Positions 1 through 61,671 of a DNA stretch of 61,671 bases are shown here, one piece after another. Under the pieces are notes generated by a model, which was not told the DNA's origin, did not search any database, and worked only from the letters and a program-made list of their open reading frames with translations. Origin of the DNA: Rickettsiales bacterium. Its GTDB lineage: Bacteria; Pseudomonadota; Alphaproteobacteria; Rickettsiales; JALZUV01. The stretch is from positions 1 to 61,671 of the forward strand of contig JALZUV010000044.1 in the NCBI GenBank assembly GCA_023301245.1, written 5' to 3'. Numbering within the stretch: position 1 is the first letter of the stretch; each line of letters begins with the position of its first letter. A program made the position numbers and the translations under genes.

Positions 1-118
1 TGCCTACCGTCACACCCAAGGACCCGCCTAACCACAGCCCTAACATGGCACGTAAAAACAGAAACAGTGTATGGCCCAAAAAGCCACTTCCCGTACACAT
101 GAGACCGAAGGAAGAGTA

Positions 119-403
119 ATGTCAAACCCACGCGCCGCACACCGTATGACCGAGCTGGAAGCTGCACTCGCAAAGATAGCTATGCTCGGGGGAAACCTAC
201 CTGACGAACGCCTGACAAGTAGGACGGGACCGAACGATGCCGTAAGCCGCGGCCTTATGGTCACAGCCGCAAGGGAGATCGCATTGAATGCCTTATCGCA
301 CTCTAACAAAAGCCCCCTATTAAAAACAAAGGACGACCCCATGCCTGAGCGTATAGGGGAACTCATTGCACACATAAAAAGGATGCAAGATGCTAATAAC
401 TAA
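119..403 (+). CDS. hypothetical protein (ORF track 71..403; ATG 119 preferred)
   Basis: Open frame 71..403. The in-frame ATG at 119 is preceded by GAAGGAAGAG (SD-like). No recognisable motif. Confidence 0.45.
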   Translation: MSNPRAAHRMTELEAALAKIAMLGGNLPDERLTSRTGPNDAVSRGLMVTAAREIALNALSHSNKSPLLKTKDDPMPERIGELIAHIKRMQDANN

Positions 404-998
404 CTGGACGCAGTACGTATATGACTGCTCTATTCAACGGTGTATCAGCGGGTACAAACAAGAGGTATCTCATTGGAGCGGCCAACAGTGGTTTAATGCA
501 ACGGGCGGAGAGATTGGGGAACTATCCAACGTCGTTAAGAAAATGAACCGACACGTTAACAATTACGCAGGCAACGACAAGACCGCTACCTTAGCTGACT
601 ATCGCTTGTACCTTATAGACGAAGTGGCCGATGTCTACCTATACCTTGTCTTATGCCAAGCCTCCCTAGCCGAGTACAACGCCAACTTCCTAGACCTATC
701 CAACATAAGCATGACAGCCGCGTTAGATGCGTTCCCCGAGAGCTACGGCCAAGGACGAAAGAATTTACTAAACATGGAATTCCAAGTATCGGAGCTTATG
801 ATTGTGAACGGGAAATGCTTAGAGATTATTCTGGTAGGGGAAGAGCAAATGAAAGCCGATATAATGCGTGAGCACATGAAGCACATAACGGAAGCTTTAG
901 TTAAGCTATCGCGTATGGCGCAGTTCGACATAAAGGAAGCTGTAAAGGACAAATTCAATAAAACGTCCGTTAAGATAAACAGCAAAGTACGCATATAG
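390..998 (+). CDS. mazG: MazG-like nucleoside-triphosphate pyrophosphohydrolase
   Basis: GEIGELSNVVKK ... LIDEVADVYLYLV resembles the EXXE...EXXD metal-binding helices of all-alpha MazG-type NTP-PPases. Confidence 0.55.
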   Translation: MLITNWTQYVYDCSIQRCISGYKQEVSHWSGQQWFNATGGEIGELSNVVKKMNRHVNNYAGNDKTATLADYRLYLIDEVADVYLYLVLCQASLAEYNANFLDLSNISMTAALDAFPESYGQGRKNLLNMEFQVSELMIVNGKCLEIILVGEEQMKADIMREHMKHITEALVKLSRMAQFDIKEAVKDKFNKTSVKINSKVRI

Positions 999-999
999 C

Positions 1000-1028
1000 T
1001 TGCCGTCTTCGCAAACGTTTGCTATATT
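1000..1028 (+). promoter_or_regulatory. sigma70-like promoter TTGCCG-17-TATATT with the palindrome in the spacer
   Basis: -35 at 1000-1005 and -10 at 1023-1028. TGCTATATT also reads as an extended -10. Confidence 0.45.
1011..1022. repeat. GCAAACGTTTGC palindrome copy 1 (intergenic, in promoter spacer)
   Basis: Exact 12/12 match; flanks tc/ta. Confidence 0.95.
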
Positions 1029-1080
1029 AACTTACGAACCGCGAAACGGCAAACCTGCTTAATACGCTAAAGGATAAAGC

Positions 1081-1419
1081 ATGACTTTCGACAATTTTCC
1101 TATTACCCAGAACGACACTAATCGGATTACGCCCCCTGTCAAACTCGTGCACAACATATACCAGCATTGGCGCAATAAAAAATACTACATCATTGACGAC
1201 TTCGCTTGGAACGGCGACGACGATACGTGGATGGTGGTTCACCGCGAGGTAGAGAACTTCGAAGGTACGGGAGCCATGGTAACGGGCAAGCGCATCTTCG
1301 TGAGATCAGTTCCGAACTTCTTCGGGGACGTAGCGGGACGCGGGGACAAGGCGGGGACCTTAATCAAGCGCAACGAATTACGTCTAGACGCCAACGGACA
1401 GAAACCGACCACAGCGTGA
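1081..1419 (+). CDS. hypothetical protein
   Basis: 112-aa ORF with AAAGGATAAAGC upstream of the ATG. No motif recognised. Confidence 0.5.
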   Translation: MTFDNFPITQNDTNRITPPVKLVHNIYQHWRNKKYYIIDDFAWNGDDDTWMVVHREVENFEGTGAMVTGKRIFVRSVPNFFGDVAGRGDKAGTLIKRNELRLDANGQKPTTA

Positions 1420-1423
1420 AACT

Positions 1424-1903
1424 ATGTCAAATATAAACAACCACATTCTCGTACCTGTGATAGACGCGGAAAACGTAGGCCCTATAACCAGCTTTGAATT
1501 TAACAAAACCGTAAAGGCACATGATGCGGTCATGCTACCCGCGTATCAGGTCAAAGGCTTCGGACGGTCTTTAAAGTGGGGTCGGGCATCTCTTATACTA
1601 CACGGAGATAGCGATTTCCTAGGTCGGGTATTATCAACCACAGCGCGCGTACGAGACCAAGGGCAAATACCTTACGGTTATGTTATGTGCGAACATTCTT
1701 TACGGTCCCTTAGGCGTGACGCTTGGGGAGCTGTAACCTACGGACCCAACGCAGACCAAGTTAACCTCATGGGGTTGCCCGTCGAGACTATACGCAACAT
1801 GCGCTTCCCACAGATCGTTGTCTTACACAGCAACAGACCAAAAGACCTTAACCGCGATAACGTGGAAGCGGAGAGAAGGATAATACAAGATGTACGTCGA
1901 TGA
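1424..1903 (+). CDS. hypothetical protein
   Basis: 159-aa ORF, tightly packed after the previous gene. Confidence 0.5.
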   Translation: MSNINNHILVPVIDAENVGPITSFEFNKTVKAHDAVMLPAYQVKGFGRSLKWGRASLILHGDSDFLGRVLSTTARVRDQGQIPYGYVMCEHSLRSLRRDAWGAVTYGPNADQVNLMGLPVETIRNMRFPQIVVLHSNRPKDLNRDNVEAERRIIQDVRR

Positions 1904-2225
1904 ACTAGCCGCCCTACGCTATGTACGAAACGATGTAAGCGCGGGGAGGTGGACCCAAAACGCATTTGCCCGAACCCGTACGGGACGGAAAGTAAAAACC
2001 TTCGACAGGTTAGCCATTAAGTGGTGCCTATCCTCCCTCATATACCTGCACACCAAAAATGACTTACCGTCCCGCAGGTGGCTAGTACACGCGGTGACCA
2101 ACGAAATACAGAGAGTTCACAAGGGAAGATACACCTCTATACAAGAGTTCAACGATAGCGTAGAAACGACCTTGCAGGATTTACAGAATATCCTAGCAAA
2201 CGTTTGCAAAGCTATGGAGCCTTAA
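1890..2225 (+). CDS. hypothetical protein
   Basis: 111-aa ORF overlapping the previous stop by 14 nt. Carries a palindrome copy 18 nt before its stop. Confidence 0.5.
   Translation: MYVDELAALRYVRNDVSAGRWTQNAFARTRTGRKVKTFDRLAIKWCLSSLIYLHTKNDLPSRRWLVHAVTNEIQRVHKGRYTSIQEFNDSVETTLQDLQNILANVCKAMEP
2196..2207. repeat. palindrome copy 2 (in CDS, 18 nt before stop; read as ANVC)
   Basis: Exact match. Confidence 0.95.
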
Positions 2226-2226
2226 C

Positions 2227-2844
2227 ATGTATGAACTAAACTTTCCCGTCCAACCCCACTTCGCAGAGGGCCTAGGCGGTTTCGCATCAGGTACTTATTG
2301 GAAGCACCCGCAATGGGGCATCTGGGTATCAGCCCTTCACGTCTACGTACAGCAAGAACGAAAGCTGCCTCCTTTCATTAGGCGCAACGCCGAGGTAGCC
2401 GAGGGTATTATCGACACGGTGCTTTATGGAGGCATCTCCCCAGCGGCAGACAAACCACGGGAGCCTATTATAGGAGAACGTTGCTATGTCTTCGGAGCAC
2501 CAGAGCAATCGGTTGCCATCCAGCGTCGTGTTGCTACTGTTTACCATAAGCGGAACCAGACGGCACCAGACGCGGACTTCACGGTCCCGACGTGGATTGC
2601 AGAGATTGACGAACTCCCCACACCCATCCCTACCTTCAATAGCGAGGCGGGATTGCAGTACCAGCCCGTAACGCAAGGCATGTCTGGCGGGCCTGTCGTC
2701 GCGGAAGACGGAACACTACTCGGCGTACTCGTGGGGCAAGGTAGCCCGTTCGATAGAGACCAAGACGGGGATATGGACCAGTTCTTTGAATTTCATTCTA
2801 CAGCTCAAATATTCGAGGTCTTCGGACCCGACCTGATCGCCTAG
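2227..2844 (+). CDS. trypsin-like (S1 family) serine protease
   Basis: GMSGGPVVAEDGTLLGVLVG matches the GDSGGP-type active-site serine block followed by the G-x-L-x-G-V strand of chymotrypsin-fold proteases. Confidence 0.5.
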   Translation: MYELNFPVQPHFAEGLGGFASGTYWKHPQWGIWVSALHVYVQQERKLPPFIRRNAEVAEGIIDTVLYGGISPAADKPREPIIGERCYVFGAPEQSVAIQRRVATVYHKRNQTAPDADFTVPTWIAEIDELPTPIPTFNSEAGLQYQPVTQGMSGGPVVAEDGTLLGVLVGQGSPFDRDQDGDMDQFFEFHSTAQIFEVFGPDLIA

Positions 2845-2845
2845 C

Positions 2846-3454
2846 ATGGCCATTCGTAAGCGTAGACTACTTCGCAAGAAGCCTTTAAAGCGCGTCATAG
2901 AGGACATAGATATTCAAAGGGTACTAAGACCCCCTATCTATCGCAAGACGACAATACGCAGTGCACAATTCAGCGAGTGCTACAGATACCGTTATGGCTT
3001 GCTTGTCCAATGGGACGACTATAAGCCCATAATGGTATGGTGCATGCTGAACCCATCCACGGCAGACGAGGACAAGAACGACCCAACGATTGAGCGTTGC
3101 GAACGTCGTGCAAGGAAAGCGGGATACGGGGGGATATACATACTGAATATATTCGCCTTCCGTGCCACGGACCCGAAGGACATGAAGGTAGCCTCAGACC
3201 CCCAAGGGTACTATAACGACCTAACCATTGTCAGTGTTATACAAACCTACTGCGACCTAAACACCACGAAGCAAAACATAAACGTGCATTGTGGCTGGGG
3301 AACCCACGGGTCTTATCGCGGACGAGGAAAAGAAGTCTTGGGTATAATAAAGCAAATGGGGGCTATCCCCGTATGTCTTACACAAAATGCTAACGGGTCC
3401 CCTAAACATCCGCTATACTGCTCTTACGAATTAAACTTTAAACCCATGGAATAA
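2846..3454 (+). CDS. DUF1643 family protein
   Basis: RYRYGLLVQWDD...IMVWCMLNPSTADEDKNDPTIERCERRARKAGYGGIYILNIFAFRATDP is the characteristic DUF1643 (PF07799) core. The N-terminus MAIRKRRLLRKKPLKR is polybasic. Confidence 0.8.
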   Translation: MAIRKRRLLRKKPLKRVIEDIDIQRVLRPPIYRKTTIRSAQFSECYRYRYGLLVQWDDYKPIMVWCMLNPSTADEDKNDPTIERCERRARKAGYGGIYILNIFAFRATDPKDMKVASDPQGYYNDLTIVSVIQTYCDLNTTKQNINVHCGWGTHGSYRGRGKEVLGIIKQMGAIPVCLTQNANGSPKHPLYCSYELNFKPME

Positions 3455-3457
3455 CTT

Positions 3458-3733
3458 ATGACTGATACCTTATACGTCCCTGCTAGCGCTGTCTTCTACA
3501 AGGCAGAGGTAAACCCCCATATGTGGGAGAGCCTAGAGCTATCGGACTTTCTAAAATGGCGAGGGAAAGACGCCGAACTATATGTAGACGGTTCCAGCCA
3601 AGCTAAGTGCGCGTCGGGAGATACCCTATATATATTAACGGTCAGCTTACACAAACAAGTCCCCCCAACAATGTTTTACAGCCATGACTTATCTCTACTA
3701 AATGACGCTGTAAAAACGCTGGAAAAAGGCTAA
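3458..3733 (+). CDS. hypothetical protein
   Basis: 91-aa ORF, tightly packed. Confidence 0.5.
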   Translation: MTDTLYVPASAVFYKAEVNPHMWESLELSDFLKWRGKDAELYVDGSSQAKCASGDTLYILTVSLHKQVPPTMFYSHDLSLLNDAVKTLEKG

Positions 3734-3773
3734 CGACACGGGGGGTTTACACGCCGTCTTCTTTACCCTAATA

Positions 3774-3818
3774 AGGCCACATAGTAATTGACTAATAAGC
3801 CTCGGTAGTATGTGGCCT
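3774..3818 (+). promoter_or_regulatory. 10-bp inverted repeat AGGCCACATA-N25-TATGTGGCCT enclosing ATG 3810
   Basis: Arms at 3774-3783 and 3809-3818. Confidence 0.5.
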
Positions 3819-4226
3819 GTAATAACCTCACATGTAAAACTACTGGAAATTCTGATGTTTGATACACAATTTATTGGCGCAGCCGCCGTTGTCCTCTTCG
3901 CTTGGTTAGGTATGGAGATGCACATACCCGACAGCTTCCCGCTAGTGGCGGCGGCGACACTAGGCTCTTTATCCTCCGCTACGATACGAATACAAGAAGG
4001 TTATATAAAAGGGTTCTGGCCTACCCTACTAGCCTTCATTACTGGGCTAGCTTTTGGGTGGTTCGTGGGGAAGAACATAGGACCTCTAGTAGGATTTGAC
4101 GGAACTGCATTGGCACTGCCCATCTTCATAACAGCTACCTTTGGCGCAAAAGCAGTACATTACTTATCCACTAAATTTGACATAGCATCGGTTATAGATG
4201 GTATAGCTATCAGGCTTAAAAAATAG
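3810..4226 (+). CDS. multi-pass membrane protein (possible holin; start may be 3855)
   Basis: 3-4 hydrophobic helices (FIGAAAVVLFAWLGM, FPLVAAATLGSLS, FWPTLLAFITGLAFGWFVG, ALALPIFITATFGA). ATG 3810 is buried in a 10-bp inverted repeat. Confidence 0.5.
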   Translation: MWPVITSHVKLLEILMFDTQFIGAAAVVLFAWLGMEMHIPDSFPLVAAATLGSLSSATIRIQEGYIKGFWPTLLAFITGLAFGWFVGKNIGPLVGFDGTALALPIFITATFGAKAVHYLSTKFDIASVIDGIAIRLKK

Positions 4227-4237
4227 CAAACGTTTGC
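4226..4237. repeat. palindrome copy 3 (starts on last base of stop codon)
   Basis: Exact match. Confidence 0.95.
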
Positions 4238-4256
4238 TTAGTAACTTTTAAACTAC

Positions 4257-4285
4257 TTGCATAACTAAATCACATACGGTATCTT
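4257..4285 (+). promoter_or_regulatory. sigma70-like promoter TTGCAT-17-TATCTT upstream of the XRE gene
   Basis: Hexamers read directly from the sequence. 23 nt upstream of ATG 4309. Confidence 0.4.
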
Positions 4286-4308
4286 AGCTTATAAACTAAG
4301 GAACGAAT

Positions 4309-4551
4309 ATGTCACGTATGTCACAACTCAACGAAGCCGATAAACTCCTTGGAGCACGGGTCCGTAAACAACGTGAAATCGCGGGCATGACTATGCAAGC
4401 TCTCGCAGACACCATAGGCAAAACGCAGCCTTACATCTCTCGCCTAGAGGCGGGAAAATATAAACTCAAACTAACGATGGCGGCAAAGATCGCTAAAGCA
4501 TTAGGTGTAACTCTCGACGAACTAGCAGAACCGATAATGGAGCTAACATGA
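4309..4551 (+). CDS. XRE-family helix-turn-helix transcriptional regulator
   Basis: LGARVRKQREIAGMTMQALADTIGKTQPYISRLEAGKYKLKLTMAAKIAKALGV is a canonical HTH_3 (Cro/C1-type) domain. Confidence 0.9.
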   Translation: MSRMSQLNEADKLLGARVRKQREIAGMTMQALADTIGKTQPYISRLEAGKYKLKLTMAAKIAKALGVTLDELAEPIMELT

Positions 4552-4856
4552 GCAAGTACCGTATTAAGACATTCTCAAACAAACGTGACCAACACGAACG
4601 GGAGTACCGATACGTACCCTGTACGGAACTTCACACGATGGCGATAGTCCGCGCTTACCTTGGTATAGCCGACCTAACCTTCGAGATAGAAGATGTAACG
4701 GTTAAAAACCCCTCCTACATACTCGTTGTACCTGACACGCCCGAAACGATATCACTTGGAGCTGTGCTATCACTCGTCAAAAACTGGCCGCTGCAATTGC
4801 AATTAGGCAAGGAACAAAGCCACGTTCTCGTGGAGCTGACGCAAATTCCTGACTAA
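4548..4856 (+). CDS. hypothetical protein, translationally coupled to the XRE gene
   Basis: ATGA start/stop overlap with the XRE gene. 102 aa, no motif. Confidence 0.5.
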   Translation: MSKYRIKTFSNKRDQHEREYRYVPCTELHTMAIVRAYLGIADLTFEIEDVTVKNPSYILVVPDTPETISLGAVLSLVKNWPLQLQLGKEQSHVLVELTQIPD

Positions 4857-4931
4857 AAGCCCATTGCGCCCACGGGGCAAATATGCGACTATAACAAATC
4901 ATTACCAGTAACGGCTATTCGGAGACATAAT

Positions 4932-5321
4932 ATGGCCCTCAAGAAACTTAAGAAAAAAGGCCTCAAGAAAAAAGGCGGAAAAAAATCCAAAAAGGCAGCA
5001 CCTGATGCTACCTTCGCAAAAAAACGCGGCAAGTCCGCAAAATCAGACAAGTCACCAGCCCAGACGGAAAAGTCTAAAAAGTTCCACGAACTTATGACGG
5101 GAAAACCAGATAGCCCTAACGATACAGGACGCATGGGAAAGATGCTCGACAGAATGAAGCTCATTCGCAATCTGTCCAACTCAACCAATTATGACTTTAC
5201 GCCAGACGAAGCCGCACAAGTCGTAGCCGCCGTACGGGAACAAGCCGACTTACTCGAAGCTGACTTCGACCCAGATCAAAAGACCACTGTAATCGAGACC
5301 ACCACGTTCGCTTTCGACTAA
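4932..5321 (+). CDS. Lys-rich (histone H1-tail-like N-terminus) protein
   Basis: MALKKLKKKGLKKKGGKKSKKAAPDATFAKKRGKSAKSDKSPAQTEKSKK, followed by an acidic C-terminal half. Confidence 0.55.
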   Translation: MALKKLKKKGLKKKGGKKSKKAAPDATFAKKRGKSAKSDKSPAQTEKSKKFHELMTGKPDSPNDTGRMGKMLDRMKLIRNLSNSTNYDFTPDEAAQVVAAVREQADLLEADFDPDQKTTVIETTTFAFD

Positions 5322-5333
5322 GCAAACGTTTGC
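5322..5333. repeat. palindrome copy 4 (intergenic, starts immediately after the stop codon, 12 nt before next ATG)
   Basis: Exact match; 20-bp palindrome CTAAGCAAACGTTTGCTAAG-like flanks. Confidence 0.95.
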
Positions 5334-5345
5334 TAAGGAACCCCC

Positions 5346-5723
5346 ATGGATAACCCAACTAAAGCAGAAGACACCTTATTCAACAGTATAGCTTTCTGGC
5401 TTTGCTTAATAGCTGGTCATAGTTTAGCGTTCTTCATGGGGGTTCAGTACGAAAGCACGACCAAGGCGATTGCCGACGAGCCTGCCGAAATAGAGAAAAC
5501 ACTCACACTACCCGCAGTGCAATACTACTACCTTAGCGAAGGGTCTGTATTAAGCGCGGTACGCAGCGAGGGTATGACTGTAGGGGAATGCCTCGGTAAC
5601 TCTATACACCTCACCCAAGGGCCAAGAGAGATCAACATAACCTTTGATGATAGTGTGGCTTATGACGCTGACTTCACTGGACCCCTCGCTTTCGTTAGCT
5701 GCCACGTCAAGCAAGACAAATGA
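5346..5723 (+). CDS. membrane-anchored protein
   Basis: N-terminal TM helix FNSIAFWLCLIAGHSLAFFMGV. SD TAAGGAA upstream. Confidence 0.5.
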   Translation: MDNPTKAEDTLFNSIAFWLCLIAGHSLAFFMGVQYESTTKAIADEPAEIEKTLTLPAVQYYYLSEGSVLSAVRSEGMTVGECLGNSIHLTQGPREINITFDDSVAYDADFTGPLAFVSCHVKQDK

Positions 5724-6103
5724 CACCTTCGGAAGTCCTAAACGCATCTAACGTATTCGTGGGAGAGGACCCCAAACGGGAAAAACTCACGGCTATCTAC
5801 CCTATCATGGAGTACGGCCTAGCAGATAAAAAGATATCTAGCGGTATGGGAGCCTTGTTCTCCCTTTGCGAACACGTAGAGCTAAATTACGACCAACTGA
5901 TATCCCTACATCAAACATTCTCGGAAGGGGACGCGGGCCTTACCTACGCAGTCTTACGCGCATATGATATAGGATACTCACCATTGTCTACGCTAAAGAC
6001 AATGGTCGAAACGAAAGACTACTCTTCAATAGACCAAGAAAAACTATGGAGCTTTATAAATGCTGTACTCCCATCCATCGGACGAGACCTCGCCGTACAC
6101 TAA
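5720..6103 (+). CDS. hypothetical protein
   Basis: 127-aa ORF with a 4-nt overlap on the previous gene. Confidence 0.5.
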   Translation: MTPSEVLNASNVFVGEDPKREKLTAIYPIMEYGLADKKISSGMGALFSLCEHVELNYDQLISLHQTFSEGDAGLTYAVLRAYDIGYSPLSTLKTMVETKDYSSIDQEKLWSFINAVLPSIGRDLAVH

Positions 6104-6167
6104 GCCAGCCTTATTCTTTATGACTACGCCTATACTTTCATTCAACACAGTGTACGAGGGGACTACT

Positions 6168-6848
6168 ATGTCAGACAACAAGCCGGAGGGCGATATACTC
6201 TTGTTCAATACTGGTGGGGTAATGCACACAGACCAAGACCCTCGGGCCATAGTAAAGCTAACGCCGTCACATAGCGGACGCTTCGCACAGAACCCAGAAT
6301 ATATTATAGCGCACTATACCGCAGGCGGGACCATAACAGGCACGGTACGACGGTTCCTAAACCAGCAGAAGCCAAGGGCGTCAGCACACTTCGTCATAGG
6401 GCGTAAAGGCGAAATAGTTCAAATGCTTTCTCTAGATCACATAGGCTGGCATGCAGGTCGGTCTACTCACAGGGACAAAGACACGGGAGACCTACTGCAC
6501 GGGATGAACAAGTATTCCATCGGTATTGAGTTCGGAAACTGGGGTTACCTGCACAAGCAACCTGACGGGACTTTCCGCACGGACGTAGGTAGCAAATATT
6601 ACGGCACAGACGTTCACGAGCAGTACCAGCACGGACGACACTTTTGGGAGCCTTACACCAACGCGCAGATAGAGGCGGGCCTACGCGTCACGCGGTCTAT
6701 CGACTACTACTTCAACGGGCGGATTAAAGACGTGCTACATCACAGCGACATAGCCCCTAACCGAAAGTCCGATGCGGGACCCGCGTTCCCTATTGAGCGG
6801 TTTAAGGGTACGGTAGACGACCGAGCGTCCATGTATGGTATCGTTTAA
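6168..6848 (+). CDS. N-acetylmuramoyl-L-alanine amidase (Amidase_2/PGRP-type endolysin)
   Basis: IIAHYTAGG...ASAHFVIGRKGEIVQM...IGWHAG...YSIGIEFGNWG...HHSDIAPNRKSDAGPAFP matches T7-lysozyme/PGRP amidase blocks. ATG 6168 has a GAGGGG SD; the ORF is also open from 6060 and 6120. Confidence 0.8.
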   Translation: MSDNKPEGDILLFNTGGVMHTDQDPRAIVKLTPSHSGRFAQNPEYIIAHYTAGGTITGTVRRFLNQQKPRASAHFVIGRKGEIVQMLSLDHIGWHAGRSTHRDKDTGDLLHGMNKYSIGIEFGNWGYLHKQPDGTFRTDVGSKYYGTDVHEQYQHGRHFWEPYTNAQIEAGLRVTRSIDYYFNGRIKDVLHHSDIAPNRKSDAGPAFPIERFKGTVDDRASMYGIV

Positions 6849-6854
6849 TAACTA

Positions 6855-6866
6855 GCAAACGTTTGC
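6855..6866. repeat. palindrome copy 5 (intergenic after amidase)
   Basis: Exact match. Confidence 0.95.
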
Positions 6867-6904
6867 AAAATCGGGTAATCTCCACGAAACAGCGGAGCTA
6901 CCCC

Positions 6905-7552
6905 ATGCCTATCAAAAAGCGCAAAGCGCAAGATCAAACTCTCATACACCCCATGCTTAGGCAGGGACGGAAAACAGCAATACTCTACAGGTATATCGCA
7001 GCCACAGGGGAAAAGGGCACCACGTCTTGGCACCTAAAGCAACAGCCTGTCTTTCACCCGCAGTTACTAGCCGACCTCATAAATGAGGGCCTTGTATCCA
7101 AGCACGACCAGCCACCTAGCGTAAGTCCGTACAAACTATATACCGCCAACAAACATGCTGAGAGCTTAACACAGCGTGTAGAGATACAGATACAGGTTGA
7201 GGTCTACGAAAACGAGAACGGAATGATAGGAGTACGCTGCTCACCTATGGACACCCTAACGAACATAGTAAGCGACGGCGCGCTGCATATTCACTCAAAA
7301 ACACTTAAGTTCAAATTGCCTCGCAGATGCGAGAGTGCAGGGACAAAAGTCTTCGGAAAAGTTAAGCTTGACGACGAGGCCGAATTGTTAGATGGTATAG
7401 TAATTATCAAATCATCTGGCGACTTTAAAGCGCCACAAGTTATCGAAGGCGTTGCGTCTAGGAAGGTAAAAAGTGAAGCTTTCAGTGTTCGGCATACGAA
7501 ACTTGAGGGGCCAGCCATACGGGGACTACTCACATACAGTCCAAGTAATTAA
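6905..7552 (+). CDS. hypothetical protein, possible winged-helix DNA-binding N-terminus
   Basis: Starts MPIKKRKAQ with a GGAG SD. RQGRKTAILYRYIAATGEKGTTSWHL...LINEGLV looks wHTH-like (weak). Confidence 0.45.
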   Translation: MPIKKRKAQDQTLIHPMLRQGRKTAILYRYIAATGEKGTTSWHLKQQPVFHPQLLADLINEGLVSKHDQPPSVSPYKLYTANKHAESLTQRVEIQIQVEVYENENGMIGVRCSPMDTLTNIVSDGALHIHSKTLKFKLPRRCESAGTKVFGKVKLDDEAELLDGIVIIKSSGDFKAPQVIEGVASRKVKSEAFSVRHTKLEGPAIRGLLTYSPSN

Positions 7553-7832
7553 GGATTATGCCTTCGCTAGCAGCATTGTATGTGGCGGGGGCATAGGGGT
7601 AGAAGAGTTAGCAGCTCGATACGCAAACGAGTTCAAAGTACCCTTAGAGGTAAAGCCTCCAAACATTCAGAGGTACGGAAACCCTAAGAGGGCCTTCCAC
7701 GTTCGCAACGAAAACATCATAGATATGTCTGACGCCGTGCTCATAATCACGGACAGCGTAAAGCCCATATACGTCGAAGTAATAAACCACGCCTTGAAGA
7801 AAGGCATCCCTGTATTTATACGGACCATCTAA
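7473..7832 (+). CDS. DUF2493 (SLOG superfamily) protein
   Basis: MKLSVFG...IVCGGGIGVEELAARYANEFKVPLEVKPPNIQRYGNPKRAFHVRNENIIDMSDAVLIITDS...ALKKGIPVFI follows the DUF2493 pattern. GTG start with AGGAAGG SD; overlaps the upstream gene by 80 nt. Confidence 0.55.
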   Translation: MKLSVFGIRNLRGQPYGDYSHTVQVIKDYAFASSIVCGGGIGVEELAARYANEFKVPLEVKPPNIQRYGNPKRAFHVRNENIIDMSDAVLIITDSVKPIYVEVINHALKKGIPVFIRTI

Positions 7833-7859
7833 ACCTGTAATTTGCCACTTGGAGTAACC

Positions 7860-9446
7860 ATGGCTCGTAAGAAAAAAGACCCGAAGAAGCTAACGCGGGG
7901 CGAAGTATACCGACCTAGACTACGTATAGTTATAGACCCGATATACGTACAGATCGCGAACCTTTCATCCAGTTCGACCTACCACAAATACGTTACGTTA
8001 GTACGAGAGCTAGCGGCGCGCGGGCATTTCATTTATTGGTCAGTACCCGATGCGGAATACGTACCCAATGAAGTAGAGAGTTTGCCGAACGTAGGTATTG
8101 TGCGGACTAGCAGCATTCAAGACCAGTTCGTAATCGACGGCGTACAAACCGACCAGTTCTTTAACCTATTCAACCGTACAGGGGGCAAGTTCCACGCGGA
8201 TGTCGTATGTACTTCTCGTAACAGTCTCGCCCTTACCTATAAGCGTCAACTTGACCCGCCGCGCTTCCATGACAACAAAGGCGAATACACCGACAAGTCC
8301 TATGGCATGCCCTTGGTACTTATCGAAGAGTTCCCGCAAACACCTGAGCGTCAACACACGGGGGAAGCCTATTGGTTATCCCAAGTCCTAGGATACTACG
8401 CAGCGGACAAGACCGTTTTCCTATCCGACCATAACCGTAGCGAAGTCGTCAAAGCCATGATGCCCTTCGTCACAAACAGCGTAGTACGGGACTTTACGGA
8501 ACGTGCCAAGGTCATACCCGCAGGTATAGAACGTGAAGAACTTGATAAGATATACAAGCCTAACCGCTGGAAGGTAGAAGACGGCTTCAACGTGCTATGC
8601 GTCGGGCGCATATTCGGGCCTTCCTACATTGAGTACCTAGAATGGTTTAACCACTTCTTTAAGATAGGTAATGAGGCCACACTGACGGTTTCCCTGTCTG
8701 GTAAGTTCTCTGGGCCAATGAAGAAAAAGCTGCGTAAGATAGGTTTCGATTACGACAACAACATCGGTAGGCAGTTCAAAATCATTGAGAACAATAACCG
8801 TAAGAACTTCCTAAAGATGCTGCAAAAGTATCAGGCCTTCGTATGCCCACTATCTCACTTGGACCACCCCACGGGGTTATTCGAGTGCATTTACCTTGGA
8901 CTTCCGGGAGTTATACCCGTTTCAGACTATCAACAAACGTTCTTCTCCGATTGGCCATGGGTTATAGACCCTCGCGATAAGGTCGGCCTCATAGCCATGC
9001 TTAAGGACATACAGGCGGACCCCCAAGCTGCTCGCGATAAAGTCCTCCCATGGCGGGAACGGATTGCGGACCTATACGACGCACCGACTAACATCAAAGT
9101 CCTAGCGGACGTTATCGAGAACGTAGCAAGAAAAAAATCAGACTATTTCCGCACGTCTCGCGGCGTCATCGACATCTGCAAAGAGATGAAGGGCAAAGAG
9201 TACGGCTGGGCGGACGCATTCGCCTATACCAAGACAGCTGGTACAATGGGCGTCAGCGTCGGGGACATGTCTATGCGGACAACCTTCACCTACGGGAGAG
9301 GGACCCTAAACCACGCCATGCACTGCGCGGGTTATGTAGACGACTGTAAAGGACCCATGGAAAACTTCGTTAGGGCAGATGTATTCGATGCCCGTCACGG
9401 CGGTAAGAAACGTCGCAAACGTTTGCGTAAGAGGAAATCAAAATGA
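7860..9446 (+). CDS. GT-B fold glycosyltransferase-like protein with polybasic termini
   Basis: N-terminal Rossmann-like half (VIDPIYVQIANLSSSS...LARGHFIYW). C-terminal half VLCVGRIFG...GLFECIYLGLPGVIP resembles the GT1/GT4 E-x7-E region. Ends HGGKKRRKRLRKRKSK. Confidence 0.45.
   Translation: MARKKKDPKKLTRGEVYRPRLRIVIDPIYVQIANLSSSSTYHKYVTLVRELAARGHFIYWSVPDAEYVPNEVESLPNVGIVRTSSIQDQFVIDGVQTDQFFNLFNRTGGKFHADVVCTSRNSLALTYKRQLDPPRFHDNKGEYTDKSYGMPLVLIEEFPQTPERQHTGEAYWLSQVLGYYAADKTVFLSDHNRSEVVKAMMPFVTNSVVRDFTERAKVIPAGIEREELDKIYKPNRWKVEDGFNVLCVGRIFGPSYIEYLEWFNHFFKIGNEATLTVSLSGKFSGPMKKKLRKIGFDYDNNIGRQFKIIENNNRKNFLKMLQKYQAFVCPLSHLDHPTGLFECIYLGLPGVIPVSDYQQTFFSDWPWVIDPRDKVGLIAMLKDIQADPQAARDKVLPWRERIADLYDAPTNIKVLADVIENVARKKSDYFRTSRGVIDICKEMKGKEYGWADAFAYTKTAGTMGVSVGDMSMRTTFTYGRGTLNHAMHCAGYVDDCKGPMENFVRADVFDARHGGKKRRKRLRKRKSK
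9415..9426. repeat. palindrome copy 6 (in CDS, 20 nt before stop; RKRL)
   Basis: Exact match. Confidence 0.95.
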
Positions 9447-10342
9447 AAAATAAAACAAGAAAACGCTTAGTCGGCGTAGGCAGCTCAGTAACCGAGGGCC
9501 TTACACGGTCTGAGAAAGTCGTGGTATTCTCTGTACCGATTAACTTGCTTGTTGCGCATAAGGCCAACCCCAACGAACAGAACGAGGCGACCTTCGACCA
9601 GCTCGTGCAGAAGATCGCAGAGGACGGACAAGACGAGCCTATCAACGTATTCCCCGAGATTTTAAAAGGGTCTCATACGGGCAAGTTTGTAATCTACTCA
9701 GGTCATCACCGTTTGAAAGCGTGTAAAGCCAACGGCTTCGAAACCGTCGAGTGTATTATCCGCGAAGGCTGGGACGACGATAAAGTAGCTATTGAGTTGG
9801 TAGCCCGTAACCAATTGCGAGGCGCACCTAACCCAGAGAAGTTCACAAAAATCTACAACGACCTTAAGAAGCGTCACGACCCTGAATTCCTTAAAGCTCA
9901 AATGGGCTTCAATAAGCGAGGGGATATAGACAAGCTCATTAAGAATGCAGGTGAGCATATGTCTGCTAAGGGTAAGGCCCGCCTAGCGGAAGCTAAGGAA
10001 GAGGTCACATCCGTAGAGGACTTGGGCAACATCATTAACCAAATCTTCCGAGAAGAGGGAGCCAAACTAGACCACGGACTTATCGTGTTCAGCTTCGGTA
10101 CAAAGAAGCATCTGTATATCAAATCCACAAAGGCATTGAAAACTGTCATGGATAGGCTTATGGATGACGCGGAAACTCACGGCGTAACAATGGAGGGTGC
10201 TCTACTGTCCGCTATACAACAGACACCTATCTCAGAGGCCGAGAAGGCTGGTAACTACACAAACGGAACTTCGAAAAATGGCAAAACGAAAAAGAAAGCT
10301 AAAGCTAAGACCAAAAAGAAAATCCGTAAGCGTATCACCTAG
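9443..10342 (+). CDS. ParB-like nuclease/partition-domain protein
   Basis: NPNEQNEATFDQLVQKIAEDGQDEPINVF...FVIYSGHHRLKACKANGFETVECII is the ParB/Srx N-terminal domain (GxxR box as GHHR). C-terminus KKKAKAKTKKKIRKRIT. Confidence 0.8.
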   Translation: MKNKTRKRLVGVGSSVTEGLTRSEKVVVFSVPINLLVAHKANPNEQNEATFDQLVQKIAEDGQDEPINVFPEILKGSHTGKFVIYSGHHRLKACKANGFETVECIIREGWDDDKVAIELVARNQLRGAPNPEKFTKIYNDLKKRHDPEFLKAQMGFNKRGDIDKLIKNAGEHMSAKGKARLAEAKEEVTSVEDLGNIINQIFREEGAKLDHGLIVFSFGTKKHLYIKSTKALKTVMDRLMDDAETHGVTMEGALLSAIQQTPISEAEKAGNYTNGTSKNGKTKKKAKAKTKKKIRKRIT

Positions 10343-10982
10343 TGCACCTACGAGAAACTTGTCAGCGTCTACGGACGCGGTGGAGGAAAGCCAAAGCCGA
10401 TTAGTCTCTAACCACCCACAGTTCCAGCTTATCCTGCAATCCATGAGAGAGGGCGTATCCAATGCAGAGATCGCTAGCTACTTGGCGACAGAGGGTCTTA
10501 TAACGCAGAGAGAGAAAACCTTTGCGTCCTACCTAGGTGCGTACAAGCGTAAGAACTTCTCATTCGTAACACAGGGCGTTAGTCGCGCGGATGCTTTGGC
10601 GAATAGGAACTTTGACGGCATCATAGGTAACAACGGACCCGAACTTGACGTAGAGCGGGAGCTAGAGAAGGTTGCCAAGTTCCAAAAGCGTCGCCTTGCT
10701 ATCGGGCATATCATAGAAGAGAGCACAGGTTTCGTTAACCAATCCCTACACAGAGACGTTAAAGAGATGCGGGAAACACTTACAGAGCTGGACAAAGTAC
10801 GCGGGGGCCAACGCGGTTCTGGGCGCAAGAAGTCTCAGCTAGAGGTAACAGCGGAAGCCTCTGAAAGCCTACGCGCTGTTGCGAAGTCAGAGACCACACA
10901 AGATAAGCTAACAAACCTAGCGGGGCAGCTACAGAGAAGCATAGGCAAGCGGGAACAAGAGGCACACGACGATGGCGCTTAA
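10278..10982 (+). CDS. terS: putative terminase small subunit (start uncertain)
   Basis: Lies immediately upstream of TerL and overlaps it. HTH-like MREGVSNAEIASYLATEGLITQREKTFASYL. Starts MAKRKRKLKLRPKRK. The ORF track begins at GTG 10197. Confidence 0.45.
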   Translation: MAKRKRKLKLRPKRKSVSVSPSAPTRNLSASTDAVEESQSRLVSNHPQFQLILQSMREGVSNAEIASYLATEGLITQREKTFASYLGAYKRKNFSFVTQGVSRADALANRNFDGIIGNNGPELDVERELEKVAKFQKRRLAIGHIIEESTGFVNQSLHRDVKEMRETLTELDKVRGGQRGSGRKKSQLEVTAEASESLRAVAKSETTQDKLTNLAGQLQRSIGKREQEAHDDGA

Positions 10983-13083
10983 ACTCGTAAAGAACAATCG
11001 GCCTGCCTTAGTAGCGACACCTCGCAAACGTTTGCTAAAGCCTAAACGCCGCAAGCTCATACGACCTACACCTAGGTTCGAACCTCGCGAAGACTTATCC
11101 GTAGACGAGCAAATCCACATACTGCTAGAGACAATCGTTGCCGAGGTATCGGAAATCGACGACCCAGAGCACGCGACTATGTGGTTGGATGCGTTAGAGA
11201 ACTTCCAGCGTTCGGGCGACGTAGAGGACCTTATGAAGGTCACCGAGTGGAAGCGTCCCGTCGTACCCCTCGAAGAGTTTATGTTCTCGTCTGCCTACCT
11301 TGGGCTACAGCAAAGCCAGATATACCCCTCCGTCGTAGAGACTGCTCACCACCTAGACGACGGCGACTATCGGGAAGCTGTATTCAAGGGGGCCTTGGGT
11401 ACGGGTAAGACCACGCTCGGCAACATTATGATGGCGCGGGACGTATACAAAATATCGTGTATGAGATCGCCGCAAACATCCTTTGGTATCCAAGCCAAAT
11501 CATCTATCGTATTCACCATCCAGTCCGTCCGCCTAGGTACAGCGAAAAAAGCCGTCTTTGACGAGCTGGGACACTATATGCGAAGTTCTCCGTACTTTAT
11601 GCAGAAGTATCCATATAACCCTAACGTCACGTCAGAGATGCGCTTCGAAAGCCAGAACGTCCGTATCATCCCTGTGTCATCATCCAATACAGCGGTTATC
11701 TCTATGAACGTCATCGGCGGACAACTGGACGAAATGAACTTCATGCAGAAGACGACAAACTCAAAGCATCAAAACGCAGATGACGCGGGTAAGTTCGACC
11801 AAGCCAAGGCCTTATACAACACACTGTCCCGTCGTAAGAAATCTCGTTTCGCGAATAAGGGTAAGTTGCCGGGAACCTTGTACTTGATTTCATCTTCTCG
11901 CTTCCCAGATGACTTTACCGAGCTTAAAGCCGCAGAGAGCACAATGATGGGCGGAGACGACCCAAGCATATACGTGTACTCACATAGCCAATGGTCTGCT
12001 AAGGGCCGAGATGCCTTTATGGACGAAGACTTTCAAATGCAGGTCGGTAACGACAGGTATCGTTCACGCGCTCTAGACGAAGACGAAGAGCCAGACATAG
12101 GGTGCGAAACCATACCCGTGCCTATGGACTTCCATTCGGAATTCGTAAAAGACCCAGACGGCTCGCTACGTGACTTCGCGGGCCTCACAACACTGTCTAC
12201 AAATCCCTTCTTTAACCAGCGCCACTTCATTGACCAATCCATGCGGGAAGCACAGAAGCACGGATACGAAAACCCATTCGCCATGGAGCAAGTGGATTTA
12301 ACTATCGGTCTGCCTACGCCTGACGCAACCAAGCTACGGACGGACGTACCAAGTGAGCGCCATTGCCATATTGACTTGGGGCTATCTCGCGATGCTTGTG
12401 GATTTGCCGTAGGGCATTTGGCAGGGCATAAAATCATACAGACGGTAGACCCTGTAACCAAGCAACGACGCTATGACATCAAACCTATAATCGCGTACGA
12501 TGTCATCATGCGTATCCTGCCGCCCCCTAACGGTGAGATACAGATATCCGATGTACGAAAGCTGCTAACAAATCTTAACGACTTGTACGGCCTCAACATA
12601 ACGTCGGTAACAACCGATGGCTTCCAATCAACAGACACGCGCCAGATACTAAAACGTCGCGGGTTCAAGACGGGCTACCAATCAGTAGAGAAAGTCGAGC
12701 CTTGGCGCTCATTCAGGGAGGCCCTATATGATGGCCGCATCCTCATGTCCCCTAACCAGCATGCGAAGAAAGAGCTGGTCGAGCTTGAGACCTCAATAAA
12801 GAACAACAAAGAAAAGGTAGATCACAGCCCGAACGGTACGAAAGACGTTGCCGACGCTATTGTAGGTGTAGCCAATCATATCTTAAGACAAAAGGTTTCA
12901 TGGAACCCTTCGGTTATTGACGGAGGAACTTCTGGTACATTCTTGCTAGGTACTCTATCCGAAGAGGAACTATCGGAAATGAAAGAGAACGAAACCGACG
13001 ATGGTAACCGACGTATTAACCGACGCCCACGGCCAAAAAGAAAGCGGGCTATCCGACGTAAGCGGGTATCAAGGAAAGCTTAA
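10972..13083 (+). CDS. terL: terminase large subunit
   Basis: Walker A FKGALGTGKTTLG, Walker B IGGQLDEMNF, and a C-terminal RNase-H-like nuclease region (HIDLGLSRDACGFAVGH...TTDGFQS...DHSPNGTKDVADA). Polybasic N- and C-terminal extensions. Confidence 0.85.
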   Translation: MALKLVKNNRPALVATPRKRLLKPKRRKLIRPTPRFEPREDLSVDEQIHILLETIVAEVSEIDDPEHATMWLDALENFQRSGDVEDLMKVTEWKRPVVPLEEFMFSSAYLGLQQSQIYPSVVETAHHLDDGDYREAVFKGALGTGKTTLGNIMMARDVYKISCMRSPQTSFGIQAKSSIVFTIQSVRLGTAKKAVFDELGHYMRSSPYFMQKYPYNPNVTSEMRFESQNVRIIPVSSSNTAVISMNVIGGQLDEMNFMQKTTNSKHQNADDAGKFDQAKALYNTLSRRKKSRFANKGKLPGTLYLISSSRFPDDFTELKAAESTMMGGDDPSIYVYSHSQWSAKGRDAFMDEDFQMQVGNDRYRSRALDEDEEPDIGCETIPVPMDFHSEFVKDPDGSLRDFAGLTTLSTNPFFNQRHFIDQSMREAQKHGYENPFAMEQVDLTIGLPTPDATKLRTDVPSERHCHIDLGLSRDACGFAVGHLAGHKIIQTVDPVTKQRRYDIKPIIAYDVIMRILPPPNGEIQISDVRKLLTNLNDLYGLNITSVTTDGFQSTDTRQILKRRGFKTGYQSVEKVEPWRSFREALYDGRILMSPNQHAKKELVELETSIKNNKEKVDHSPNGTKDVADAIVGVANHILRQKVSWNPSVIDGGTSGTFLLGTLSEEELSEMKENETDDGNRRINRRPRPKRKRAIRRKRVSRKA
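11024..11035. repeat. palindrome copy 7 (TerL codons ~18-22; RKRL)
   Basis: Exact match. Confidence 0.95.
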
Positions 13084-13091
13084 AACGTGTT

Positions 13092-13103
13092 GCAAAACGT
13101 TGC
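13092..13103. repeat. degenerate palindrome variant GCAAAACGTTGC overlapping a -35 box
   Basis: One-base shift relative to the consensus. Same placement relative to TTGCTT as copy 21. Confidence 0.6.
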
Positions 13104-13128
13104 TTAGCGGGGGGTTACGTGCTATACT
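13100..13128 (+). promoter_or_regulatory. sigma70-like promoter TTGCTT-17-TATACT after TerL
   Basis: -35 at 13100-13105 and -10 at 13123-13128. Overlaps the degenerate palindrome. Confidence 0.55.
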
Positions 13129-13146
13129 ATGCGTATAGGAGCCAAC

Positions 13147-13785
13147 ATGCCAATACGTAAAAGACTAGCGCCCGATATAGACTATAATGCTCGTTATGGG
13201 GACGAAGATACGCCACCTTTTCGGTGGTTGGACACAGCACACACTACGCGCAAGCGTAGTGAGCTGAAAGCGGAATTCAAAGCGGGAAAAGAGTACAGCC
13301 CGTTCCCTACGCCGTTTGGGTCTGAATGGACGCGGGCCTTACCCAACACGATTTACCTAGACAAGCGGCTATCGCAAGATGACTACTTCGGCATTCTTGG
13401 ACGCGCCATCATATGGAATGGACGCCAAGAGGACGGGAATTATAACGACACGCGACAGTGGCGGGGATGGGTTGAGCGGCGGGACGACCATACGTTACTT
13501 AGCAAGAAAGCCAATTATATATTCCTAGGAACCTTTGCAACGCGTGAGGACGTGTCCAGCGCAGCCAAAGACCACTTCGCGTTTATGGGAAAAAAGACAA
13601 GACCTCGTAAATTCAAATTCATTGCGGGCAAGTCCGACATAGGGTCCACGGACCTAGCCAATATTAATTTTAACACATGCAGCCAGATAACCTTTCTAAC
13701 CAAGGAAGAGGAAGTCAAAGGCTATCAAGGAAAGGGTAAACTAAAAGCGAAGCCAAAACTTCGCAAACGTTTGCGTAAGTCATAA
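13147..13785 (+). CDS. hypothetical protein with possible AP2-like DNA-binding segment
   Basis: Starts MPIRKRL with an AGGAG SD. WRGWVERRDDHTLLSKKANYIFLGTFATREDVSSAAKDHF resembles AP2-type W..R...LG.F.t.eeA (weak). ATG 13129 abuts the -10 box and is unlikely to be used. Confidence 0.5.
   Translation: MPIRKRLAPDIDYNARYGDEDTPPFRWLDTAHTTRKRSELKAEFKAGKEYSPFPTPFGSEWTRALPNTIYLDKRLSQDDYFGILGRAIIWNGRQEDGNYNDTRQWRGWVERRDDHTLLSKKANYIFLGTFATREDVSSAAKDHFAFMGKKTRPRKFKFIAGKSDIGSTDLANINFNTCSQITFLTKEEEVKGYQGKGKLKAKPKLRKRLRKS
13763..13774. repeat. palindrome copy 8 (in CDS, 11 nt before stop; RKRL)
   Basis: Exact match. Confidence 0.95.
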
Positions 13786-14291
13786 TGGGCAATAAATTAC
13801 TAGACAACGCTACGACGGTTGACGAGATTGTAAACCTAATGAGCAACGGGGAACGGTACACGGGCAGACTGACAACAAACGCGGAAGAATACTTGAACAA
13901 ACAAGCGGACCTCGTACATGCAGAATACGAAGGAGACGGCTGGGCGGACGTCATAGACGATCAATTCAGAACCCACGTTATAGGGCATATATACGCAGGG
14001 TGCGACCCCAAGAAAGTTCCGAACGAGCACTTGCAGCATGCTGTCAGATTTCCGACCAGTGTGGACTTCCACCACAACGCGTCCCTTAACAGGGTCAAGA
14101 ATGTAAACACGGGCATACGCGCCTTCTGTATACGATGCCAAGGCGGGGATACGGTAAGTGTAAGAAACTGCCCGTCTGCTATCTGCCCCCTATTCCCTTT
14201 CCGTATGGGAAAGAACCCATTTTACGGAAAATTCTCGGAAGACGCCACAAGCGCATCCGACCTAGCTAAGGAACTATCCGATGCCGATTAA
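13785..14291 (+). CDS. Cys4 (zinc-ribbon-like) protein, paralogue A
   Basis: C-terminal GIRAFCIRCQGGDTVSVRNCPSAICPLFPFRMGKNPF. The tail EDATSASDLAKELS is shared with the scaffold gene. Confidence 0.6.
   Translation: MGNKLLDNATTVDEIVNLMSNGERYTGRLTTNAEEYLNKQADLVHAEYEGDGWADVIDDQFRTHVIGHIYAGCDPKKVPNEHLQHAVRFPTSVDFHHNASLNRVKNVNTGIRAFCIRCQGGDTVSVRNCPSAICPLFPFRMGKNPFYGKFSEDATSASDLAKELSDAD
14238..14281 (+). repeat. 44-nt segment, 43/44 identical to 17630-17673
   Basis: GAAGACGCCACAAGCGCATCCGACCTA[G/A]CTAAGGAACTATCCGA. Confidence 0.9.
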
Positions 14292-14697
14292 GAAACGCCA
14301 TACGTCCACAGGTGACTACAAACTAGAGGACCCTCGGATATCACCACCGCTAGGAAAGATGGATATGTACGCGGGGTCCACGTACGACCAGATGGGTATA
14401 GTCCCAGACAAAGCGGTCCCGTCTGCCATGCACCTATCGTCCATGGCGGCGAATGCAGGCAATTCCCCTCTACCTCACGAGCAGTTCACACAAGACTTGC
14501 TTGCACAGCTTCGACTATCCCATAACAAAAGCGACCTCGAAGACCGCTACAGAGCGCGTATAAGGTCTCCGTTGACGGGCGTCCGTGCCTTCTGCGTTAC
14601 CCAATGCCAATGCGGCGGCGTCAAAGCCGTCACTGAGTGCGGCGCGGTATCCTGCCCGCTGTGGGCGCTGCGTATGGGCCAAAACGGCTATCGCTAA
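14281..14697 (+). CDS. Cys4 (zinc-ribbon-like) protein, paralogue B
   Basis: C-terminal GVRAFCVTQCQCGGVKAVTECGAVSCPLWALRMGQNGY aligns with the preceding gene. Starts MPIKKRH. Confidence 0.6.
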   Translation: MPIKKRHTSTGDYKLEDPRISPPLGKMDMYAGSTYDQMGIVPDKAVPSAMHLSSMAANAGNSPLPHEQFTQDLLAQLRLSHNKSDLEDRYRARIRSPLTGVRAFCVTQCQCGGVKAVTECGAVSCPLWALRMGQNGYR

Positions 14698-14705
14698 CTA
14701 AGTTG

Positions 14706-14733
14706 TTGCATTTTAAATAGTCCACGGTATACT
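14706..14733 (+). promoter_or_regulatory. sigma70-like promoter TTGCAT-16-TATACT upstream of portal
   Basis: -35 at 14706-14711 and -10 at 14728-14733. Confidence 0.5.
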
Positions 14734-14765
14734 CGCCGCACAATAACTGTGTTGGCGAGATACCC

Positions 14766-16493
14766 ATGGCTAAGAAATTAAAAAAAACCCTACGAAAGAC
14801 AACGCCGACTAGAACGGCTAAACCCCAACGAAGGGCGCGTAAAATAACCAGTAAACGACAGGGCTATGCAGCCCCGTTTATGGCGACTGTTACTAAGAAC
14901 GGGAACAGCAAACAACTCGTAGACCCCTTTGAAAGTAACTACGGCCTCACGCGTGGTCATAAGAAAATCCTCACACCGATGTATACGCCTCAGACACTTG
15001 TAAAAGTGGCTTTGGGGTCCAGTGTTTTAAAGCAATGTATTGAAGCTTATCGCGTCAACATTGAGAGCTACGGACACACACTGGAATACATCGGGGAAGA
15101 CGGACAAGAGGACCGACCTGAGGTCAAGAAAGAGAAGCGTAACCTTGAGAGCTTCCTACGGTTCCCCTCCAACGACACATCCACCCTGCAAGAGATACGC
15201 GAGAAGAGCCGTGTAGATAAAGAGATCACAGGTGCACGGTACTTTGAGATATCCCGTAACCAGCGGGGCGAGATAGTTCTATTCACAGACGCCGCCAGCG
15301 CAACTATGCGTATGACCGTAAAGGACGCGGAGCCTACTGACTTCACAATCAAGGTGCCAGACACGGATGGCGACGGCTGGATGGATAAGGACGTATGTAA
15401 ATCATTTAGGCGCTTCGTACAGATAGGCAAGTCAAACAAGAAAGTATTCTTTAAGGAATTCGGCGACCCGCGCCCTATCGACCCTAAGGACGGACGGGTA
15501 AATGACAGCCTCGATATTGAGGACCAAGCTACTGAAATCTACATGGACGCAATCTATATGCCAGCAAGCCCGTACGGCGTACCTCGCTGGATTGGCGCAC
15601 TAGCAGCTATCCTAGGCGCACGGGAAAGTGAACTTGTAAACCTAAACTTCTTTAGAGAGAACGCCATCCCAGCCATGGCCGTGCTCATATCGGGGGGCAT
15701 GCTCACAGAAGACAGCTTCGATAAAATATCAGATTACATAACTGCGTCCAAAGGACAGGACAGCATGAACCGCGTAATCGTGCTAGAAGCAAGTTCCGAC
15801 GATACGCAAGGGACCATCGACCAGCACCCGCCCGCACCCCAGATCAAAATGGAACCTATGTCGGATAAGCGCCAGTCCGAGGGCATGTTCGGCGTATATG
15901 AGGAAAGCGGGACTAAAAAGGTTCGCTCTACCATGCGCCTGCCCCCTATTCATATAGGCCTAGCGGAGGAATACACGAAAGCAACAGCCGCTGCCTCTCA
16001 GCGCGTAGCGGAGCTACAGGTATTCCACCCCGAACGCACAAGCTTCGATAACTTTATAAATAACAAGGTTATAAGCACCTACGAGCCTCAGTATTACCGC
16101 TTCAAGACCTTGGGGCCACAAATCAACGACCCAGACAGCTTGTCCCGTATGCTCGACACGTTCCACAGGACGGGGGGCCTAACACCTAACATAGTTATCA
16201 AGCTGGCTAATGCTATGCTAGACGTGCACATAGAAAAGGTTAAGGATGAATGGGGCGACCTACCTATCCAGTTCACTAGCCAAGCCCTTATGAACGGCGC
16301 GGACGTTAAAGGATTAGAGGACTTCACAAACCCCTTGAAAGATTTAGAGGACGATGATAGTGAGGACGATGATAACCCTGTAAATGACAATGTTGCCGCC
16401 ATGGTTAGGCGTGTAATCCGTAAAGAACTCCACACCATTGCGACGGAACTAGACGACCTCCGTTCGCAAACGTTTGCAAATTCTGACGGATAG
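14766..16493 (+). CDS. portal protein
   Basis: 575 aa, located between the terminase and the protease/scaffold/capsid genes. Acidic C-terminal region; polybasic N-terminus MAKKLKKTLRK...RRARK. Confidence 0.75.
   Translation: MAKKLKKTLRKTTPTRTAKPQRRARKITSKRQGYAAPFMATVTKNGNSKQLVDPFESNYGLTRGHKKILTPMYTPQTLVKVALGSSVLKQCIEAYRVNIESYGHTLEYIGEDGQEDRPEVKKEKRNLESFLRFPSNDTSTLQEIREKSRVDKEITGARYFEISRNQRGEIVLFTDAASATMRMTVKDAEPTDFTIKVPDTDGDGWMDKDVCKSFRRFVQIGKSNKKVFFKEFGDPRPIDPKDGRVNDSLDIEDQATEIYMDAIYMPASPYGVPRWIGALAAILGARESELVNLNFFRENAIPAMAVLISGGMLTEDSFDKISDYITASKGQDSMNRVIVLEASSDDTQGTIDQHPPAPQIKMEPMSDKRQSEGMFGVYEESGTKKVRSTMRLPPIHIGLAEEYTKATAAASQRVAELQVFHPERTSFDNFINNKVISTYEPQYYRFKTLGPQINDPDSLSRMLDTFHRTGGLTPNIVIKLANAMLDVHIEKVKDEWGDLPIQFTSQALMNGADVKGLEDFTNPLKDLEDDDSEDDDNPVNDNVAAMVRRVIRKELHTIATELDDLRSQTFANSDG
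16466..16477. repeat. palindrome copy 9 (portal, 16 nt before stop; SQTFA)
   Basis: Exact match. Confidence 0.95.
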
Positions 16494-16497
16494 ACAC

Positions 16498-17109
16498 ATG
16501 AAACTGCCTCCGCATATAAAACTGTTCACTACCAAAACGGTATCCTTTACGGTGTCTAAGGTGCTGGACGCCAAGGAACAAATCGTAGAGGGCGAAGTAT
16601 ACGCCCCTTACGTCATCGACACTCACGGAGATATGATGCTCCCTGAGGACGTGAAGCGCATGTGTCACCTATGGTCATCTCTGCGACAGTCCAATAAAAT
16701 CGACCTCATGCACGATAACTGCCTTGTGGATGCCCATACCGTAGAAAGCTATATCGCCAAGTCACACGACCCAGACTATAGGGAGGGGGCTTGGGTTATG
16801 GCTACTAAAATCAATTGCAGCACCGTATGGGGCCTAATTGAGGCGGGTGTATACAGCGGATATTCCTTTGAAGCCAAGGTTTTCATAGAAGACGCTGAGA
16901 TAGAATACGACCTGATTAAACACCATTTTGGCTTTGTTACAAAAAATGATGGACACGACCATACTTATTTTGTAGAAGTAGATGATATGGGCAAAGTGAT
17001 CGGCGGACGCACGAGTGTAGACGACGACCATTGGCACCCTATCATTGCTGGGACTGCTACGGCCATTGTGGACAAACATTCCCATCGCTTTTTCCTTACA
17101 GACACGTAG
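16498..17109 (+). CDS. XkdF-like prohead serine protease
   Basis: VEGEVYAPYVIDTHGDMMLPEDVKRMCHLW...IDLMHDNCLVDAHTVESYIA follows the XkdF (PF14550) pattern. Position between portal and scaffold fits. Confidence 0.65.
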   Translation: MKLPPHIKLFTTKTVSFTVSKVLDAKEQIVEGEVYAPYVIDTHGDMMLPEDVKRMCHLWSSLRQSNKIDLMHDNCLVDAHTVESYIAKSHDPDYREGAWVMATKINCSTVWGLIEAGVYSGYSFEAKVFIEDAEIEYDLIKHHFGFVTKNDGHDHTYFVEVDDMGKVIGGRTSVDDDHWHPIIAGTATAIVDKHSHRFFLTDT

Positions 17110-17121
17110 GGTGGGTAGATT

Positions 17122-18609
17122 ATGAAACTGAAACCTAAAACAGTAACAGCAAACGTAAGGCTTATGCGCAGTCCTGTGCCGTCTCACGTATCTCTTGTAA
17201 ATCATGGAGCCAACCAGCAAGGGTTTAGTGTAATCAAGCACAACGACCTACCTGCGCGGCACAAATCGTCAAAAGTCACGGAGACCAAAATGACAACGAA
17301 TAAAAACATCAAAGGTGGTAACCGTAAGGCCCGCCGTAAGTCGAAGGCTGTGTCTCGCAAGAAAGCAGCCCCAGCGGCGCAGGATACGGCAACGGTCCAA
17401 AAGCTCACATTCAGCAAGAAGCACTTCCCTAAGAAAGCGGACGTGCAAAAGTTCTTGGATGAAAACGAGTACGACCCAGATACGTACACAATCAAGTCCC
17501 AGTCCACGGAATACATTGTTAGTTCCACGGAAGACGAAGCCATCAATGCTACTGACGTTCGCGAAACACCGTCCGACATGAACAAGGGCGTAACAGCGTT
17601 CATCGGCAAAGCGGCGCAAGTAGACGACGAAGACGCCACAAGCGCATCCGACCTAACTAAGGAACTATCCGAAGACGAAGAGGGGGAGGACGAAGAGGAG
17701 GGCGAAGCCGAAGAGGACGAAGCCGAAGACGAAGCCGAAGAGGACGAAGAGGAGGAGGACGAAGAGGACGAAGAGGACGAAGAGGAAGAGGAGGACGAAG
17801 AGGACGAAGAGGACGAAGAGGAAGAGGAGGACGAAGCCGAAGAGGACGACGACGCTGTGAAATCCTCTTGGCCAACCCTGACTAAGTTCATGGACCAAAA
17901 CATTGTCCATAAGGTAGATTGGTACGACACCTACTTCTCTAACGGCAAGTCCATATCTGACGCCATTGAAGACGGCACCCGTTGGGACAGCGCCCCTATG
18001 GGCTACGACATCGTTCTGGCGGGCCTTCAAGCCGCTACGAAAAACGTTCTCGAAGACGAAGACCTCGACATGGCAGCAAAGACTAGTCTTGTTGCGTCTA
18101 TCGGCATGGAATACGCAGACTTCACGACGAAGCTCTACGCAGTCATGTCTGAGATAGTTGCGGACAAAGACGTGCAGAAAGCCGTTGGCCGCAAGATGAC
18201 AAAAGCTGCGAAATCTATCGTAGCTGGTTTCGATGACGACCACTCGCAAACGTTTGCGAAGTCAGACTATAAGAAGCCTAAGAAATCCAAGAAGCCTAAG
18301 GATACAACTAAGGCATCTAAGGAAGACGGTTCACCTTTATCCCTCGACGATATCGTCAAGGCTATCGGTGCAGCCGTTGCACCACTGGCGAAGGACATTT
18401 CTGATTTGCGGAATACGCAAAAGTCCTCCGCCCGTTCTATGTCGAAACGACTATCCATCATGGAGAACCGTTCGCCAAAACGTAAATCGGTAGGAATTGA
18501 AGACGACGACGATCAGTCAGATGTCGAAGATGATGCCGCAGTCGCTAGCGCCAAAAAGGCAGCGGAAGATAATTTCCGATCCTCTATGGGTGTACGTAAG
18601 CGGCATTAA
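17122..18609 (+). CDS. scaffolding-like protein with ~60-residue Glu/Asp tract
   Basis: Position immediately upstream of the capsid gene. Basic N-part, an EEGEDEEEGEAEEDEAEDEAEEDEEEEDEEDEE... tract, and a helical C-part. Confidence 0.55.
   Translation: MKLKPKTVTANVRLMRSPVPSHVSLVNHGANQQGFSVIKHNDLPARHKSSKVTETKMTTNKNIKGGNRKARRKSKAVSRKKAAPAAQDTATVQKLTFSKKHFPKKADVQKFLDENEYDPDTYTIKSQSTEYIVSSTEDEAINATDVRETPSDMNKGVTAFIGKAAQVDDEDATSASDLTKELSEDEEGEDEEEGEAEEDEAEDEAEEDEEEEDEEDEEDEEEEEDEEDEEDEEEEEDEAEEDDDAVKSSWPTLTKFMDQNIVHKVDWYDTYFSNGKSISDAIEDGTRWDSAPMGYDIVLAGLQAATKNVLEDEDLDMAAKTSLVASIGMEYADFTTKLYAVMSEIVADKDVQKAVGRKMTKAAKSIVAGFDDDHSQTFAKSDYKKPKKSKKPKDTTKASKEDGSPLSLDDIVKAIGAAVAPLAKDISDLRNTQKSSARSMSKRLSIMENRSPKRKSVGIEDDDDQSDVEDDAAVASAKKAAEDNFRSSMGVRKRH
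17630..17673 (+). repeat. 44-nt segment, 43/44 identical to 14238-14281
   Basis: Encodes EDATSASDLTKELS immediately before the poly-acidic tract. Confidence 0.9.
17676..17860 (+). repeat. GAR/GAC low-complexity tract encoding poly-Glu/Asp
   Basis: Includes a 36-nt unit GAGGAGGACGAAGAGGACGAAGAGGACGAAGAGGAA present twice. Confidence 0.85.
18246..18257. repeat. palindrome copy 10 (scaffold; SQTFA)
   Basis: Exact match. Confidence 0.95.
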
Positions 18610-18693
18610 GCAACCGACTAACAACTGTAATCTCTCTGCCCTCGGGCCTGTAATTCAATCAAACAAATTCTTCTGATTTAAAGGAACAATCCA

Positions 18694-19698
18694 ATGAAGA
18701 AAAAAATCAACACATCCGACATGTCCCCTGACGAGCTTTTGCAGAAAGCGGACATGACAATCAACGAGCTGCTAGATACTGGCGGCATGATGGAACCTGA
18801 GATTGCTAACCGCTTCCGTAAGCGCGTTATGGACGAACCTACAATGTTGCAGGAAGTACGCCAATTCTCTATGTCACGTAACGAAGTACGATTGCCGCAC
18901 ATCGCGTCAACAGGCCGTATCCTACGTGCAGCCCGTAACCAGTATTCCTCAGACGATGACACCATCGGACAGGATGAAGGCTTCGGTACTCCAAATCGTG
19001 CGCTTTCGAAGGCTGAGCGGTACACTGTCGAAACTGGTCTGGTCACAGTCCGGTCAAAGGAAGTCATCGCGCAAATCAACCTTACGTACGAAATGCTAGA
19101 AGATGTTATACAAGGTGGGTCTATAGACAGCACACAGTTCGAGAACATCATCCTCGACCTTATGGCTGAGCAATCGGCTCTCGACCTTGAAGAAAAGCTT
19201 ATCCTCGGTGATACGGCGTCTGGTGATGACTTCCTCGCGTTGGAAGACGGCTTGATTAAGCTGTCGACACAGAACGCGGTTAACCACGGCGGTAACGCTG
19301 TGAACCTAACGTTGTTCGGTAACATGCTTAACGGCTTGCCTACCAAGTATCAGCGTAACATCGCTAAGATGAAGTTCTACGTCCATCCTACGGTTGAGCG
19401 TAACTATCGCATGCAGGTTGCAGCACGTCAGACGGGTCTTGGTGATGCCATGACTACAGGCAACGCGCCTGTAACGGTCCTAGGTGTGCCATTGGTCGCA
19501 GCGGCAGCAATGCCAAACGACAAGGCCATCCTGACAGACCCACGTAACATACTTATGGGTGTGCAGCGTGACTTCATGCTGGAGACTGTTCGAGACCCTG
19601 AAAACCGCCTAATCAAGCTGATCTTGACTATGCGTACAGGACAGAACGTCGAAGAGGCGGACCTCATGGTCAAAGCGACAAACATCGCTACTAACTAA
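18694..19698 (+). CDS. major capsid protein (HK97-fold type)
   Basis: 334 aa, position after protease/scaffold, followed by a hairpin. Sequence style is typical of Phage_capsid family proteins. Confidence 0.75.
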   Translation: MKKKINTSDMSPDELLQKADMTINELLDTGGMMEPEIANRFRKRVMDEPTMLQEVRQFSMSRNEVRLPHIASTGRILRAARNQYSSDDDTIGQDEGFGTPNRALSKAERYTVETGLVTVRSKEVIAQINLTYEMLEDVIQGGSIDSTQFENIILDLMAEQSALDLEEKLILGDTASGDDFLALEDGLIKLSTQNAVNHGGNAVNLTLFGNMLNGLPTKYQRNIAKMKFYVHPTVERNYRMQVAARQTGLGDAMTTGNAPVTVLGVPLVAAAAMPNDKAILTDPRNILMGVQRDFMLETVRDPENRLIKLILTMRTGQNVEEADLMVKATNIATN

Positions 19699-19705
19699 AA
19701 CCTAC

Positions 19706-19740
19706 GGGTGCTGGCTTAACGGCTGGCACCCTACATCTTT
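19706..19740 (+). terminator. hairpin after the capsid gene (weak U tract)
   Basis: GGGTGCTGGC / GCTGGCACCC forms a 10-bp stem (2 G-U pairs) with a 6-nt loop, followed by TACATCTTT. Confidence 0.4.
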
Positions 19741-19778
19741 GTAATCAAGCAACCCCTGTAAAAACTGGAGACACGTTA

Positions 19779-20162
19779 ATGTCCACATCAGATACCGTCA
19801 TCACCGCAACACTCATTCGCGGAAAGACATACCAATACTCACAACTCGCCAAAGTCGGTGAAGAGCAAGAGACCTTCAAGTTCCTTCGCGCTGTGCCGCA
19901 AGAGGTGACAGAAGATATTGCGGAAGCCCTAGAAGATTTGGTCGATATCGTCACCTCTCGGGATGGACGAGAGCGTATTGAGATTGAGCGACAAATCTTT
20001 CGCATCAACTACGAGGCGGACACTTCTGAGCTTAATGTTGGTAAAGCCCGTGAGAGGGCCAAATCTCGCAAACGTTTGCGACTTGTATCAGCCGACGACG
20101 CGGACAGTATTCGCGCGAAGAAAAACAAGCCGTCATCTTCCCGTATTAAGAAGCGGCGGTAA
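19779..20162 (+). CDS. hypothetical head-associated protein with polybasic C-terminus
   Basis: 127 aa, ends KSRKRLRLVSADDADSIRAKKNKPSSSRIKKRR, followed by a strong terminator. Confidence 0.5.
   Translation: MSTSDTVITATLIRGKTYQYSQLAKVGEEQETFKFLRAVPQEVTEDIAEALEDLVDIVTSRDGRERIEIERQIFRINYEADTSELNVGKARERAKSRKRLRLVSADDADSIRAKKNKPSSSRIKKRR
20068..20079. repeat. palindrome copy 11 (in CDS; RKRL)
   Basis: Exact match. Confidence 0.95.
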
Positions 20163-20189
20163 GCACAACTTACATATACGACGTATATC

Positions 20190-20217
20190 GGGTGGGGTTC
20201 GCGCCTCACCCTTTTTT
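20190..20217 (+). terminator. intrinsic terminator
   Basis: GGGTGGGG-TTCGCG-CCTCACCC followed by TTTTTT. Confidence 0.75.
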
Positions 20218-20232
20218 GTTTAAGGGAACCCC

Positions 20233-20874
20233 ATGACCGAACATTTACAGCTCTGCACGATAGACGACATCCGAGCACTCACCCAATCGGCTAGCAGATA
20301 CGACGCGTTCTATGAGATGGCACAAATCACAGCTACGCAGATGATTAACAACTACATCCGCCGTAGCCTGTCTTATCAGGTTCACACAGAATTCGCGGGG
20401 ACTGTCACTAGCAACAACAACTCTCCATCAAACGTATGGTTAAAGGGTACGCCAATTGACCTCACACAACCTTTTACCGTCACATACTCAGGCACGGGCA
20501 ACTTCGACGGCGTAGACCCTCTAAGCCACAATAACTGGCATGTGGATGTAAATTCAGGCAAGCTAGAACTATTCATCGGGACTAGACGAGGGGGACGTAC
20601 AGTTATGGTCACCTACACCTCGGGTTATGGGGAGATAATAGACGAGGATACGAACGAAGGCACGGGCGTACTAGACGTACCTAAGTGGATACGCCTCGCA
20701 GCCATAAGCCAAGCCGTCTATATCTACGAAGCTCTTGTGGAGGGTACACTTGGGCAGAACGAAAAACTCCAAGGCGCTGAGAAAATCGCAACACACATGC
20801 TGACTATAGGCACCCTGCAACCTGCTATCAAAGCAACTATGGCTACATTGCGCAAGATAATGGTGGGTAACTAA
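20233..20874 (+). CDS. putative head-tail adaptor/connector
   Basis: Position. The N-terminus LCTIDDIRALTQ...ITATQMINNYIRRSL resembles gp6-like connector N-termini (weak). Confidence 0.4.
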   Translation: MTEHLQLCTIDDIRALTQSASRYDAFYEMAQITATQMINNYIRRSLSYQVHTEFAGTVTSNNNSPSNVWLKGTPIDLTQPFTVTYSGTGNFDGVDPLSHNNWHVDVNSGKLELFIGTRRGGRTVMVTYTSGYGEIIDEDTNEGTGVLDVPKWIRLAAISQAVYIYEALVEGTLGQNEKLQGAEKIATHMLTIGTLQPAIKATMATLRKIMVGN

Positions 20875-20875
20875 T

Positions 20876-21535
20876 ATGTCTGTAGTCTTATACGGCGTTG
20901 ACGCTAAGCAATTCAGGTCGGCTATACGTCCCAGCCTCGTTGGCAACATTGCCAAGGTTGAGCCTACGCTAACGGCACGTATAGCGGAAATCTTCGTAGA
21001 GTGGATGACGGGGGTTATAAACGATACCATGGCTTCTACCTCCGTAGACGACGCGAACAACACGATACACAACCAGTTACGCAGGGGCATCCGAGCGGTA
21101 GGTAAGCGCAGCCTACGGACCCTACGCGTAACAACGAGAGTAAAGCCATACCTATACGCAATGGAGTATGGTAAGGACAACGTTACCCCCAAGCGGTCCA
21201 AGTTCTTCACCATACCTATATTCGATGGTCTGCGCGCAGACGGCACACCTAAGTTCCGCAAAGCATCTGCATGGAAACGATATGGCAGCTTCGTCTGGGT
21301 ATCCCCGAAGACGGGTAAGAAATTCCTTGCCTATAAGAGCAAGACGGACGGCGGCTTGAAAATCATATACGCCCTCGTAGCCAAGATAGACATACCCGCC
21401 CGACTAGGCTTGCGTAAGATCGCTTTCCAAAACGAAGGTAGATTGTTTACGGAGATGATGAATACATATATCCGAGTTGCGGCTAACTCAGGCGTCATGG
21501 ACTTCTGGGGCAAGACATCTAGGAGGATAACCTAA
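20876..21535 (+). CDS. putative head-closure/tail-completion protein
   Basis: Position in the connector block. No motif. Confidence 0.35.
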   Translation: MSVVLYGVDAKQFRSAIRPSLVGNIAKVEPTLTARIAEIFVEWMTGVINDTMASTSVDDANNTIHNQLRRGIRAVGKRSLRTLRVTTRVKPYLYAMEYGKDNVTPKRSKFFTIPIFDGLRADGTPKFRKASAWKRYGSFVWVSPKTGKKFLAYKSKTDGGLKIIYALVAKIDIPARLGLRKIAFQNEGRLFTEMMNTYIRVAANSGVMDFWGKTSRRIT

Positions 21536-22041
21536 TGGTAAAATCAATAGTCCCCTTACTGGAAAAGAAAACCAAACGCCAGCGCATAGTAGAAGCTATA
21601 CATGACGCACTAAAAGCGGCGGAGCACAACCCAGACGTAACGACGGGAGACGAGGCGGCGCGGCCCTTGTTTGAGTTCACGGGGTACGGAGATGTAAACG
21701 AATTATTCGGCGAGACCCAAACCCCCTGCTGCGCAGTAGACCAAGGAACCGAGGAAAAATCGGACCTTCTATACCCTAAGATAGAAAAGGTTTTAAGGTT
21801 GTATATCGGATTTATGCTTCATGTACCAAAAGGTGTTGATAGTTACGAATTTTTCAACTACTATCTAGGACGTGTAATAGAGGTATGCGTCAAAGATCAT
21901 ACGTTGGGGGGACTAACCATCGACGTACAAGACGCTGGTAACAGCCCAGAAATAAGTGGACCCACGGACCCAACGCCGCGTGGTGAACTATTTTTGGACG
22001 TAAGATATCGCCACATTAACGGAAACCCATTCAGCGACTAG
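21535..22041 (+). CDS. putative tail terminator/connector protein
   Basis: Position. ATG overlaps the previous stop. Confidence 0.35.
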   Translation: MVKSIVPLLEKKTKRQRIVEAIHDALKAAEHNPDVTTGDEAARPLFEFTGYGDVNELFGETQTPCCAVDQGTEEKSDLLYPKIEKVLRLYIGFMLHVPKGVDSYEFFNYYLGRVIEVCVKDHTLGGLTIDVQDAGNSPEISGPTDPTPRGELFLDVRYRHINGNPFSD

Positions 22042-22052
22042 GAGACAATGAC

Positions 22053-22268
22053 ATGACTGATAAGACCAAAACCAAAATTCGTAAGCGGGGCGGCATAAGT
22101 GATACTGCCGAGACCGTAACTAAGCCAGCAAATATCGACACATCTGGCACGAAGACCACAGTCGATAAAACAAGTAAGCCTACAGAAGCACCAAAACCCA
22201 AGCCCGTACCTAGGGGCGTCGGGGGCAGCTACGTAATCAACTCAAACGGTGATCGGGTTAAGGCCTAA
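22053..22268 (+). CDS. small hypothetical protein
   Basis: 71 aa with a GGAGAC SD. Confidence 0.45.
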   Translation: MTDKTKTKIRKRGGISDTAETVTKPANIDTSGTKTTVDKTSKPTEAPKPKPVPRGVGGSYVINSNGDRVKA

Positions 22269-22295
22269 TACCACAACAACAAAGGAAACACGATT

Positions 22296-23804
22296 ATGTC
22301 TATCTTGACAGAACGTACGGTGCTTTTTGGTAAAATCGAAAGCACATTCAACGAAGACCCGCAACCGTCAGCGGCCCTCGACGCATTCTTAGCGTCAGAG
22401 GTTGCAGTCACTATGGACGCCAACGTCCTAGAGCGGAACAACTACACGCCGTCACTATCTAACGACGCTATTAAGATTGGTCGTAAACTGGTAGGGTTGT
22501 CGTTCACGCATGAGGTTAAAGCATCTGGTAACATCGCAGTCGCCCCGCGCCTTGGCCGTCTATTCCGCGCTTGCGGTATGAGCCAGACATGGGTTGCCGC
22601 AGGCTCCGACACACAGATCGGAAGTGCTACGCGTAACCCAGCGAATACAAGCTCTGCAACCTTGTCTTTGGCTAAGGACACAGCACCCACAGGCAATTAC
22701 TACCCGTATGTTCTTGAGTATGTGTCGGCCACGGAAGCGGTAGTCACGACCACAGGTAACGATACGACAGTCTTGCGTAACTTAGTTCATGCAGTATCTG
22801 TTACGTCAGCCTCTGGTACAGCCTCCGTAGCTGTAACGGCAGGTGAGCCTACTTATACTCTAGTCGGGCCTTTCGTAGCTGACGACGCAGTATTCGTTAC
22901 TGTGGGTGGTATCCTATTTCAGGTAAATGTGACGGAGGGCAATACAACGCCAACGGCTATAGCTACGGCTATCGCAGACAAGCTAAGTGCTGACGCGCGC
23001 CTTACCGCAAACTCTACCGCAGGTGTTATAGCTGTAACGTTATCCGCAGCGGCTGGCGCACAGACTATAGACACAAACCAAATCACCTTAGGTGCCTCTG
23101 GCGCGCAAGTGACTGTGACGGAAACAGGTTCGCCTGACGTAGCAGACCGATTTGAGGTCGACGTGCTTCGTACTGGCTGGCATTACGACCCTGTGTCCGA
23201 TGGTTTTGAGAGCATGACGTTCTACGTATTCTACGATGGGCTTATGCACAAAATCACAGGGTGCCGTGGTACGTTCTCCGTCAGCGCGGAAAGCGGTAAC
23301 TTTGCTACAGCGTCATTTACCTTCACAGGACAATACTACGACCCAATCGACAAGGCCTTGCCATCGGCAGAACTCGTGCTTGAAGCGTCAGAGCCACAAC
23401 AGGTAGAACTAGCGCAATTCGCTCTAGGCAATTACTCTGCGTGTGCTCAGTCCTTTTCCTTTGATATATCCAACACGGTCACACCGCGTACATGTATCAA
23501 TGCGAAGGATGGTTTCGAAGGCGTCCGTATTACGTCCCGTGCACCTACGGGTGGCGTTAACCCTGAGGCGGTTCTACCGTCCGAGTTCGCTGTATGGCGT
23601 AGCGCGTCCGAAGGGCGTAGCTTGTACTTCGAAGCTCGTGTAGGTACGCAAGCGGGCAACATCATCCAGTTTGAGGCACCAGCCGCGCAGATCAGTGCAG
23701 CGCCTTATGGTGACCGAGACGGTGACCGTACGTACGAACTTAGCCTACGTTTGGCAGGTGCATCGCCCGCAGGTAACGATGAACTACGTATCGTAGCTGC
23801 ATAA
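22296..23804 (+). CDS. major tail (tube) protein with large insertion domain
   Basis: Position before the chaperones and tape measure. N- and C-terminal segments look tube-like (FTFTGQYYDP...RITSRAPTGGVNPE...YELSLRLAG), split by a ~190-aa Ala/Thr/Val-rich insert. Confidence 0.6.
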   Translation: MSILTERTVLFGKIESTFNEDPQPSAALDAFLASEVAVTMDANVLERNNYTPSLSNDAIKIGRKLVGLSFTHEVKASGNIAVAPRLGRLFRACGMSQTWVAAGSDTQIGSATRNPANTSSATLSLAKDTAPTGNYYPYVLEYVSATEAVVTTTGNDTTVLRNLVHAVSVTSASGTASVAVTAGEPTYTLVGPFVADDAVFVTVGGILFQVNVTEGNTTPTAIATAIADKLSADARLTANSTAGVIAVTLSAAAGAQTIDTNQITLGASGAQVTVTETGSPDVADRFEVDVLRTGWHYDPVSDGFESMTFYVFYDGLMHKITGCRGTFSVSAESGNFATASFTFTGQYYDPIDKALPSAELVLEASEPQQVELAQFALGNYSACAQSFSFDISNTVTPRTCINAKDGFEGVRITSRAPTGGVNPEAVLPSEFAVWRSASEGRSLYFEARVGTQAGNIIQFEAPAAQISAAPYGDRDGDRTYELSLRLAGASPAGNDELRIVAA

Positions 23805-23830
23805 GTCTCCGCAGGGGGGAGGGGGTCCAT

Positions 23831-24040
23831 ATGGTAATTCACGTTCCTAATGGACCCCCAAAACGCACACAAAAACGTAAAGTTTACCTCGTGGTTTTGC
23901 CCACGGGGTTTTCTAATGAAAGTGGGGAAGAGACAGTCGTTATCGTAGGCGTAAAATTAACTAGACGCGCAGCCGATAAACTTGTAGAAGACGACCCAGC
24001 GTTACGGGTAGACCCGTGGCAAGCAACCAAGGAAACCTAA
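23831..24040 (+). CDS. small hypothetical protein
   Basis: 69-aa ORF. Confidence 0.4.
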   Translation: MVIHVPNGPPKRTQKRKVYLVVLPTGFSNESGEETVVIVGVKLTRRAADKLVEDDPALRVDPWQATKET

Positions 24041-24043
24041 CTC

Positions 24044-24055
24044 GCAAACGTTTGC
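24044..24055. repeat. palindrome copy 12 (intergenic before chaperone gene)
   Basis: Exact match. Confidence 0.95.
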
Positions 24056-24089
24056 GAAGCACATAGCAGAAGCTTAAGGAGCATCAGCA

Positions 24090-24689
24090 ATGGCATTAAC
24101 AGCCCTAAACATGGCAGCTACATTCGAGCTAGCCTCCAAGTCCGACCCAGCATACGACGAAGACATTGCCATCGCCAAAGAGAAAGGCGCGACAATCTTC
24201 ACATGCGGCTACCTACCTAAGGAAGTCTGCGCAGAGCTTTCAGACGACAGCCAATCCGCAACACAACGCATGAACAATGGTATTGAAACCACGTACCATG
24301 CCAAGAATTCTCGTAAAGCATGGAAGGCATTTAGACGTGGCCTTCGCAACGTTCAAAACTTCCCTGACGAAAACGACGTGGAGCAAGTCTTTCAATCAGA
24401 GAACATTGTCATGGGCATTGGCAAAGCGACAAAGGTCGCAGCGATTGCTTACGTTGACAAGTTCCCTATGTCGGTAATCAATGAGATCGGTTCCGAAATC
24501 TTAAAACGCAGCTCACTAACGGATGACGAAAGAAAAAAGTCCGATGGTCTGTTTACGCTGCTCACAGGCACAGAGACATCCAATGCAGCAAGTGCAATGA
24601 CCAGCAAAAATCAGTCAGGGGATGCAGTAAGCCAGCCATCGGATACGACGGACGAGACGCCGACGGAAAACCAAAAGGATACTGGGTAG
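24090..24689 (+). CDS. tail assembly chaperone (lambda G-like)
   Basis: Position directly upstream of the tape measure. Acidic C-terminus. A start-less -1 frame extension follows. Confidence 0.6.
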   Translation: MALTALNMAATFELASKSDPAYDEDIAIAKEKGATIFTCGYLPKEVCAELSDDSQSATQRMNNGIETTYHAKNSRKAWKAFRRGLRNVQNFPDENDVEQVFQSENIVMGIGKATKVAAIAYVDKFPMSVINEIGSEILKRSSLTDDERKKSDGLFTLLTGTETSNAASAMTSKNQSGDAVSQPSDTTDETPTENQKDTG

Positions 24690-24964
24690 ACCCATTAACG
24701 AAAGAGCCACAAAACCGCTGCCCTCGTCGTTTCATCCATGAGGACCCCTTCGAGGTAGCGGTTATATGGGAGCTAAAACAAACCTATGAGGATGGATACC
24801 TCCCTAGTGAGGGGGGCCTCTACCAGCAAAACAATAGGTACGTAGAGTTGCTAGACCTAGTAAAGGCCGTAACCGCTTTATCTGACCAAGAACTGGATGA
24901 AGAGCGTAAACGTAAAAAGGCCAACCCCAATAAGGGACAAACGAATTTACTAAAAAGGCGATAA
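24090..24964 (+). CDS. tail assembly chaperone GT-like fusion (programmed -1 frameshift product)
   Basis: The -1 frame is open from about 24600 to the TAA at 24962-24964 with no start codon of its own. It ends 4 nt before the tape-measure ATG. Candidate slip site CCAAAAG at 24671-24677. Confidence 0.5.
24671..24677 (+). promoter_or_regulatory. candidate -1 ribosomal slippery heptamer C_CAA_AAG
   Basis: The A-site Lys AAG can re-pair on AAA in the -1 frame. It lies 10 nt before the G stop. Non-canonical first triplet. Confidence 0.3.
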
Positions 24965-24968
24965 TATT

Positions 24969-27900
24969 ATGTCATCAGGTTCAGGCGGCGCGGCAGGCCC
25001 ACAATTCGCAGCCATACGAAATGACCTACGGGGCATCGGCTTAGAGTTCGCAGGCATCCATCAAGCGGTGCAGCAAATCAAAGGGACAGTAAACGTATTC
25101 CGTTTGCTAGAGCAACAGCTCGTACTGACCAACTCTGTAGCGGGCGGCACCGTAGAGCAATTCCTACAAATGGAGAAAGTGGCGCGCAGCTTTGCTCTTG
25201 CGTCTACCTTTTCAGCCGCAGAGGCCGCTAACTCATTCTACTTCCTAGCGTCAGCAGGTTTCAGCGTAGAGGAGAGTTTGGCCTCCGCTAACGGCGTGTT
25301 GCTACTAGCACAGGCGACCCTATCCAATATCGGGGAGACCTCAGATATCGTGGCGTCCAACATCCGAGCCTTCGGACTAGAAGCACAAGACGCCTCACGT
25401 ATCTCAAATACACTGGCCGCAACCATCACAAAGTCACAAGCGACCATACAGAAGCTAGGCTTCGCGTTCCGTCAAGTAGGTCCCATTGCCAGCCAAGCGG
25501 GGTTGACCTTTGAGCAAACATCCGCCGCGTTAGGTACGCTATTCGATATCGGTCTACGTGGTGAGCAAGCGGGTACAGCCCTTCGTAACGTCATAGTACG
25601 ATTGCAGGCCCCAACTGGACAAGCTGCGGAACTCATAGAAGCCTTAGGTATTGAGGTCACCGACGCTACGGGTAAGTTCAATGGACTATTCGATATACTA
25701 GAACAACTCGGTAGCAAAAACATATCAGACCAAGACCTATCCTTGTTATTCGGTACAGAGGCCTTATCGGGCGCTAACGCGCTCATAGCGGCCACGGAAG
25801 AGCTAGCGGCGGGGGGTAACAAGCTAAACAACCTAACAGATGCCGTAACAGGCACCGCGACGGCCTACTTGTTAGCACAAAAGCAACTCTCGACCCTCGA
25901 CGGCACAATAAAAATCGCTACATCCAGTTTTAACGATTTACGAATAGGGATGGGCGGATTACTAGCCCCCGTCGTTACGGAAGCCTTGGAGTTATTCATA
26001 GACATATCTCAGGCGTTCCAAGGCAGCTCTGATAGCTCTAAGATTATGACAGCTCAGGTAGCGTTAGCCGTTGGCGGTCTCGTACTAATGACGAAGACCC
26101 TTACAAGCATGGTCCCTTGGCTAACCAACGTAAGTGCGGGCTTCGCTTCCGTATCCGCAGGTGCGACGAGTGTGTCACTAGCAACCAATAATACACGTAA
26201 CCTAGGACGCTCTGCATTAGTAGCTTCACGCGGCATAGGTACACTAGCTGCGGGCATGGGTACGTTGGCCTCTTCTATGTTAGGCCCCGTTGGCGTCGTG
26301 GTAGCGTTGGGTCTTGTAGGTAAAGCCTTGCTCGACTTGCGCAGGTCCTCACAGGATGCTCAGCTAGAAAACATAATAGGGGACTTAGGTTTCGACGAAG
26401 TAAACGCCGACGATGTGTCACGTAGGTTCAAACAGCTTGCGCAACAAACGACCATCGACGAAGAGACAGGCGTAGGCGCTACCAACTCTATCCGCCTTTA
26501 CCAAGAAGAGATTAAGTTACAGAAAGCGGCCCTCCAAGATACTAAGGCAGAGCTGGAAGACCTTCGAGTATCCGCAGACAGTGCCGTAACAGCAGCCGAG
26601 GCGTACACAGAGACCCTAACAAATGAATTGCTTAATGCGTTCGAGCAATTCAACGTAGGTAGTGATAACGGCTTCACAAACTTGCAGAGAGACGAGGGTG
26701 TTAATGCTGCGTTAGACCAATTCCTATTAGAGTTCGGTAACAGTAGCGTAGACTCGATGGAGGGGACGATTAACAGGAACCTAGCCATAACCTTACAAGC
26801 CATCGAAAACAGCACCGTCCCTGACGGGTACAAGAAACAAATGCAGGAAGCTATACAGGCGTCGTTAACGGGCCTATTAGATATCACCGATGAAAACCTT
26901 TTGAATGACTTACGCCGCCAAGCTCGTACAGCCGAGGGCGGAAAAGGGTTCCAAGAGATCATCAAAAGCATAACTACTCTGGACAACGGAGAAGAGCTAT
27001 TCAAACGAAACGCCGAAGACGTTAACCAGCGTATCAGTGATGTAACGGCTGTAATTGAGCGTGAAGAGGCGCGGGTAAAAACTATGACCAACCTCTTCGT
27101 ACAGGAGGTTCGTACATATATAGAAGCCAACGCACAGAATAGCGATGCCGTACTCGAAAGCTATGACGTCATTGTGCGCCTAAATGCAAATTATGAAGAC
27201 GAGCTTAGCAAACGTTTGCTAACGGAGGACGTAACCGCTGCAAGTGAGGCGGGGCGTGTATTCGATATACTACTAAACAATTCTAGTTTCGGTATAACAG
27301 CGGACGACCTACCCGACATAGAGGAAAAGGCTAAATTCAATACACCCCTTATTGACGGCTTCCTAAGTACGTTCGACAAAGCCTTGCGTAAGCAACAGCT
27401 AGAACTCGTACAGGCCATGGCGGACGTATCCACAAACCCTGACGATATACTCGCCGCAGACATAGCCATCCTTAGGCAAGCCCTCGTAAACGATAAAGAG
27501 AACTTCTCCGCCGATGTAGTGAAAGCTTTCGAAGCCTCCCGACTACTTGACGGTAACACAGACATAAGCAAAACAATCGTAGACGCCTTTAAAACGGGAA
27601 CGATTGCCACACAATCAGGTAACGTAGAGTTAGCCAACGGTGCCACAGCCTTTAAGCAAGCCATACTAGACCAGCTATCCGCTGCCATGTTTGCTGACGG
27701 GGGTACGGGGGGAGAGGGTAACATAGCTGCCGCGTCACAACTGATAGACCGTTATACAGACGGCCTAAACGTCATTGGTGCTAGGTTCACACAAGAGGTA
27801 AACGAGACACAGCTAGTGGCGGCAAGAAAAGCCAAACAGGCAACCTTCGCCCTGCGCTTCCCGTTCGAGACACAACTCGCTCTAAACCTAGAGAAGCTAC

Positions 27901-29462
27901 AAGCAGAAGGGGCCGACGCGCTAGCTAACGCAGTGGGTACTCTAGGGGTTGGTGCCGACCAGACAGCGGCTATTAGCGAGGCGGAGTTCGCCCTACGTTC
28001 TCGCAATGAAGCTTTGCGCACGCAATACGAGGGCCTATTCGTAACGCATGTCGTACAGGGAACGGACGAAAGCATAAACGAGGCTTTACGCGCTGCGTTC
28101 TCTGGACGGGACCTAGACGGACTTAGCCTAGGGGACTTGGTAGACAATAAGGATATCTATATATCAAAGGCGCTAGCACTACTCACGGCTACGTTGCCTG
28201 ATGATACGCCTGACTACCAGCAACGCATTGAGCAAGCGCGGCAACTATTGGACAACCTTGCGACACAAGCACAAGCCGAAGGTCAAAAGACAAACAACGT
28301 AATAATGGCCTTATCTCAGGAGCGCCGTAAAGCGATTTCAGACTTCGAAGCCGAGATACGCTTAAACACTGACGAAGCAGTAGCCAGTAAGGCGGCGTTG
28401 CAGGCGTCTATTGCGGAGCTTACGGGGCAGGGGAACCTAACAGACCTAATAATCAATGAGCGACAAACGTCTATCATAGCCGATACCTCTAATGAGATCA
28501 CCTCCATTACTGCCGCGTATGACGAACTCTTACTTCGCGCCTCAGGAGACGTGGATACAACGGCCCTTCTCATAGAGCAAAAGGAATACTTGCTAGAGCT
28601 TACGTTGCAACAAGAGGAAGCTGAGCTACGGTACTACGATAGTGCTGAGGGTAGGTCAGCTGCCTCGCTACAAGCGCAGCAAGCACAAGTAGATTTATTT
28701 ATAAGCCAGAATAGGAATACGGGAACTATCGTGGATGGTATGGCCGCTGCTGCACGACAATTGTCGATAGACTTACCTACTCGTTTTACATTAGGTATGC
28801 AACTCATGCAAACTGGCGTGACAGAATTCTCTTCTATCATGTCTAATACGTTGCTAGGTATGGAGGATGACTTCGCAGGTGCCATGGCTGGTATGCTTCG
28901 TGGGTTTGCACAGATGATACTACAGAACATAATACAGGCACTTGTATTAAAGGCTATCATGTCATTTATACCGGGATTGAATGTGGTATCAGGTATATCG
29001 GGCGCTGGCGCACAGGCAGCTAGTGGGGTAGCACAAGCTACTGGTATACTAGGCTCCCTAGGCGCTACAGGGTCGCCCACACCTAGTGCTAAAGGTAATA
29101 TGTTCGACCCCAACGGACAAATTATAAAAGACTACACGGAATTCAATATGGGATACGGCGGACGGGGTTCGGCAGCGGAGGTAGCACAGGAAGCCATCAT
29201 GCCTATGGGGCGGGATAGCCAAGGACGTCTTGGCGTCATACTTGCCGACGACCACAGAACCGCGACTAACCAAGGGATGGTAGTAAATCACGGCGCTATT
29301 GTGGTGAATGTAGAAAGTAGTGGTGGAAACGAAGAGCAAGATAACGAGCAGGGTAAAGTAATCGCCAAGCAAGTAAGCGAGATGATGAAAGCCCGTGAAC
29401 AAGCATCCATGCAGAAGTCCGCTAAGCGGGGCGATGCAGCAACGAGTAGGATTAGGAACTAG
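24969..29462 (+). CDS. tail tape measure protein
   Basis: 1497 aa, Ala/Leu/Gln-rich helical protein with Gly-rich hydrophobic stretches. Sits between the chaperones and the gpM-like gene. Confidence 0.9.
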   Translation: MSSGSGGAAGPQFAAIRNDLRGIGLEFAGIHQAVQQIKGTVNVFRLLEQQLVLTNSVAGGTVEQFLQMEKVARSFALASTFSAAEAANSFYFLASAGFSVEESLASANGVLLLAQATLSNIGETSDIVASNIRAFGLEAQDASRISNTLAATITKSQATIQKLGFAFRQVGPIASQAGLTFEQTSAALGTLFDIGLRGEQAGTALRNVIVRLQAPTGQAAELIEALGIEVTDATGKFNGLFDILEQLGSKNISDQDLSLLFGTEALSGANALIAATEELAAGGNKLNNLTDAVTGTATAYLLAQKQLSTLDGTIKIATSSFNDLRIGMGGLLAPVVTEALELFIDISQAFQGSSDSSKIMTAQVALAVGGLVLMTKTLTSMVPWLTNVSAGFASVSAGATSVSLATNNTRNLGRSALVASRGIGTLAAGMGTLASSMLGPVGVVVALGLVGKALLDLRRSSQDAQLENIIGDLGFDEVNADDVSRRFKQLAQQTTIDEETGVGATNSIRLYQEEIKLQKAALQDTKAELEDLRVSADSAVTAAEAYTETLTNELLNAFEQFNVGSDNGFTNLQRDEGVNAALDQFLLEFGNSSVDSMEGTINRNLAITLQAIENSTVPDGYKKQMQEAIQASLTGLLDITDENLLNDLRRQARTAEGGKGFQEIIKSITTLDNGEELFKRNAEDVNQRISDVTAVIEREEARVKTMTNLFVQEVRTYIEANAQNSDAVLESYDVIVRLNANYEDELSKRLLTEDVTAASEAGRVFDILLNNSSFGITADDLPDIEEKAKFNTPLIDGFLSTFDKALRKQQLELVQAMADVSTNPDDILAADIAILRQALVNDKENFSADVVKAFEASRLLDGNTDISKTIVDAFKTGTIATQSGNVELANGATAFKQAILDQLSAAMFADGGTGGEGNIAAASQLIDRYTDGLNVIGARFTQEVNETQLVAARKAKQATFALRFPFETQLALNLEKLQAEGADALANAVGTLGVGADQTAAISEAEFALRSRNEALRTQYEGLFVTHVVQGTDESINEALRAAFSGRDLDGLSLGDLVDNKDIYISKALALLTATLPDDTPDYQQRIEQARQLLDNLATQAQAEGQKTNNVIMALSQERRKAISDFEAEIRLNTDEAVASKAALQASIAELTGQGNLTDLIINERQTSIIADTSNEITSITAAYDELLLRASGDVDTTALLIEQKEYLLELTLQQEEAELRYYDSAEGRSAASLQAQQAQVDLFISQNRNTGTIVDGMAAAARQLSIDLPTRFTLGMQLMQTGVTEFSSIMSNTLLGMEDDFAGAMAGMLRGFAQMILQNIIQALVLKAIMSFIPGLNVVSGISGAGAQAASGVAQATGILGSLGATGSPTPSAKGNMFDPNGQIIKDYTEFNMGYGGRGSAAEVAQEAIMPMGRDSQGRLGVILADDHRTATNQGMVVNHGAIVVNVESSGGNEEQDNEQGKVIAKQVSEMMKAREQASMQKSAKRGDAATSRIRN
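27208..27219. repeat. palindrome copy 13 (tape measure; SKRLL)
   Basis: Exact match; TTAGCAAACGTTTGCTAA 18-bp palindrome. Confidence 0.95.
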
Positions 29463-29464
29463 AC

Positions 29465-29824
29465 ATGCCTGAGTTACCCATCACATTATCACCTGCTATT
29501 AAGCCTGACGAAAACTATACAGTAGCTAATAAGCCAAGGGTTCTCGTCAACAAGTTTAATGACGGCTATGCGTCCCATACGGGGGATGGTATCAACAACG
29601 ACTTGGAAACCTTCACGTTGTCTTGGAAAAACCTAACGTACACCACAGAAGGCGAACCTATCTTGAACGTTTTGGTAGAACGTGCGGGATACAAGCCAGT
29701 GCTCTATACGCGGGACGGACAAAGTACGCAGCGGCGATACATAATACCCTCGTGGAGCCACAAGCGGCATGACGGGGTATTCGTTGACATAACGGCTAAG
29801 TTTGAGGAAATCGCTAATGGCTAA
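29465..29824 (+). CDS. minor tail protein (lambda M-like)
   Basis: 119 aa, first gene after the tape measure, in conserved M-L-K-I-J order. Confidence 0.65.
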   Translation: MPELPITLSPAIKPDENYTVANKPRVLVNKFNDGYASHTGDGINNDLETFTLSWKNLTYTTEGEPILNVLVERAGYKPVLYTRDGQSTQRRYIIPSWSHKRHDGVFVDITAKFEEIANG

Positions 29825-30533
29825 CGAATTTGAAAGAGACGTACAGTCACTACACAGTGGCGTGCGTGTAGAGCTATATGCGCTAGACTTAACCTACATA
29901 GGCTTTAACGAGGTTTTGTACTTCACACCGTCCAACTTTGGGAGCGCAGCCGTATCATTCAAGGGGCAGGTCTACACAAACGCATCCTTGAAAGCGTCTG
30001 GGTTTAAGAAAACCAAGGGCGAAGACTTTGCGGAACCCACACTCAGTGTCGGTAACGTCGGGGGACTTGCAGCTGGTCTACTATCAGCTTACGAAGGCCT
30101 CATAGGCGCACAGCTTACACGGACTATAACGCTAGCAAAGTACCTAGACGGAGGAGCCAACGCAGCTACACCCGCAAGTCACTTGCCTGAGATATACTGG
30201 GTAGAGCAAAAGCTAAACCACAATAAGCTCGTAGTGGAGTTCAAGCTATCCGCGTTCTTAGACCTTAGCGAAACCAAGCTGCCCCGCCGTCGTGTATTCA
30301 AAAACATATGTGAGCGTGAGTATAGGTTCTGGAACGCGGAAGCTGGCGTATTCTTATACACGGCGGCAGAATGCCCATACGCGGGGGCGAACTACTTTAA
30401 ACGAGATGGTACACCTACCGCCAACCCAGCCGAAGACGCATGCGGCAAAGACTTTTCATCTTGTAGATTGCGCTTCCCTAAGGAAACGTTACCAACATGG
30501 GCATGTCCCGGCGTAAGGAATAGGAGAATATAA
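29817..30533 (+). CDS. minor tail protein (lambda L-like)
   Basis: VRVELYALDLTYIGFNEVLYFTP is an L-family N-terminus. C-terminal Cys cluster CPYAGANYF...ACGKDFSSCRLRF. ATG 29817 has a GAGGAA SD. Confidence 0.75.
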   Translation: MANEFERDVQSLHSGVRVELYALDLTYIGFNEVLYFTPSNFGSAAVSFKGQVYTNASLKASGFKKTKGEDFAEPTLSVGNVGGLAAGLLSAYEGLIGAQLTRTITLAKYLDGGANAATPASHLPEIYWVEQKLNHNKLVVEFKLSAFLDLSETKLPRRRVFKNICEREYRFWNAEAGVFLYTAAECPYAGANYFKRDGTPTANPAEDACGKDFSSCRLRFPKETLPTWACPGVRNRRI

Positions 30534-31309
30534 TGGAGATCAAAGGTAAACTATATCTCGATATACTCGATCACTACCAAGAGAACGAGAACCGAGAAGT
30601 CTGTGGCGTAATCTACGAGGGTGAGTACATTCGCATTGCAAACGTTTGCGAAACTGAAATCCTTAGAGACGACGACGGAAATCCAATACTTGACGAGAGC
30701 GGGAACGAGCAACCCAAGTCCCTAGACAACTTCGAATTCTCAGAAGCCGATGCTGCGGAGTGGGTATACTCTAAGAAAGCGGAAGCCCTCGTACATACGC
30801 ATGTAAACGGCAAGCTATATCCCAGCTTAAGAGATCAGCAGAACCAAGTAGCTACGGGCATACCTTGGGTAATCATGGGGCGTACAGCCAATGGAACCAT
30901 AGATCACTTCGTATGGGGCGAGAAAACCGCGTTAGAGCTACCTTTATACGGGCGTCCGTTCCGACATGCGGTCACCGATTGCTATGAAGCGATACGCGCT
31001 TATTACTGGCAGGTCCTACACATTTATTTGGAGCCTGCACCACGCCATAACGATTGGTGGGACCTACCCGATGACCTCTATATGGAGAACTATAAAAAGT
31101 GGGGTTTCCGCGAAGTTGACTTAAATACGGAAACCCCATTGAAAGATGACGTGTTTATGGTAAAGCTAGGGACGACCAAATATAACCATGCAGGTGTTCT
31201 ACTTCACGATAACAGGGGTTACCACCATAGGGCGGGACGACTTTCTGGCGATACGGGAATAGGCCACTACCGTAATGCAGGCCTCAAATTCTATAGGTAC
31301 ATAAAATGA
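30533..31309 (+). CDS. tail tip protein (lambda K-like; JAB/MPN + NlpC/P60)
   Basis: EVCGVIYEG...ALVHTHVNG is a JAB/MPN-type signature. DCYEAIRAYY ... HAGVLL is an NlpC/P60-like Cys/His pair. Confidence 0.75.
   Translation: MEIKGKLYLDILDHYQENENREVCGVIYEGEYIRIANVCETEILRDDDGNPILDESGNEQPKSLDNFEFSEADAAEWVYSKKAEALVHTHVNGKLYPSLRDQQNQVATGIPWVIMGRTANGTIDHFVWGEKTALELPLYGRPFRHAVTDCYEAIRAYYWQVLHIYLEPAPRHNDWWDLPDDLYMENYKKWGFREVDLNTETPLKDDVFMVKLGTTKYNHAGVLLHDNRGYHHRAGRLSGDTGIGHYRNAGLKFYRYIK
30638..30649. repeat. palindrome copy 14 (K-like gene; ANVC)
   Basis: Exact match. Confidence 0.95.
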
Positions 31310-32118
31310 ATACGATACATCTACACGGCTACCTGTCACAATTCGGCACAGGCTTTGAGCTATCCATAAACAGCGTGGGCGAAGCCGTCCGCGCTATCGG
31401 CGTTCAAATATCTGGCTTCCTAGACGCGTTAAAGGACGGGGAATACCGCGTCATACTCGGGTCTTTAGAGACTGATATAAACGACAGCAACCACCTTACG
31501 GAAGACGAACTAGGCATGGCCTTTAATGGGCAGGATATCCACATAGTACCTCACGTTGCGGGAAGTGGCAATGCGGGCCTAAACAAGCTGCTTGTCGGTC
31601 TGGTTATCGTCGGCGCATCCTTCCTAATTCCGGGAGTAGGCTCAGGCCTAGCGGCGGCGTGGGCATCTGGCGCAGGTATCGCAGGTATCGGGGCCATCGG
31701 TGTAACCTATGGTACAATTGGTCTTATTGGCGTAGGCCTAGCTTTGGGCGGTCTTGCCATGTTGATCGCCCCGACACCACAGGCCCCCGACCCCAACGAT
31801 AGCGAGAGTACCCCATCTAACTTCACGTTCACTGGTCCTGTTAATCTGTCAGAGCAAGGCCACGTAATCCCACCCGTTTACGGCAAATTCCGTATGGGGA
31901 CTATTACAGTATCCGCAGAGATGGAAACACAATCCATACAGGCGGGGTACTGGCAATACAGAAATACAGGCGGTGTATTTGGTGGGGGGTTGGATAGGTT
32001 GCTGGGACCTACGTGGGTTGCTTACGACGACAACACCGCATACTCAAACGGGTATGACGCTTACGCACTACAGAGTGCCCAGTTCCCTAACTGGCCTAGC
32101 ACTGCACAACTTATTTAA
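31306..32118 (+). CDS. tail assembly protein (lambda I-like)
   Basis: MNTIHLHGYLSQFGTGFELSINSVGEAVRAIGVQISGF matches the lambda I N-terminus, followed by a Gly/Ala-rich hydrophobic segment. Confidence 0.75.
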   Translation: MNTIHLHGYLSQFGTGFELSINSVGEAVRAIGVQISGFLDALKDGEYRVILGSLETDINDSNHLTEDELGMAFNGQDIHIVPHVAGSGNAGLNKLLVGLVIVGASFLIPGVGSGLAAAWASGAGIAGIGAIGVTYGTIGLIGVGLALGGLAMLIAPTPQAPDPNDSESTPSNFTFTGPVNLSEQGHVIPPVYGKFRMGTITVSAEMETQSIQAGYWQYRNTGGVFGGGLDRLLGPTWVAYDDNTAYSNGYDAYALQSAQFPNWPSTAQLI

Positions 32119-32130
32119 GAGACTATTGAT

Positions 32131-35100
32131 ATGGCTAAACGTATAGACGAGAATGGCTCATTTATAGCTAGCGGTGCAGGCGGCGGCAAGTCGGGGGGTT
32201 CCAGTTCTCCTACAGAAGCACCTAACAGCCTCAAAGCCAAAAGTGTTGCTCGTATATTAGAGATAATCGCCGAGGGACCTATTAAAGGCCTCGTAGATGG
32301 GGACAAATCCCTATTCTTCAACAAAGTGCCTTATGCTAACGCAGATGGTGGATTAAACTTTGACGGCATATCCTACGCGTTCCTCAATGGTTCCCCTGAC
32401 CAAGAGGCCTTAGAGGGCTTCACAGATATAACCACGACCATATCCGTATCTACAGAGGTGGATAGAAGCACATCTGTCATACGTCGTATAACAAACCCAG
32501 ACGTAGATACGACAGTTGTCACGGTATCCGTACCTAACCTCACAAAGCTTGATAGTAAAACAGGTGACCTTAACGGGTCTCGTGTAGACGTTGCTGTATA
32601 CGTAAAATCAGACGCAGATGCTTCTGGTAGTGTGTACGTCCGTAAAGTTAGGGACATTATACAGGGTAAGACGACATCCACATATGAGCGTGCCTACAGA
32701 ATTCCGTTGGAGGGGGAAGGGCCTTGGGATATCAAGATGGAGCGTATTACAGCTGACAGTTCGTCTAGTACCTTGCAGAATTCTACATTCTTTACTCGTT
32801 ATTCTGAAATCATATCGCATAAGATTGCCTACCAAGATAGTGTAATCCTCGCGACAGAAGTAGACGCCGAACTATTCGGGTCATCCCCGCCATCACGGGC
32901 TGTTGAAATATACGGTCTTCTTGTAAATTACCCGTCCAACTACGACCCAGACACCCGAACCTACACAGGGCTATGGGATGGTACATTTACCTTCGGTTAC
33001 TGTAACAACCCTGCGTGGGTCCTATGGGATATGCTAACCAGTAGGAAGCATGGTGCGAGGCTACCCGCTGCCTACATAGACAAATGGGGTTTCTACGAGG
33101 TTGCTCAATACTCAGACGAGCTTGTAAGCGATGGACTAGGCGGCACAGAGCCACGCTTCACCTTTAACGGCACAGTACAGACGCGGGAAGATGCTTACAA
33201 AGTCATCCAATCCATCGCGTCTATGATGCGTTCCGCGGCCTACTTCTCGACAGGTCTTATACGCCTATCACAAGACAAGCCAGCGGCTCCCGAAAAACTA
33301 TTCAACCAGACCAATGTCATAGGAGACTTCAACTACTCAGGCACCGCCCGTGCAGCACGCCACACCGTAGCGCAAGTACAATGGGTAAACCCTGAGATAG
33401 ACTACGAGAGCGACATAGAAGTGGTCGAGAACCGAGCAGCTATCTTGAAATACGGATACCGTGCGCTAGACCTTACAGCCTTCGGTACAACGTCACGAGG
33501 GCAAGCCCACAGACAGGGCCGTTACGTCTTGGCGACAGAAGAGCTTGAAAGCGAGATCGTACAATTCAAGGTCGGACAAGATAGCGCAGACCTATTGCCC
33601 GGAGATGTCATTCTCGTAAGTGACCCAAGCCAATCAACTGCCGAGGTCGGGGGCCGAAACATTGGCGCAACCCTAACCACACTATCGCTAGATAGACATA
33701 TCGTCGTAGCCCCTACGAAGAATTGCTTCATCACATTCCATCTAGCCGATGGGACGCCTCACGTATCCGCTATCACGAGTGACAACGAGAGTACGAACAT
33801 AGTCACCTTGGTAACGCCAATACCAGACGCGGACTTACTGCCCGACGCACTAAGCTCTATATGGGTTATGTATAACGACGACATAGAGCCTAAGCCGTTC
33901 CGTATTATGGACATAGAAGAAGAGGAACCTAACGAGTATAAAATCGTAGCCTCTCAGTACGCGGAAGAGAAGTTCAATATAGTTGACAACTTCCTTGACA
34001 TTGAAGCGGGGGATAACAGCTATTCCAGCCTCGCCAACCCTACGGCCATTGGCGCAGTAACAGGACTAGACCTATCTTTCCGCTCTCGCTTGCAAGACGG
34101 CAGAGTGCGTATGTACGCCGAGCTTGATTGGGTTCAACCAGACGCCGAGCAAGTGCGCGGCTACGTTGTCTCCTACCAGTACGAAAACAACAACTGGATA
34201 CAATTGCCAGAGGTGCAAACTACAAATATTGAATTGACGGACATCATCGCGGGCGAGTATCGCTTCGTTGTACGTGCCGTTAACATGTTCGGTATCATGT
34301 CCCCTCGTACGGCCATTGACGGGAACTTCGGTAATGCAGACGCGTCTACGCAGGCCCCTATCAGCAACCTATTATCGGAGCTTGGTAACACATTATTCGA
34401 AGGAGCTGATTGCACCGTATCGTGGAATTCCGAGAGTATCGTATCCGATGCGACAGACGTTACGGATGGTAAAGACCCATTCTTTAAACACTTCCTCATA
34501 GACGTTTACAATGCTGAGGGGACAAAGCTTCTACGCAGTGAGACAACCAAGGACACACACTTCAACTACACCTACGCTATGAACGAAGCGGATAACGGCA
34601 GTGCCGTACGGTCTTTCCAAATTCGCGTAGCCTTCGTTGATGTGAACGACAACACTTCCACCTACCTTTCGCAAACGTTTGCGAACCCACAAGCAAATAA
34701 CCCTACGGTTACCGCAGAGGGTCAGAACGGACGAGTGACACTGACTTATCCTAGGCCACTGCACCCTGACTTCTCTGGTCTTAGAGTTCACGCATCCACG
34801 TCACAAGACTTCACGGTTAACGAAGGTAGCATAGTCTATGAGGGGTCGGGAGACCCAAGCTGGCCAGCACCTAGCGGAACCCCCGTCTATTACCGCTACG
34901 CAGCATACGATAGTTTCGGTAAGGACGGCCTTGTATACAGTGCAGAGGGCGTAGTAACCACAACGGCAGTGTCCCTTGACGACATGCCCGTAGAATTCTC
35001 GATCATCGAAGGAGAAATAGCGGCAGCGCAAGCCCAGCTAGACGACCTAGAAGAGGCCTATGGTGACAGCCAAAGTGCAGCCGCATCCACAGCAGCAGCC

Positions 35101-38100
35101 GAAGCCGCGAGAGACGCCAGTGAGACGGCTAGGGATAACTCGCAACTGGCCCAGACTATTACGGAAGCCGCACGAGACCAAGCATCTGATATACTGGATG
35201 ACGTAGAAATAGCCGAGGGTGCAACCTACACAGCTCGTGATGCAGCACAACTTAGTGAGGCGGCAACGGCGGCGGCGGAGGTCGCAGCGGTAGCAGCTAA
35301 GAACCAAGCGGATACCATACTAGGTAACGTACAGGCACTAGAGACTTCCGCTGCCGCAGCCGAGGCCGCAGCCGAGGCGTTCTCTAACAGCTCGTCAACG
35401 AGTGCGGGTGCATCGGAGACTTCTCGTATAGCCGCAGATGCGGTACAAACAGATTTAGAAGCTTCTGACAAATACACAGAGCTTCACAGGGTAACGTCTA
35501 GTACAGATCGTTGGGTCCCACCCGCAGACGGTACACACACGCACCAAATCATAGGCGATGTAATACAATTCACATCCACTTTGGGTACTACGCAAAGCAA
35601 TTCCGCTGCGGGTAATACAGGCGGGGTCTACTATGAACTGCCTACAGATATAGAAACAGAGATAACGGGCGAGGATATACAGATTGTATTCTCTTTTGAA
35701 GCACCTAGCAGCAATGCGTCAACTAATGTAGGTGTAGCCTATTCTACGCATTCCGTAGGCAATACCGCATGGCGGGTACATCCTATATCCGCAACAGGGA
35801 TAACGGAGATTGCGCTTGATTACGCCGTTGGCTCTACTAATACAATATTAGGGGACTTTATAGGTATAATCGGCGACGCCGACGGGCTAGGCAATTCTGT
35901 AAATCTACATAGCGTCAAGTTATACGTAAAAGGAAGCTACTTGGATGTGGGCGCTCGACTAGCAGCCACCGCCGCCGCCACAGCAGAAGAGGGTACATTC
36001 GCTGCCGCGTCCGCAGATGAAAGCGAACAATTCTCTATAGCAGCGACTACGGCTAAGTTAGCAGCGGAAACAGCACAAGCCGCCGCTACCGTATCCGAAA
36101 CTAATGCAACACAGAGTGAGACAAACGCAGAAGGCTCCGCAGCTACGTCAGCGTCAGAAGCTACGAATTCTGCAAATAGTGCTACGAACGCAGGACAATC
36201 CGCAACAGCCGCAGCTAGCTCCGCATCCACAGCAGCATCCGAGGCTACTGACGCATCACAGAGCGCGACAGCCGCTGATACTGCAAAACTAGAGGCCGAG
36301 ACAGCACAGGCAGCGGCAGCTATATCTGCTACCAACGCGGCAGGTTCCGAGACAAACGCAGAAGGCTCCGCAGCTACGTCAGCGTCAGAAGCTACGAATT
36401 CTGCAAATAGTGCTACGAATTCTGGCAATTCAGCAAGCGCGTCTGCGACGAGTGCGTCTATAGCGGCGACAGAAGCTACTGACGCATCACAGAGCGCGAC
36501 AGCCGCTGATACCGCAAAACTAGAGGCCGAGACAGCACAGGCAGCGGCAGTAGTAGCTCGTGACGACGCCGCCGTAAGTGAGACAAACGCCGCAGGGTCT
36601 GCATCATCTGCCTTAGTAAGTGAGGGAATATCCGTTACAGCAGCCTTGGATAGCCTATACGAAGCTATACAGCTATTCCCTTCTACTTTTGAAAACGGTG
36701 ACAACTACTGGACAAATACGCTGTCTGGACTTGCAGGAACCCAAGCAGGGGTAAGCGACACAGATGATATGTCTTTAATACCAGACCTTGACAAAGGGAC
36801 TGTCTTAGAGATAGGGGCCACAAATAGTAATAAACATGTAGCGCCTAAAGGTAGACTTCGCCCATACGTCGGGCAAGTATTCCGCCTAGAGTGGGATGCT
36901 AAATATGTGGGGACAGATCAACCCGCATCACCTAGGGTGTTCTCTACGCAAGTGCGTACGGTGGACGCCGATGGGTCGTCCTTTGGTAGTAACACAGTTG
37001 GACCCACTAAAGAGTTCACGGCTGTTAACACATGGGAAACATTTTATGCGGATATCGCTATATCTAGCAGTACGGCCTCCGCACCTTTCGTATTTCCTTT
37101 TATATTCACTAACTCCAACCATAAGGAGACGGGAGATACCATTCTCGTATCTAGGTTCACTATTAGCGACGTTACGTCCGAAGTGGCAGCAAGCACAGGA
37201 GCGGCAGCGGCAGCTATATCCGCTACCAACGCGGCAGCAAGTGCTACCGCTGCGGGCCAGTCGGCAAGCTCTTCGCAAACGTTTGCGAACAACGCCAGCA
37301 CAAGTGCGGGCCAAGCCACCACAAGCGCGGGACAAGCGGCAGCAAGTGAAACCAACGCAGACAGCGCACAAGCCGCAGCGGCTACCAGTGCAACAAACGC
37401 CGCGACTAGCGAAAACAACGCAGGACAATCCGCAACAGCCGCAGCTAGCTCCGCATCCACAGCAGCCTCCGAGGCTACTGACGCAGCACAGAGCGCAAGC
37501 GCATCGGAGACCTCCCAGTTAGCAGCGGGGACCTCACAGGCAGCGGCCAATATATCACAAGGCGCAGCCGCAACGAGTGAGACAAACGCCGCAGGGTCTG
37601 CGACCTCCGCCGCGCTAGACGCCAGCTTAGCCGTATCTGCGAAGAACGACGCTGCAACAAACTCCGCGTTAAATTCGGGTGACATGTCTTTAGGCGGTGT
37701 ATACACACGTCACATACTACACGGGACTACGTACTCTTTCGCAACGATAGCAGCGGATAACAAAGTATATGTAAACGACGTACTTAACACTACGTTACAG
37801 CCGTCTACTACAACGAATATTGAATTGAGTTCTGGGGACGTTATAGAGACTGATAGTCCGTGCGCTATAGTATCCACAAGTGGTGAGGTCGCGCCATCTT
37901 CCGTACACGCAGGAACCAAGTTTGTATCGTACTCTAACAGGTCCAACCATGATCGTCGTATTACCGTAAAGGCATTATCTGACTGTGCCGTAGATTTCTT
38001 CCACTACAACCTAACAGATAGCTCAGGTCAGCAAGACGTATCAGGCGCACCAAGCTTCTCCATAGCGTTAGTAGCAGGGCAGATATACGATAGTGTTGTT

Positions 38101-41100
38101 GACTTCTCTGATGGAAACGACGACCTAGTGTCTCGTATAAAATCATCTGGCCCTATTATCGTGCGCGTGTCCTCTAATGGTAATGGGTCAGATAGGGAAT
38201 TATTACTACCAGCTAAACCAAGGGCTATACTTGCTCGGGGTGGTTCAGCAAATACATACGCATTTGATTACAACGACACCATAGAGCTGTACGCATCGGA
38301 CGGGGCTGGTAACTTAACAAGCACCACTTATGCGCCTTCTGGTGTTTATAATGCCGCCATTGGTGACGGAGACGGGTTAGGGATGAATAACTCTCTACCA
38401 CTAGACGCATTAGGTGATACCTATGTTCTGCCACACAATATGTCCGATTACCGTATTGTAACAACAGAACCCGATAACACTATCATAGTGTCTAATAGTA
38501 CGGGTATATTGTTTGAGCACACTAGCCCAAGTACAACAAGTTTTGAGACGCCATTCGCCGTAGAGTACGGACCTCAAGCAGGCACTCAAACAGGGCAGGA
38601 AACTGGTCCTATTACAGTCATAGGAGACAAACCATTCTTCCTGCGAACTAACCATTCAACTACCCAAGGAGAGTATTCTGTTATCGGGTGGAGACAAGCA
38701 TCCGCAAACGCATCATCCGCGACGGGTAGTATACAGGCCGCACTAGAGGCTACGGCGGCGGCTAGTTCTGCAACTACAGCAATAGCAGAGGCTACAGACG
38801 CAGCAAGCCAAGCGGCAATCGCAACAACAGAGCGCATAGCGGCGGAGAGTGCGCGAGATAATGCTGCGGGTTCCGCAAGCGCAGCGTCTACGTCAGCGTC
38901 TAGTGCAGCAACCCAAGCGGCCAATGCGGGTAACAGCGCAACGGCAGCGTCTACCAGTGCAAACACAGCGTCCACATCTGCTGGAAACGCGTCGGTTAGT
39001 GAAGGTAACGCAGCAACTAGCGAGACAAACGCAGCTGGCTCAGCTACGTCCGCAGCGGCTAGCCAAGCATTAACGGCCAACCTATACGGAGATACAATTG
39101 ATGCAGTAAACACGATAACGTGGTCTGATTACCCTAATGTTGAAACATGGAGCGCTAACTCGACAGGGTTACCAGAGGATAAAAATGACCTATCAGTAGC
39201 GCTAGATAATGATGGCGGCTATAGTGTGGTTGGTTCTAGTCATGCCGTAGGTCCGAAACATATTTTCGACGCTAAACGTATTTACGAGGTAACGGTAGAC
39301 GTGGATATTACTGCCGACCCGAACGGCACTGTATGCAGGATACAAATAGCCGTTTACGCGTTAGACGCATCTGGCGTAGCCGTAGACTCAAATCCGTGGA
39401 TGATACTACAGGACGGTGCCAACAGAGGGACGGGGAGACGGACGTATACCCAACGCGTAACAGCGCTAAGCTCAGCACCTTCTGGTGTGTTCATACATAA
39501 TGATAGTGCGTTAGCGGAGAAAATATCAATACGCGGTGGTTGGAGATCAGGCGACAGCGCAACAGAGGGTACAATACATTCCTTAAAAATAAGAGACGTG
39601 ACACAAGAGGTTTATGCCGAGGTAGAAGCAACAGCGGCAGCTACGTCCGCAAGTGCAGCCGCTGTAAGTGCCATGTCTTCGCAAACGTTTGCAAACACGT
39701 CGTCTACCCAAGCAAACAACGCTAGTACCAGTGCAGGACAAGCGAGTGTAAGCGCCACGCAATCGGCCACAGCTGCTACCAACGCTGCCGATAGTGAGAG
39801 CGCGGCAGCAGCAAGTGAAACGGCTGCGTCTGGGTTCTCGTCTGCCGCGTCAACGCAAGCAACAAACGCCAGCACAAGCGCGAGCCAAGCGGGCGTAAGT
39901 GCTACACAGAGTGCCGCGTCTGCTACCAACGCGGCGGGGTCTGCTACACAAGCCTCCGCTTCCGCACTAGAGGCTATTAACGCATCTGTGGGTAGGAACC
40001 TTCTCGAAGACGCCCGTATACTAGAGAATACGTGGAGTGCGGGACCCTTCGTAACGCCGACAGCCACGGCGGCTTACTATGAGTGGTCAAGCAACAGCGT
40101 CAATAACTGGGCTGTTGAGGGCTTTAGAACCTACGCTATACAGCAATTAAATACCGATAGCGTAGGTTCTAATGACGCGGTATCTAAAAGGGTTGCCGTT
40201 GAGGCTGGTAATTACTACGAAGGTTCCATAGATAGCGGTGCACATCGTTGTGACGCGGAAATAAGAATGCAGTGGCTAGACATAGACGGTAATTCCTTAG
40301 GTTATGTACGTCCTGCAAGTGACGCACAAAGCCGAAACAAGTCGGAGGCTGGCGGCGGCTTACAGCTGGAAGATTGGAAACGTATATGGGTATCAGCCCA
40401 AGCGCCCGCTAGTGCGGCATTCTGTAGACTGCATCTACGTAAGTTTGCTACAAACGCAGGACAAGTAAACAGTTACCTATTCCTATCTCGCCCGATGATA
40501 GCTGTGTCTAAGGCGGGGCAAACGGAAGCAGGGGAATGGACTGACGGTAGTAACTCTGCGACCATTGAAAACCTATATAGCGTTACGGCCACAAACACGG
40601 CCAGTGCAGCTAGTTTGCAACAACAGGTAACGACTAACCTTGCCTCTGCCGCCATAACACAGACAGCGGTCACTAACTTAGAGAATAAGATAGACGCGGC
40701 AGTAATCACCGTGTCTGCTAGCGCGGGGGATGCTAATACGGCTAGCATGACAATAGGTGCAACTAAGGCAGATGGCTCCTTATTCAACTACGTCTTGTTC
40801 GAAACAGACCAGCTAGGGTTTAAAGCTGCGAACGGACAAGGCTTCACGGCTACAGGGATGGGTATCTATAAAGATATACCAACTATTGATGTCAGCTCCG
40901 ACGGCAACTGGATGCTCGTACAAGGCGTAAACTTCGGTAGCGGTAGTGATCTACTTTATTGGTACGGACCTAATGTAGGCTCCCCCGATAACTGTACGCG
41001 ACAGAACGGTAACCAAGTTAACACAGCTGACGGTGAGATTTGGCAATTTGGGGCAAAGCTCGGAGGGACTGCCGTTAATACCAACAAGTCCATATCAAGC

Positions 41101-41538
41101 CAAGGCACAGTCACTGATACAGGTATAGGGTCTAATGGTAATATTAAAACAATCACAGCTACGACTACTGCTACCGCTGGACGATCGTATTACATATATG
41201 GGGCGGGTAATGCGACCTCAGGAACTACTACGTACAGTTCCGGGTCGGCTACCGTTGATGGGGAGTATCGTATAGCTGGAGGTACTTGGTCTGATGTAGA
41301 CAACATAGGGCCTGCAACAATATCTGGCATCGTTACGTCCGTTATTCACGAATTCGACCATGAATTTGACGCGTACTTTGTTTCCGAGACTTGGACTGCA
41401 TCTATATCAGAAAGCCAAAGTATATTAACTAACGCAGTTAATAATTATGAAGCTAAGGCTACGGGGTCCCGTACTAAACCATCTGGGTTCGGCAATGACA
41501 ATATATCAGTACGCATAGTTACAACAGAGCCGGGGTAG
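32131..41538 (+). CDS. host-specificity/central tail fibre protein (lambda J-like core plus ~2170-aa modular extension)
   Basis: N-terminus GGGKSGGSSSPTEAPNSLKAKSVARILEIIAEGPIKGLVDG and an FN3-like segment are typical of J. From about aa 960, alternating Ala/Ser/Thr-rich helical linkers and globular modules. Confidence 0.85.
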   Translation: MAKRIDENGSFIASGAGGGKSGGSSSPTEAPNSLKAKSVARILEIIAEGPIKGLVDGDKSLFFNKVPYANADGGLNFDGISYAFLNGSPDQEALEGFTDITTTISVSTEVDRSTSVIRRITNPDVDTTVVTVSVPNLTKLDSKTGDLNGSRVDVAVYVKSDADASGSVYVRKVRDIIQGKTTSTYERAYRIPLEGEGPWDIKMERITADSSSSTLQNSTFFTRYSEIISHKIAYQDSVILATEVDAELFGSSPPSRAVEIYGLLVNYPSNYDPDTRTYTGLWDGTFTFGYCNNPAWVLWDMLTSRKHGARLPAAYIDKWGFYEVAQYSDELVSDGLGGTEPRFTFNGTVQTREDAYKVIQSIASMMRSAAYFSTGLIRLSQDKPAAPEKLFNQTNVIGDFNYSGTARAARHTVAQVQWVNPEIDYESDIEVVENRAAILKYGYRALDLTAFGTTSRGQAHRQGRYVLATEELESEIVQFKVGQDSADLLPGDVILVSDPSQSTAEVGGRNIGATLTTLSLDRHIVVAPTKNCFITFHLADGTPHVSAITSDNESTNIVTLVTPIPDADLLPDALSSIWVMYNDDIEPKPFRIMDIEEEEPNEYKIVASQYAEEKFNIVDNFLDIEAGDNSYSSLANPTAIGAVTGLDLSFRSRLQDGRVRMYAELDWVQPDAEQVRGYVVSYQYENNNWIQLPEVQTTNIELTDIIAGEYRFVVRAVNMFGIMSPRTAIDGNFGNADASTQAPISNLLSELGNTLFEGADCTVSWNSESIVSDATDVTDGKDPFFKHFLIDVYNAEGTKLLRSETTKDTHFNYTYAMNEADNGSAVRSFQIRVAFVDVNDNTSTYLSQTFANPQANNPTVTAEGQNGRVTLTYPRPLHPDFSGLRVHASTSQDFTVNEGSIVYEGSGDPSWPAPSGTPVYYRYAAYDSFGKDGLVYSAEGVVTTTAVSLDDMPVEFSIIEGEIAAAQAQLDDLEEAYGDSQSAAASTAAAEAARDASETARDNSQLAQTITEAARDQASDILDDVEIAEGATYTARDAAQLSEAATAAAEVAAVAAKNQADTILGNVQALETSAAAAEAAAEAFSNSSSTSAGASETSRIAADAVQTDLEASDKYTELHRVTSSTDRWVPPADGTHTHQIIGDVIQFTSTLGTTQSNSAAGNTGGVYYELPTDIETEITGEDIQIVFSFEAPSSNASTNVGVAYSTHSVGNTAWRVHPISATGITEIALDYAVGSTNTILGDFIGIIGDADGLGNSVNLHSVKLYVKGSYLDVGARLAATAAATAEEGTFAAASADESEQFSIAATTAKLAAETAQAAATVSETNATQSETNAEGSAATSASEATNSANSATNAGQSATAAASSASTAASEATDASQSATAADTAKLEAETAQAAAAISATNAAGSETNAEGSAATSASEATNSANSATNSGNSASASATSASIAATEATDASQSATAADTAKLEAETAQAAAVVARDDAAVSETNAAGSASSALVSEGISVTAALDSLYEAIQLFPSTFENGDNYWTNTLSGLAGTQAGVSDTDDMSLIPDLDKGTVLEIGATNSNKHVAPKGRLRPYVGQVFRLEWDAKYVGTDQPASPRVFSTQVRTVDADGSSFGSNTVGPTKEFTAVNTWETFYADIAISSSTASAPFVFPFIFTNSNHKETGDTILVSRFTISDVTSEVAASTGAAAAAISATNAAASATAAGQSASSSQTFANNASTSAGQATTSAGQAAASETNADSAQAAAATSATNAATSENNAGQSATAAASSASTAASEATDAAQSASASETSQLAAGTSQAAANISQGAAATSETNAAGSATSAALDASLAVSAKNDAATNSALNSGDMSLGGVYTRHILHGTTYSFATIAADNKVYVNDVLNTTLQPSTTTNIELSSGDVIETDSPCAIVSTSGEVAPSSVHAGTKFVSYSNRSNHDRRITVKALSDCAVDFFHYNLTDSSGQQDVSGAPSFSIALVAGQIYDSVVDFSDGNDDLVSRIKSSGPIIVRVSSNGNGSDRELLLPAKPRAILARGGSANTYAFDYNDTIELYASDGAGNLTSTTYAPSGVYNAAIGDGDGLGMNNSLPLDALGDTYVLPHNMSDYRIVTTEPDNTIIVSNSTGILFEHTSPSTTSFETPFAVEYGPQAGTQTGQETGPITVIGDKPFFLRTNHSTTQGEYSVIGWRQASANASSATGSIQAALEATAAASSATTAIAEATDAASQAAIATTERIAAESARDNAAGSASAASTSASSAATQAANAGNSATAASTSANTASTSAGNASVSEGNAATSETNAAGSATSAAASQALTANLYGDTIDAVNTITWSDYPNVETWSANSTGLPEDKNDLSVALDNDGGYSVVGSSHAVGPKHIFDAKRIYEVTVDVDITADPNGTVCRIQIAVYALDASGVAVDSNPWMILQDGANRGTGRRTYTQRVTALSSAPSGVFIHNDSALAEKISIRGGWRSGDSATEGTIHSLKIRDVTQEVYAEVEATAAATSASAAAVSAMSSQTFANTSSTQANNASTSAGQASVSATQSATAATNAADSESAAAASETAASGFSSAASTQATNASTSASQAGVSATQSAASATNAAGSATQASASALEAINASVGRNLLEDARILENTWSAGPFVTPTATAAYYEWSSNSVNNWAVEGFRTYAIQQLNTDSVGSNDAVSKRVAVEAGNYYEGSIDSGAHRCDAEIRMQWLDIDGNSLGYVRPASDAQSRNKSEAGGGLQLEDWKRIWVSAQAPASAAFCRLHLRKFATNAGQVNSYLFLSRPMIAVSKAGQTEAGEWTDGSNSATIENLYSVTATNTASAASLQQQVTTNLASAAITQTAVTNLENKIDAAVITVSASAGDANTASMTIGATKADGSLFNYVLFETDQLGFKAANGQGFTATGMGIYKDIPTIDVSSDGNWMLVQGVNFGSGSDLLYWYGPNVGSPDNCTRQNGNQVNTADGEIWQFGAKLGGTAVNTNKSISSQGTVTDTGIGSNGNIKTITATTTATAGRSYYIYGAGNATSGTTTYSSGSATVDGEYRIAGGTWSDVDNIGPATISGIVTSVIHEFDHEFDAYFVSETWTASISESQSILTNAVNNYEAKATGSRTKPSGFGNDNISVRIVTTEPG
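34671..34682. repeat. palindrome copy 15 (J-like gene; SQTFA)
   Basis: Exact match; TTCGCAAACGTTTGCGAA 18-bp palindrome. Confidence 0.95.
36067..36528 (+). repeat. 231-bp (77-aa) in-frame tandem duplication inside the J-like gene
   Basis: Copy 1 at 36067-36297 and copy 2 at 36298-36528, with long identical runs (e.g. ACAAACGCAGAAGGCTCCGCAGCTACGTCAGCG at 36121 and 36352). Confidence 0.9.
37275..37286. repeat. palindrome copy 16 (J-like gene; SQTFA)
   Basis: Exact match; 18-bp palindrome. Confidence 0.95.
37420..37496 (+). repeat. dispersed third copy (75/77 nt) of part of the 231-bp unit (matches 36190-36266)
   Basis: GCAGGACAATCCGCAACAGCCGCAGCTAGCTCCGCATCCACAGCAGC... with 2 mismatches. Confidence 0.85.
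39681..39692. repeat. palindrome copy 17 (J-like gene; SQTFA)
   Basis: Exact match. Confidence 0.95.
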
Positions 41539-41552
41539 TAGATATGAATTAA

Positions 41553-41579
41553 CACCACACACACCACACACACCACACA
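41553..41579 (+). repeat. 9-bp tandem repeat CACCACACA x3
   Basis: Read directly from the sequence, 15 nt after the stop of the J-like gene. Confidence 0.9.
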
Positions 41580-41614
41580 TACCCTAAAACACAATTTACA
41601 TGTGTTTTAGGGTA
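41580..41614 (+). terminator. perfect 14-bp hairpin after the J-like gene (no U tract)
   Basis: TACCCTAAAACACA-ATTTACA-TGTGTTTTAGGGTA. Confidence 0.35.
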
Positions 41615-41656
41615 TGCTAAAGATAGCCACGCCAACACAAACAATAGGAGTTCATA

Positions 41657-42067
41657 ATGAACGAAGCAGAAATTGAAGAAGAACAAAATATCATAGATAT
41701 CGAGGCCGCAATACAAGCGGGTTTTGAAGCTGTGCACATATCCATCGACGGTGAAAAACTTACGCTCGTCGAAGGTCTTAAAGCTCTCAGAAAAGCGCTA
41801 GGCGTCGATGACGATGCACGGGCCAATAAAACAACGGTTGTGGGTAACACAATCACAGTGCTTACGCATTTCGAAAAAATCGTATTCCGTACGACAGAGC
41901 AACGCGAGTCTGACAAAGCAGCCGTGGCTCAACGAGCGGAACAAGAGGAAGAGGACGAGAAGGTTGACGCCTACCGTGCTCAGCTTCGCAAAGACAAAGC
42001 GAAGAAAAAGGGACAGGTAGGGAATAAGCAATCCTCTGCGGCACCGTCCTCTTCCAAAAAAGCGTAA
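41657..42067 (+). CDS. hypothetical charged protein
   Basis: 136 aa with an AGGAG SD. Lys-rich C-terminus. Confidence 0.5.
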   Translation: MNEAEIEEEQNIIDIEAAIQAGFEAVHISIDGEKLTLVEGLKALRKALGVDDDARANKTTVVGNTITVLTHFEKIVFRTTEQRESDKAAVAQRAEQEEEDEKVDAYRAQLRKDKAKKKGQVGNKQSSAAPSSSKKA

Positions 42068-42108
42068 TAGACTAGCTTAACTCGTTTTACTTTAACAAGG
42101 AACAGACT

Positions 42109-42276
42109 ATGGAAAATGCAGCACCTTATATAATCCTAGCCGTGGTATTATTAGCCGCAGCGGGGTTAGTCATTCGCCTTCGCGCCAAGAGCAAGGACTA
42201 CTCGTCAACCACGGGTACTGGCGCGGCTGGCGGCGTTCGCAGTGACGGCGGCGGTAGCCAAACTCAACAGCGTTAA
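42109..42276 (+). CDS. small single-pass membrane protein (not in ORF track, 55 aa)
   Basis: ATG 42109 after AAGGAAC. MENAAPYIILAVVLLAAAGLVIRLRAKSK... TM helix followed by a Gly/Ser tail. Stop TAA at 42274-42276. Confidence 0.45.
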   Translation: MENAAPYIILAVVLLAAAGLVIRLRAKSKDYSSTTGTGAAGGVRSDGGGSQTQQR

Positions 42277-42319
42277 TTCACACAACTTAGGTCCGCCTCA
42301 CGGCGGGCCACAACACTTA

Positions 42320-42331
42320 GCAAACGTTTGC
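42320..42331. repeat. palindrome copy 18 (intergenic)
   Basis: Exact match. Confidence 0.95.
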
Positions 42332-42338
42332 GAACACC

Positions 42339-42569
42339 ATGACCAACAAAATACACCAAGAATTATTACAGCTAGCAGTCGGCACGGATATGCTAGCCGT
42401 TAAGGCCCAAGCCCTTGTGGCGCGTATGCCGCCTAAATCCCCAGCCAGAATAGAACTCAATAAGCGTATAGACGACTTCCTACGCTTCTCAGTAAAGGCC
42501 AAAGCCGAAGCGAAACAGCTACGTATGAAAGAAGCCGAGGATAAAGCCAAAAATGCCCCCGACGAATAA
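42339..42569 (+). CDS. hypothetical protein
   Basis: 76-aa ORF. A palindrome copy ends 7 nt before the ATG. No clear SD. Confidence 0.4.
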   Translation: MTNKIHQELLQLAVGTDMLAVKAQALVARMPPKSPARIELNKRIDDFLRFSVKAKAEAKQLRMKEAEDKAKNAPDE

Positions 42570-42981
42570 GAACGGCCTCGTCTACGTAGACGATGATCTC
42601 ATACGGTCCCTGACGGGGCTAAGCGATACCGTCAACCAGAACACTGCACTAGACACAAGATGCGGGGCGTACTACACGTCCGATGAATTCTGGGAGCATT
42701 ATATGGGGGAAACCAATCCCCATAAGATGCAAGCAGTAGAAAAGCGTCATCACTTCATAAGCCTTGGCATACCTCCCATTTGCGTACAAGTCGCCACGTA
42801 TAAGCGCACCTATGGTCACGAAGGTAGAAAAGAGCGCGTAGGGTTGGTTGTAAATGCAATATCAGGCCGATTGTTTTTCTCTGATGATGTAGCCGAGCCT
42901 GCCCATCATAACCATATAGGCGGCAATAGCTTCACGGCGATAGCAGACCCCCTATCCCAACGCTGGCAGGTCTTAAAATAA
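42553..42981 (+). CDS. hypothetical protein
   Basis: 142-aa ORF. Confidence 0.45.
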   Translation: MPPTNKNGLVYVDDDLIRSLTGLSDTVNQNTALDTRCGAYYTSDEFWEHYMGETNPHKMQAVEKRHHFISLGIPPICVQVATYKRTYGHEGRKERVGLVVNAISGRLFFSDDVAEPAHHNHIGGNSFTAIADPLSQRWQVLK

Positions 42982-42988
42982 TACTTGC

Positions 42989-43000
42989 GCAAACGTTTGC
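42989..43000. repeat. palindrome copy 19 (intergenic)
   Basis: Exact match. Confidence 0.95.
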
Positions 43001-43052
43001 AACTGCTACATATACACGTCTTAAAGCCTTTCACTAAACTATGGAGACCACC

Positions 43053-43577
43053 ATGAAATTCAATACACACGGCGCTGTACTTATGGCAGCGCTTACTTGC
43101 TTCGGACGCATCACAGGCGACGAAGAGCTGATTTCAGTATCTGCCGACGCACGAGACTTATTCAACGGGGACACAGACGAAACGCTTGGGCAATGCCAAT
43201 CCCTCGTAGCTCGCTTCGATGCTATTGAGCCTGCCGAGGCCCCTGAGGAAACCGAAGAGGCCATCGCCCCGAACGACGACGGTGACGACGAACCCGATGG
43301 CTCGGTATCCGAAGAGGACAAAGAGGAGATGCCAGACCTACTAGGGTCCGACGTACAGCCTGCGTCTTGGGATATGCCACCGTCTGACGTAGGCGGAGCA
43401 ATCACCGTCGTCACACTCGGCGAAGTCGTTAATGACGCATTCTCCCGCTCTGGCCTTACCGCAGAGGGATGGAATGACCTAACGCAACAGGAACGCGAAG
43501 ACGCAATTTCTATCGTAGCTGCCGAAGTCGAACTAGCTGTGGCTGACAGAGGCGACAAGGACGACGAAGAGGAGTAG
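43053..43577 (+). CDS. strongly acidic hypothetical protein
   Basis: ATG 43053 has a GGAG 5 nt upstream (track start is 43041). Asp/Glu-rich throughout. Confidence 0.5.
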   Translation: MKFNTHGAVLMAALTCFGRITGDEELISVSADARDLFNGDTDETLGQCQSLVARFDAIEPAEAPEETEEAIAPNDDGDDEPDGSVSEEDKEEMPDLLGSDVQPASWDMPPSDVGGAITVVTLGEVVNDAFSRSGLTAEGWNDLTQQEREDAISIVAAEVELAVADRGDKDDEEE

Positions 43578-43586
43578 CCTATCTTC

Positions 43587-43598
43587 GCAAACGTTTGC
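43587..43598. repeat. palindrome copy 20 (intergenic, 3 nt before a terminator hairpin)
   Basis: Exact match. Confidence 0.95.
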
Positions 43599-43601
43599 AA
43601 A

Positions 43602-43633
43602 GGGTCGGGGGTTTACGCCTCTGGCCCTTTTTT
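43602..43633 (+). terminator. intrinsic terminator
   Basis: 10-bp GC-rich stem (3 G-U pairs), 43602-43611 paired with 43618-43627, followed by TTTTTT. Confidence 0.6.
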
Positions 43634-43684
43634 AATGCGTGTATATGTGCTAGAGCGCACGGGTACACAGTAAGGACCCCCGAC

Positions 43685-44125
43685 ATGATTACACGATTAC
43701 TAGGATTTGCAGGGACAGCCAAAGGATTAGCATCCATAGGAACCGCAACGTTTATAATAGGCTTAGGCGCGGGCGGATGGGTTATAAACAAACACCACCA
43801 AGGCAAAGAGAAGCGGGTAGTAAGCCAAGCTTTCGACAGGCTGGCCGAACAAACCGACCTCACCCAACGTATGAACAAGGTTTTGCTAGCCTCTAACTCA
43901 CAAGCCCAGCGAGACATAACAGAGCTTGCCAAACAACAACGCGGGACCGCCCTAAGTGGCACCGTCTTACGCAAACAACTAGGAGACGCCTTAAATGACA
44001 TTATCGACCCGACACCTTGTGCTTGTACTGACACTATCCTTCTTGACGGGGTGCAGCAGTCTATTTCCAAAGCATATACCGAACCCCTCGTTAATCTTAC
44101 CACCAGACCCGCCACAAATAGATAG
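43685..44125 (+). CDS. i-spanin (Rz-like)
   Basis: N-terminal TM LASIGTATFIIGLGAGGWVI followed by a charged coiled-coil-like periplasmic domain. Contains the start of a lipoprotein gene in another frame. AAGGA SD. Confidence 0.55.
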   Translation: MITRLLGFAGTAKGLASIGTATFIIGLGAGGWVINKHHQGKEKRVVSQAFDRLAEQTDLTQRMNKVLLASNSQAQRDITELAKQQRGTALSGTVLRKQLGDALNDIIDPTPCACTDTILLDGVQQSISKAYTEPLVNLTTRPATNR

Positions 44126-44423
44126 CAGTCTTAAAGAGGTTCCGCCAAAACTCGTAGACCCAACTGACAGGCCCGACGCCCTAACAGCAACAGCAGTTGA
44201 AACACTGGCGGGGGCGGACCTTTCTACCAAGGAAGGCCAAGAGGTAGCCACATTCACTGTACGCCTCTTAGCAAAGGAACATACTGATCTAGTCGTGCTA
44301 TACCGCGTCCTGCGTAAGCAATTAGACAACCTTGTAAAAGCTACAGAGAGACAGGAGCAATGGTATAAGGACCTCGTTGTAATTCTAGAAAAATACGAGA
44401 AAGAGGTAAACGCCATAAAGTAA
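43995..44423 (+). CDS. o-spanin (Rz1-like lipoprotein), overlapped architecture
   Basis: Signal peptide plus lipobox LVLVLTLSFLTG|C, then a Pro-rich segment. AGGAG SD. Starts inside the i-spanin gene and extends beyond it. Confidence 0.55.
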   Translation: MTLSTRHLVLVLTLSFLTGCSSLFPKHIPNPSLILPPDPPQIDSSLKEVPPKLVDPTDRPDALTATAVETLAGADLSTKEGQEVATFTVRLLAKEHTDLVVLYRVLRKQLDNLVKATERQEQWYKDLVVILEKYEKEVNAIK

Positions 44424-44451
44424 TTGCAATTCCCTATAGATAATATATAGT
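44424..44451 (+). promoter_or_regulatory. possible promoter TTGCAA-16-TATAGT
   Basis: AT-rich intergenic region upstream of 44513. Confidence 0.35.
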
Positions 44452-44512
44452 TACTCACATATTCGGGTGTACCCCGTTATGACCGCTGTATACTATCAAT
44501 AGGAGCCACAGC

Positions 44513-45262
44513 ATGAAACTATCTCTATCAAAAACCGCAAAAGGCATGGACTACGCCGTCTTACTCGCAACCGTCGCAGCTATGGCGCAGACATCCATGC
44601 GTACTGCATTGGGTGAAATCACTATTACCCCGCTCACTGACAGCTCAGGTGGTACGCCCGCCGCTACCGTCGTCGCAGTCCCGCGTTTCGAACCGTTCAC
44701 ACACGCTGCTGGCGCTTCGGACCTACCACCTACGGCTGACTTCAATACTGCCATCGGCAAGACCGACGACGCTATTGCAGTCCTCGCGACGTATCTTAAC
44801 GTCAATGTGTTCACGCCGTTGGGTATCGACGCACTGACAGTTAACGCTACGGGTACAGTAGACACCGCTGGGACCGTAGCTGCACAGGACCTGACACTTA
44901 CAGGAACAGATGCGGCAACCGCCCTCGCTGCAAGTCGTACGGAAGTAAATGCTGCACTAGCTGTAACCAGCAATAACATGGCAACGCTCATGCGTGGCAT
45001 CAACATTATCGCCAACGCTATCGGCGTCGCTACGTTGATGGATAACACGGGCGGCAAAGCTGACGAAGGTCTCATAATGGTAGACCAGCCAACTGTTGCT
45101 ACGTCGGTTACGAACACGGGTGATGCGCCAAGCAACATCAATGTAACGACAGCCTTGACTAATCTGGCCAACAACCTCGCAACAATCGCGACATGGCTAA
45201 ACGACACAGCGCTGGACAGCACAGTCCTAGGCGCACGTAACCTTATCCAAGTTACGCCATAA
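44513..45262 (+). CDS. Ala/Thr-rich hypothetical protein (stand-alone transcription unit)
   Basis: AGGAG SD, with a promoter-like region upstream and an intrinsic terminator downstream. Confidence 0.55.
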   Translation: MKLSLSKTAKGMDYAVLLATVAAMAQTSMRTALGEITITPLTDSSGGTPAATVVAVPRFEPFTHAAGASDLPPTADFNTAIGKTDDAIAVLATYLNVNVFTPLGIDALTVNATGTVDTAGTVAAQDLTLTGTDAATALAASRTEVNAALAVTSNNMATLMRGINIIANAIGVATLMDNTGGKADEGLIMVDQPTVATSVTNTGDAPSNINVTTALTNLANNLATIATWLNDTALDSTVLGARNLIQVTP

Positions 45263-45289
45263 CGCATCGACTTTCCCCGATGTTCAACT

Positions 45290-45322
45290 TACCCCGTCTG
45301 TAATAGGATGGGGTATTTTTTT
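45290..45322 (+). terminator. intrinsic terminator
   Basis: TACCCCGTC-N8-GATGGGGTA followed by TTTTTTT. Confidence 0.7.
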
Positions 45323-45327
45323 GCCTA

Positions 45328-45339
45328 GCAAACGTTTGC
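45328..45339. repeat. palindrome copy 21 (intergenic, overlaps -35 box)
   Basis: Exact match. Confidence 0.95.
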
Positions 45340-45364
45340 TTAGCCGTGGAATATGCGCTATATA
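45336..45364 (+). promoter_or_regulatory. sigma70-like promoter TTGCTT-17-TATATA(AT) upstream of the AAA+ gene
   Basis: The -35 box is formed by the 3' end of palindrome copy 21. Confidence 0.55.
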
Positions 45365-45399
45365 ATAGCTATCCACACCGCTAACAAACAGGAGCCATC

Positions 45400-47118
45400 A
45401 TGGCGCAACAAAATTCAGCCGCCGCTTTAATGCAAAAACTAAGTTTGCTAAACGCAACGTCTATCGCAGGTATCGTCGTACGTACCCGAGAGGCGGATAG
45501 AGCGAGAGAGATCGTCCAAGAATGGGCAAACGACACGCACCTACAGTACCACACATGGGATTGCGTTCGGGGCGTCTGTACGTACCCTGACTTGCCCGTA
45601 ACGGACGGTGAAGAGATCATCGACTTATCCGAAGATACGGATTACCTCACACCGAAAGGGTCCATCAAGAATACAGCCTCGTTCGACAAAGGCTTCGATT
45701 ACTTCTTCGATAAGACTGCCAGCGACGGACAAGCGCAACGGTCCAAGGTTATCGTATTCGAGTTCGGGCATATCCCCTTAAAGGCACCGCCTGCCCAACA
45801 ACGTTTACGGACGTTCGTAGAGGCCATGCGACACGACGCTCATAGAGCCGTCTTTATCCTGCCACCTCACGCCGATATCCCCGATGACATTTCCGACTAC
45901 GTTGAAATCATCGACCTTAAGACGCCGAACCACGACGAGCTGTTAGAGGCGTATACCGACATACTGGAAACCAACCTAACGGAAGGTAACATTATCCCTA
46001 AGTTCTCGCCCGAAGAGAACAAAGCCATCGTGTCTAACGGCGCGGGGATGACAGCCAACGAATTCGATATAGCTATCAGTACCGCGTGTTCCAACATTAT
46101 CGACATGGCGGATGCGGACGACAAGTTCAAAGCTAAGAATATCACTACCAAGATGTTTTACGACGAAATCATGGAGCGTAAGATTGCCGTCGTTAAGTCT
46201 ACGCATTTGCTAGAGCTTATGCCCGAGGGTAACATGGACGACATAGGGGGATTGGACGTGCTCAAAGAGTACCTAATCGACACCTCAGAGACGTTTATGA
46301 ACCCCGACGCGGCCAAGTTCGGTATAGACAAGCCTAAGGGCTTTCTATGCGTAGGACCTCCCGGAACTGGTAAGTCAGCCGTCGCTAAAGCAACCGCAGC
46401 AGCCGTCCAAGTACCGCTTATCAAATTCGATATAGGTAAGGCATTCGGTAAATACGTCGGGCAGTCAGAGGGCAATATGCGCGGCGCACTAGCTATGGTC
46501 GAAGACATGGCACCCTGCGTCCTCTTTATCGACGAGATTGATAAATCTATGGGAGCTAGTGGCGGTACGTCGGATGGCGGAACATCGGGCCGTGTATTCG
46601 GTAGCCTACTCACATGGATGCAAGAGAACGACGCGGATGTATTGATCGTTGCCACGGCTAACAACCCCCAGCTATTGCCGCCTGAGCTTGTGCGTAAAGG
46701 ACGCTTTGACGTAATCTGGGCGGTAGACCTGCCTAACTTCACAGAACGCCAAGCCATCCTTGCTATCCATTCCAAGAAGCGAGGGCATAAGCTTAAGCCA
46801 TCCTTCATAGACGCCATTGCGAAGACGACGCAAGGCTTCTCGGGGGCCGAGCTAGAAGATATCATCAAGTCCTCACTCAAGGTTGACTTTAAAGCGGGTA
46901 ACCCTACTATAACACTGGGTACATTAAAGCACACGGTGCATAGGTCCCAGCCGCTTTCGCTGACCTACCCAGATAGGGTTGCGGCACAATCAGAGTGGGC
47001 CAAAAGCCATGCGGTTTCTGCCAGTACGCCCGAGGGGGAAACTGTCGATAAGCCAAAAGTAAAAACGGCGGGACGGAAGCGTAGGTTGTCACCTAAGCGC
47101 AACACGTCAAGTAACTAG
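45400..47118 (+). CDS. classical AAA+ ATPase (Ycf46/CDC48-like AAA domain in C-terminal half)
   Basis: Walker A GPPGTGKS, Walker B VLFIDEIDK, second region of homology ATNNPQLLPPELVRKGRFD. Confidence 0.9.
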   Translation: MAQQNSAAALMQKLSLLNATSIAGIVVRTREADRAREIVQEWANDTHLQYHTWDCVRGVCTYPDLPVTDGEEIIDLSEDTDYLTPKGSIKNTASFDKGFDYFFDKTASDGQAQRSKVIVFEFGHIPLKAPPAQQRLRTFVEAMRHDAHRAVFILPPHADIPDDISDYVEIIDLKTPNHDELLEAYTDILETNLTEGNIIPKFSPEENKAIVSNGAGMTANEFDIAISTACSNIIDMADADDKFKAKNITTKMFYDEIMERKIAVVKSTHLLELMPEGNMDDIGGLDVLKEYLIDTSETFMNPDAAKFGIDKPKGFLCVGPPGTGKSAVAKATAAAVQVPLIKFDIGKAFGKYVGQSEGNMRGALAMVEDMAPCVLFIDEIDKSMGASGGTSDGGTSGRVFGSLLTWMQENDADVLIVATANNPQLLPPELVRKGRFDVIWAVDLPNFTERQAILAIHSKKRGHKLKPSFIDAIAKTTQGFSGAELEDIIKSSLKVDFKAGNPTITLGTLKHTVHRSQPLSLTYPDRVAAQSEWAKSHAVSASTPEGETVDKPKVKTAGRKRRLSPKRNTSSN

Positions 47119-47127
47119 GAGCTAGAC

Positions 47128-47766
47128 ATGCACATAAACTTACTATTCGGTAGGGCCACACTTAAAGAGGGCAGCATGTCACTGTTTGCCTTCTACAGGG
47201 AAAGCCTAGGGGCCAAGGTCGAGATGCCTATTAAGAACGCTGCTATGCAGGGTGATATGGGTATTGGGGAGGCATTTGGCTTTAAGAACACCGCCGCGTC
47301 CCGCGTAGGCTCGGACAAACTGGGCTTCTGGGCTACTTGCACCTACGACGTTAAGGAGAATTGCCTCATACGCTTAAACTGCCAGAGGCACATAAAACCC
47401 CTTGCACAAACAAGTGGACTAAGTTTGCCTAAGCGACACCAAATCTTCCTAAGGCCTAGACGCCTTGCCGCGCTCGTAGAGCTGAAATTCGAACTTGTCC
47501 CGTCAGATGCAGCCAATATACAATACGGTCAAATAACAGGTAACTTCGATATCCTCCGACCAGAGGACTTCGACGAGCTTGGTATTAAGGACTTGTCCCG
47601 CCATAATAGGCAGATTGACGACTTCGACTTAGACGAGCTGAAAGAGTTCGTTACGATTACCGTAAAGGAGAAAGCCGCTGCGCCGCCGCAGAAGCTTAAG
47701 GTCTCTAAAACTTTCGGCGGCAAAACCATTGTAAAGCGCCGTGGGCGCAGAACAATTCGCAAATAG
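47128..47766 (+). CDS. hypothetical protein
   Basis: 212 aa with a TAGGAG SD. Basic C-terminus KRRGRRTIRK. Confidence 0.5.
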   Translation: MHINLLFGRATLKEGSMSLFAFYRESLGAKVEMPIKNAAMQGDMGIGEAFGFKNTAASRVGSDKLGFWATCTYDVKENCLIRLNCQRHIKPLAQTSGLSLPKRHQIFLRPRRLAALVELKFELVPSDAANIQYGQITGNFDILRPEDFDELGIKDLSRHNRQIDDFDLDELKEFVTITVKEKAAAPPQKLKVSKTFGGKTIVKRRGRRTIRK

Positions 47767-47782
47767 CTTTAGGAGCAATAGC

Positions 47783-48253
47783 ATGTCACACAACGTAACA
47801 GTCAAGGGCGCGGTATTCGACAATATCGAACTCATGGAAGACGCCGTAGCGTCATTGGCATCGGAGGGGGTTAACGTATCCTTCGTTACTGAGAACGCTA
47901 CAATTCGCGGATGGAGGGGTCAAAAGTCCACCGTTGACGCGGCAATTCTGCTAGCGGACAGCAAGTATGATATCGGGTTCAAACAAAACTCGGAAGGCCT
48001 ATATGAAGCGTTCGGAGAGGATTACCTCACGAAGGGTCACGGCGCTCACCTATCCCCTATCGGCCAGCATACCCCGTATGTTAACCAAGAGGGGGAGGAA
48101 GTCGTACCCGACACCGCAACCCGACTGCTAGGCAAGTTCGCGATGCACTACAACGTTTGCAAGGCCGAGCGCCAAATGGAAGCCGAAGGGCTATCCTGCC
48201 AGCGTGAGACGCAGGACGACGGCACAATCCAACTGATTGCCACTCAGTATTAA
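47783..48253 (+). CDS. DUF1257 (Ycf35-like) protein
   Basis: MSHNVTVKGAVFDNIELMEDAV...IRGWRGQKSTVDAAILLADSKYDIGF follows the DUF1257 pattern (MSH start, RGY.GQ, YDIGF). AGGAG SD at ATG 47783. Confidence 0.6.
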   Translation: MSHNVTVKGAVFDNIELMEDAVASLASEGVNVSFVTENATIRGWRGQKSTVDAAILLADSKYDIGFKQNSEGLYEAFGEDYLTKGHGAHLSPIGQHTPYVNQEGEEVVPDTATRLLGKFAMHYNVCKAERQMEAEGLSCQRETQDDGTIQLIATQY

Positions 48254-48259
48254 ACCCTC

Positions 48260-48271
48260 GCAAACGTTTGC
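48260..48271. repeat. palindrome copy 22 (intergenic)
   Basis: Exact match. Confidence 0.95.
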
Positions 48272-48293
48272 GAACACAGTATAGGAGGCCATC

Positions 48294-48494
48294 ATGGCTA
48301 AACAGATTATTATGAGCTTCGACGTAGGCGGTGCAATGCACGTTGACGTGGACGGCGTAAAAGGCGAAGAGTGTAAAACACTCACACAGGGAATTCTTGC
48401 GGAGTTCTCTACGTCGGAGACAACGGACAGCAACGATAAGCCCGACCTGCATGAGGCAGAGGCCGAAATGGAAACAGCCGACAGAGGCTGGTAA
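48294..48494 (+). CDS. DUF2997-like small protein
   Basis: IIMSFDVGGAMHVDVDGVKGEECKTLTQGILAEF resembles the DUF2997 G..G..C..lT core. Directly follows the DUF1257 gene. Confidence 0.5.
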   Translation: MAKQIIMSFDVGGAMHVDVDGVKGEECKTLTQGILAEFSTSETTDSNDKPDLHEAEAEMETADRGW

Positions 48495-48500
48495 GTGGGG

Positions 48501-48526
48501 GAACCTTAGCGAACCTTAGCGAACCC
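48501..48526 (+). repeat. direct repeat GAACCTTAGC x2 + GAACCC
   Basis: Lies in the 157-nt intergenic region, enclosed by GTGGG...CCCAC. Confidence 0.8.
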
Positions 48527-48651
48527 ACAAAGGGGCCAGTGTAGCGGTGTGGATAACCTGTTGCGCTGGCCCCTAACGCATAAAGGGCATAGACATGGAC
48601 CAACCTTACGACTTCCCCTACTATGCACTACACCACGGAGAGTAACCAAGC

Positions 48652-48843
48652 ATGGAAAAAATTAAATTAGATAAACTGATACTTTTACTTCAAAAGGAAC
48701 GAGACGAGCGTGGTAATCTTTGCGTAGCTACAGAAGACGGCTTTTTACTAGGTGTTAAAACTAGCTACGTAGACGACGACGGATGCGAAGTTCATGTAAA
48801 TCAGGCCACAACGCTATTTTTAGACATACGCTGCGATGTCTAA
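48652..48843 (+). CDS. small hypothetical protein
   Basis: 63 aa with a GGAGAG SD. Confidence 0.45.
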   Translation: MEKIKLDKLILLLQKERDERGNLCVATEDGFLLGVKTSYVDDDGCEVHVNQATTLFLDIRCDV

Positions 48844-49339
48844 AAAGATAAAGAAAACTTTCCCCCCGTACTGGACGTACCCCGAACGGTACTACCTGTT
48901 TACAGACGGAAGTTGCTGGCCTAACCCAGATGGGCCGGGAGGCTGGGCGTGGGTTCTCGTCTATAACTGCGAAGTGCTAGAAAGCGGAAGCGGACCCCTT
49001 CTAGAAACAACGACATCACGAGCCGAATTAAAGGCCGTACAATGGGCAATGCGTCGCACCCTTACCCTACCTAACGCTACTATCGTTACAGACAGCGCGT
49101 ACTGCTACAATGGCTATAATAAGCACTTCAAAGCGGCGTCTAAGCGGGGTTTTCGCAAAGCCGACGGCGCACCCCTCGCTAACCTAGATATCATCAAACC
49201 AACCATGGCAATGTTCCGTCCCAATATCGTAACGGTGGATAAGATCAAGGGCCATAACAAAAACGAATTCAATGAACTTGCCGATAAGCTTTGCGGCGAA
49301 GAGAGGAAACGCATAGCCGCACTGTATGGTTTATATTAG
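48836..49339 (+). CDS. rnhA: ribonuclease HI
   Basis: LFTDGSCWPNPDGPGGWAWVL...TTSRAELKAVQWAM...IVTDSAY...GHNKNEFNELADKL contains the RNase H D-E-D-D blocks. Confidence 0.85.
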   Translation: MSKKIKKTFPPYWTYPERYYLFTDGSCWPNPDGPGGWAWVLVYNCEVLESGSGPLLETTTSRAELKAVQWAMRRTLTLPNATIVTDSAYCYNGYNKHFKAASKRGFRKADGAPLANLDIIKPTMAMFRPNIVTVDKIKGHNKNEFNELADKLCGEERKRIAALYGLY

Positions 49340-49353
49340 CCAGCTATTTTCGG

Positions 49354-49382
49354 TTGACCAATAGTGACTAATTGCGTATATA
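49354..49382 (+). promoter_or_regulatory. near-consensus promoter TTGACC-17-TATATA
   Basis: -35 at 49354-49359 and -10 at 49377-49382, in the 233-nt gap after rnhA. Confidence 0.55.
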
Positions 49383-49389
49383 ACTTAAG

Positions 49390-49489
49390 CGGAATGCTTA
49401 CTGTGTATCCTGCCCACCATGACCTTCCTATGCGTCAGTGGCTTGAAGCCCTCGTCTACCTCGCTCGGTGGGCGGGGGCTTCTTTATGT
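49390..49489 (+). ncRNA. candidate ~100-nt small RNA or regulatory leader (promoter to hairpin)
   Basis: Bounded by the 49354 promoter and the 49444 hairpin. No convincing ORF, since the only ORF here starts with GTG inside the promoter. Confidence 0.3.
49444..49489 (+). terminator. 16-bp hairpin + UUUAU (terminator or attenuator in leader)
   Basis: GAAGCCCTCGTCTACC-TCGCTC-GGTGGGCGGGGGCTTC (3 G-U pairs) followed by TTTAT. Confidence 0.45.
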
Positions 49490-49572
49490 GCGCTCATAAC
49501 CCCCTTGCCTTATCCTGCAAATTACCCCTATTATGCAACGGAGCGAATACACACCGCATAGGAGCAAACACA

Positions 49573-49998
49573 ATGGACCGCATGGTAATATCGGTAGGGA
49601 TAAACGGGGATGCCCAACACCTACTCAAAGATAGTTTCTTAAACCCGTTCCCCTCGTCTACACGGGAGATAGATCGGATATCAAACATAGTATTTAATGC
49701 GCCGTCGCAAACGTTTGGTATACAACTGCTAGGCAATCTAGCTAAATGGAACGACACCGACTTGGGGTACGAGCCTACACTCACACAAGATAATATGAAG
49801 GCTTGCCTCTGCGACATGCACGAAAGCGGTATAGGCAGTTATCTATCTTGCATGAAAAAATTCTATGAGCTGGAAGGTGAGCATAACGAAGAGGCTATTT
49901 GGTACATGAGATTTTCTTCTTATGAAAACGCCGTAGCTATAGAGGTTGAATTTATAAACAACCTTAGACTTTGCGGCTACAAGTTTAGGGCGATATAA
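49573..49998 (+). CDS. hypothetical protein
   Basis: ATG 49573 has an AGGAG SD. The upstream part of track ORF 49468.. lies in a promoter/hairpin leader. Confidence 0.5.
   Translation: MDRMVISVGINGDAQHLLKDSFLNPFPSSTREIDRISNIVFNAPSQTFGIQLLGNLAKWNDTDLGYEPTLTQDNMKACLCDMHESGIGSYLSCMKKFYELEGEHNEEAIWYMRFSSYENAVAIEVEFINNLRLCGYKFRAI
49707..49718. repeat. degenerate palindrome variant GCAAACGTTTGG (in CDS; SQTFG)
   Basis: 11/12 match. Confidence 0.6.
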
Positions 49999-50000
49999 AC

Positions 50001-50156
50001 ATGAGAGTAGAGATACACGGCTTTAAGTGGTTACCCCCCATTAAAACGTCATATGAAGCAACGGACTGCGATGTTACCAAAGAGCGTTTAGCGGAATGGC
50101 TATGCTTTAGGCTTATATGGGTTGTTTACATTCGCCCAAGAGCAATAGACGAATAA
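50001..50156 (+). CDS. small hypothetical protein (51 aa, not in ORF track)
   Basis: Fills the gap exactly: ATG is 3 nt after the previous stop, and its TAA ends 1 nt before the next ATG. Confidence 0.4.
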   Translation: MRVEIHGFKWLPPIKTSYEATDCDVTKERLAEWLCFRLIWVVYIRPRAIDE

Positions 50157-50157
50157 G

Positions 50158-50532
50158 ATGCACGAACCTAAGAAAGACGGACCATCCGTCGCGTTTCGTC
50201 ATATCATGCGAGAGTACGCCCAATATCTTACAGGTAATGAACTTGCCGTTTTACTATTCGTGGTAGATCGCACATTCTCCTATGGTAAACACGCAGAGGT
50301 AATACCCCAAAGACACTTCTTAGAGGGCGTGTGGTCGGGCGATACCTGCCTACATGGGCCACTCAAAATGGGCGTCCGCACGTTAGAGAACAGCATTAAA
50401 TCACTAAGGGAGCGGGGGTATTTAGTCACACAACGTAAGGGTAACCAGCCTACCGCATACATGGTAGAGCTGGGATTGCGACCTAGTAACGTCGTACGAC
50501 TGCCACCCAGACGGAATAGGAGGCGTATATGA
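50158..50532 (+). CDS. replication initiator, phage O-like N-terminal winged-helix type
   Basis: LTGNELAVLLFVVDRTFSYGKHAEVIPQRHF...RTLENSIKSLRERGYL resembles the phage replication protein O N-terminal domain. Iterons start at its stop codon. Confidence 0.5.
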   Translation: MHEPKKDGPSVAFRHIMREYAQYLTGNELAVLLFVVDRTFSYGKHAEVIPQRHFLEGVWSGDTCLHGPLKMGVRTLENSIKSLRERGYLVTQRKGNQPTAYMVELGLRPSNVVRLPPRRNRRRI

Positions 50533-50533
50533 C

Positions 50534-50593
50534 CCCGCAAATTCTGCGGGTACGAACCCGCAAATTCTGCGCCTTGAACCCGCAAATTCTGCG
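50534..50593 (+). repeat. three iterons CCCGCAAATTCTGCG (period 22-23 bp): putative replication origin
   Basis: Exact 15-mers at 50534, 50557 and 50579. Copies 2 and 3 share 20 nt, GAACCCGCAAATTCTGCGCC. Confidence 0.85.
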
Positions 50594-50603
50594 CCCCCTA
50601 ACG

Positions 50604-50624
50604 TAACTAGAGAATAACTAGAGA
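50604..50624 (+). repeat. direct repeat TAACTAGAGA x2 (period 11) next to the iterons
   Basis: Read directly from the sequence. Followed by the A/T-rich TTAAAA. Confidence 0.7.
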
Positions 50625-50658
50625 TTAAAACGCCATTCGGCGGTATACAGGACATTAT

Positions 50659-51282
50659 ATGACTGACCCTATGACATCAGCACAAGCCAAGTTAGACCTT
50701 GCTACTGAGAACTTTAAGAAGTCTCGTACTAAGAAAAAGAAAAAGGTAAACGCGTCAGCACTCGAAGCCATCTATCGTGATGCCATGTCTATTGCCTACA
50801 CTGAGCAGCCCGCGCCAGCGTGGCGAGTTAAGGACCTTGCCTCTGTTAAGCGCGCATTTGACCGCGTAACGACCAATTCAGAATGGCTTCCCTTCATGGA
50901 ATTTATAGTATATGAATGGGACAGGATAATTAAATCCTATCTCGGATGGATTAAGGACAAACCAAAATCCCCACGGCTGGCCCTTATCATTTCCCAGATA
51001 GATAGATTTTATGAAGCCTACATTGACGACATAAATCCTAACAGAGAATTCAAGGCCGCACTGCGGAAGGGCGGGGACACGAAGCGAGACGAAAGAGAAG
51101 CGGCGCTTGTGGCTGAGACCCAAGCATTAAAAAGCGAGATAACCAAAACTCGTAAGAAATTAGTAACGGCGGAGCGAGGCCTACAGAATGAAAAGCGTAA
51201 AACGAGAAAACTCAAACTCAAAAAGCAGAAAAACAAAACCCGTAAAGCGGAAGACTACGACCTTAAAGGCTGGGACGATTAA
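50659..51282 (+). CDS. hypothetical protein with Lys-rich segments
   Basis: 207 aa. KKSRTKKKKK near the N-terminus and KRKTRKLKLKKQKNKTRK near the C-terminus. Confidence 0.5.
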   Translation: MTDPMTSAQAKLDLATENFKKSRTKKKKKVNASALEAIYRDAMSIAYTEQPAPAWRVKDLASVKRAFDRVTTNSEWLPFMEFIVYEWDRIIKSYLGWIKDKPKSPRLALIISQIDRFYEAYIDDINPNREFKAALRKGGDTKRDEREAALVAETQALKSEITKTRKKLVTAERGLQNEKRKTRKLKLKKQKNKTRKAEDYDLKGWDD

Positions 51283-51328
51283 GCCTAGACCAAAGCCCAA
51301 GCCCAAGCTTACCGAGGAAGAGGCCCGC

Positions 51329-51844
51329 ATGGCCGACCTGCGTAAGAAGTGGGTTAACAGCAACATACCTATCAGGTCCCAGAGACTTACACTGCCCTCC
51401 TTCAAAGAGAATGGCCTAACTTTGCGGGAGTTCATTACGGGCGGAACCCTCGCCTCGTCAGCCTTAGAGGGTAAGGGACTTTGCTTGTGGGGCGACAGCC
51501 GAGAACGGTATGATATGTTCGGGGTCTTCGCTAAAGAACTTGTCATATTCGGCGTGTATGTTTATTACGCCACGCTGCACGATATTCACTTTGCCTTAGA
51601 GTACGGGGATAAGCTGGACACCTACCAGAACGTGCCACACCTTTGCATAGGACGCTGGGAGAAGGGATGCGAATTCCCGTACAGTAACTATCAGCGGGCA
51701 GCGATAGAGGCTTTCGTAGAACGTCGCAGTAATATGGCATTGCCTACACACTTCGATAGTATCCGCCCCCTCGGACAGAGCGAGTGGTGGTCCACAGATT
51801 TCAGCGGTCACCTCGATACGCAAACACATTCGTTTAAGGTTTAG
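51329..51844 (+). CDS. DnaC/IstB-like helicase-loader homologue with degenerate Walker motifs (alt. start 51188)
   Basis: GKGLCLWGDSRERYDMFGVFAKEL...HLCIGRWE...AIEAFVERRSNMALPTHFDS has a DnaC-like layout, but GxxGxGKT and DD are absent. Lies immediately upstream of DnaB. Confidence 0.35.
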   Translation: MADLRKKWVNSNIPIRSQRLTLPSFKENGLTLREFITGGTLASSALEGKGLCLWGDSRERYDMFGVFAKELVIFGVYVYYATLHDIHFALEYGDKLDTYQNVPHLCIGRWEKGCEFPYSNYQRAAIEAFVERRSNMALPTHFDSIRPLGQSEWWSTDFSGHLDTQTHSFKV

Positions 51845-51847
51845 ATA

Positions 51848-53170
51848 ATGGTTAAAAGAACCGACGCGGAACTATTCAGCGCACTCGTTACGCGTGGTAG
51901 TAAATCCGACGTACTCAAACTACCCGACGTACTCGTGATGGACCCTGACGCCAGAGAGATCATGCAATGGCTTAAGGCATACGTCACAGACTACCGACGT
52001 GTGCCGTCCGCTAAGATTATGAAACGACAGACGGGGTTTAAAGCCGTCGAGGTATCGGAGGGCGTCAGCTACTACCAAGACGAAGCTCGCAAACGTTTGC
52101 TATATACGGAATTCCTAGGACCGTTCGGCGACCTGCGAGATGCCATGGCGGACAAATCCCCTGAGGAAGTCGTCTTGCTAGCCCGCCAGATTATCGGGAT
52201 ATACCAAACCACAGCCGCCAGAGACGACGGGATAGCAGCCCTATACGACGTGGCCCGTGACGTTGTGGCGGATTATCATATCGCCCGACATACGGTAGGC
52301 TTACGGGGAACTTCCAGCGGTTGGACATGGATGGACGAACAAACAGACGGTTTCCAAAAGGGCGACCTCATAACATTCGTTGGTAGGCCGGGGGTAGGCA
52401 AGTCAACCTTGCTTCTATACACCGCACTGCACTCATGGTTATCAGGCAACTCGGTCCTATTCCTATCCATGGAGATGCCAGCCCTACAACTCGTGCGTCG
52501 TTTCATTGGTCTATGGACGGGTATCAACCCCCAGCTTATTAAGCGGGGTAGGCTATCTACGGACGCTAGGGACTTTATGACTAGCAGCATCGAAGGGATA
52601 CCTGACATGCCAGAGTTCCGTATCATGGCGGGTAACTTCCGTAAGTCGGTTGGGTCACTCCGCGCCGCTGCCGAAGAGATGGAACCCGACGAAATAGACG
52701 CAGACGCGTCCTACCTTATCCAGCCCGATAGCAAGGCCAACAACAAAGCGTCTCGTAGGGAAAACGCAGCGGACACCATTGAGGGTCTAAAAATGCTAGC
52801 ACTAGACTTGGACAGACCACTTAAGCAATCCGTACAGTTTAATCGCGCTGCCACTAAGCCCAAGTCATCTGGCACAGAGAACGCAAACCCCGTGGCACAT
52901 CTAGGACTAGACAAGATCGGTGAAACCGACGTCATCGGGCAATCATCGTCTATCGTAGTCGGTATCGAAACAGGCGACCCGCCGCATGCTCACTCAGAAA
53001 GATACCTCGGAATTCTCAAAGGAAGGGAAGGAGAATTCGGTTGGATGAAAATTAACTACCAATTCCAGCCTGCAAACTTTTCGCAGATTACGACAAGCGC
53101 AGAAGCTAATCGACCTGCATTAACTGGGACCCGTCCCGTAGACCTCTCACACATGGACAGCGTAGCATAA
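51848..53170 (+). CDS. dnaB: replicative DNA helicase (DnaB family)
   Basis: Walker A FVGRPGVGKSTLLLYTA, then VLFLSMEMPALQLVRRFIG, a RecA-like C-terminal domain, and an N-terminal helical domain. Confidence 0.85.
   Translation: MVKRTDAELFSALVTRGSKSDVLKLPDVLVMDPDAREIMQWLKAYVTDYRRVPSAKIMKRQTGFKAVEVSEGVSYYQDEARKRLLYTEFLGPFGDLRDAMADKSPEEVVLLARQIIGIYQTTAARDDGIAALYDVARDVVADYHIARHTVGLRGTSSGWTWMDEQTDGFQKGDLITFVGRPGVGKSTLLLYTALHSWLSGNSVLFLSMEMPALQLVRRFIGLWTGINPQLIKRGRLSTDARDFMTSSIEGIPDMPEFRIMAGNFRKSVGSLRAAAEEMEPDEIDADASYLIQPDSKANNKASRRENAADTIEGLKMLALDLDRPLKQSVQFNRAATKPKSSGTENANPVAHLGLDKIGETDVIGQSSSIVVGIETGDPPHAHSERYLGILKGREGEFGWMKINYQFQPANFSQITTSAEANRPALTGTRPVDLSHMDSVA
52089..52100. repeat. palindrome copy 23 (DnaB; RKRL)
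   Basis: Exact match. Confidence 0.95.
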
Positions 53171-55938
53171 TGACAAAACGTAAAGTAAAAAAAGATAAGC
53201 GCGGTTCCAAGAAAATGCCTGAGGGTGTTTTGTGGTTCGGGGACTTGAACGCTAATACAGTATTCGTAGTGGATACCATCGTAGGGCGGGAAGAGGACGG
53301 CGACGAAGCACCTAAGACAACCAAACCCCTCAGTAAAGCGAACTTGTCTTTCTTCTCGCGCTTCCTAAAAGAGGCCAAGATTAAAAAGTCGGACCTCGCC
53401 ATCGTGTGTTGCGCACCGCCTGTAACTGCGGACATGTGGCAACGGGGCAAAGCCATGGGGGACCATCTCAAAGCTCATAGAGCCGCATTCGTAGAAGCCA
53501 TAGAGCTAATAGACCCCAAGCTTATCGTACCCATGGGAAAGTACCCAGCCACGCAAGTCGCGGGACGTTCAGTTGCCATCACCAAAGTACGGGGACTACC
53601 AACACACAACGAAGCGTGGAACCGCGTTGTCATGCCAGCCTTCGGCGTTAACCACGTCCGACGTATCCCAGACAATGAAGCCCTATTCCGTAACGACATG
53701 TTGACCGTGGGAAATCTCGTATCGACAAACTACAGCATCGACTACGAAGAAGAGATCGAAACGGATTACAGGTATTGCACGGACATCAGCTTCTTACTGA
53801 AAAACCCACCCAAGGACCTATGCGTAGATTGCGAGTGGACGGGGGGTGAATGGTTCCAGCCCAAGTCAAAACTCCTAACGGTACAGCTCACATGGGAAGA
53901 AGGGAAAGCCGTCTCCATACCTATCAACTACCCACGCTACGAACGGGAAGTACAGAAGCTTACCAAGAAAGATAAAGCCCGTATCAAGGCACAGCTCAAA
54001 AAACTGCTAGAGAACAAAAAGGTTCGAGTGTTCGGGCATAACTACAAGGCCGATTATTTATACCTACTAGGCAAGCTAGGTATAGACACCGCCACATTCT
54101 CAGACGACACAATGCTCATGGTGCATATGCACGACGAGAACATGCTCTCCAAATCTTTGACAGATTGCATACGACGTTTCGTGCCAGCCATGTCGGGCTA
54201 CTCTGATGACTTTGACCGAGACCCTATCCATCAAGGTAAATCCCGTATGGACCTCGTGGACCCACAAGACATGATGATGTACGGCTGTGGCGATACGGAT
54301 GCGACCTTCCGACTGTGGGCGCACATGCGGGCCTTGCTTAAAAAGGACAAGAACCTCTACCGCTGCTATAAGCGTGTAAAGATGCCAGCCACCCGCTCGT
54401 TCTGTAAGATTGAACAATCAGGCTTCGACGTTAGCAAACGTTTGCTAAGTACATTCGAGACGAAAATTAGGAAGCATCAAAACGCAGAATATGCGCGTCT
54501 AGTCGCCATGGTTCCTTCTCACATACGTAAGGAATACCTAGAAGACAGCGGCAACCCCTCTATCACTCGTGGGGCCTTCCTTATCAGGTTCCTATTCGGT
54601 AAAAAGAGCACGGGGGGCCTAGGATTTAAGCCACGCGTATTCACTAAGTCTACCAAGATGCTCAAAGATAAAAACATGCGCGTGCCGTCTACATCAACTA
54701 AAGACCACTTCCCGTACTTTCTAGGGGAGCACCCTTTCATCGAAGGCATTATTGACTTCGTTAAGAACGAGAAAATGCTAGGCACGTACGTCGGCAGTGA
54801 GAGGGACAATACAGGCTTCTACAAATACATCTTTGACGATAAAATTAGACCTTCCTACCTCCTGCATCGCACAGTCACGGGCCGTACAGCGTCCGCTAAT
54901 CCGAACGGGCAGAACTTCCCTAAACGCGGCATGTTCGCAAAAGATTATCGCAAAATCTTTATTGCGCCACGCGGCTATTGTCTAGTCGAGGTCGATTACT
55001 CACAAGTAGAACTACGTATCGCGGCCATGATGGCAAACGAACCGACCATGCTGGAAATCTATGCAAGGAACGGGGACATTCATGCGGCAACCGCTGCGAA
55101 AACCATGGGCGTAACCCTCGAAGAGTTTATGAAGCTGCCGAAGAAAGAGCGGGGCTTCAAACGGTTCCAAGCCAAGGCGATTAACTTCGGCTTCCTATAC
55201 GGCATGTGGTGGAAATCATTTATTGTGTACGCCAAGACGGACTACGGTATCGACTTCACGGAAGAGGAAGCACAGAAAATCCGTAATGACTTCTTCGACC
55301 TCTATAAGAACCTAGAGCCATGGCATGCGGCGGTTAAAGACTTCGTGAACACCAATGGTTACGTTAAATCTTATGACGGCGGTATCCGTCACTTGCCTAA
55401 CATCTTCTCGCCAGAGCAAAGCATCGCTAAGATGGCCGAGCGCCAAGCGGTTAACTCGCCTGTCCAAGCCCAAGCGTCTAACCTTGGCCTAATAGCCATG
55501 GCCCGCATACAGCGCTATGTCGACCCTGAGCTTGTGGACATCAAAGGGTTCATCCATGATGCGCTTATCTGCCTCGTACCCGAGGACAGAGCCATAGAAG
55601 CTATCCTTGAGATCAAAAAGCAAATGGAGAACTTGCCCCTCAAAGAGATGTTCGGATGGCAACCAAGTATCCCACTTATGGCGGAAGCAGAAATCGGCAA
55701 GAACCTTTCCCAAATGGTCGAGGTCGAGCATAGCTGGTACAAGGACAAGAACATCAAAAGCTATCAGGACATACTCATAGCCGAGTGGAAAGCTGAGTGC
55801 GACGAAGCTAAGGCCGAGGGTAAGCGACCACCTCGTATGCCTAAGGTATTAGTGGACGGATATAAGCACCCAGAACCCGAACGGACTGTTAAGCCGAAAC
55901 AAGTAAAACGAAGGAAAAGGAAGCTCGTTCTCGCTTGA
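53170..55938 (+). CDS. polA: family A DNA polymerase with N-terminal UDG-like domain and 3'-5' exonuclease
   Basis: Exo I VDCEWTG, Exo II HNYKADYLYL, Exo III YGCGDTDATFRL. Pol motif A LVEVDYSQVELRIAA, motif B RFQAKAINFGFLYGM, motif C GFIHDALI. The first ~190 aa are family-4 UDG-like. Confidence 0.95.
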   Translation: MTKRKVKKDKRGSKKMPEGVLWFGDLNANTVFVVDTIVGREEDGDEAPKTTKPLSKANLSFFSRFLKEAKIKKSDLAIVCCAPPVTADMWQRGKAMGDHLKAHRAAFVEAIELIDPKLIVPMGKYPATQVAGRSVAITKVRGLPTHNEAWNRVVMPAFGVNHVRRIPDNEALFRNDMLTVGNLVSTNYSIDYEEEIETDYRYCTDISFLLKNPPKDLCVDCEWTGGEWFQPKSKLLTVQLTWEEGKAVSIPINYPRYEREVQKLTKKDKARIKAQLKKLLENKKVRVFGHNYKADYLYLLGKLGIDTATFSDDTMLMVHMHDENMLSKSLTDCIRRFVPAMSGYSDDFDRDPIHQGKSRMDLVDPQDMMMYGCGDTDATFRLWAHMRALLKKDKNLYRCYKRVKMPATRSFCKIEQSGFDVSKRLLSTFETKIRKHQNAEYARLVAMVPSHIRKEYLEDSGNPSITRGAFLIRFLFGKKSTGGLGFKPRVFTKSTKMLKDKNMRVPSTSTKDHFPYFLGEHPFIEGIIDFVKNEKMLGTYVGSERDNTGFYKYIFDDKIRPSYLLHRTVTGRTASANPNGQNFPKRGMFAKDYRKIFIAPRGYCLVEVDYSQVELRIAAMMANEPTMLEIYARNGDIHAATAAKTMGVTLEEFMKLPKKERGFKRFQAKAINFGFLYGMWWKSFIVYAKTDYGIDFTEEEAQKIRNDFFDLYKNLEPWHAAVKDFVNTNGYVKSYDGGIRHLPNIFSPEQSIAKMAERQAVNSPVQAQASNLGLIAMARIQRYVDPELVDIKGFIHDALICLVPEDRAIEAILEIKKQMENLPLKEMFGWQPSIPLMAEAEIGKNLSQMVEVEHSWYKDKNIKSYQDILIAEWKAECDEAKAEGKRPPRMPKVLVDGYKHPEPERTVKPKQVKRRKRKLVLA
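54434..54445. repeat. palindrome copy 24 (PolA; SKRLL)
   Basis: Exact match; 18-bp palindrome TTAGCAAACGTTTGCTAA. Confidence 0.95.
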
Positions 55939-55987
55939 CCTACCCCCTCGTAAATCGTACTATAAAACAACACTTAGGAAACCCAAC

Positions 55988-56605
55988 ATGGCTATCAAAA
56001 AGCGCAAACCTAAAAAGAAAATTCAGGGCATAGCTGCCCTAAGGGATAAGCATGCCGAGGGTACTATCCATCGCGTAGTGGTTGAACTCGACGAATTCAA
56101 ACGACTTGACGTTATCGGCAAAGAACACAGCAACGCCGCGTCCCGACAAGGCACAGCGTTAAAAAAAGCGTACAAGGCCCTCGCCAAATCCGAAGAGCTA
56201 AAACCTACGGACGAAGTTTACATCGACGGCAAGGCTTGGCGTATGGGCGTAACGGAGGGGGAAGTCATCGACGTCCACGCCCTCTACCAACTCCTGCTAG
56301 ACGAAGAGATTACGGAAGAGAAATTCCTAGCCTGCATTTCTGCTACCAAGACTGACGTTAAGCGAGAAATCGGCGCTGACTACACGATAACCCTAACCAA
56401 GGAAGTAAAAGGCAATACGGTTGACGTACGAAAACGCAACCTAACTCAGGACGAGATTGCTCAGCACGAAGACGTGACTATTGTCCGTAAACACGTCGAG
56501 AAGAAAAAAGCCAAGAAACCCAGAACGGCCAAACAATCTACCCCACACGAGAAGGCAAAGCGGCTGGCGGGCAACCGAACCCGCCACCGTTTAGTTAAAA
56601 ACTAA
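55988..56605 (+). CDS. hypothetical protein with polybasic N- and C-termini
   Basis: MAIKKRKPKKK... at the N-terminus and ...EKKKAKKPRTAKQ...NRTRHRLVKN at the C-terminus. Confidence 0.5.
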   Translation: MAIKKRKPKKKIQGIAALRDKHAEGTIHRVVVELDEFKRLDVIGKEHSNAASRQGTALKKAYKALAKSEELKPTDEVYIDGKAWRMGVTEGEVIDVHALYQLLLDEEITEEKFLACISATKTDVKREIGADYTITLTKEVKGNTVDVRKRNLTQDEIAQHEDVTIVRKHVEKKKAKKPRTAKQSTPHEKAKRLAGNRTRHRLVKN

Positions 56606-57096
56606 TGAGCGATAAACCCGACCTGTCCGTTATGTTTTCCGATGCGTTCGCTGACGACGCAGAAGTTCCCATAAATATAAACTTGCCAGCGATAGGCACA
56701 AGCCACGTCATAGGCTATCTAACCGATGACGAGATCGCAGCTTTCAAAGATATCATGGCGTCAATGGACACTATAGAAACTTTGCTGGACGAACTAGACG
56801 ATACTGAGGCCGCAATGTATAACCGTCTTGTGTCCAGCCCGCCCCCTGCGGAGATAGGCACAGCCCTGATACACCTTATGGGACGGAACCCCCAAGAGTA
56901 TGCCCGCGTCATATCTTGTAAGGACCGCGTTATCGCCGCCAAGGAGGCCGCAGCAAAGCACACCATGCTCTACTCCGTGTTTTGGTATCAGCTTCGCAAA
57001 CGTTTGCAAAACGTTAAAAACTCTAGCCTCACTATTCGGGAAGGCTACACTATCTGCGACGTCGGCCCATGGATAAAACTGTCGAAAGACTTCTAA
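56605..57096 (+). CDS. hypothetical acidic protein
   Basis: 163 aa. ATG overlaps the previous stop. Confidence 0.5.
   Translation: MSDKPDLSVMFSDAFADDAEVPININLPAIGTSHVIGYLTDDEIAAFKDIMASMDTIETLLDELDDTEAAMYNRLVSSPPPAEIGTALIHLMGRNPQEYARVISCKDRVIAAKEAAAKHTMLYSVFWYQLRKRLQNVKNSSLTIREGYTICDVGPWIKLSKDF
56996..57007. repeat. palindrome copy 25 (in CDS; RKRLQ)
   Basis: Exact match. Confidence 0.95.
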
Positions 57097-57097
57097 C

Positions 57098-58273
57098 GTG
57101 GATAAGAAAAGCGTATATAAATACCTTAGCTTACTAAACGTTGACGTACCACGGAATGCACAGGGGATACACGGCTGGGTTATGGCCCGCTGCCCCTTAG
57201 CTCCTTGGACACACGGCAAAGGCTACGATAAGCTCCCCTCGTTCGGCGTAAGCATAAACGATAAAGGGAAGTCGGGTTACAACTGTTTCGGTTGTAAACA
57301 TAAAGGAACCTTGGCGGGCCTCGCCTTTAAGATGGCCCACTACACAGACGACACCGACCTGAAAGACGTTGGACGACAAATAGAGCGAACCGAAATAATT
57401 GGTATGCCTGACCTACCAGAATGGGACGAGGACGATGACGACACAGAAGAGAACGAGACGCGCACCCGTAAAGCGCCCAAGCCTAAAGAAGGAAACGCCT
57501 TCCGAGAGTATCCGCCCTTCTACTACGACAACCGTGCCATCCAGTACCTCCGTGACATCAGGGGCCTCGGCTTCACAGACGCGTGTAAGCTTGGTCTTCG
57601 ATGGGATAGACGACAACATAGAGTCCTATTTCCTGTTTATGACCACTGGACGGGAGCCTTTGAGGGTTTTACAGGTCGAAGCATCTACAATACTAGCGAA
57701 CTCGAAGAGCTATCCGAACGGCGCGGGCGGAATATCCCGAAGATCAGAGATTACCTTGGACTTAACAAACGAGAATTGCTTCTTGGAAGTCGAAGAGGTA
57801 GAGCACTTAATGGACACGATGGATGTAAGCACGATGGGCGGTTACACACAACAGAGACCCGTTTCGCGAGAGGTACGATTATCGTTGAAGGCCTATTTGC
57901 CTTCGCAAGGGTCAAGTCCTATATTGAACTTCATAAGCGCTATGCGTGGGCAGATACATCGGATGCAAAATCATTTCCGATAGAGGTCCGTGCATTACTT
58001 GGGTCTGAGTTAACGGAAGAGAAAGCAAATATCCTCGACAGAATAGACGCCCCTATCTACTGGATGACGGACGACGACTTAGCGGGCGAAACCTGCCTAC
58101 AAGGCGTATGGAACAAAGACCTCGACCAATTCGACGGCGGGGGAGCACTTGACAAATTCTATGGCGTTCTCCCCCAATTTAGGTTACAGTACCCTAAGGG
58201 CATCGACGACCCTGACGACTTATCGTTTCGTCAGTATTCTAAGATGCTTAGGAAAGCTAAACTGCACACGTAA
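57098..58273 (+). CDS. dnaG: DnaG-type DNA primase (zinc finger + TOPRIM)
   Basis: CPLAPWTHGKGYDKLPSFGVS...YNCFGCKHKG is a CHC2-type zinc finger. TOPRIM-like IIVEGLF and WMTDDDLAGE. GTG start 1 nt after the previous stop codon. Confidence 0.7.
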   Translation: MDKKSVYKYLSLLNVDVPRNAQGIHGWVMARCPLAPWTHGKGYDKLPSFGVSINDKGKSGYNCFGCKHKGTLAGLAFKMAHYTDDTDLKDVGRQIERTEIIGMPDLPEWDEDDDDTEENETRTRKAPKPKEGNAFREYPPFYYDNRAIQYLRDIRGLGFTDACKLGLRWDRRQHRVLFPVYDHWTGAFEGFTGRSIYNTSELEELSERRGRNIPKIRDYLGLNKRELLLGSRRGRALNGHDGCKHDGRLHTTETRFARGTIIVEGLFAFARVKSYIELHKRYAWADTSDAKSFPIEVRALLGSELTEEKANILDRIDAPIYWMTDDDLAGETCLQGVWNKDLDQFDGGGALDKFYGVLPQFRLQYPKGIDDPDDLSFRQYSKMLRKAKLHT

Positions 58274-58291
58274 AACATATAGGAAACCGTA

Positions 58292-59188
58292 ATGGCCATT
58301 AAGAAACGCCCATCGTCTAAAGCCGCTCTAAAGAGCAAATCGTCCAAGCGAAAAAAGCCTAAGGTCGAAGAAGAGGACGTAAAGTCCAAAAAGAAAAAGC
58401 CCAAAAAGTCCAAGGACAAATCAGCGAAGTCCCGCAAGGACAGTAAATCCCCAAAGCGTTCGCGCGGCTCCAAAGACAGCCCATTCGGCGGCGCTCGTAA
58501 AGAGAAAGCCCGCAGAGATAAAGAGCGAGAAACACGCAACAACAAACCGTTCGACTTCTACATAAAGGACGGAGAAAAAGCCAAGTATTACATCCTCGAC
58601 GATGGCGAGCCTTACACAGGGTACGAACATAGTCGGTATAATCCGAACCTACGCAAAGGTGCACGTCAGCAAGACCCAGTACCTTGTATCAAGGAGCGGG
58701 ATATCTGCCCCGCTTGTGAAGCGGACGGTAAAGAGGGTTACTGGTTCATGGCGGTTACTGTCGTTGTCGTATCTGCCACGGGCATGGATAGTAAATACAA
58801 ATACCGCAAAAAGCTTATGAAGATTAAGTCCGGCTCGGCCCCCAAGTTCGAACGCTTGTATGCCAAGAAAGGAAGCTTCCGTGGTATGATGCTAGAGGTC
58901 GCGCGTGACGGTGATAAGTCACCGAGTATCGGCAACGACATCGACTTCGTGGAATTCCTCTCCGAAGCTAAGATGAAAAAGCTTGCAGCCAAATACAACG
59001 TTAAGGACAAAAAGGGCAACGTTGTATCGGACATCACAAAAGCTACTGATTACAAGAAAGCTTTCCCTAAGCTTTCCCGTAAGGAACTTGAAAAACTTTA
59101 TGGCCGTACAAGCGGCGGAGCTTTGGGTGAAGAGGACTTCGGCGACGACGAAGACGACGACGATTACGCCCTCGACCTTGACGATTAA
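58292..59188 (+). CDS. putative ssDNA-binding protein (gp32-like layout) with ~85-aa polybasic N-terminal extension and acidic C-tail
   Basis: FYIKDGEKAKYYIL...YEHSRY...PCIKERDICPACEADGKEGYWFMAVTVVVV resembles the T4 gp32 His/Cys3 Zn region. The tail EEDFGDDEDDDDYALDLDD is typical of phage SSBs. Confidence 0.45.
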   Translation: MAIKKRPSSKAALKSKSSKRKKPKVEEEDVKSKKKKPKKSKDKSAKSRKDSKSPKRSRGSKDSPFGGARKEKARRDKERETRNNKPFDFYIKDGEKAKYYILDDGEPYTGYEHSRYNPNLRKGARQQDPVPCIKERDICPACEADGKEGYWFMAVTVVVVSATGMDSKYKYRKKLMKIKSGSAPKFERLYAKKGSFRGMMLEVARDGDKSPSIGNDIDFVEFLSEAKMKKLAAKYNVKDKKGNVVSDITKATDYKKAFPKLSRKELEKLYGRTSGGALGEEDFGDDEDDDDYALDLDD

Positions 59189-59194
59189 CGTGCA

Positions 59195-60829
59195 GTGAAG
59201 CCGTCAATACAATACCACCCGACGAAGCGGGGCAGGTTGCCTATAGTTAGCTCTATGGTCTACCTGCCTTGTAGTCATGTCCGTAACATCCCCGAGCTTA
59301 TAAAATACCTAACGGTAGAGTATAACCCAAACGTGGACGGACAGGACGGGGAGCCTGAGTATATCCGACTGTATGACCTCCAAACACACAAAGGCTATAT
59401 AGGCTTGCCTAGAGCTTTCGCTACAGAGCAGCTTAGCAAACGTTTGCTTCATTACATGGACCACACGATTAAGCCCACAAAGAAATTCAAATACCCTGCC
59501 AAGATTACGCCACGCGATAAGCAACAGGCGGAATTCATGGAAGACCTGCAACGGGCTTGCACCGAGCATAAACTAGGTGCCGTGGACTTTAGCGCTAAAG
59601 CCAAGACGGGCGCGGGTAAAACAGTCTCACTACTCAAAACGATAGCTGACATGGGCATAGGCCCCGTTCTATTCCTCGTGCATATCAACAGCCTTAAACG
59701 ACAATGGGTTGGGGACGTTAAAAAGAAAAATGGTATCAAGTATTTTTTCGGTAAAAAGTGGACCAAGAAAAACGTAGGTATCGTACAGCAAGACATTTGT
59801 GATTATAAAGGAAAAAGCTTGGTAGTCGGTATGCTACCATCTATAGCGAGAAGAGATTATGGCGAAGATTTTTACAATAACTTTACTGCTGTGTTTTGGG
59901 ATGAATTACACAAATCCGCAGCCCCTATGCTATCTAAGACGCTATCAATGTTCCCAGCGGCAATACGCGGCGGTGTTACGGCTACACCGAGAGAGGGCGC
60001 TTTATCGCGGGTCACAAATACCCACCTAGGCTCTGTATCTATAATCTCCGAACAGGACGTAATGTCGCCTAAGGTTATCCGTGTACGCCTAAAGCCGTCA
60101 GAGCCTACGAAGCTCAACACCTTCAACAAGTATACGATAATAACATCCCTCACACGCTGGGACGCCCGACAAAAGCTACTCACCAAGATCATAAAGAAAC
60201 ATGGATACGATAATGGCCGACAGGTTCTAGCCTTATCTGATAGGACAGCCCAGCTAGCGGATATTCGACGCAGGCTTATTGCGCAGGGCGTACCACAAAG
60301 CGAGATAGGTCTATACGTGGGGTCCTATGATACGGGAAACTATATCGTCAGACGGCGGGGACCAGACAGTAGCCGTCACATAAAGGTTAAAGACGAAAGC
60401 TTCACAAGCAAGTACAAGGCCCAAAAGTATATAAAAGCACAAGACGACGATGCCGATTATATTATAGACAACGAAATACACTCTCCGAGCATTAAAGAGC
60501 TTGAACGTATATCTAAAAGATGCTCTATAGTTTTGGCCACCTATGGCATATTCGATACAGGCGTCGATATACCTAGACTGGACATGGGGGTAGAATGCAG
60601 CCCCCGTGGAAACGTAACGCAAGCGCTTGGACGGGTCCTACGCCTGCTAAAAGGAAAGGATACACCTACTTGGTGGACTATAGACGACGTTCTACATACT
60701 CTGGACGACAAAGGTGCCGTAGAGTGGTTCGAACAGTTTATACAAGCCAGTAATGCACGTACGAGGTCTTATACAGAGCAGAAAGCTGAAATCTCTCGTA
60801 CTTCGGTGAAAATAAAGAACAATGACTAA
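59195..60829 (+). CDS. superfamily 2 (DEAD/DEAH-like) helicase
   Basis: Motif I AKTGAGKT, motif II WDELH, motif III VTATP, motif V ATYGIFDTGVDIP, motif VI QALGRVLR. GTG start (uncertain). Confidence 0.8.
   Translation: MKPSIQYHPTKRGRLPIVSSMVYLPCSHVRNIPELIKYLTVEYNPNVDGQDGEPEYIRLYDLQTHKGYIGLPRAFATEQLSKRLLHYMDHTIKPTKKFKYPAKITPRDKQQAEFMEDLQRACTEHKLGAVDFSAKAKTGAGKTVSLLKTIADMGIGPVLFLVHINSLKRQWVGDVKKKNGIKYFFGKKWTKKNVGIVQQDICDYKGKSLVVGMLPSIARRDYGEDFYNNFTAVFWDELHKSAAPMLSKTLSMFPAAIRGGVTATPREGALSRVTNTHLGSVSIISEQDVMSPKVIRVRLKPSEPTKLNTFNKYTIITSLTRWDARQKLLTKIIKKHGYDNGRQVLALSDRTAQLADIRRRLIAQGVPQSEIGLYVGSYDTGNYIVRRRGPDSSRHIKVKDESFTSKYKAQKYIKAQDDDADYIIDNEIHSPSIKELERISKRCSIVLATYGIFDTGVDIPRLDMGVECSPRGNVTQALGRVLRLLKGKDTPTWWTIDDVLHTLDDKGAVEWFEQFIQASNARTRSYTEQKAEISRTSVKIKNND
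59436..59447. repeat. palindrome copy 26 (SF2 helicase; SKRLL)
   Basis: Exact match. Confidence 0.95.
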
Positions 60830-61247
60830 ACGGAAACTTAAACTTCGCAAACGTTTGCAAAGCACTGAGAAGCGGCCTAAGCAACGTAAATCACTTTCTA
60901 TCGACCCCCTGTCTAACAAGCACCGTATAAAGGACATCGCAGTCTCACGGCTCGTAACCCTGCCCAGCGGCAAGGAACGCAATCTACTGACGTTTAGTAA
61001 GAACGAACTCGCGGAACTCATGGACACGTCCTATATGAGTATAGATCGCTGGGTTGCTAAGGGCCAAATACCTGCCCCCGTTCTAGTTTGCGGAAAGAAG
61101 ACTTATTGGTGTATAAACGAAGCCCTAGCCATTCTCGAACCTGTCGGGAAGCACTTGCGCACCTCCTCCTATTATACTACAAACGATATAAGCGTTCGGG
61201 ACAGTATATCTCGGCGCGTATCAACAGTAAGAGCCACTACTCATTAG
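60822..61247 (+). CDS. putative DNA-binding protein (AlpA/excisionase-type HTH)
   Basis: ELMDTSYMSIDRWVAKGQIPAPVLVCGKKTYWCINEALAIL resembles MerR/AlpA-type HTH_17. N-terminus MTKRKLKLRKRLQSTEKRPKQRK. Confidence 0.45.
   Translation: MTKRKLKLRKRLQSTEKRPKQRKSLSIDPLSNKHRIKDIAVSRLVTLPSGKERNLLTFSKNELAELMDTSYMSIDRWVAKGQIPAPVLVCGKKTYWCINEALAILEPVGKHLRTSSYYTTNDISVRDSISRRVSTVRATTH
60847..60858. repeat. palindrome copy 27 (25 nt into HTH gene; RKRLQ)
   Basis: Exact match. Confidence 0.95.
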
Positions 61248-61258
61248 GAGACTACCAC

Positions 61259-61671
61259 ATGGCACGTAAACCCGCCAAGACTACTGCTGCGTCTAAAAAG
61301 ACTAGCAAAGTAAAAGCCGCAGAAACCCAAATTACGGTTTTCGAAAGCACAGGTTCCCGTAGCGAAACTATCGAAATCCATCAGTTCGCTACCGAGCCTG
61401 CCAAAGTCCATCTTTACAACAGCCTGACCAAATCTGACGGCGCGTATCAAGGCGGCAAGTACGGGGTATCGGTAACCATCCCTTGCTACGTCGAGGAGAT
61501 GGACCAAGCCATGGAAGATGCCCATGCGCTAATGGACCGCTATATGGCCAACGCTGGCGAAGCCTTTAATGCCCTCGCCTCCACGGAACTCGCTGACACC
61601 ATCGGTGACGAAGTCGAAGAGGACGAAGCCGAAGAGGACGAAGCCGAAGAGGACGAAGCCGAAGAGGACGA
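61259..61671 (+). CDS. hypothetical protein with acidic repeat tail, truncated by window end
   Basis: AGGAG SD and ATG at 61259. Open to the last base. Ends in (EEDEA)n encoded by a 15-bp tandem repeat. Confidence 0.5.
   Translation, partial: MARKPAKTTAASKKTSKVKAAETQITVFESTGSRSETIEIHQFATEPAKVHLYNSLTKSDGAYQGGKYGVSVTIPCYVEEMDQAMEDAHALMDRYMANAGEAFNALASTELADTIGDEVEEDEAEEDEAEEDEAEED
61616..61671 (+). repeat. 15-bp tandem repeat GAAGAGGACGAAGCC x3.7, cut by window end
   Basis: Units at 61616, 61631 and 61646, plus a partial unit at 61661. The same 15-mer occurs at 17710-17724. Confidence 0.9.

Follow-up and report, generated by a model that had tools for sequence, protein, structure and literature searches.

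A perfect 12-bp palindrome, GCAAACGTTTGC, occurs in 27 exact copies at regular intervals along the 61,671-nt window (the whole stretch of DNA analysed), and sister palindromes are arrayed along related phage genomes. We tentatively favor the view, with a probability of about 0.4, that the array is a set of regularly spaced sites where a dimeric DNA-binding protein, encoded by the phage and acting genome-wide, recognizes or loads onto the DNA, a ParB/Noc/KorB-like protein being the leading candidate. Judged by sequence comparison, the array is a lineage-wide phage feature, and it is apparently undescribed in the searchable literature.

Number, spacing and placement of the palindromes

The initial annotation had listed 27 perfect copies, and our computed count agreed at every coordinate; 100 dinucleotide-preserving shuffles of the window contained none. 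It had also named two near-copies, which we find to be the two degenerate copies in the window. The copy at 49707, GCAAACGTTTGG, is indeed the sole one-mismatch match, but the copy at 13092, GCAAAACGTTGC, retains both arms around a displaced centre and differs from the motif at three positions. Two-mismatch matches at 2505 and 10514 are at chance level, because 2.5 matches with up to two mismatches are expected. A recount of the flanks reproduced T at -2 in 25/27 copies and A at +2 in 22/27, and both 18-mers described as perfect palindromes, TTCGCAAACGTTTGCGAA and TTAGCAAACGTTTGCTAA, are present among the sites. The window form of the motif is T[C/A]GCAA-ACGT-TTGC[G/T/A]A, and half of the sites lack pairing at -1/+1.

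The claim that these copies cover a whole genome probably does not hold. The window is probably part of a phage genome: its end falls within a tandem repeat, and the genomes of relatives measure 85-105 kb. All of its genes lie on one strand; along the whole + strand, A exceeds T and C equals or exceeds G.

Neighbouring sites are 598-4033 bp apart (mean, 2301 bp), with a gap CV of 0.40 compared to 0.95 under random placement. In 20,000 simulations, the probability was <5e-5 for the CV, 4.5e-4 for the maximum gap and 3.5e-4 for the minimum gap. These data support the earlier proposal that the palindromes are spread deliberately along the DNA. Site 13 splits the tape measure gene in half, with 2239 nt before it and 2243 nt after it, and the 9.4-kb gpJ-like gene holds three evenly spaced sites (15, 16 and 17), both of which fit a spacing rule.

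Gene boundaries hold about half of the window sites, and the others lie within long genes in all three frames, twelve sites being deep inside genes. The non-coding 5% of the window is enriched for sites ~6-fold; its largest intergenic regions, the likely promoter regions, contain no site. No promoter, terminator or RNA-family signal was found to accompany the sites. The site within the scaffold-like gene imposes QTFA on the encoded protein of the window and of JP1, which is not the case for RcKickapoo. The analysis supports a DNA-level signal, neither a protein nor an RNA motif.

Table 1. Palindromic sites and candidate reader or partner genes in the window
Feature	Position	Strand	Context
Site 1	1011..1022		Intergenic, stop codon 12 nt before; TTGCCG / TATATT promoter-like pair on either side
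Site 2	2196..2207		ORF 1890-2225, 18 nt short of its end
Site 3	4226..4237		Overlaps stop codon of 3810-4226; XRE promoter-like pair ~21 nt downstream
Site 4	5322..5333		Intergenic; stop codon immediately before, next start 12 nt on
Site 5	6855..6866		Intergenic; winged-helix candidate gene ~39 nt downstream
Site 6	9415..9426		Last 20 nt of glycosyltransferase-like gene; ParB-like start 16 nt on; encodes KRL
Site 7	11024..11035		Large terminase gene, 52 nt in
Degenerate site GCAAAACGTTGC	13092..13103		Terminase stop codon 9 nt before
Site 8	13763..13774		ORF 13129-13785, 11 nt short of its end
Site 9	16466..16477		Portal 3' end / protease start; orthologous sites in RcKickapoo and JP1
Site 10	18246..18257		Within scaffold-like gene, encodes QTFA; alignment column shared with JP1 site
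Site 11	20068..20079		Within ORF 19779-20162
Site 12	24044..24055		Intergenic, stop codon 3 nt before
Site 13	27208..27219		Middle of tape measure gene
Site 14	30638..30649		Within tail gene 30533-31309
Site 15	34671..34682		9.4-kb gpJ-like gene, 2540 nt in
Site 16	37275..37286		gpJ-like gene, 5144 nt in
Site 17	39681..39692		gpJ-like gene, 7550 nt in
Site 18	42320..42331		Intergenic, start codon 7 nt on
Site 19	42989..43000		Intergenic
Site 20	43587..43598		Intergenic / gene boundary
Site 21	45328..45339		Intergenic, AAA ATPase gene downstream
Site 22	48260..48271		Intergenic
One-mismatch site GCAAACGTTTGG	49707..49718		Within ORF 49468-49998
Site 23	52089..52100		Within DnaB-like helicase gene
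Site 24	54434..54445		Close to middle of DNA polymerase gene
Site 25	56996..57007		Within ORF 56605-57096
Site 26	59436..59447		Within helicase gene
Site 27	60847..60858		Helicase stop codon 18 nt before
Small XRE-family HTH protein, third candidate reader	4309..4551	+	Site in upstream region
Winged-helix-like protein, second candidate reader	6905..7552	+	Syntenically conserved; SLOG and glycosyltransferase genes downstream
Glycosyltransferase-like protein, possible partner	7842..9446	+	Adjoins ParB-like gene
ParB/Noc/KorB-like protein, leading candidate reader	9443..10342	+	ParB_N and helical HTH-like domain, SGHHR motif, lysine-rich tail

Arrays in related phages

A motif search in related phages, a check that the initial annotation had proposed, found sister arrays across lineages. 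Siphoviruses sharing the window's gene order carry TTGCAA-N4-TTGCAA arrays at about one site per 2-4 kb, as do many metagenomic contigs; the hosts of the array phages are Agrobacterium, Rhodobacter, Rhizobium, Stenotrophomonas, Pseudomonas, Aeromonas and Vibrio. The Agrobacterium phage JP1 has 23 copies of the window's own 12-mer plus variants, the RcKickapoo array is built of GCAATCGATTGC (22 exact and 26 one-mismatch copies), and metagenomic relatives carry TTGMTAACGTTAKCAA and GCAGCCGTCTGC. Arrays are also present in DLP_5, TM16, KarBoss and, at lower density, SM1 and HJ05. The central tetranucleotide is lineage-specific (ACGT, TCGA, TCAA, CCGG, CCGT and others), the sister palindromes differ symmetrically in both half-sites, and the core sequence changes in concert between lineages. 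Sister palindromes in the same pattern across related phages point to a conserved genome-wide DNA signal. A likeness to cyanobacterial HIP1 or another host-type palindrome, also raised earlier, is unlikely because the motif tracks phage lineage across different hosts.

Spacing is regular in the JP1 and RcKickapoo arrays too, and in 16/17 related loci (mean CV of 0.46 versus 0.84 at random). Comparison of the window with its relatives shows orthologous positions for some sites and shifted positions for others, with spacing preserved. Both JP1 and RcKickapoo have a site in the terminase N-terminal region, like site 7, and one just past the helicase, like site 27; a JP1 site 6 nt past its own terminase stop recalls the window's degenerate copy at 13092. 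Variant sites are strand asymmetric: across 17 genomes or loci, the non-Watson-Crick arm positions comprise 76 A.C and 12 G.T on the + strand and 7 other mismatches.

A ParB-like protein as candidate reader

That the array belongs to the phage lineage is consistent with a dimeric DNA-binding protein evolving together with its sites, and the symmetric half-site changes in relatives agree with the dimeric binder first suggested for the window. At each site, a dimer of a sequence-specific protein encoded by the phage would read the DNA, most likely the ParB/Noc/KorB-like protein encoded just upstream of terminase. The AF2 model of the latter (pLDDT 80) aligns with Noc, ParB and KorB in their N-terminal and HTH domains, over ~190-230 columns (E about 1e-7). 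These three proteins bind 13-16 bp palindromes, and KorB has 12 dispersed operators on RK2. The protein is conserved in all close relatives. All phages examined that encode this subfamily, bar one, have arrays (JP1, RcF phages, DLP_5, TM16 and KarBoss), as do at least 13 metagenomic loci. The exception, Arthrobacter phage KellEzio, combines the glycosyltransferase/ParB-like module with no array in the 17.8 kb examined. Conversely, tblastn found no match to the ParB-like subfamily or the glycosyltransferase-like protein in SM1 and HJ05, whose loci were examined in part.

We infer that the reader would nucleate at each site and then spread, slide or bridge over the adjoining 1-2 kb; with a site at least every ~4 kb, this would cover the whole genome. 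It would serve to handle phage DNA genome-wide rather than to control individual genes, possibly by silencing, by compaction/partition, by labelling self DNA for packaging or by directing the adjacent glycosyltransferase-like enzyme. Of the proteins compared between the window and JP1/RcKickapoo, the glycosyltransferase-like protein is one of the best conserved. A glycosyltransferase (or an unannotated ~500-aa ORF) adjoins the ParB-like gene in the phages examined, and the glycosyltransferase/ParB-like/TerS-like/TerL module is kept across very distant phages. This constant adjacency to glycosyltransferase and terminase argues for a packaging or modification role over classical partition or repression.

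Conservation and the model match favor the ParB-like candidate of the initial annotation, but other features do not. SGHHR stands in place of the GERR CTP-binding motif, and we found no ParA. No residue of the putative HTH tracks motif type; this region of the protein from a type D locus is nearly identical to that of type A proteins. Candidate binders of array phages are 20-40% identical though the TGCAA arms are conserved, and such conservation would better fit a very conserved reader. Nor is the 76 versus 12 strand asymmetry predicted by a symmetric dimer on duplex DNA. The recognition helix of the winged-helix protein also fails to track motif type. The product of 60822-61247, once proposed as an HTH protein, had no family match.

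Other explanations of the array

Perhaps the palindromes act as single strands? Hairpins on the bottom (template) strand might be priming, primosome-loading or restart signals for the phage DnaB-like helicase, DnaG-like primase and gp32-like SSB; the ~2 kb spacing would then match Okazaki-fragment length. The strand asymmetry favors this, as + strand A.C is a G.T wobble on the minus strand; at 4-fold degenerate sites (A*C)/(G*T) is 0.36-1.45, which excludes a genome-wide mutation bias of 76:12 size. The central tetranucleotide need not be palindromic, as expected of a loop, ssDNA 20-mers form hairpins of -6.5 to -7.1 kcal/mol, the 0.6-4 kb spacing is within the Okazaki range, and the + strand composition agrees. 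However, the 12-mer by itself folds at just -1.3 kcal/mol. Type B sites have unpaired A..G, C..T and T..T at position +/-5, as in independently read half-sites; the often unpaired -1/+1 pair of the window also speaks against hairpins, and a single genome can hold asymmetric centres in both orientations. With the minus strand as lagging-strand template, forks would run head-on to all transcription, and helicase-coupled primases normally do not need hairpin signals. We consider this explanation rather unlikely.

A stoperator-like array, in which a small phage repressor (the XRE or the conserved winged-helix protein) would occupy every site and block or dampen genome-wide transcription, for example in a plasmid-prophage state, is unlikely. 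The window array does resemble Cluster A stoperators and Cluster O repeats in density (about 1 per 2 kb) and in mixing intergenic with in-gene sites. The one-strand gene arrangement, the site ahead of the XRE promoter-like pair in the window and L138, and an 'immunity repressor' in the RcKickapoo annotation count in its favor. The relatives DLP5 and DLP3 are temperate, and DLP5 is reported as a phagemid (PMC5834331). Yet we found neither an integrase nor a ParA in the window and no prophage relatives in 185,579 species-representative genomes. The site-free likely promoter regions and the failure of the winged-helix recognition helix to track motif type also oppose it, and stopping transcription needs no even spacing within 4-9 kb genes.

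Argued from sequence and gene context, a covalent mark is decidedly doubtful. The ParB-like 'nuclease' and glycosyltransferase module beside terminase would introduce T5-like strand-specific nicks, or modify or glycosylate bases at the sites, for self-labelling or packaging preparation. A core identical in 27/27 full sites, with two degenerate copies, typifies enzyme recognition more than operators, but JP1 and RcKickapoo tolerate many 1-2 mismatch variants. Module conservation, the asymmetric variants and a ParB-like protein reported from a DLP3 virion preparation favor a mark, as does the avoidance of 14-25/64 palindromic hexamers by these phages, which indicates strong restriction pressure. 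Against it, the SM1 and HJ05 arrays occur with no module detected in the parts examined, and glycosyltransferases adjoining structural genes can have virion proteins, not DNA, as their substrates, as noted for Cluster O.

The window core equals the E. coli PurR box core exactly (ChIP-derived motif ACGNAAACGTTTGCNT; purMN site TCGCAAACGTTTGCTT), a likeness absent from the initial annotation, but the match is probably coincidental. A decoy that titrates host PurR, or an equivalent LacI/GalR-family regulator, to de-repress nucleotide synthesis as phage DNA accumulates is very improbable. All motif types are laid out like LacI-family operators, mostly with CG as the central step, and titration of PurR by cloned sites is documented (PMC3266220). 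However, the core recurs in Agrobacterium phage JP1, with sister cores in Rhodobacter, Stenotrophomonas and other-host phages; some relatives have a CA or an AT-rich, variable centre; -2/+2 is T/A in the window versus A/T in the PurR consensus; and titration requires neither even spacing nor sites within 9-kb genes.

Ordinary promoters, intrinsic terminators or mRNA stem-loops are scarcely credible despite the sites at gene boundaries, the resemblance of TTGCAA to the -35 hexamer TTGACA (the sequence of one KarBoss arm) and the -35-like and -10-like hexamers flanking the site at 1011: a 228-site alignment has no conserved position past +/-8 of the centre and lacks both a -10 element and a T-run, shuffled sequences give promoter-like and terminator-like matches at least as often, an Rfam search gave no match, twelve sites lie deep within genes, and A.C variants break pairing on the mRNA-sense strand instead of keeping it.

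The palindrome array and the genome that carries it

The initial annotation had reported 27 perfect copies of the 12-bp palindrome GCAAACGTTTGC, and we recovered each of them at the positions collected in the table below (0 in 100 dinucleotide-preserving shuffles). It had also named two near-copies. With the search relaxed to two mismatches, GCAAACGTTTGG proved to be a true near-copy; GCAAAACGTTGC, which lies 9 nt past the terminase stop codon, keeps its arms intact, but its centre is shifted. Two further matches at up to two mismatches are at chance level in the window. The symmetry that had been described for the flanks was reproduced: the dyad continues weakly outward to ~16-18 bp in total, with T at -2 in 25 of the 27 copies and A at +2 in 22. 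The left flank otherwise favors C at -4, T/C at -3 and C/A at -1, and the right flank G/T/A at +1 and A at +3 (22/27).

Neighboring sites are separated by 598-4033 bp (mean, 2301 bp), and the spread is more even than random placement, as had been proposed. The coefficient of variation (CV) is 0.40, where random placement gives 0.95; regularity of this degree arose in none of 20,000 simulations, and the largest and the smallest gap are each improbable under simulated random placement (P ~4e-4). We conclude that the array is real and non-random.

About 14 of the 27 sites have a stop or start codon no more than ~20 nt away, in a window of which only 4.9% is non-coding, while 12 sit deep in genes, chiefly long ones. 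The tape measure gene has a single site exactly at its midpoint, and the 9.4-kb gene has three, 2.4-2.6 kb apart. Sites occur within both structural and replication genes, and the largest intergenic regions, where promoters are expected, mostly have none. Perhaps the repeat encodes a protein motif? The in-gene copies fall in all three frames, giving xKRLx most commonly, then SQTFA, then ANVC; hence, a protein motif was ruled out, and the signal is nucleic acid. Several very basic protein tails or heads were also noted in the window, and the palindromes at 9415 and 60847, in the K-R-L frame, encode part of two of these stretches.

Every gene of the window is on the + strand. The phage, a siphovirus, has tail-tip genes of the lambda type. 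Its gpJ-like protein is 3135 aa long, with an N-terminus that matches FNIII-A_GpJ and Phage-tail_3 and ~2600 residues that have no family match; the gene carries a 231-bp internal tandem duplication. Head and packaging genes run in the order winged-helix-like, SLOG/DprA-like, ~530-aa glycosyltransferase-like, ParB-like, TerS-like and TerL, and the replication module comprises an AAA ATPase, RNase H, a lambda-O-like protein, DnaB, a UDG-PolA fusion, a DnaG-like primase, SSB and a helicase. The N-terminal uracil-DNA-glycosylase-like domain of the polymerase gave a weak Pfam UDG match, and the polymerase of Pseudomonas phage SM1 is likewise annotated as UDG-like. Megablast against the phage collection found no nucleotide-level match among phage records. 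Judged from its proteins, the phage is closest among isolates to Agrobacterium phage JP1 and to the RcF-cluster phages of Rhodobacter, which share their gene order with the window; PolA is 47% identical between window and JP1. The window is probably an incomplete genome, because its end falls in a tandem repeat and because the recombination genes of 94-97 kb relatives are missing from it. That end lies inside one of two acidic-repeat coding arrays, so the contig probably broke off at this point.

Twenty of the 64 palindromic hexamers, including ATCGAT, CACGTG, AGATCT, GGATCC and CTGCAG, are absent from the window, where ~14 copies of each are expected; 14 of 64 are absent from JP1 and 25 of 64 from RcKickapoo (an RcF-cluster phage), which has a single AACGTT. 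This looks like broad restriction-site avoidance. The 12-16 bp palindrome that is kept contrasts with such strong avoidance of short palindromes in these phages.

Coordinates of the array and of other features, in the window unless another locus is named
Feature	Locus	Position	Sequence or remark
Perfect sites (starts)	window	1011, 2196, 4226, 5322, 6855, 9415, 11024, 13763, 16466, 18246, 20068, 24044, 27208, 30638, 34671, 37275, 39681, 42320, 42989, 43587, 45328, 48260, 52089, 54434, 56996, 59436, 60847	GCAAACGTTTGC
Near-copy	window	49707	GCAAACGTTTGG
Near-copy, centre shifted	window	13092	GCAAAACGTTGC
Promoter-like pair	window	4258-4286	TTGCAT-17-TATCTT
Promoter-like pair	L138	~1873-1901	TTGCAT-17-TACCTT
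XRE protein	window	4309-4551	
Winged-helix protein	window	6905-7552	
ParB-like protein	window	9443-10342	
Glycosyltransferase/ParB-like/terminase module	window	7473-13083	
Same module	JP1 (L121)	983-7058	
Same module	RcKickapoo (L123)	9715-16660	
Same module	L143	12210-17321	
Same module	L239	9939-15370	
Same module	L240	10527-15725	
Same module	L142	12292-14726	
Basic protein tail/head	window	9400-9446	KKRRKRLRKRKSK
Basic protein tail/head	window	10300-10342	KKKAKAKTKKKIRKRIT
Basic protein tail/head	window	60822-60880	MTKRKLKLRKRLQ
gpJ-like tail tip protein	window	32131-41538	
Tandem duplication in gpJ-like gene	window	36118-36550	
ORF, weak lambda-O match	window	50158-50532	
Tandem 22-bp repeats	window	50528-50595	TATGAACCCGCAAATTCTGCGCC
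DNA polymerase I	window	53170-55938	
Acidic-repeat coding arrays	window	61607-61671 and 17670-17854	(GACGAAGCCGAAGAG)n / (GAGGACGAA)n

Related arrays in other phages

JP1 holds 23 exact copies of GCAAACGTTTGC, as TTGCAAACGTTTGCAA, together with ~20 variants that differ by one or two mismatches. RcKickapoo lacks the window/JP1 word and carries GCAATCGATTGC instead, in 22 exact and 26 one-mismatch copies. Metagenomic relatives were found via their glycosyltransferase-like, ParB-like and AAA-ATPase proteins; some have the JP1/window word or that of RcKickapoo, others have TTG[A/C]TAACGTTA[T/G]CAA or cTTGCAG-CCGT-CTGCA, and still others GCAA-CCCG-TTGC, GCAA-TCAA-TTGC or GAAA-TCAA-TTTC. Isolates that are more distant have arrays as well: the array word is GCAA-TCAA-TTGC in Stenotrophomonas phage DLP_5 (13 in 28.7 kb), GCAA-RCGY-TTGC in SM1, TTGCAA-CCGG-TTGCAA in Aeromonas phage HJ05, GTGCAA and TTGCAC around an AT-rich variable N4 in Rhizobium phage TM16, and TTGACA-TTAA-TTGCAA in Vibrio phage KarBoss. 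One site architecture is common to cultured phages from seven bacterial genera and to many metagenomic contigs: inverted TGCAA arms flank a 4-bp centre that is lineage-specific (compare the site word TTCGCAAACGTTTGCGAA with the sister cores TCGA, TCAA and CCGG).

Regular spacing was also observed in JP1 and RcKickapoo, and 16 of another 17 loci showed it too (mean CV, 0.46 vs 0.84 for random placement). The positions themselves turn over. In the scaffold-like gene, the window and JP1 sites occupy the identical alignment column, and sites at the portal 3' end and just past the helicase are orthologous in the window, JP1 and RcKickapoo; other sites are shifted within the same gene between relatives. 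A site also fixes local residues, QTFA being found in the window and JP1 and absent from RcKickapoo. Taken together, the relatives' arrays, their spacing, the site turnover and the local residues show selection for a site per roughly 2 kb and a core that is swapped in concert at all sites when a lineage diverges. The spacing rule and the turnover of positions point to a function that acts over ~2 kb of DNA, not on individual genes.

Candidate readers and competing explanations

We favor the explanation that the array provides evenly spaced nucleation sites for a genome-wide, phage-encoded dimeric DNA-binding protein, most likely the ParB-like one, and would give this a probability of about 0.4. 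The ParB-like protein is present in all close relatives. Its AF2 model (pLDDT 80) matches the N-terminal and HTH domains of Noc, ParB and KorB (Foldseek; 185-231 columns, E 1e-7 to 1e-5, target TM ~0.5), and the predicted fold is that of ParB, with the HTH DNA-binding domain placed after the N-terminal one. The GERRxR CTPase motif is lacking, the aligned position reading SGHHR in 34 of 34 ParB-like homologs. The gene is flanked by the glycosyltransferase and terminase genes in JP1, RcKickapoo, DLP_5 and TM16; in KarBoss, unannotated ORFs of matching size occupy the glycosyltransferase and terminase positions, and in KellEzio the glycosyltransferase gene lies beside the ParB-like gene, with no terminase within the stretch examined. 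Arrays are present in SM1 and HJ05, in which no ParB-like orthologue was detected, and KellEzio has the glycosyltransferase/ParB-like module and no array in the examined stretch. SM1 showed no terminase in the regions examined for this module. The putative recognition helix of the ParB-like protein showed no clear covariation with motif type.

The module, consisting of glycosyltransferase-like (~490-530 aa), small ORF, ParB-like, TerS-like and TerL genes, recurs in Proteobacteria phages, and its glycosyltransferase/ParB-like part is also found in an Arthrobacter phage. Nucleotide-sugar epimerase and aminotransferase genes precede it in DLP_5 and TM16. The glycosyltransferase-like protein of the window had no Pfam or PHROG match; it is among the best conserved of the lineage, at 58% identity to JP1 and 53% to RcKickapoo.

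Other encoded proteins were considered as readers of the sites. The winged-helix protein is conserved in position and likewise showed no clear covariation with motif type. The XRE gene has a site in its upstream region both in the window and in L138, another locus; a promoter-like pair, conserved in L138, lies ~21 nt downstream of site 4226, before the XRE gene. The lambda-O-like protein was rejected as an unlikely reader because it has iteron-like repeats of its own and occurs in relatives without the motif; it showed no clear residue-to-motif covariation. Directly after an ORF with a weak match to lambda replication-protein-O (winged-helix) stand three tandem 22-bp repeats, a candidate iteron-type replication origin. 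The lineage-specific cores are in effect a series of natural specificity swaps that could help to find the reader. Should this turn out to be the ParB-like protein of the conserved module, the common and functionally obscure phage 'ParB-like nucleases' would gain a role, and a new viral way of organizing or marking DNA could be revealed.

The main rival to a dimer on duplex DNA is that the sites are minus-strand hairpin replication signals. We scored strand asymmetry in relatives rich in variant sites: across 17 genomes or loci, 76 of the non-complementary arm positions read A.C on the + strand, 12 read G.T on that strand and 7 were other mismatches; A.C on the + strand is a G.T wobble on the minus strand. 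The JP1 centre variants include ACAT nine times and its mirror, ATGT, never. Genome-wide mutation bias was rejected as a cause of asymmetry of that size from the composition of 4-fold degenerate sites, and an mRNA hairpin was rejected because the variants break + strand pairing. The asymmetry is a robust observation, and it is not what a symmetric dimer on duplex DNA would lead one to expect. It is compatible with self-pairing of the minus strand at the site, and the 20-mers fold as ssDNA at -6.5 to -7.1 kcal/mol. A strict hairpin, however, is at odds with the sites of one core class (type B), which combine bases freely, unpaired, at +/-5, with the -1/+1 pair of the window, which is often unpaired, and with the asymmetric centres, which are found in both orientations. 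The strand-asymmetric variant pattern can discriminate between duplex and hairpin mechanisms.

The sites might instead be a stoperator-like silencing array. Cluster A stoperators are asymmetric, transcription-oriented sites of 13-14 bp bound by the monomeric immunity repressor of a temperate phage (PMC4351075). The array here resembles theirs (~25-35 sites per ~50 kb) in lying mostly in short intergenic regions and also in genes, and in a site sequence that co-evolves with phage lineage. Unlike the asymmetric, singly oriented stoperators, the sites in the window are perfect palindromes, strand bias being confined to the relatives' variant sites. On lysogeny the signs are mixed: the window encodes an XRE-type protein and the relatives DLP3/DLP5 are temperate, but no integrase or ParA was found in the window, and two scans of genome contigs (185,579 species-representative genomes) yielded no prophage relatives. 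A further rival is that the sites serve the covalent marking of phage DNA.

Intrinsic terminators, sigma-70 promoters, known RNA families and mobile elements (REP or MITE) were rejected: when 228 sites of 19 genomes or loci were aligned, conservation ended at ~+/-8 of the centre and neither a -10 element nor a T-run was seen, promoter- and terminator-like matches in a scan of 1-20 kb were no commoner than in shuffles (only site 1011 lay within a promoter-like pair), Rfam and tRNA scans were empty, and a mobile element is contradicted by the lack of a conserved flank and by in-frame sites within essential genes.

Comparison with known dispersed-site systems

Cluster O mycobacteriophages carry a 17-bp repeat, TGTTCGGNNNCCGAACA, in >30 copies per ~70-kb genome, about one-third intergenic, one-third near gene 5' ends and one-third in genes (Cresawn et al. 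2015, PMC4351075). The two arrays are alike in their invariant inverted arms, variable or asymmetric centre, in-gene copies and ParB-like domain proteins, and the function of the Cluster O repeats is unexplained (PMC4351075). With more than 25 dispersed inverted repeats of invariant arms, partly in genes, the window array fits the Cluster O type, but it shares neither repeat sequence nor lineage with it. The spacer is 3 nt in Cluster O and 4 nt here, and the hosts are actinobacterial as opposed to the Proteobacteria of the window's relatives. In Cluster O the repeats become denser toward one end of the genome, with even spacing not reported, whereas the array here is even; for the Cluster O type, a family that spans genera and has lineage-specific cores has not been described.

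KorB, a ParB-family protein, has 12 dispersed palindromic OB operators on plasmid RK2. In the window, too, palindromic sites (13-16 bp) are dispersed along a replicon of ~60 kb, a good number of them distant from promoters, and the candidate reader is predicted to share the ParB N-terminal plus HTH fold, with KorB structures 8qa8 and 8qa9 among its best Foldseek matches. In contrast to the RK2 system, the candidate reader lacks the GERR CTP-binding motif, a search for a ParA/IncC or KorA partner found none, the evenly spaced sites number 27-50 rather than 12, and the ParB-like gene sits in a viral glycosyltransferase-terminase module. No ParA-type family occurs among the scanned proteins of the window, which is possibly incomplete. 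A parS system (TGTTNCACGTGAAACA, few and origin-clustered) differs both in sequence and in distribution from the 27 dispersed sites.

The site agrees at 12 of 12 core positions with the palindromic E. coli PurR box, ACGNAAACGTTTGCNT (purMN site, TCGCAAACGTTTGCTT). The C/G that is commonest at -1/+1 also fits; -2/+2 is T/A, not A/T. The 16-bp dyad with its central CpG resembles PurR/LacI-family operators, and all motif types have the layout of such operators. However, Pfam found no LacI-type domain in the window proteins, the sites are not at purine genes, and core density is ~200-fold above that of E. coli (27 in 61.7 kb vs 2 perfect cores in the part of the K-12 ChIP table available). The core match is most likely coincidental, because no LacI-type protein is encoded and the same core is present in an Agrobacterium phage. 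We also doubt that the sites are a PurR decoy, since a decoy needs neither even spacing nor in-gene sites.

A host-type iterated palindrome (HIP1, REP/BIME) seems unlikely because motif type tracks phage lineage across hosts. Like the array here, DNA uptake sequences, Chi and similar evenly spread genomic words are short and stand at regular kilobase-scale density, such that any 'self' stretch contains one; unlike it, they are host-chromosome words read by host machinery, and Chi is asymmetric and oriented.

We conclude that the array belongs to a known kind, the dispersed operator-like repeats of Cluster A, Cluster O and the plasmid KorB operators. Dispersed phage repeat arrays have been known for years, and the Cluster A stoperators are understood, whereas the Cluster O palindromes are not. 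What is added here is a cross-genus family with lineage-specific cores, a spacing rule and strand-asymmetric variants, which we did not find in the searchable literature; nor did any of the array words appear there in a phage context, and the RcF-cluster paper contains neither 'palindrom' nor 'motif'.

A bolder and, we think, unlikely reading is that the TTGCAA-N4-TTGCAA arrays are a previously unrecognized genome-wide 'self-addressing' system of a large siphovirus group, loaded by the non-canonical (SGHHR) ParB-like protein and with a core re-set in concert. The protein would load at sites no more than ~4 kb apart and, once loaded, would direct the adjacent glycosyltransferase or terminase machinery along the phage DNA; alternatively, it might use the site in a strand-specific form, as a minus-strand hairpin. 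With each divergence of a lineage, the recognition core would be re-set together at every one of the 30-50 sites.

Four IMG/VR relatives from the wider group, found via the AAA ATPase, carry different iterated words, so arrays of this sort may extend beyond the TGCAA family. In L159, overlapping 10-mers of 7-8 copies each assemble into the palindrome CTGGCGTGCACGCCAG, and in L162 overlapping 10-mers assemble into GCGCCATGGCGC (six copies); L197 has 12 copies of GTATGGTATAA, and L216 has 10 of CGTGAGCCTC.

Follow-up and report, generated by a model that had tools for sequence, protein, structure and literature searches.

The window, i.e., the whole 61,671-nucleotide stretch of DNA analyzed here, is a 62-kb phage genome in which every gene lies on one strand (+; 95% coding on a gene map built independently for this report). 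It encodes a glycosyltransferase-like protein, an orphan ParB-like protein (gp9443-10342, hereafter gp9443), and a terminase, as well as structural and replication proteins. The product of gene 60822-61247 has, by eye, the look of an excisionase-type helix-turn-helix (HTH) protein and matches no family. Scattered across this genome are 27 exact copies of the 12-base palindrome GCAAACGTTTGC, all transcribed in the sense direction, where 0.10 are expected from shuffled sequences (maximum 1). The first-pass annotation of this DNA had located all 27 copies correctly, and the pattern is stronger than it stated. The copies and the features discussed below are collected in Table 1.

Table 1. Palindrome copies, promoter-like elements, and candidate genes in the window.
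Feature	Position	Strand	Context
Copy 1	1011..1022		intergenic; within 17-nt spacer of TTGCCG/TATATT
Copy 2	2196..2207		gene 1890-2225, stop 18 nt downstream; frame ANVC
Copy 3	4226..4237		intergenic; first base is last base of stop codon; XRE HTH gene 71 nt downstream; position retained in L142
Copy 4	5322..5333		intergenic; immediately past stop codon, next start 12 nt on; missing from L142
Copy 5	6855..6866		intergenic; 3′ of amidase gene; retained in L142
Copy 6	9415..9426		glycosyltransferase-like gene, basic C-terminal tail; ParB-like start 28 nt downstream
Copy 7	11024..11035		terminase large-subunit gene, 52 nt from start; basic N-terminus
Copy 8	13763..13774		gene 13147-13785, stop 11 nt downstream
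Copy 9	16466..16477		portal gene, stop 16 nt downstream
Copy 10	18246..18257		within scaffold-like gene 17122-18609
Copy 11	20068..20079		gene 19779-20162, stop 83 nt downstream
Copy 12	24044..24055		intergenic; stop codon 3 nt upstream
Copy 13	27208..27219		tape-measure gene, exact middle (start 2239 nt, stop 2243 nt away)
Copy 14	30638..30649		gene 30533-31309, 105 nt from start
Copy 15	34671..34682		J-like gene (9.4 kb)
Copy 16	37275..37286		J-like gene; inside A/S/T-rich repeat
Copy 17	39681..39692		J-like gene; inside A/S/T-rich repeat partly resembling that of copy 16
Copy 18	42320..42331		intergenic; start codon 7 nt downstream
Copy 19	42989..43000		intergenic
Copy 20	43587..43598		intergenic; then hairpin and T-run
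Copy 21	45328..45339		intergenic; directly 3′ of terminator 45290-45315; final four bases open TTGCTT of promoter-like pair 5′ of AAA ATPase gene
Copy 22	48260..48271		intergenic; stop codon 6 nt upstream
Copy 23	52089..52100		DnaB-like gene; substitution origin, no indel vs homologues
Copy 24	54434..54445		PolA gene, middle; substitution origin, variable segment
Copy 25	56996..57007		gene 56605-57096, stop 89 nt downstream
Copy 26	59436..59447		helicase gene
Copy 27	60847..60858		gene 60822-61247, 25 nt from start
One-mismatch copy GCAAACGTTTGG	49707..49718		within gene 49573-49998; in the 3.8 kb that separate copies 22 and 23
Degenerate copy GCAAAACGTTGC	13092..13103		intergenic; overlaps TTGCTT of promoter-like pair 13100-13128
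Promoter-like TTGCCG-17-TATATT	1000..1028	+	sequence prediction
Promoter-like TTGCTT-17-TATACT	13100..13128	+	sequence prediction
Promoter-like TTGCTT-17-TATATA	45336..45364	+	sequence prediction; 3′ of strong terminator
XRE/Cro-type HTH protein, 80 aa	4309..4551	+	alternative candidate binder
Glycosyltransferase-like protein	7860..9446	+	highest gene conservation in the phage group; conserved cassette with ParB-like gene and terminase
Orphan ParB/Noc/KorB-like protein, 299 aa	9443..10342	+	prime candidate binder; profile and structure matches

The 12-mer is enclosed in an 18-bp dyad, TT[C/A]GCAAACGTTTGC[G/T/A]AA, whose flank preferences are themselves symmetric (T at −2 and A at +2; G never at −1 and C never at +1). 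This symmetry points to a dimer that would bind duplex DNA. Near-misses comprise one copy with a single mismatch and two with two mismatches, the latter at chance level (2.5 expected); therefore, conservation of the 27 copies is all-or-none. Selection on the palindromes acts at the DNA level and is very strong, because the intragenic copies are read in all three frames (ANVC, [R/S]KRL, and SQTFA), because they originated by substitution, with those in PolA and DnaB aligning to homologues without indels, and because near-misses do not exceed chance. The palindromes are most likely docking sites for a putative phage DNA-binding protein.

The placement of the copies relative to genes is far from random. 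Ten are intergenic (1.16 expected; binomial P 9e-8), 13 have their center no more than 30 nt from a stop codon (1.8 expected; P 5e-9), and 18 are at most 110 nt from a gene boundary (8.0 expected; P 7e-5). The concentration at gene boundaries that the first-pass annotation had described is thus real, and it withstands a permutation test in which circular shifts preserve the spacing (P ~3e-4). Base composition does not account for it, since only 0.1 copies are expected genome-wide. The same ten intergenic copies, and the same nine within 11–105 nt of a start or stop codon, emerge from the independent gene map, and the remaining eight fall, as had been claimed, in long genes (1.3–9.4 kb). Eight of the ten intergenic copies start no more than 12 nt past the upstream stop codon. 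Palindromes prefer cheap positions, i.e., gene ends and basic protein tails.

A second regularity concerns spacing. The copies occur at 0.44 per kb, or about one per 2.3 kb, with a gap coefficient of variation (CV) of 0.41 versus 0.97 under random placement; the largest gap is 4033 nt (mean largest gap 8885 when placed randomly) and the smallest 598 nt (85). None of 100,000 random placements is equally regular. No base is farther than 2016 nt from a copy, and for 94% of the genome the nearest copy is no more than 1.5 kb away. Each of the eight copies deep inside genes falls at 0.48–0.63 of the interval between its neighbors (P 2e-5). Even spacing, midpoint placement, the use of three frames, and substitution origin together support the earlier proposal of a maximum-spacing rule that is maintained at a cost to protein sequence.

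The suggestion that the placements are operator-like holds for a minority. The three promoter-overlapping hexamer pairs exist as described, and TTGC-N19-TATAYT occurs three times on the + strand (1000, 13100, and 57897) versus 0.3 expected; among the three pairs, only 1000-1028 passes a generic sigma-70 scan, whose matches are not commoner in the window than in shuffled sequence. At most two perfect copies (one in a spacer, one overlapping a −35 box) and the degenerate copy overlap these predicted promoters, so “operator” fits few sites. The intergenic copies outside these promoters are separated from the following start codon by 7–86 nt, in no constant arrangement, and the one 5′ of the XRE gene is found ~24 nt 5′ of a promoter-like element conserved in L142 and not on it. 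As a whole, the array is not a set of promoter operators, because promoter overlaps are few, geometry is not fixed, stop codons are nearby, and 17 copies are inside genes.

Evenly spaced dyads are a family-wide, co-evolving architecture, which lay beyond the reach of the first-pass annotation. Two relatives (L019 and L142) with 72–75% DNA identity and 60–93% protein identity to the window retain the palindromes exactly, and the flanking sequence diverges. Dyads are carried by about two dozen related contigs, one relative from a Bradyrhizobium assembly, and two cultured phages, RcTiptonus of Rhodobacter and JP1 of Agrobacterium, at 0.2–0.7 per kb and with sub-random spacing in most. Such arrays are a shared, conserved feature within a large group of phages. 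The dyad classes are GCAAACGTTTGC, TTGMTAACGTTAKCAA, CGMTAACGTTAKCG, TTGCAGGWWCCTGCAA, and TRCAATCGATTGCA, which, with the exception of the TAAC classes, share the frame (TT)GCA-N6-TGC(AA), such that the center varies among relatives and the outer half-sites are fixed. More distant relatives, including RcTiptonus and JP1, have a dyad of their own at similar density. Under its independent annotation, RcTiptonus harbors 38 copies, 20 of them intergenic (3.2 expected), with a spacing CV of 0.64 (P<0.001). On the ParB tree, each derived dyad class corresponds approximately to one clade, the exception being the GG-type L149, which falls outside its clade; related dyads replace one another along phage lineages. 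One relative is embedded in a 295-kb Bradyrhizobium contig, suggesting that some members of the group may be temperate.

Among the genes common to the related loci, the ParB-like gene alone has a recognized DNA-binding fold. gp9443 matches PF02195 (under the curated cutoff) and phrog_26387 (8e-42), and its AF2 model (pLDDT 78) matches ParB, Noc, and KorB (8qa8/8qa9) over 187–231 columns. A palindrome or dyad lies 25–36 nt 5′ of the ParB-like start in the window, L142, L145, L148, and L151. gp9443 is the best candidate for the binder, and its link to the palindromes is circumstantial. Against it, the first residues of the putative recognition helix show no clean correspondence with the inner dyad bases: JP1 has TKEAAF with GCAAAC and L153 has TKEDAF with GCAGGT, while L158 and L144 share TEKKAF and have different dyads. 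Dyad class is followed no better by the identity of the DNA-binding domain than by that of the N-terminal domain, and a dispersed dyad was not detected in the relatives L160-L162 and in Arthrobacter phage KellEzio, which encode homologous ParB-like proteins. The gene also sits in a glycosyltransferase–terminase cassette, outside any regulatory region. The protein has SGHHRLKA in place of GERRxRA as its nucleotide-binding box, making clamp behavior uncertain, and certain phage ParB-like proteins instead activate DNA-modifying enzymes (PMC13229309).

Our tentative reading, held at a little under even confidence, is that the palindromes are high-affinity sites, about one per 2.3 kb, of a phage-encoded dimeric binder, probably gp9443, which would load and spread over 1–2 kb to coat phage DNA. 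With gaps never above 4 kb, no part of the phage chromosome would be out of range of a site. The protein may, as ParB, Noc, and KorB do, load at each palindrome and then spread or slide over this limited distance, thereby coating, silencing, or organizing all phage DNA and phage DNA exclusively; two or three promoter-overlapping sites could double as true operators. Protein binding, binder identity, spreading, and the role of the coating are what we infer from these patterns.

An unlikely though credible alternative assigns the sites to a small phage repressor, either the XRE protein or another HTH protein, whose dimer would shut the promoters it overlaps and elsewhere block elongating RNA polymerase, silencing the one-strand genome in the manner of stoperators. 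The palindrome 71 nt 5′ of the XRE gene, the two perfect copies on promoter-like pairs, a density resembling that of stoperators, an “immunity repressor” gene near a three-site cluster in RcTiptonus, and the possibly temperate members all fit. Among the loci fetched, however, the XRE protein was detected only in the closest relative, and its similarity to RcTiptonus gp125 is generic (28% identity, E 0.011); no integrase or partition ATPase was found among the proteins scanned, the palindromes lack the asymmetry and the transcription-matched orientation of stoperators, and midpoint placement inside genes is not obviously needed for roadblocking. Less probable still, the palindromes may be entry or targeting points for post-replicative hypermodification, with the ParB-like protein recognizing them and activating the glycosyltransferase or another enzyme, or carrying it along phage DNA, so that phage DNA is modified and host DNA spared. 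The glycosyltransferase-like gene lies directly 5′ of the ParB-like gene, tops conservation in the group (51–87% identity), and always ends in a basic tail; there is a weak MazG-like match at 390-998; and the commonest neighbors of phage thymine dioxygenases are glycosyltransferases, ParB proteins, and terminases, one ParB being a proven activator (PMC13229309). Nevertheless, the characterized activator ParBs (PMC13229309) lack a DNA-binding domain, which gp9443 has, no dioxygenase, hydroxymethylase, or DNA methyltransferase was found among the proteins scanned, and virion proteins are an equally plausible glycosyltransferase target.

Three further explanations are very improbable. Packaging sites, bound by a small terminase-like HTH protein or by a ParB-like “nuclease” with terminase, would suit the cassette that unites ParB-like gene and terminase in all relatives and the HTH-like segment seen by eye in gp10197-10982 (small terminase-like, encoded between the two); yet a pac function needs one site and not 27 even ones, headful packaging in RcF phages has a defined start of the P1 type (PMC8601537), and a genome cleaved at palindromes 2.3 kb apart would be destroyed. 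Slightly less probable is a decoy that titrates a LacI-family repressor of the host and derepresses nucleotide synthesis. GCAAACGTTTGC, including its central CG step, matches the E. coli PurR operator core in all 12 bases (PMC3159470), and multicopy sites can titrate PurR (PMC3266220). However, the dyad shifts by phage lineage while architecture, density, and spacing stay constant, which favors a dimeric binder that the phage encodes and that co-evolves with the sites. A decoy requires copy number and not even spacing or midpoint placement, for which a regulon has no counterpart, and the cultured relatives infect alphaproteobacteria (Rhodobacter and Agrobacterium), in which a PurR of the enterobacterial type is not known to be the purine regulator. 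The E. coli PurR consensus flanks are also opposite to the outer flanks of the palindrome. The resemblance is chance or convergence. Least probable are hairpins that process polycistronic mRNA or stabilize upstream cistrons, which would explain the clustering at gene ends. The proximity of 13 copies to stop codons, the sense transcription of every copy, and a slight excess of −1/+1 complementarity (14 vs 9.6 expected) fit this reading. Still, the 12-mer alone gives a stem of 4 bp that cannot be extended at −1/+1 in 13 of 27 copies, −4/+4 shows no covariation, the ACGT loop bases are invariant as well, and outer half-sites that stay fixed among relatives around a variable center are characteristic of a protein dimer rather than a stem.

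Three known systems come closest to the array: the 17-bp Cluster O mycobacteriophage repeats, the KorB sites on plasmid RK2, and the L5 stoperators. Corndog and its Cluster O relatives harbor more than 30 invariant dyads across 60–70 kb siphophage genomes, for which a dimeric binder is predicted, and encode a ParB-like protein and an AAA ATPase without parA or integrase (PMC4351075). As in the window, many of the repeats occupy intergenic DNA or gene ends, a substantial share is intragenic, and most are off promoters (PMC4351075). In contrast, their repeat is TGTTCGGNNNCCGAACA, neither the phage lineage nor the host phylum is related, the repeats become denser toward one genome end instead of being evenly spaced, about one third are coding (63% here), and the dyad replacement between lineages seen here is not described (PMC4351075). 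Stoperators are 13-bp, asymmetric, monomer-bound sites oriented with transcription, whereas those of the window are perfect palindromes and mostly intragenic. Bound by the repressor (L5 gp71) and acting both as operators and away from promoters in whole-genome silencing, they belong to clearly temperate phages. Cluster A stoperators are described as numerous and distributed across the phage genome (PMC9283540).

Noc of the Bacillus chromosome is an orphan ParB paralogue without ParA that binds many dispersed palindromes and spreads, as gp9443 would, and it is the best sequence-profile match of the gp9443 family, via the HTH (E 5e-11). It ties DNA to the membrane and blocks division, the relevance of which to a phage is not evident, and its sites are not known to be evenly spaced. 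KorB sites on RK2 number about a dozen, versus 27 palindromes here. KorB partners with KorA and IncC (a ParA), neither of which was identified in the window phage, and the GERRxRA box is altered in gp9443. The two systems share the ParB fold (predicted here) and palindromes dispersed across a ~60-kb replicon, some at promoters and others remote (PMC11790492). KorB slides to promoters as far as 1.5 kb away (PMC11790492), a distance that matches the half-spacing of the window palindromes.

The dyad array of the window is an evenly spaced, strongly selected, and family-wide set of putative dyad sites, a variant of a kind that is known but unexplained. Its 12-base core, GCAAACGTTTGC, has 27 exact matches in the 61,671-base window against 0.1 in dinucleotide-preserving shuffles, reproducing position for position the copies reported in the first-pass annotation. 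Tolerating mismatches adds one copy with a single mismatch and two copies with two mismatches (2.5 expected, i.e., chance level), such that conservation is all-or-none. When the copies are aligned, the motif widens to an 18-bp dyad, TT[C/A]GCAAACGTTTGC[G/T/A]AA, in which T at −2 has its symmetric counterpart in A at +2, with no G at −1 and no C at +1. The sole one-mismatch copy, GCAAACGTTTGG at 49707–49718, falls between 48260 and 52089, which is the second-largest gap in the replication half, and could be a site in decay or in the making.

On an independently rebuilt gene map of the + strand (95% coding), 10 copies are intergenic, nine lie within 11–105 nt of a gene boundary, and eight reside in genes of 1.3–9.4 kb. 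The intergenic and near-boundary copies are the same ones that the first-pass annotation had named, and the enrichment at gene boundaries that it proposed holds: 10 of the 27 copies are intergenic versus 1.16 expected (P 9e-8), 13 of the 27 have a stop codon at most 30 nt away versus 1.8 expected (P 5e-9), and circular-shift permutations that preserve the spacing give P ~3e-4. For eight of the ten intergenic copies, the upstream stop codon is located no more than 12 nt before the copy start. Several intragenic copies are found in Lys/Arg-rich protein tails, where the in-frame reading is RKRL. Taken together, the intergenic, gene-end, and basic-tail placement suggests that the sites use the cheapest positions on offer.

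Even spacing is the strongest signal of the array. The gaps have a coefficient of variation (CV) of 0.41 versus 0.97 under random placement, and not one of 100,000 random placements reaches this regularity. The largest gap is 4033 nt (mean of 8885 for random placement) and the smallest is 598 nt (85 for random placement). The base farthest from any copy is 2016 nt away, and 94% of the genome is within 1.5 kb of a copy. The eight deep intragenic copies sit at 0.48–0.63 of the interval between their neighbors (P 2e-5); the copy in the tape-measure gene is 2239 nt after the gene start and 2243 nt before the stop, and the 9.4-kb J-like gene is split by its copies into four segments of 1.8–2.6 kb. 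The earlier idea of a maximum-spacing rule that places copies in long genes is thus borne out, and the rule is strong enough to push sites into essential genes.

Selection acts on the DNA sequence itself, and readings at other levels were rejected. A peptide motif was ruled out because the intragenic copies span all three reading frames, encoding ANVC, [R/S]KRL, or SQTFA. A mobile palindromic mini-element of the REP or MITE type would be expected to arrive by insertion; the copies in PolA and DnaB align with homologues without indels and were therefore made by substitution, and this origin was rejected. The palindromic sequence would also lend itself to a conserved hairpin, yet pairing at −1/+1 is impossible in 13 of the 27 copies and covariation is absent at −4/+4, so that this reading was likewise discarded.

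The first-pass annotation further proposed operator-like placement on three promoters, a reading that fits only a minority of the copies. A generic sigma-70-like scan returns as many matches in the window as in shuffled sequence, as does a scan for terminators, and the only generic match that overlaps a copy is at 1000–1028, a single overlap being about the chance expectation by our estimate. A more specific element, TTGC-N19-TATAYT, has three matches on the + strand versus 0.3 expected and may represent a promoter class of the phage's own. These elements lie at 1000–1028, 13100–13128, and 57897–57925, the last within the primase gene. A close variant at 45336–45364 directly follows a strong terminator. 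The copy upstream of the gene for the XRE protein, a small candidate DNA-binding protein, lies not on but ~24 nt 5′ of a TTGCAT-17-TAYCTT element that is conserved in the related contig L142. Given so few promoter-like overlaps, an operator role is plausible for two perfect copies and the degenerate copy at 13092, all of which lie on promoter-like pairs, and not for the array overall.

The window has the appearance of a complete siphophage genome, with nearly all genes on the + strand and an A-rich coding strand (A 29.5%, T 20.5%); no tRNA genes were found in the window. A cassette at 7473–13083 encodes, in order, a SLOG/YAcAr (DprA-like) protein, a glycosyltransferase-like protein, a ParB-like protein, a ~200-aa HTH-containing protein (possibly the small terminase subunit), and the terminase, which carries PF27249 (MJ0330_N) in homologues. 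The cassette with its ParB-like gene is found in all relatives. The glycosyltransferase-like protein is the best conserved of the group (51–87% identity, above terminase, portal, and capsid); every homologue has a Lys/Arg-rich C-terminal tail, and the gene always adjoins the ParB-like gene. Homologues of this protein number more than 120, and many of them are on long contigs. Neither the glycosyltransferase-like protein nor the terminase has a match among solved structures. The AAA ATPase is kept in those relatives whose fetched loci span the region.

Features of the window that bear on the dyad array
Feature	Coordinates	Strand	Size	Remarks
XRE protein	4309–4551	+	80 aa	site 71 nt upstream of start
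Glycosyltransferase-like protein	7860–9446	+	528 aa	without Pfam or PHROG match of its own; PF00534 on few homologues
ParB-like protein	9443–10342	+	299 aa	site 28 nt upstream of start
AAA (PF00004) ATPase region	45400–48494		572 aa	size is that of the ATPase, which DUF1257 and DUF2997 proteins follow within the region
Intrinsic-terminator-like hairpin with T-run	20190–20211	+		strong
Intrinsic-terminator-like hairpin with T-run	45290–45315	+		strong; directly before copy 21 and the replication module
Intrinsic-terminator-like hairpin with T-run	49445–49482	+		strong

Judged from comparative sequence, the array is a conserved and apparently co-evolving feature shared across a far larger group of phages with cultured members, namely the Rhodobacter RcF cluster and Agrobacterium phage JP1. 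In the related contig L019 (72–75% identical in DNA and 93% in the major capsid protein), which is 13.8 kb long, each of the six sites is exact while the flanks have diverged. In L142/L143, whose ParB-like protein is 73% identical, nine corresponding sites are kept and the 5322 site is absent, indicating site turnover. Farther relatives have replication and packaging genes in common with the window at 25–68% identity, and each has a dyad of its own at 0.2–0.7 copies per kb, with sub-random spacing in most. These dyads include TTGMTAACGTTAKCAA, CGMTAACGTTAKCG, TTGCAGGWWCCTGCAA, TGCAGGTACCTGCA, and TRCAATCGATTGCA as well as variants with a variable center. Most adhere to a (TT)GCA-N6-TGC(AA) architecture, with GMT in place of GCA in the TAAC classes. 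In the L146/L151 lineage, the dyad TTGCAGGWWCCTGCAA has a non-palindromic center (AA or TT) whose orientation flips in blocks along the genome, hinting that site orientation may matter there.

Among cultured phages, the independently annotated 94-kb genome of Rhodobacter phage RcTiptonus harbors 38 copies of CAATCGATTG, of which 20 are intergenic versus 3.2 expected, with gaps at a CV of 0.64 (P<0.001), and JP1 has eight copies of TTGCAAACGTTTGCAA in 24 kb. A relative within L173, a 295-kb contig of a Bradyrhizobium assembly (GCA_040547745.1), has a full packaging cassette as well as 13 dyad sites in 21.6 kb; its location inside a large bacterial contig suggests that some members of the group may be prophages or plasmid-like. 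No dispersed dyad is detectable in L160, L161, and L162 despite their glycosyltransferase-like, ParB-like, and terminase genes (40–57% identity), nor within the 24 kb examined of Arthrobacter phage KellEzio, which has a ParB-like homologue. A phage database search returned neither a close nor a near-identical relative of the window phage. The paper on the RcF cluster does not mention palindromes, and a literature search found no account of evenly spaced phage palindromes or of phage JP1.

Pfam and PHROG scans of 50 non-tail window proteins yield two clear DNA-binding candidates, the XRE protein and the ParB-like protein. Among the loci fetched, the former is detectable only in the closest relative. 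The latter narrowly misses the Pfam cutoff for PF02195 (E 3.9e-5; 24.1 bits versus 26.3), a domain that is precomputed on all 34 of the homologues listed, and it matches phrog_26387 at 8e-42. Foldseek with its structural model retrieves ParB, Noc, and KorB at E 4e-7 to 3e-5; thus, the window phage is predicted to encode the PF02195 fold of the ParB N-terminus. The family profile aligns with Noc residues 16–177, HTH included (E 5e-11). The AF2 model (pLDDT 78) has helices at 147–154 and 159–170 and aligns over 187–231 columns to ParB, Noc, and KorB structures without the C-terminal domain, and the central helix-turn-helix is predicted to be homologous to that of ParB and Noc. A single-protein scan of viral contigs for ParB-like relatives gave nothing, and such relatives were recovered by an alignment-based scan; scanning a genome collection matched the N-domain alone, in Planctomycetota MAGs of no relevance here.

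The 18-bp dyad and the copy next to the ParB-like gene in the window fit what is typical of ParB-type proteins, namely a palindrome of 13–16 bp with a copy beside the gene. A site also lies 25–36 nt 5′ of this gene in L142, L145, L148, and L151, and is absent next to it in L144, L146, L147, L150, JP1, and RcTiptonus. The ParB-like protein is accordingly named here as the leading candidate for the binder, on the strength of its predicted fold and gene context, and several points stand against it. Its nucleotide-binding box reads SGHHRLKA versus GERRxRA (GxxRxxA), retaining G, the second R, and A, with H in place of E and of the first R; all 29 aligned homologues share GHHR, and the box of L160–L162 is SGEHRYKA. 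The dyad classes are not cleanly separated by the first residues of the recognition helix. In a tree of the ParB-like proteins, each derived dyad class is essentially one clade, as expected for any phage gene. The homologues without a detectable dyad and the failure to find a ParA also count against it.

Several known systems could account for sites of this kind. Since GCAAACGTTTGC is identical to the E. coli PurR operator core, a decoy for a host PurR/LacI regulator was considered first. A decoy of this kind should be lineage-independent; the dyads of the relatives differ, shifting from clade to clade inside a single phage group with the architecture kept, and the decoy was dropped. Such lineage-specific drift within one conserved architecture points to a phage-encoded, co-evolving dimer rather than a host factor, and thus argues for sites that serve a dimer encoded by the phage. 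A ParABS partition system calls for a partner ParA ATPase. No ParA/Soj-type ATPase is present among the 50 non-tail proteins scanned, in which the AAA (PF00004) protein is the sole ATPase of that size, and the array is therefore not classed as a partition system. The stoperators of phage L5 are similar in their genome-wide role (PMC9283540) and density, and those of Cluster A are asymmetric and oriented with transcription, in contrast to the perfect palindrome of the window. Traits that bear on a stoperator-type system are the presence of an XRE HTH protein, the failure to find an integrase, and the one relative in a 295-kb bacterial contig.

The nearest precedent in kind is provided by the Cluster O mycobacteriophages, which carry more than 30 invariant copies of a 17-bp dyad repeat, about one-third in genes and most off promoters, and have genes for a ParB-like protein and an AAA ATPase but neither parA nor an integrase (PMC4351075). 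Both groups thus have an orphan ParB-like protein and an AAA ATPase beside their repeats; the sequences and the phages are unrelated, and the likeness is in kind only. Mechanistically, the best analogy is KorB, which acts on plasmid RK2 as a clamp of the ParB fold, loading at dispersed palindromes and sliding as far as 1.5 kb (PMC11790492); Noc is second.

It is tentatively proposed, as a possibility we hold to be rather doubtful, that a large, mostly uncultured siphophage clade keeps, like a “ruler” along the whole chromosome, sites at which an orphan ParB-fold clamp loads, that Cluster O is convergent, and that the clamp marks phage DNA as self. With sites confined to phage DNA, a clamp loaded at them would label self. 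Its purpose might be genome-wide silencing, condensation of the DNA into a replication and packaging compartment, or targeted hypermodification by the adjacent glycosyltransferase. The last variant is conceivable because phage ParB-like proteins can activate DNA-modifying enzymes and cluster with glycosyltransferases and terminases (PMC13229309). Phage pathways of thymine-dioxygenase hypermodification typically have glycosyltransferase, ParB, and terminase genes in their neighborhood; a dioxygenase was not found in the window.

If the clamp reading is true, the 2–4 kb spacing would be a direct readout of the sliding range in vivo, and if spacing reflects the range of spreading, the array would constitute a natural measurement of it. 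Dispersed dyad repeats have been known since 2015 in one mycobacteriophage cluster, without explanation. What is new is their breadth (a larger group with tractable cultured phages), the spacing rule, and the recurring orphan ParB-like partner, which together turn an oddity into a testable hypothesis on orphan phage ParB-fold proteins and bear on how one sequence-specific protein could address a whole viral chromosome. The cultured members of the clade infect alphaproteobacteria, and the array can be tested directly in them.

The J-like gene has A/S/T-rich internal repeats at 36100–40000, in which copies 16 and 17 occupy similar contexts. Two of the three copies in this gene lie within these partly similar repeats and may be of common origin, a caveat to the rejection of a mobile mini-element. 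Small hairpin sequences in the same gene are identical at 36126–36141 and 36357–36372.

Follow-up and report, generated by a model that had tools for sequence, protein, structure and literature searches.

Lysine- and arginine-rich protein ends in a siphovirus lineage related to Rhodobacter cluster RcF phages

Here, we show that about one quarter of the proteins of a phage, mainly those of DNA replication, modification and packaging, bear short K/R-rich ends that are predicted to be disordered. The window, which is the whole 61,671-nucleotide stretch analysed, was curated to 68 genes. All of these lie on the + strand, and their starts were assessed by Shine-Dalgarno (SD) motifs or translational coupling. 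The ends are genuine, translated extensions, enriched well above chance. Taken together, they may be selected, disordered, lineage-wide polybasic ends that act as tethers to a polyanion, probably DNA, a joint reading to which we give somewhat less than an even chance.

A terminus was scored as a tail if a 10-residue window lying no more than 25 residues from the end held at least 5 K/R, or at least 6 under a stricter cut. At the first threshold, 15 N-termini and 11 C-termini qualify (26 termini, 21 proteins), compared with 6.4 proteins expected from within-protein shuffles (maximum 13, n=1000). The stricter cut retains 11 N-termini and 9 C-termini, 20 in all versus about 1.5 expected (0.73 at each end, maximum 5). 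K+R content is 18–19% in the first and last 20 residues versus 10.6% in the interior. All of the peptides quoted in the preliminary description were found at the named genes; its count, at least two dozen proteins, runs a little high, the number being 17–21 proteins with 26 termini. Comparison of terminal net charge places the set far above a lambdoid pool: 16.7% of proteins reach at least +7 in the first 30 residues, and likewise 16.7% in the last 30, versus 0.4% and 3.3%, respectively. The tails and related features are as follows.

2846..2893 (+), N-tail, DUF1643 protein (gene 2846-3454; DUF1643 domain from residue 49): MAIRKRRLLRKKPLKR; 9 K/R, 0 D/E; M-[AP]-I-[KR]-K-R start
4932..4994 (+), N-tail, 129-aa protein (SD GGAG at 7 nt): MALKKLKKKGLKKKGGKKSKK; 12 K/R
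6905..6925 (+), MPIKKRK N-terminal motif, 215-aa protein; with only 4 K/R, below the tail threshold though motif-bearing
7860..7925 (+), N-tail, GT-like protein: MARKKKDPKKLTRGEVYRPRLR
9393..9443 (+), C-tail, GT-like protein: RHGGKKRRKRLRKRKSK; 12 K/R; palindrome at 9415; also contains the SD of the next gene
9443..9466 (+), N-tail, ParB-like protein: MKNKTRKR
10274..10339 (+), C-tail, ParB-like protein: KNGKTKKKAKAKTKKKIRKRIT; 13 K/R
10278..10322 (+), N-tail, putative small terminase (TerS): MAKRKRKLKLRPKRK; 10 K/R
10972..11076 (+), N-tail, TerL, residues 1-35: 13 K/R, 0 D/E; palindrome at 11024
13009..13080 (+), C-tail, TerL: RRINRRPRPKRKRAIRRKRVSRKA; 15 K/R
13147..13167 (+), MPIRKRL N-terminal motif, 212-aa protein
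13717..13782 (+), C-tail, the 212-aa protein starting at 13147: KGYQGKGKLKAKPKLRKRLRKS; 11 K/R; palindrome at 13763
14281..14301 (+), MPIKKRH N-terminal motif, 138-aa protein
14766..14858 (+), N-tail, portal, residues 1-31: 14 K/R, 0 D/E
17662..17862 (+), poly-Glu/Asp tract, 67 residues (181-247) of a scaffold-like protein (17122-18609), net charge -45; candidate counter-charge partner
20112..20159 (+), C-tail, 127-aa head-module protein: RAKKNKPSSSRIKKRR
21535..21585 (+), weak N-tail: MVKSIVPLLEKKTKRQR; 5 of 10
22053..22088 (+), N-tail, 71-aa protein: MTDKTKTKIRKR
23831..23881 (+), weak N-tail: MVIHVPNGPPKRTQKRK; 5 of 10
41975..42064 (+), weak C-tail, 136-aa protein: ...KDKAKKKGQVGNKQSSAAPSSSKKA
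47050..47115 (+), C-tail, Cdc48-like AAA+ ATPase: KPKVKTAGRKRRLSPKRNTSSN
47722..47763 (+), C-tail, 212-aa protein of the 47722 region: KTIVKRRGRRTIRK
50497..50529 (+), C-tail, replication-protein-O-like initiator: RLPPRRNRRRI
51130..51279 (+), K/R-rich C-terminal region, 207-aa protein: 19 K/R, 8 D/E; less clean than other tails because D/E are mixed in
53170..53214 (+), N-tail, family A DNA polymerase (PolA): MTKRKVKKDKRGSKK
55882..55935 (+), C-tail, PolA: RTVKPKQVKRRKRKLVLA
55988..56020 (+), N-tail, 205-aa protein: MAIKKRKPKKK; weakly basic C-end, NRTRHRLVKN
58292..58474 (+), long K/R/S-rich N-terminal region (residues 1-61 or beyond), SSB-like protein: 28 K/R; starts MAIKKR
59126..59185 (+), acidic C-end GALGEEDFGDDEDDDDYALDLDD of protein 58292-59188; candidate counter-charge partner
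60822..60890 (+), N-tail, 141-aa protein (weak excisionase-type HTH match, residues 59-92): MTKRKLKLRKRLQSTEKRPKQRK; 12 K/R; palindrome at 60847

Start codons are sound across the curated set; an apparent N-tail at 51188 is lost when the gene is started at 51329, the better site. The TerS start (10278) has a weak SD, and its N-tail overlaps the ParB-like C-tail in a different reading frame; a conserved in-frame K/R-rich extension in the relative L017 backs the long form. The GT-like and SSB-like labels are putative, as neither protein has a match in Pfam, PHROG, NCBIfam or PDB; a glycosyltransferase annotation for the former is found on the RcDurkin orthologue only.

As the preliminary description had it, the tails are not part of the identifiable protein cores. 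Homology of TerL to cultured phages covers residues 37-645 of 703, and the Pfam portal match begins at residue 118. In AlphaFold2 models, the structural check proposed earlier, TerL residues 1-35 and 674-703 (pLDDT <55; 45-50 over the listed N-tail and 46-56 over the listed C-tail) and PolA residues 1-11 and 895-922 (pLDDT <50) are coil appended to confident cores. The tails are thus predicted to be intrinsically disordered extensions.

Comparison with L017 shows that selection on the protein maintains the tails, mainly for their charge and in part for short motifs: synonymous changes pile up while peptide or charge is retained. The GT-like N-tail differs by 12 synonymous and 0 nonsynonymous changes over 30 codons, the TerL C-tail by 7 synonymous and 4 nonsynonymous, and MPIKKR of the 6905 protein is kept with synonymous changes. 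Where tail sequence and length drift, K/R counts are retained, as in the ParB-like C-tail (13 vs 17, despite 38% identity) and the 4932 tail (15 vs 13, at 42% tail identity). M-[AP]-I-[KR]-K-R opens six unrelated proteins with different codons in each, and M-A-I-[RK]-[KR]-R is kept lineage-wide in the family of the 14281 protein. The palindrome GCAAACGTTTGC lies inside 5 of the 26 tails and RKRL is also encoded by non-palindromic codons, so that, as proposed, the palindrome explains only part of the signal.

The tails are a heritable trait of one siphovirus lineage related to Rhodobacter cluster RcF phages, of which this genome is the extreme. A basic C-tail is present in nearly all of 120 TerL homologues (44–87% identity), R690 and R696 being invariant in the 63 aligned, and in about 50 PolA homologues whose identity is at least 40%. 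It is missing from cellular Pol I and from PolA homologues that reach no more than 39%. In RcDurkin, a cultured Rhodobacter phage, the corresponding proteins (GT, ParB, TerS, TerL, portal, AAA and other orthologues) are basic-ended too, including gp34 at its C-end (cf. 20112) and gp61, which ends in SRRSRVVVRRGRKITI (cf. 47722). The ParB-like C-tail and TerS N-terminus are basic in every orthologue examined, the portal N-terminus in most, and the AAA+ C-tail in RcDurkin, L103 and L105, more weakly in L116 (4 K/R per 10). MARKKKDPKK of the GT-like N-tail is missing in more distant orthologues and is therefore a recent gain. With the same automatic gene caller, 17/71 proteins in this window reach the stricter cut, compared with 0/63 in RcSimone-Hastad, an unrelated siphovirus that shares its host species with RcDurkin; lambdoid phages lack the tails as well, 11/1165 ORFs of the pool reaching this cut versus about 15 expected. 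The earlier view that such tails are not normal for phage homologues therefore holds outside the lineage and fails within it, where homologues carry equivalent tails. No published description of the pattern was found in a literature search.

At the stricter cut, tails occur in 14/27 genes of the packaging and replication modules versus 1/24 of the head/tail/lysis genes (Fisher p = 1.7e-4), a DNA-handling bias that rests on genome module rather than proven activity because several tailed proteins lack an assigned function. Some DNA enzymes are tail-less (the 59255 helicase, the 57098 primase and the 51848 protein), which counts against tethering. So does the Cdc48-like ATPase, on which a DNA tether has no obvious rationale.

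A tether to a polyanion, suggested earlier, is the most economical reading, and non-specific electrostatic tethering is the most likely function. K, R and P are enriched 3.9-, 2.7- and 1.45-fold and F, W, Y and M stand at 0.2–0.3-fold, which fits nucleic-acid-binding low-complexity tails; a survey associates low-complexity regions rich in K with non-specific DNA binding (PMC6821194), and the phi29 terminal protein is a proposed precedent (PMC4974454). The ligand is most probably double-stranded DNA, although we infer both it and the benefit of tethering. The tails may instead bind RNA, polyphosphate or the poly-acidic proteins that the phage itself encodes, ligands that sequence does not distinguish from DNA. 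For part of the signal, motif-like elements (the invariant TerL R690 and R696, the N-terminal hexapeptide, and GF[RK]-hydrophobic-LPKP in TerL N-extensions) suggest specific motifs with protein partners rather than generic charge. Sorting to a compartment or condensate may occur but finds no support, and the composition is not what amphipathic membrane anchors would show.

Terminal 30-mers hold K[KR]x[KR], the monopartite NLS pattern, 31 times versus 6.1 expected (maximum 15), a trivial by-product of polybasic composition. The basic N-terminal domain of the phi29 terminal protein reportedly confers nucleoid association and scores as an NLS. Importin-type nuclear import has no basis here, because the genes have bacterial SD sites and cultured relatives infect Alphaproteobacteria. 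Most likely, then, the tails are DNA tethers rather than nuclear-import signals. They would hold proteins that modify, replicate, recognise and package DNA, among them the GT-like, ParB-like, TerS, TerL, portal, initiator, PolA and DUF1643 proteins, on the phage genome and so concentrate them there.

Tails, the short K/R-rich extensions at protein ends, were scored as K/R residues per 10-residue window no more than 25 residues from an end, over a set of 68 genes fixed after each candidate start had been checked for a Shine-Dalgarno (SD) motif or for coupling to the preceding stop. At a threshold of at least 5 K/R per 10, we find 15 N-termini and 11 C-termini on 21 proteins, compared with 6.4 proteins in within-protein shuffles (maximum 13 in 1000 trials). 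At least 6 K/R per 10 are seen at 11 N-termini and 9 C-termini, versus 0.73 expected per end. K and R together account for 18–19% of the terminal 20 residues and for 10.6% of the interior. The preliminary description had put the number of proteins with K/R-rich ends at two dozen or more; the observation stands, while the figure was slightly generous (26 termini on 21 proteins).

The tails are not an annotation artefact. This is ruled out by the SD motifs or coupling found before K/R-rich starts, by the C-tails, which do not depend on start choice, and by conservation in relatives. Nearly all of the K/R-rich N-termini are preceded by AGGA, GGAG or GAGG at 5–9 nt, or overlap the upstream stop. 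For one apparent tail, that of 51188, a start at 51329 is the better explanation. In the case of TerS, the SD motif before the start at 10278 is weak, and the coding sequence overlaps the C-tail of the ParB-like protein in another frame. However, a near relative found in metagenomes, L017 (ENA ERZ23496873; TerL 87% identical, fully syntenic), encodes a TerS with an equal in-frame extension, MAKKLRRLKRKSK..., followed by conserved protein sequence, and for this reason we take the long form of TerS to be real. In the window, the same 65 nt (10278–10342, + strand) code for the ParB-like C-tail and the TerS N-tail in two frames, both K/R-rich; this overlap is kept in L017 (7897–7991), where it spans 95 nt. 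The public ENA call for the L017 TerS starts about 56 codons too late.

That the tails lie outside the recognisable cores, as had been proposed from the sequence, is borne out by TerL, whose homology to cultured phages covers residues 37–645 of 703. Structure prediction, suggested at the same time as a check on disorder, agrees. In an AlphaFold2 model of TerL (63 homologues), residues 1–35 and 674–703 are coil with pLDDT of about 45–56 beside a confident core; in that of PolA (46 homologues; mean pLDDT 91.9), residues 1–11 and 895–922 are coil with pLDDT below 50. Distant PolA homologues (27–30% identity) end at a conserved ...HWGE, without the tail. Relative to the proteome, tails are enriched in K (3.9-fold), R (2.7-fold) and P (1.45-fold) and depleted in F (0.17-fold), W (0.30-fold), Y (0.30-fold) and M (0.20-fold). 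Such a composition is the signature of nucleic-acid-binding low-complexity tails (PMC6821194).

Every credible gene of the window lies on the + strand; GC content is about 0.50, and the coding strand has more A than T. The order begins with early genes, the GT-like and ParB-like genes, TerS and TerL, continues with portal, protease, scaffold-like and capsid genes and with tail genes (two of which encode proteins of 1497 and 3135 aa), and goes on to lysis genes; the right end encodes an AAA+ ATPase, a replication-O-like initiator, a helicase, a family A polymerase, a primase and a second helicase. Genes discussed below by coordinates are:

2846–3454, + strand, a DUF1643 protein, separate from the polymerase
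13785–14291 and 14281–14697, + strand, adjacent small proteins between TerL and portal with a common Cys-rich C-terminal motif (...C-x-CPL[FW]-x-[FL]RMG-x-N...)
17122–18609, + strand, scaffold-like protein; residues 181–247 form a 67-residue, almost pure Glu/Asp tract; net charge -45
18694–19698, + strand, major capsid position, assigned via a weak Phage_capsid match in L017 and the RcDurkin annotation
45400–47118, + strand, AAA+ ATPase with one AAA domain (residues ~270–500) and a 270-residue uncharacterised N-terminal region
53170–55938, + strand, polymerase (PolA) with an N-terminal uracil-DNA-glycosylase-like domain (residues 44–141; Pfam UDG match weak)

In relatives, the corresponding position holds several paralogues of the 13785/14281 family, RcDurkin gp28 and gp29 among them. 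JGI gives homologues of the polymerase the name 'uracil-DNA glycosylase family 4'. Within the lineage, many homologues of TerL and PolA (P0009, P0057, P0092, P0159 and P0164; RcDurkin gp25, 1046 aa) are 300–400 residues longer, with domains of the intein or homing-endonuclease type (PF14528, PF14890, PF13392, PF07591); TerL and PolA of the window itself are intein-free. For the tailed 'SSB-like' and 'GT-like' proteins, searches of PHROGs, NCBIfam and PDB sequences gave no match that would indicate a function.

The gene order is that of the cultured Rhodobacter phage RcDurkin, a member of cluster RcF and a siphovirus with P1-type headful packaging (PMC8601537). TerL is 50% identical to that of RcF phages and 48% identical to that of Agrobacterium phage JP1, and the cultured relatives infect Rhodobacter, Agrobacterium and Rhizobium. 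Megablast found no near relative at the DNA level among GenBank phages. A scan of GTDB genomes returned six matches only, five at 29–32% identity and one short fragment at 42%, and we therefore assign no host.

To compare phages, one automatic gene caller was applied to all genomes (deposited annotation for RcDurkin and RcSimone-Hastad); it reproduces the curated result for the window. The comparison below uses few control genomes and a simple ORF caller, which agreed with deposited annotation where checked.

Proteins with at least 6 K/R per 10 residues at either end
Window: 17/71
L017: 8/32
L103: 7/24
L002: 6/33
L015: 6/32
L014: 5/27
More distant lineage members: 0–2 each, with a modest excess at 5 per 10
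Lambdoid prophage pool: 11/1165 (15 expected)
RcSimone-Hastad, annotated genes: 0/63

In RcDurkin, 14/64 proteins reach at least 5 per 10, compared with 3.6 expected, and 1/64 reach at least 6. The host species of RcDurkin is also infected by RcSimone-Hastad, a siphovirus that is not related to it and encodes a polymerase and a helicase of its own; only 1/63 of its proteins reach at least 5 per 10. Taken together, the counts across the lineage, the lambdoid pool and RcSimone-Hastad indicate that the trait is lineage-specific, neither universal nor imposed by the host. A host-driven trait is ruled out by RcSimone-Hastad, which shares the host species of RcDurkin and has no tails at 6 per 10 or more; a general property of compact genomes, or an N-terminal lysine bias, is ruled out by the lambdoid pool and by lambda itself.

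Across the lineage, the tails recur on the same orthologues: at the N-terminus of TerS and portal, at both ends of the ParB-like protein, and at the C-terminus of the GT-like and AAA+ proteins and of the 55988 family; the 14281 family keeps an M-A-I-[RK]-[KR]-R start. Nearly all of 120 TerL homologues (44–87% identity) have a basic C-tail and many also have a basic N-extension; among the 63 that were aligned, R690 and R696 never vary and R685 and R701 hardly do. About 50 PolA homologues at 40% identity or more have basic C-tails, many with the ending ...[KR]x[KR][KR]AA; such tails are absent in those at 39% or less (including that of Rhizobium phage RHph_I4) and in cellular Pol I. The preliminary description had considered such tails abnormal for phage homologues. 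Equivalent tails do exist inside the lineage, on TerL, PolA and RcDurkin proteins, and the contrast holds with respect to the comparison phages. Some tails are recent, the GT N-tail MARKKKDPKK being present in the window and L017 only. In the literature searched, no published account of a proteome-wide tail pattern was found.

Selection acts on the tails at the level of protein. Between the window and L017, the GT N-tail shows 12 synonymous and 0 nonsynonymous changes over 30 codons, and the TerL C-tail 7 synonymous and 4 nonsynonymous changes. Where the sequence and length of a tail drift among orthologues, the number of K/R residues is kept: at 38% identity, there are 13 in the ParB C-tail of the window and 17 in that of L017, and at 42% identity the tail of the 4932 protein has 13 and 15.

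The same can be seen in a shared hexapeptide, M-[AP]-I-[KR]-K-R, which opens six unrelated proteins (2846, 6905, 13147, 14281, 55988 and 58292). Its codons differ at every third position among the six genes, which rules out a DNA repeat or a mobile cassette behind it. All matches in the three forward frames are predicted starts; minus its Met, the motif is found 9 times among the proteins of the window, and 6 of these matches begin at position 2, versus 0.03 expected. In lineage relatives, 15/509 ORFs start with the hexapeptide, compared with none of 1211 control ORFs (0/905 lambdoid, 0/306 from other phages).

What might such tails do? Carriers are concentrated in the modules that handle the genome: at 6 per 10 or more, tails are found on 14/27 genes of the modification/packaging and replication modules versus 1/24 head/tail/lysis genes (Fisher p = 1.7e-4). 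The analysis thus shows that the tails exist, are predicted to be disordered, are selected as protein, belong to one lineage and favour these modules. From such sequence features we infer both ligand and benefit: the tails, polybasic and disordered, may tether their carriers to a polyanion, of which DNA is the most probable, and proteins that handle the genome would in this way be concentrated locally on phage DNA. This is the explanation we lean toward, tentatively, as one that may well hold without being probable in the strict sense.

There are precedents for tethers of this kind. In phi29-type phages, the terminal protein has a basic N-terminal domain that binds DNA non-specifically, locates to the nucleoid and matches eukaryotic NLS patterns. 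The likeness is that of a phage replication protein with a basic region; but in phi29 a single protein is involved, in protein-primed replication, whereas here short tails stand at one or the other end of at least 20 unrelated proteins, terminase, portal and PolA among them. The window has no recognised gene for a terminal protein. Among histone-like and DNA-repair proteins, the C-tail of histone H1, the extensions of actinobacterial HU and the C-tails of Ku are similar in composition, being likewise K/R/P/A/S-rich, disordered, terminal and conserved in charge, and these lysine-rich low-complexity tails bind DNA non-specifically (PMC6821194). The phage tails share these features with that class: they are terminal, K/R/P-rich, aromatic-poor and predicted to be disordered, and they keep their charge while orthologue sequences drift. 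They differ in spanning a whole viral proteome rather than individual cellular proteins, in having more Arg and a fixed N-terminal hexapeptide, and in being usually shorter (10–35 residues).

The main alternative is docking: the tails would be tags that bind poly-acidic proteins encoded by the phage itself, serving electrostatic assembly or recruitment. The scaffold-like protein, portal, primase and protein 58292 do have strong acidic tracts, and candidate partners would be the 67-residue Glu/Asp tract of the first, the acidic C-end of 58292 (EEDFGDDEDDDDYALDLDD), and acidic patches of portal and primase. Moreover, loci in which a larger fraction of ORFs is K/R-tailed have scaffold orthologues of higher acid density (Spearman 0.73, n = 11, p = 0.01), although the sample is small and the loci are not phylogenetically independent. 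The scaffold-like orthologues in relatives have shorter acidic tracts.

Docking could take the form of procapsid loading, in the manner of the T4 capsid-targeting sequence, or of T7-style coupling of a replisome through acidic tails and basic patches. As to the former, the hexapeptide resembles a portable targeting leader in that it stands on six unrelated proteins, always at a start, and portal and several head-module proteins are tailed. The T4 sequence is likewise an N-terminal leader on unrelated internal proteins of one phage. However, it is not polybasic; it takes its carriers into the scaffold core, and the prohead protease cleaves it. The hexapeptide, a putative leader here, is carried mostly by replication or packaging proteins. 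Terminase subunits, initiator and polymerase are not expected inside capsids, and the major capsid protein and protease lack tails. In the T7 replisome, acidic C-tails of gp2.5 and gp4 bind basic patches on gp5. Charge complementarity involving a disordered tail could also apply here, where 58292 has an acidic tail and PolA basic ones; but the polarity is in part the other way round, with the basic element of T7 a patch on a folded surface and that of this phage a disordered tail, and the tails reach well past the replisome. On balance, we consider docking rather unlikely.

The Arg-rich arms of small icosahedral viruses are also terminal, disordered, positively charged segments that bind and neutralise the genome (PMC7096446). 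Those arms sit on capsid proteins of viruses without packaging motors, and tailed phages form a separate group in the survey that describes them (PMC7096446). Here, the carriers are mostly non-structural, and the product of the major capsid position has no arm, its ends scoring 3 and 1 K/R per 10. Indeed, none of the nearest precedents (phi29, H1/HU/Ku, T7, T4, Arg-rich arms) involves proteome-wide terminal tails in a tailed phage.

A broader proposal, which we regard as distinctly unlikely, combines several of these elements: the tails and hexapeptide would be a portable address tag by which a siphovirus of ordinary size sends about a quarter of its proteins into a polyanionic phase of its own making, either palindrome/ParB-marked DNA or the poly-Glu scaffold, giving a membrane-less replication/packaging factory inside bacteria, in which the Cdc48-like ATPase of the lineage might remodel tagged proteins. 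The narrower idea, that the tails are sorting signals into a phage-made membrane-less compartment, seems to us quite improbable. The candidate compartment would be a DNA-rich condensate nucleated by the ParB-like protein, or by another phage DNA binder, on the dispersed 12-bp palindrome GCAAACGTTTGC, of which the window has 27 exact copies:

GCAAACGTTTGC, exact sites 1–14: 1011, 2196, 4226, 5322, 6855, 9415, 11024, 13763, 16466, 18246, 20068, 24044, 27208, 30638
GCAAACGTTTGC, exact sites 15–27: 34671, 37275, 39681, 42320, 42989, 43587, 45328, 48260, 52089, 54434, 56996, 59436, 60847
GCAAACGTTTGC, one-mismatch copy: 49707

The copies extend to 16–20 bp, in the form (C)TT[CA]GCAAACGTTTGC[GT]AA(G), and lie in intergenic DNA and in all three reading frames. 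Relatives carry either the same palindrome (L001 and L015–L019) or a different one with the same CAA-N4-TTG frame, CAATCGATTG (RcDurkin, with 20 copies in 50 kb, L103 and L105). The palindrome is probably recognised by a dimeric DNA-binding protein, with the protein co-evolving with its site. A ParB-like gene within the packaging module would suit a condensate, and multivalent polybasic disordered regions plus a polyanion are standard ingredients of complex coacervates. On the other hand, the ParB_N match is below the Pfam cut-off (24.1 versus 26.3 bits), nothing similar to a known phage compartment system was found in the window, and 15/27 palindromes lie 13–96 nt upstream of a gene start, at variable spacing (2.9 expected), which is more like gene regulation.

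The tails might instead be by-products of nucleic-acid constraints at gene boundaries. Constraints of this sort would include the palindrome, read as RKRL, read-through of purine-rich SD motifs and of A-rich spacers at the 3′ ends of genes, 5′ coding regions that are A-rich and unstructured, and MSKIK-type translation-enhancing N-terminal peptides. The initial suggestion that the palindrome explains only part of the signal was correct: GCAAACGTTTGC lies inside 5/26 tails, which rules it out as a general cause. Likewise, 5/11 C-tails abut the ribosome-binding site of the next gene, and part of their K/R is palindrome and SD read through (e.g. the GT C-end KRLRKRKSK), but the remaining six end 49–130 nt before the next start. 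The share of AAA among K/R codons is raised at termini (34% versus 25% in the interior), and the ParB C-tail and TerS N-tail come from one DNA in two frames, as this explanation would have it. Yet lambdoid genomes, equally compact, have no terminal K/R excess; in relatives of 55–59% GC the tails are still basic, via R codons; and synonymous sites diverge while the peptides are kept. MSKIK-type tags do raise translation (PMC10192921), but the analogy is weak, as screened translation-enhancing peptides favour hydrophilic residues and Asp rather than K/R (PMC12551147), and tails of 15–60 residues extend far past the reach of any initiation effect. Overall, we find a by-product very unlikely.

Another thought is that an AAA+ unfoldase, phage Cdc48-like or host ClpX, uses the tails as unstructured tags for initiation or recognition, allowing timed remodelling or turnover. 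ClpX recognition signals sit at protein termini, and the C-terminus of MuA, RRKKAI, is a known basic ClpX tag. Many C-ends here are of the form basic-basic-hydrophobic-x-A or AA; as sequences, RKRKLVLA, RKRVSRKA and the ...KAA of many PolA homologues fit the MuA motif loosely, RKRKSK and RIKKRR do not, and the extreme C-terminal residues vary widely. The phage's single-domain AAA+ protein matches the D2 domain of Cdc48/p97/VAT (E = 3e-64) and is conserved in the lineage (RcDurkin gp60, L103, L105, L116), but it is itself tailed. A Cdc48-like unfoldase is unusual for a siphovirus. Tagging a quarter of the proteome for unfolding has no obvious benefit, and we consider such a role highly improbable.

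It is next to inconceivable that the tails are true nuclear-localisation signals, or a sign of a eukaryote-associated host or environment. Matches to K[KR]x[KR] are indeed abundant, as first described, with 31 in terminal 30-mers of 17 proteins versus 6.1 expected, but polybasic composition yields them automatically, and NLS function gains no support. Although phage terminal proteins score as functional NLSs, the Shine-Dalgarno sites and gene organisation here are bacterial, the cultured relatives infect Alphaproteobacteria (Rhodobacter, Agrobacterium, Rhizobium), and terminase and portal have no conceivable nuclear role. Membrane anchors and signal peptides are ruled out by tail composition and predicted coil: for Sec/Tat signals, the basic stretch is followed by polar or charged sequence (e.g. 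MAIRKRRLLRKKPLKRVIEDIDIQ) and hydrophobic and aromatic residues are depleted; for MinD/FtsA-type amphipathic helices, F, W, Y and M are depleted, and the TerL and PolA tails are predicted to be coil rather than helix.

Polybasic disordered tails that bind nucleic acid are well known on single proteins. Here, within one lineage, tails occur at once on terminase, portal, polymerase, initiator, ParB-like protein and many proteins of unknown function. One lesson concerns annotation: gene callers cut such starts short, as in the ENA call of the L017 TerS. Since the tails are also passed over by homology searches, standard pipelines do not reveal the trait. The question is testable, as RcDurkin and its relatives can be cultured. 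If true, tethering to phage DNA would provide a ready-made DNA-targeting tag for proteins in Alphaproteobacteria. For the phage itself, tails that tether or sort proteins to its DNA would be a simple, portable means by which a small phage may organise replication and packaging spatially.
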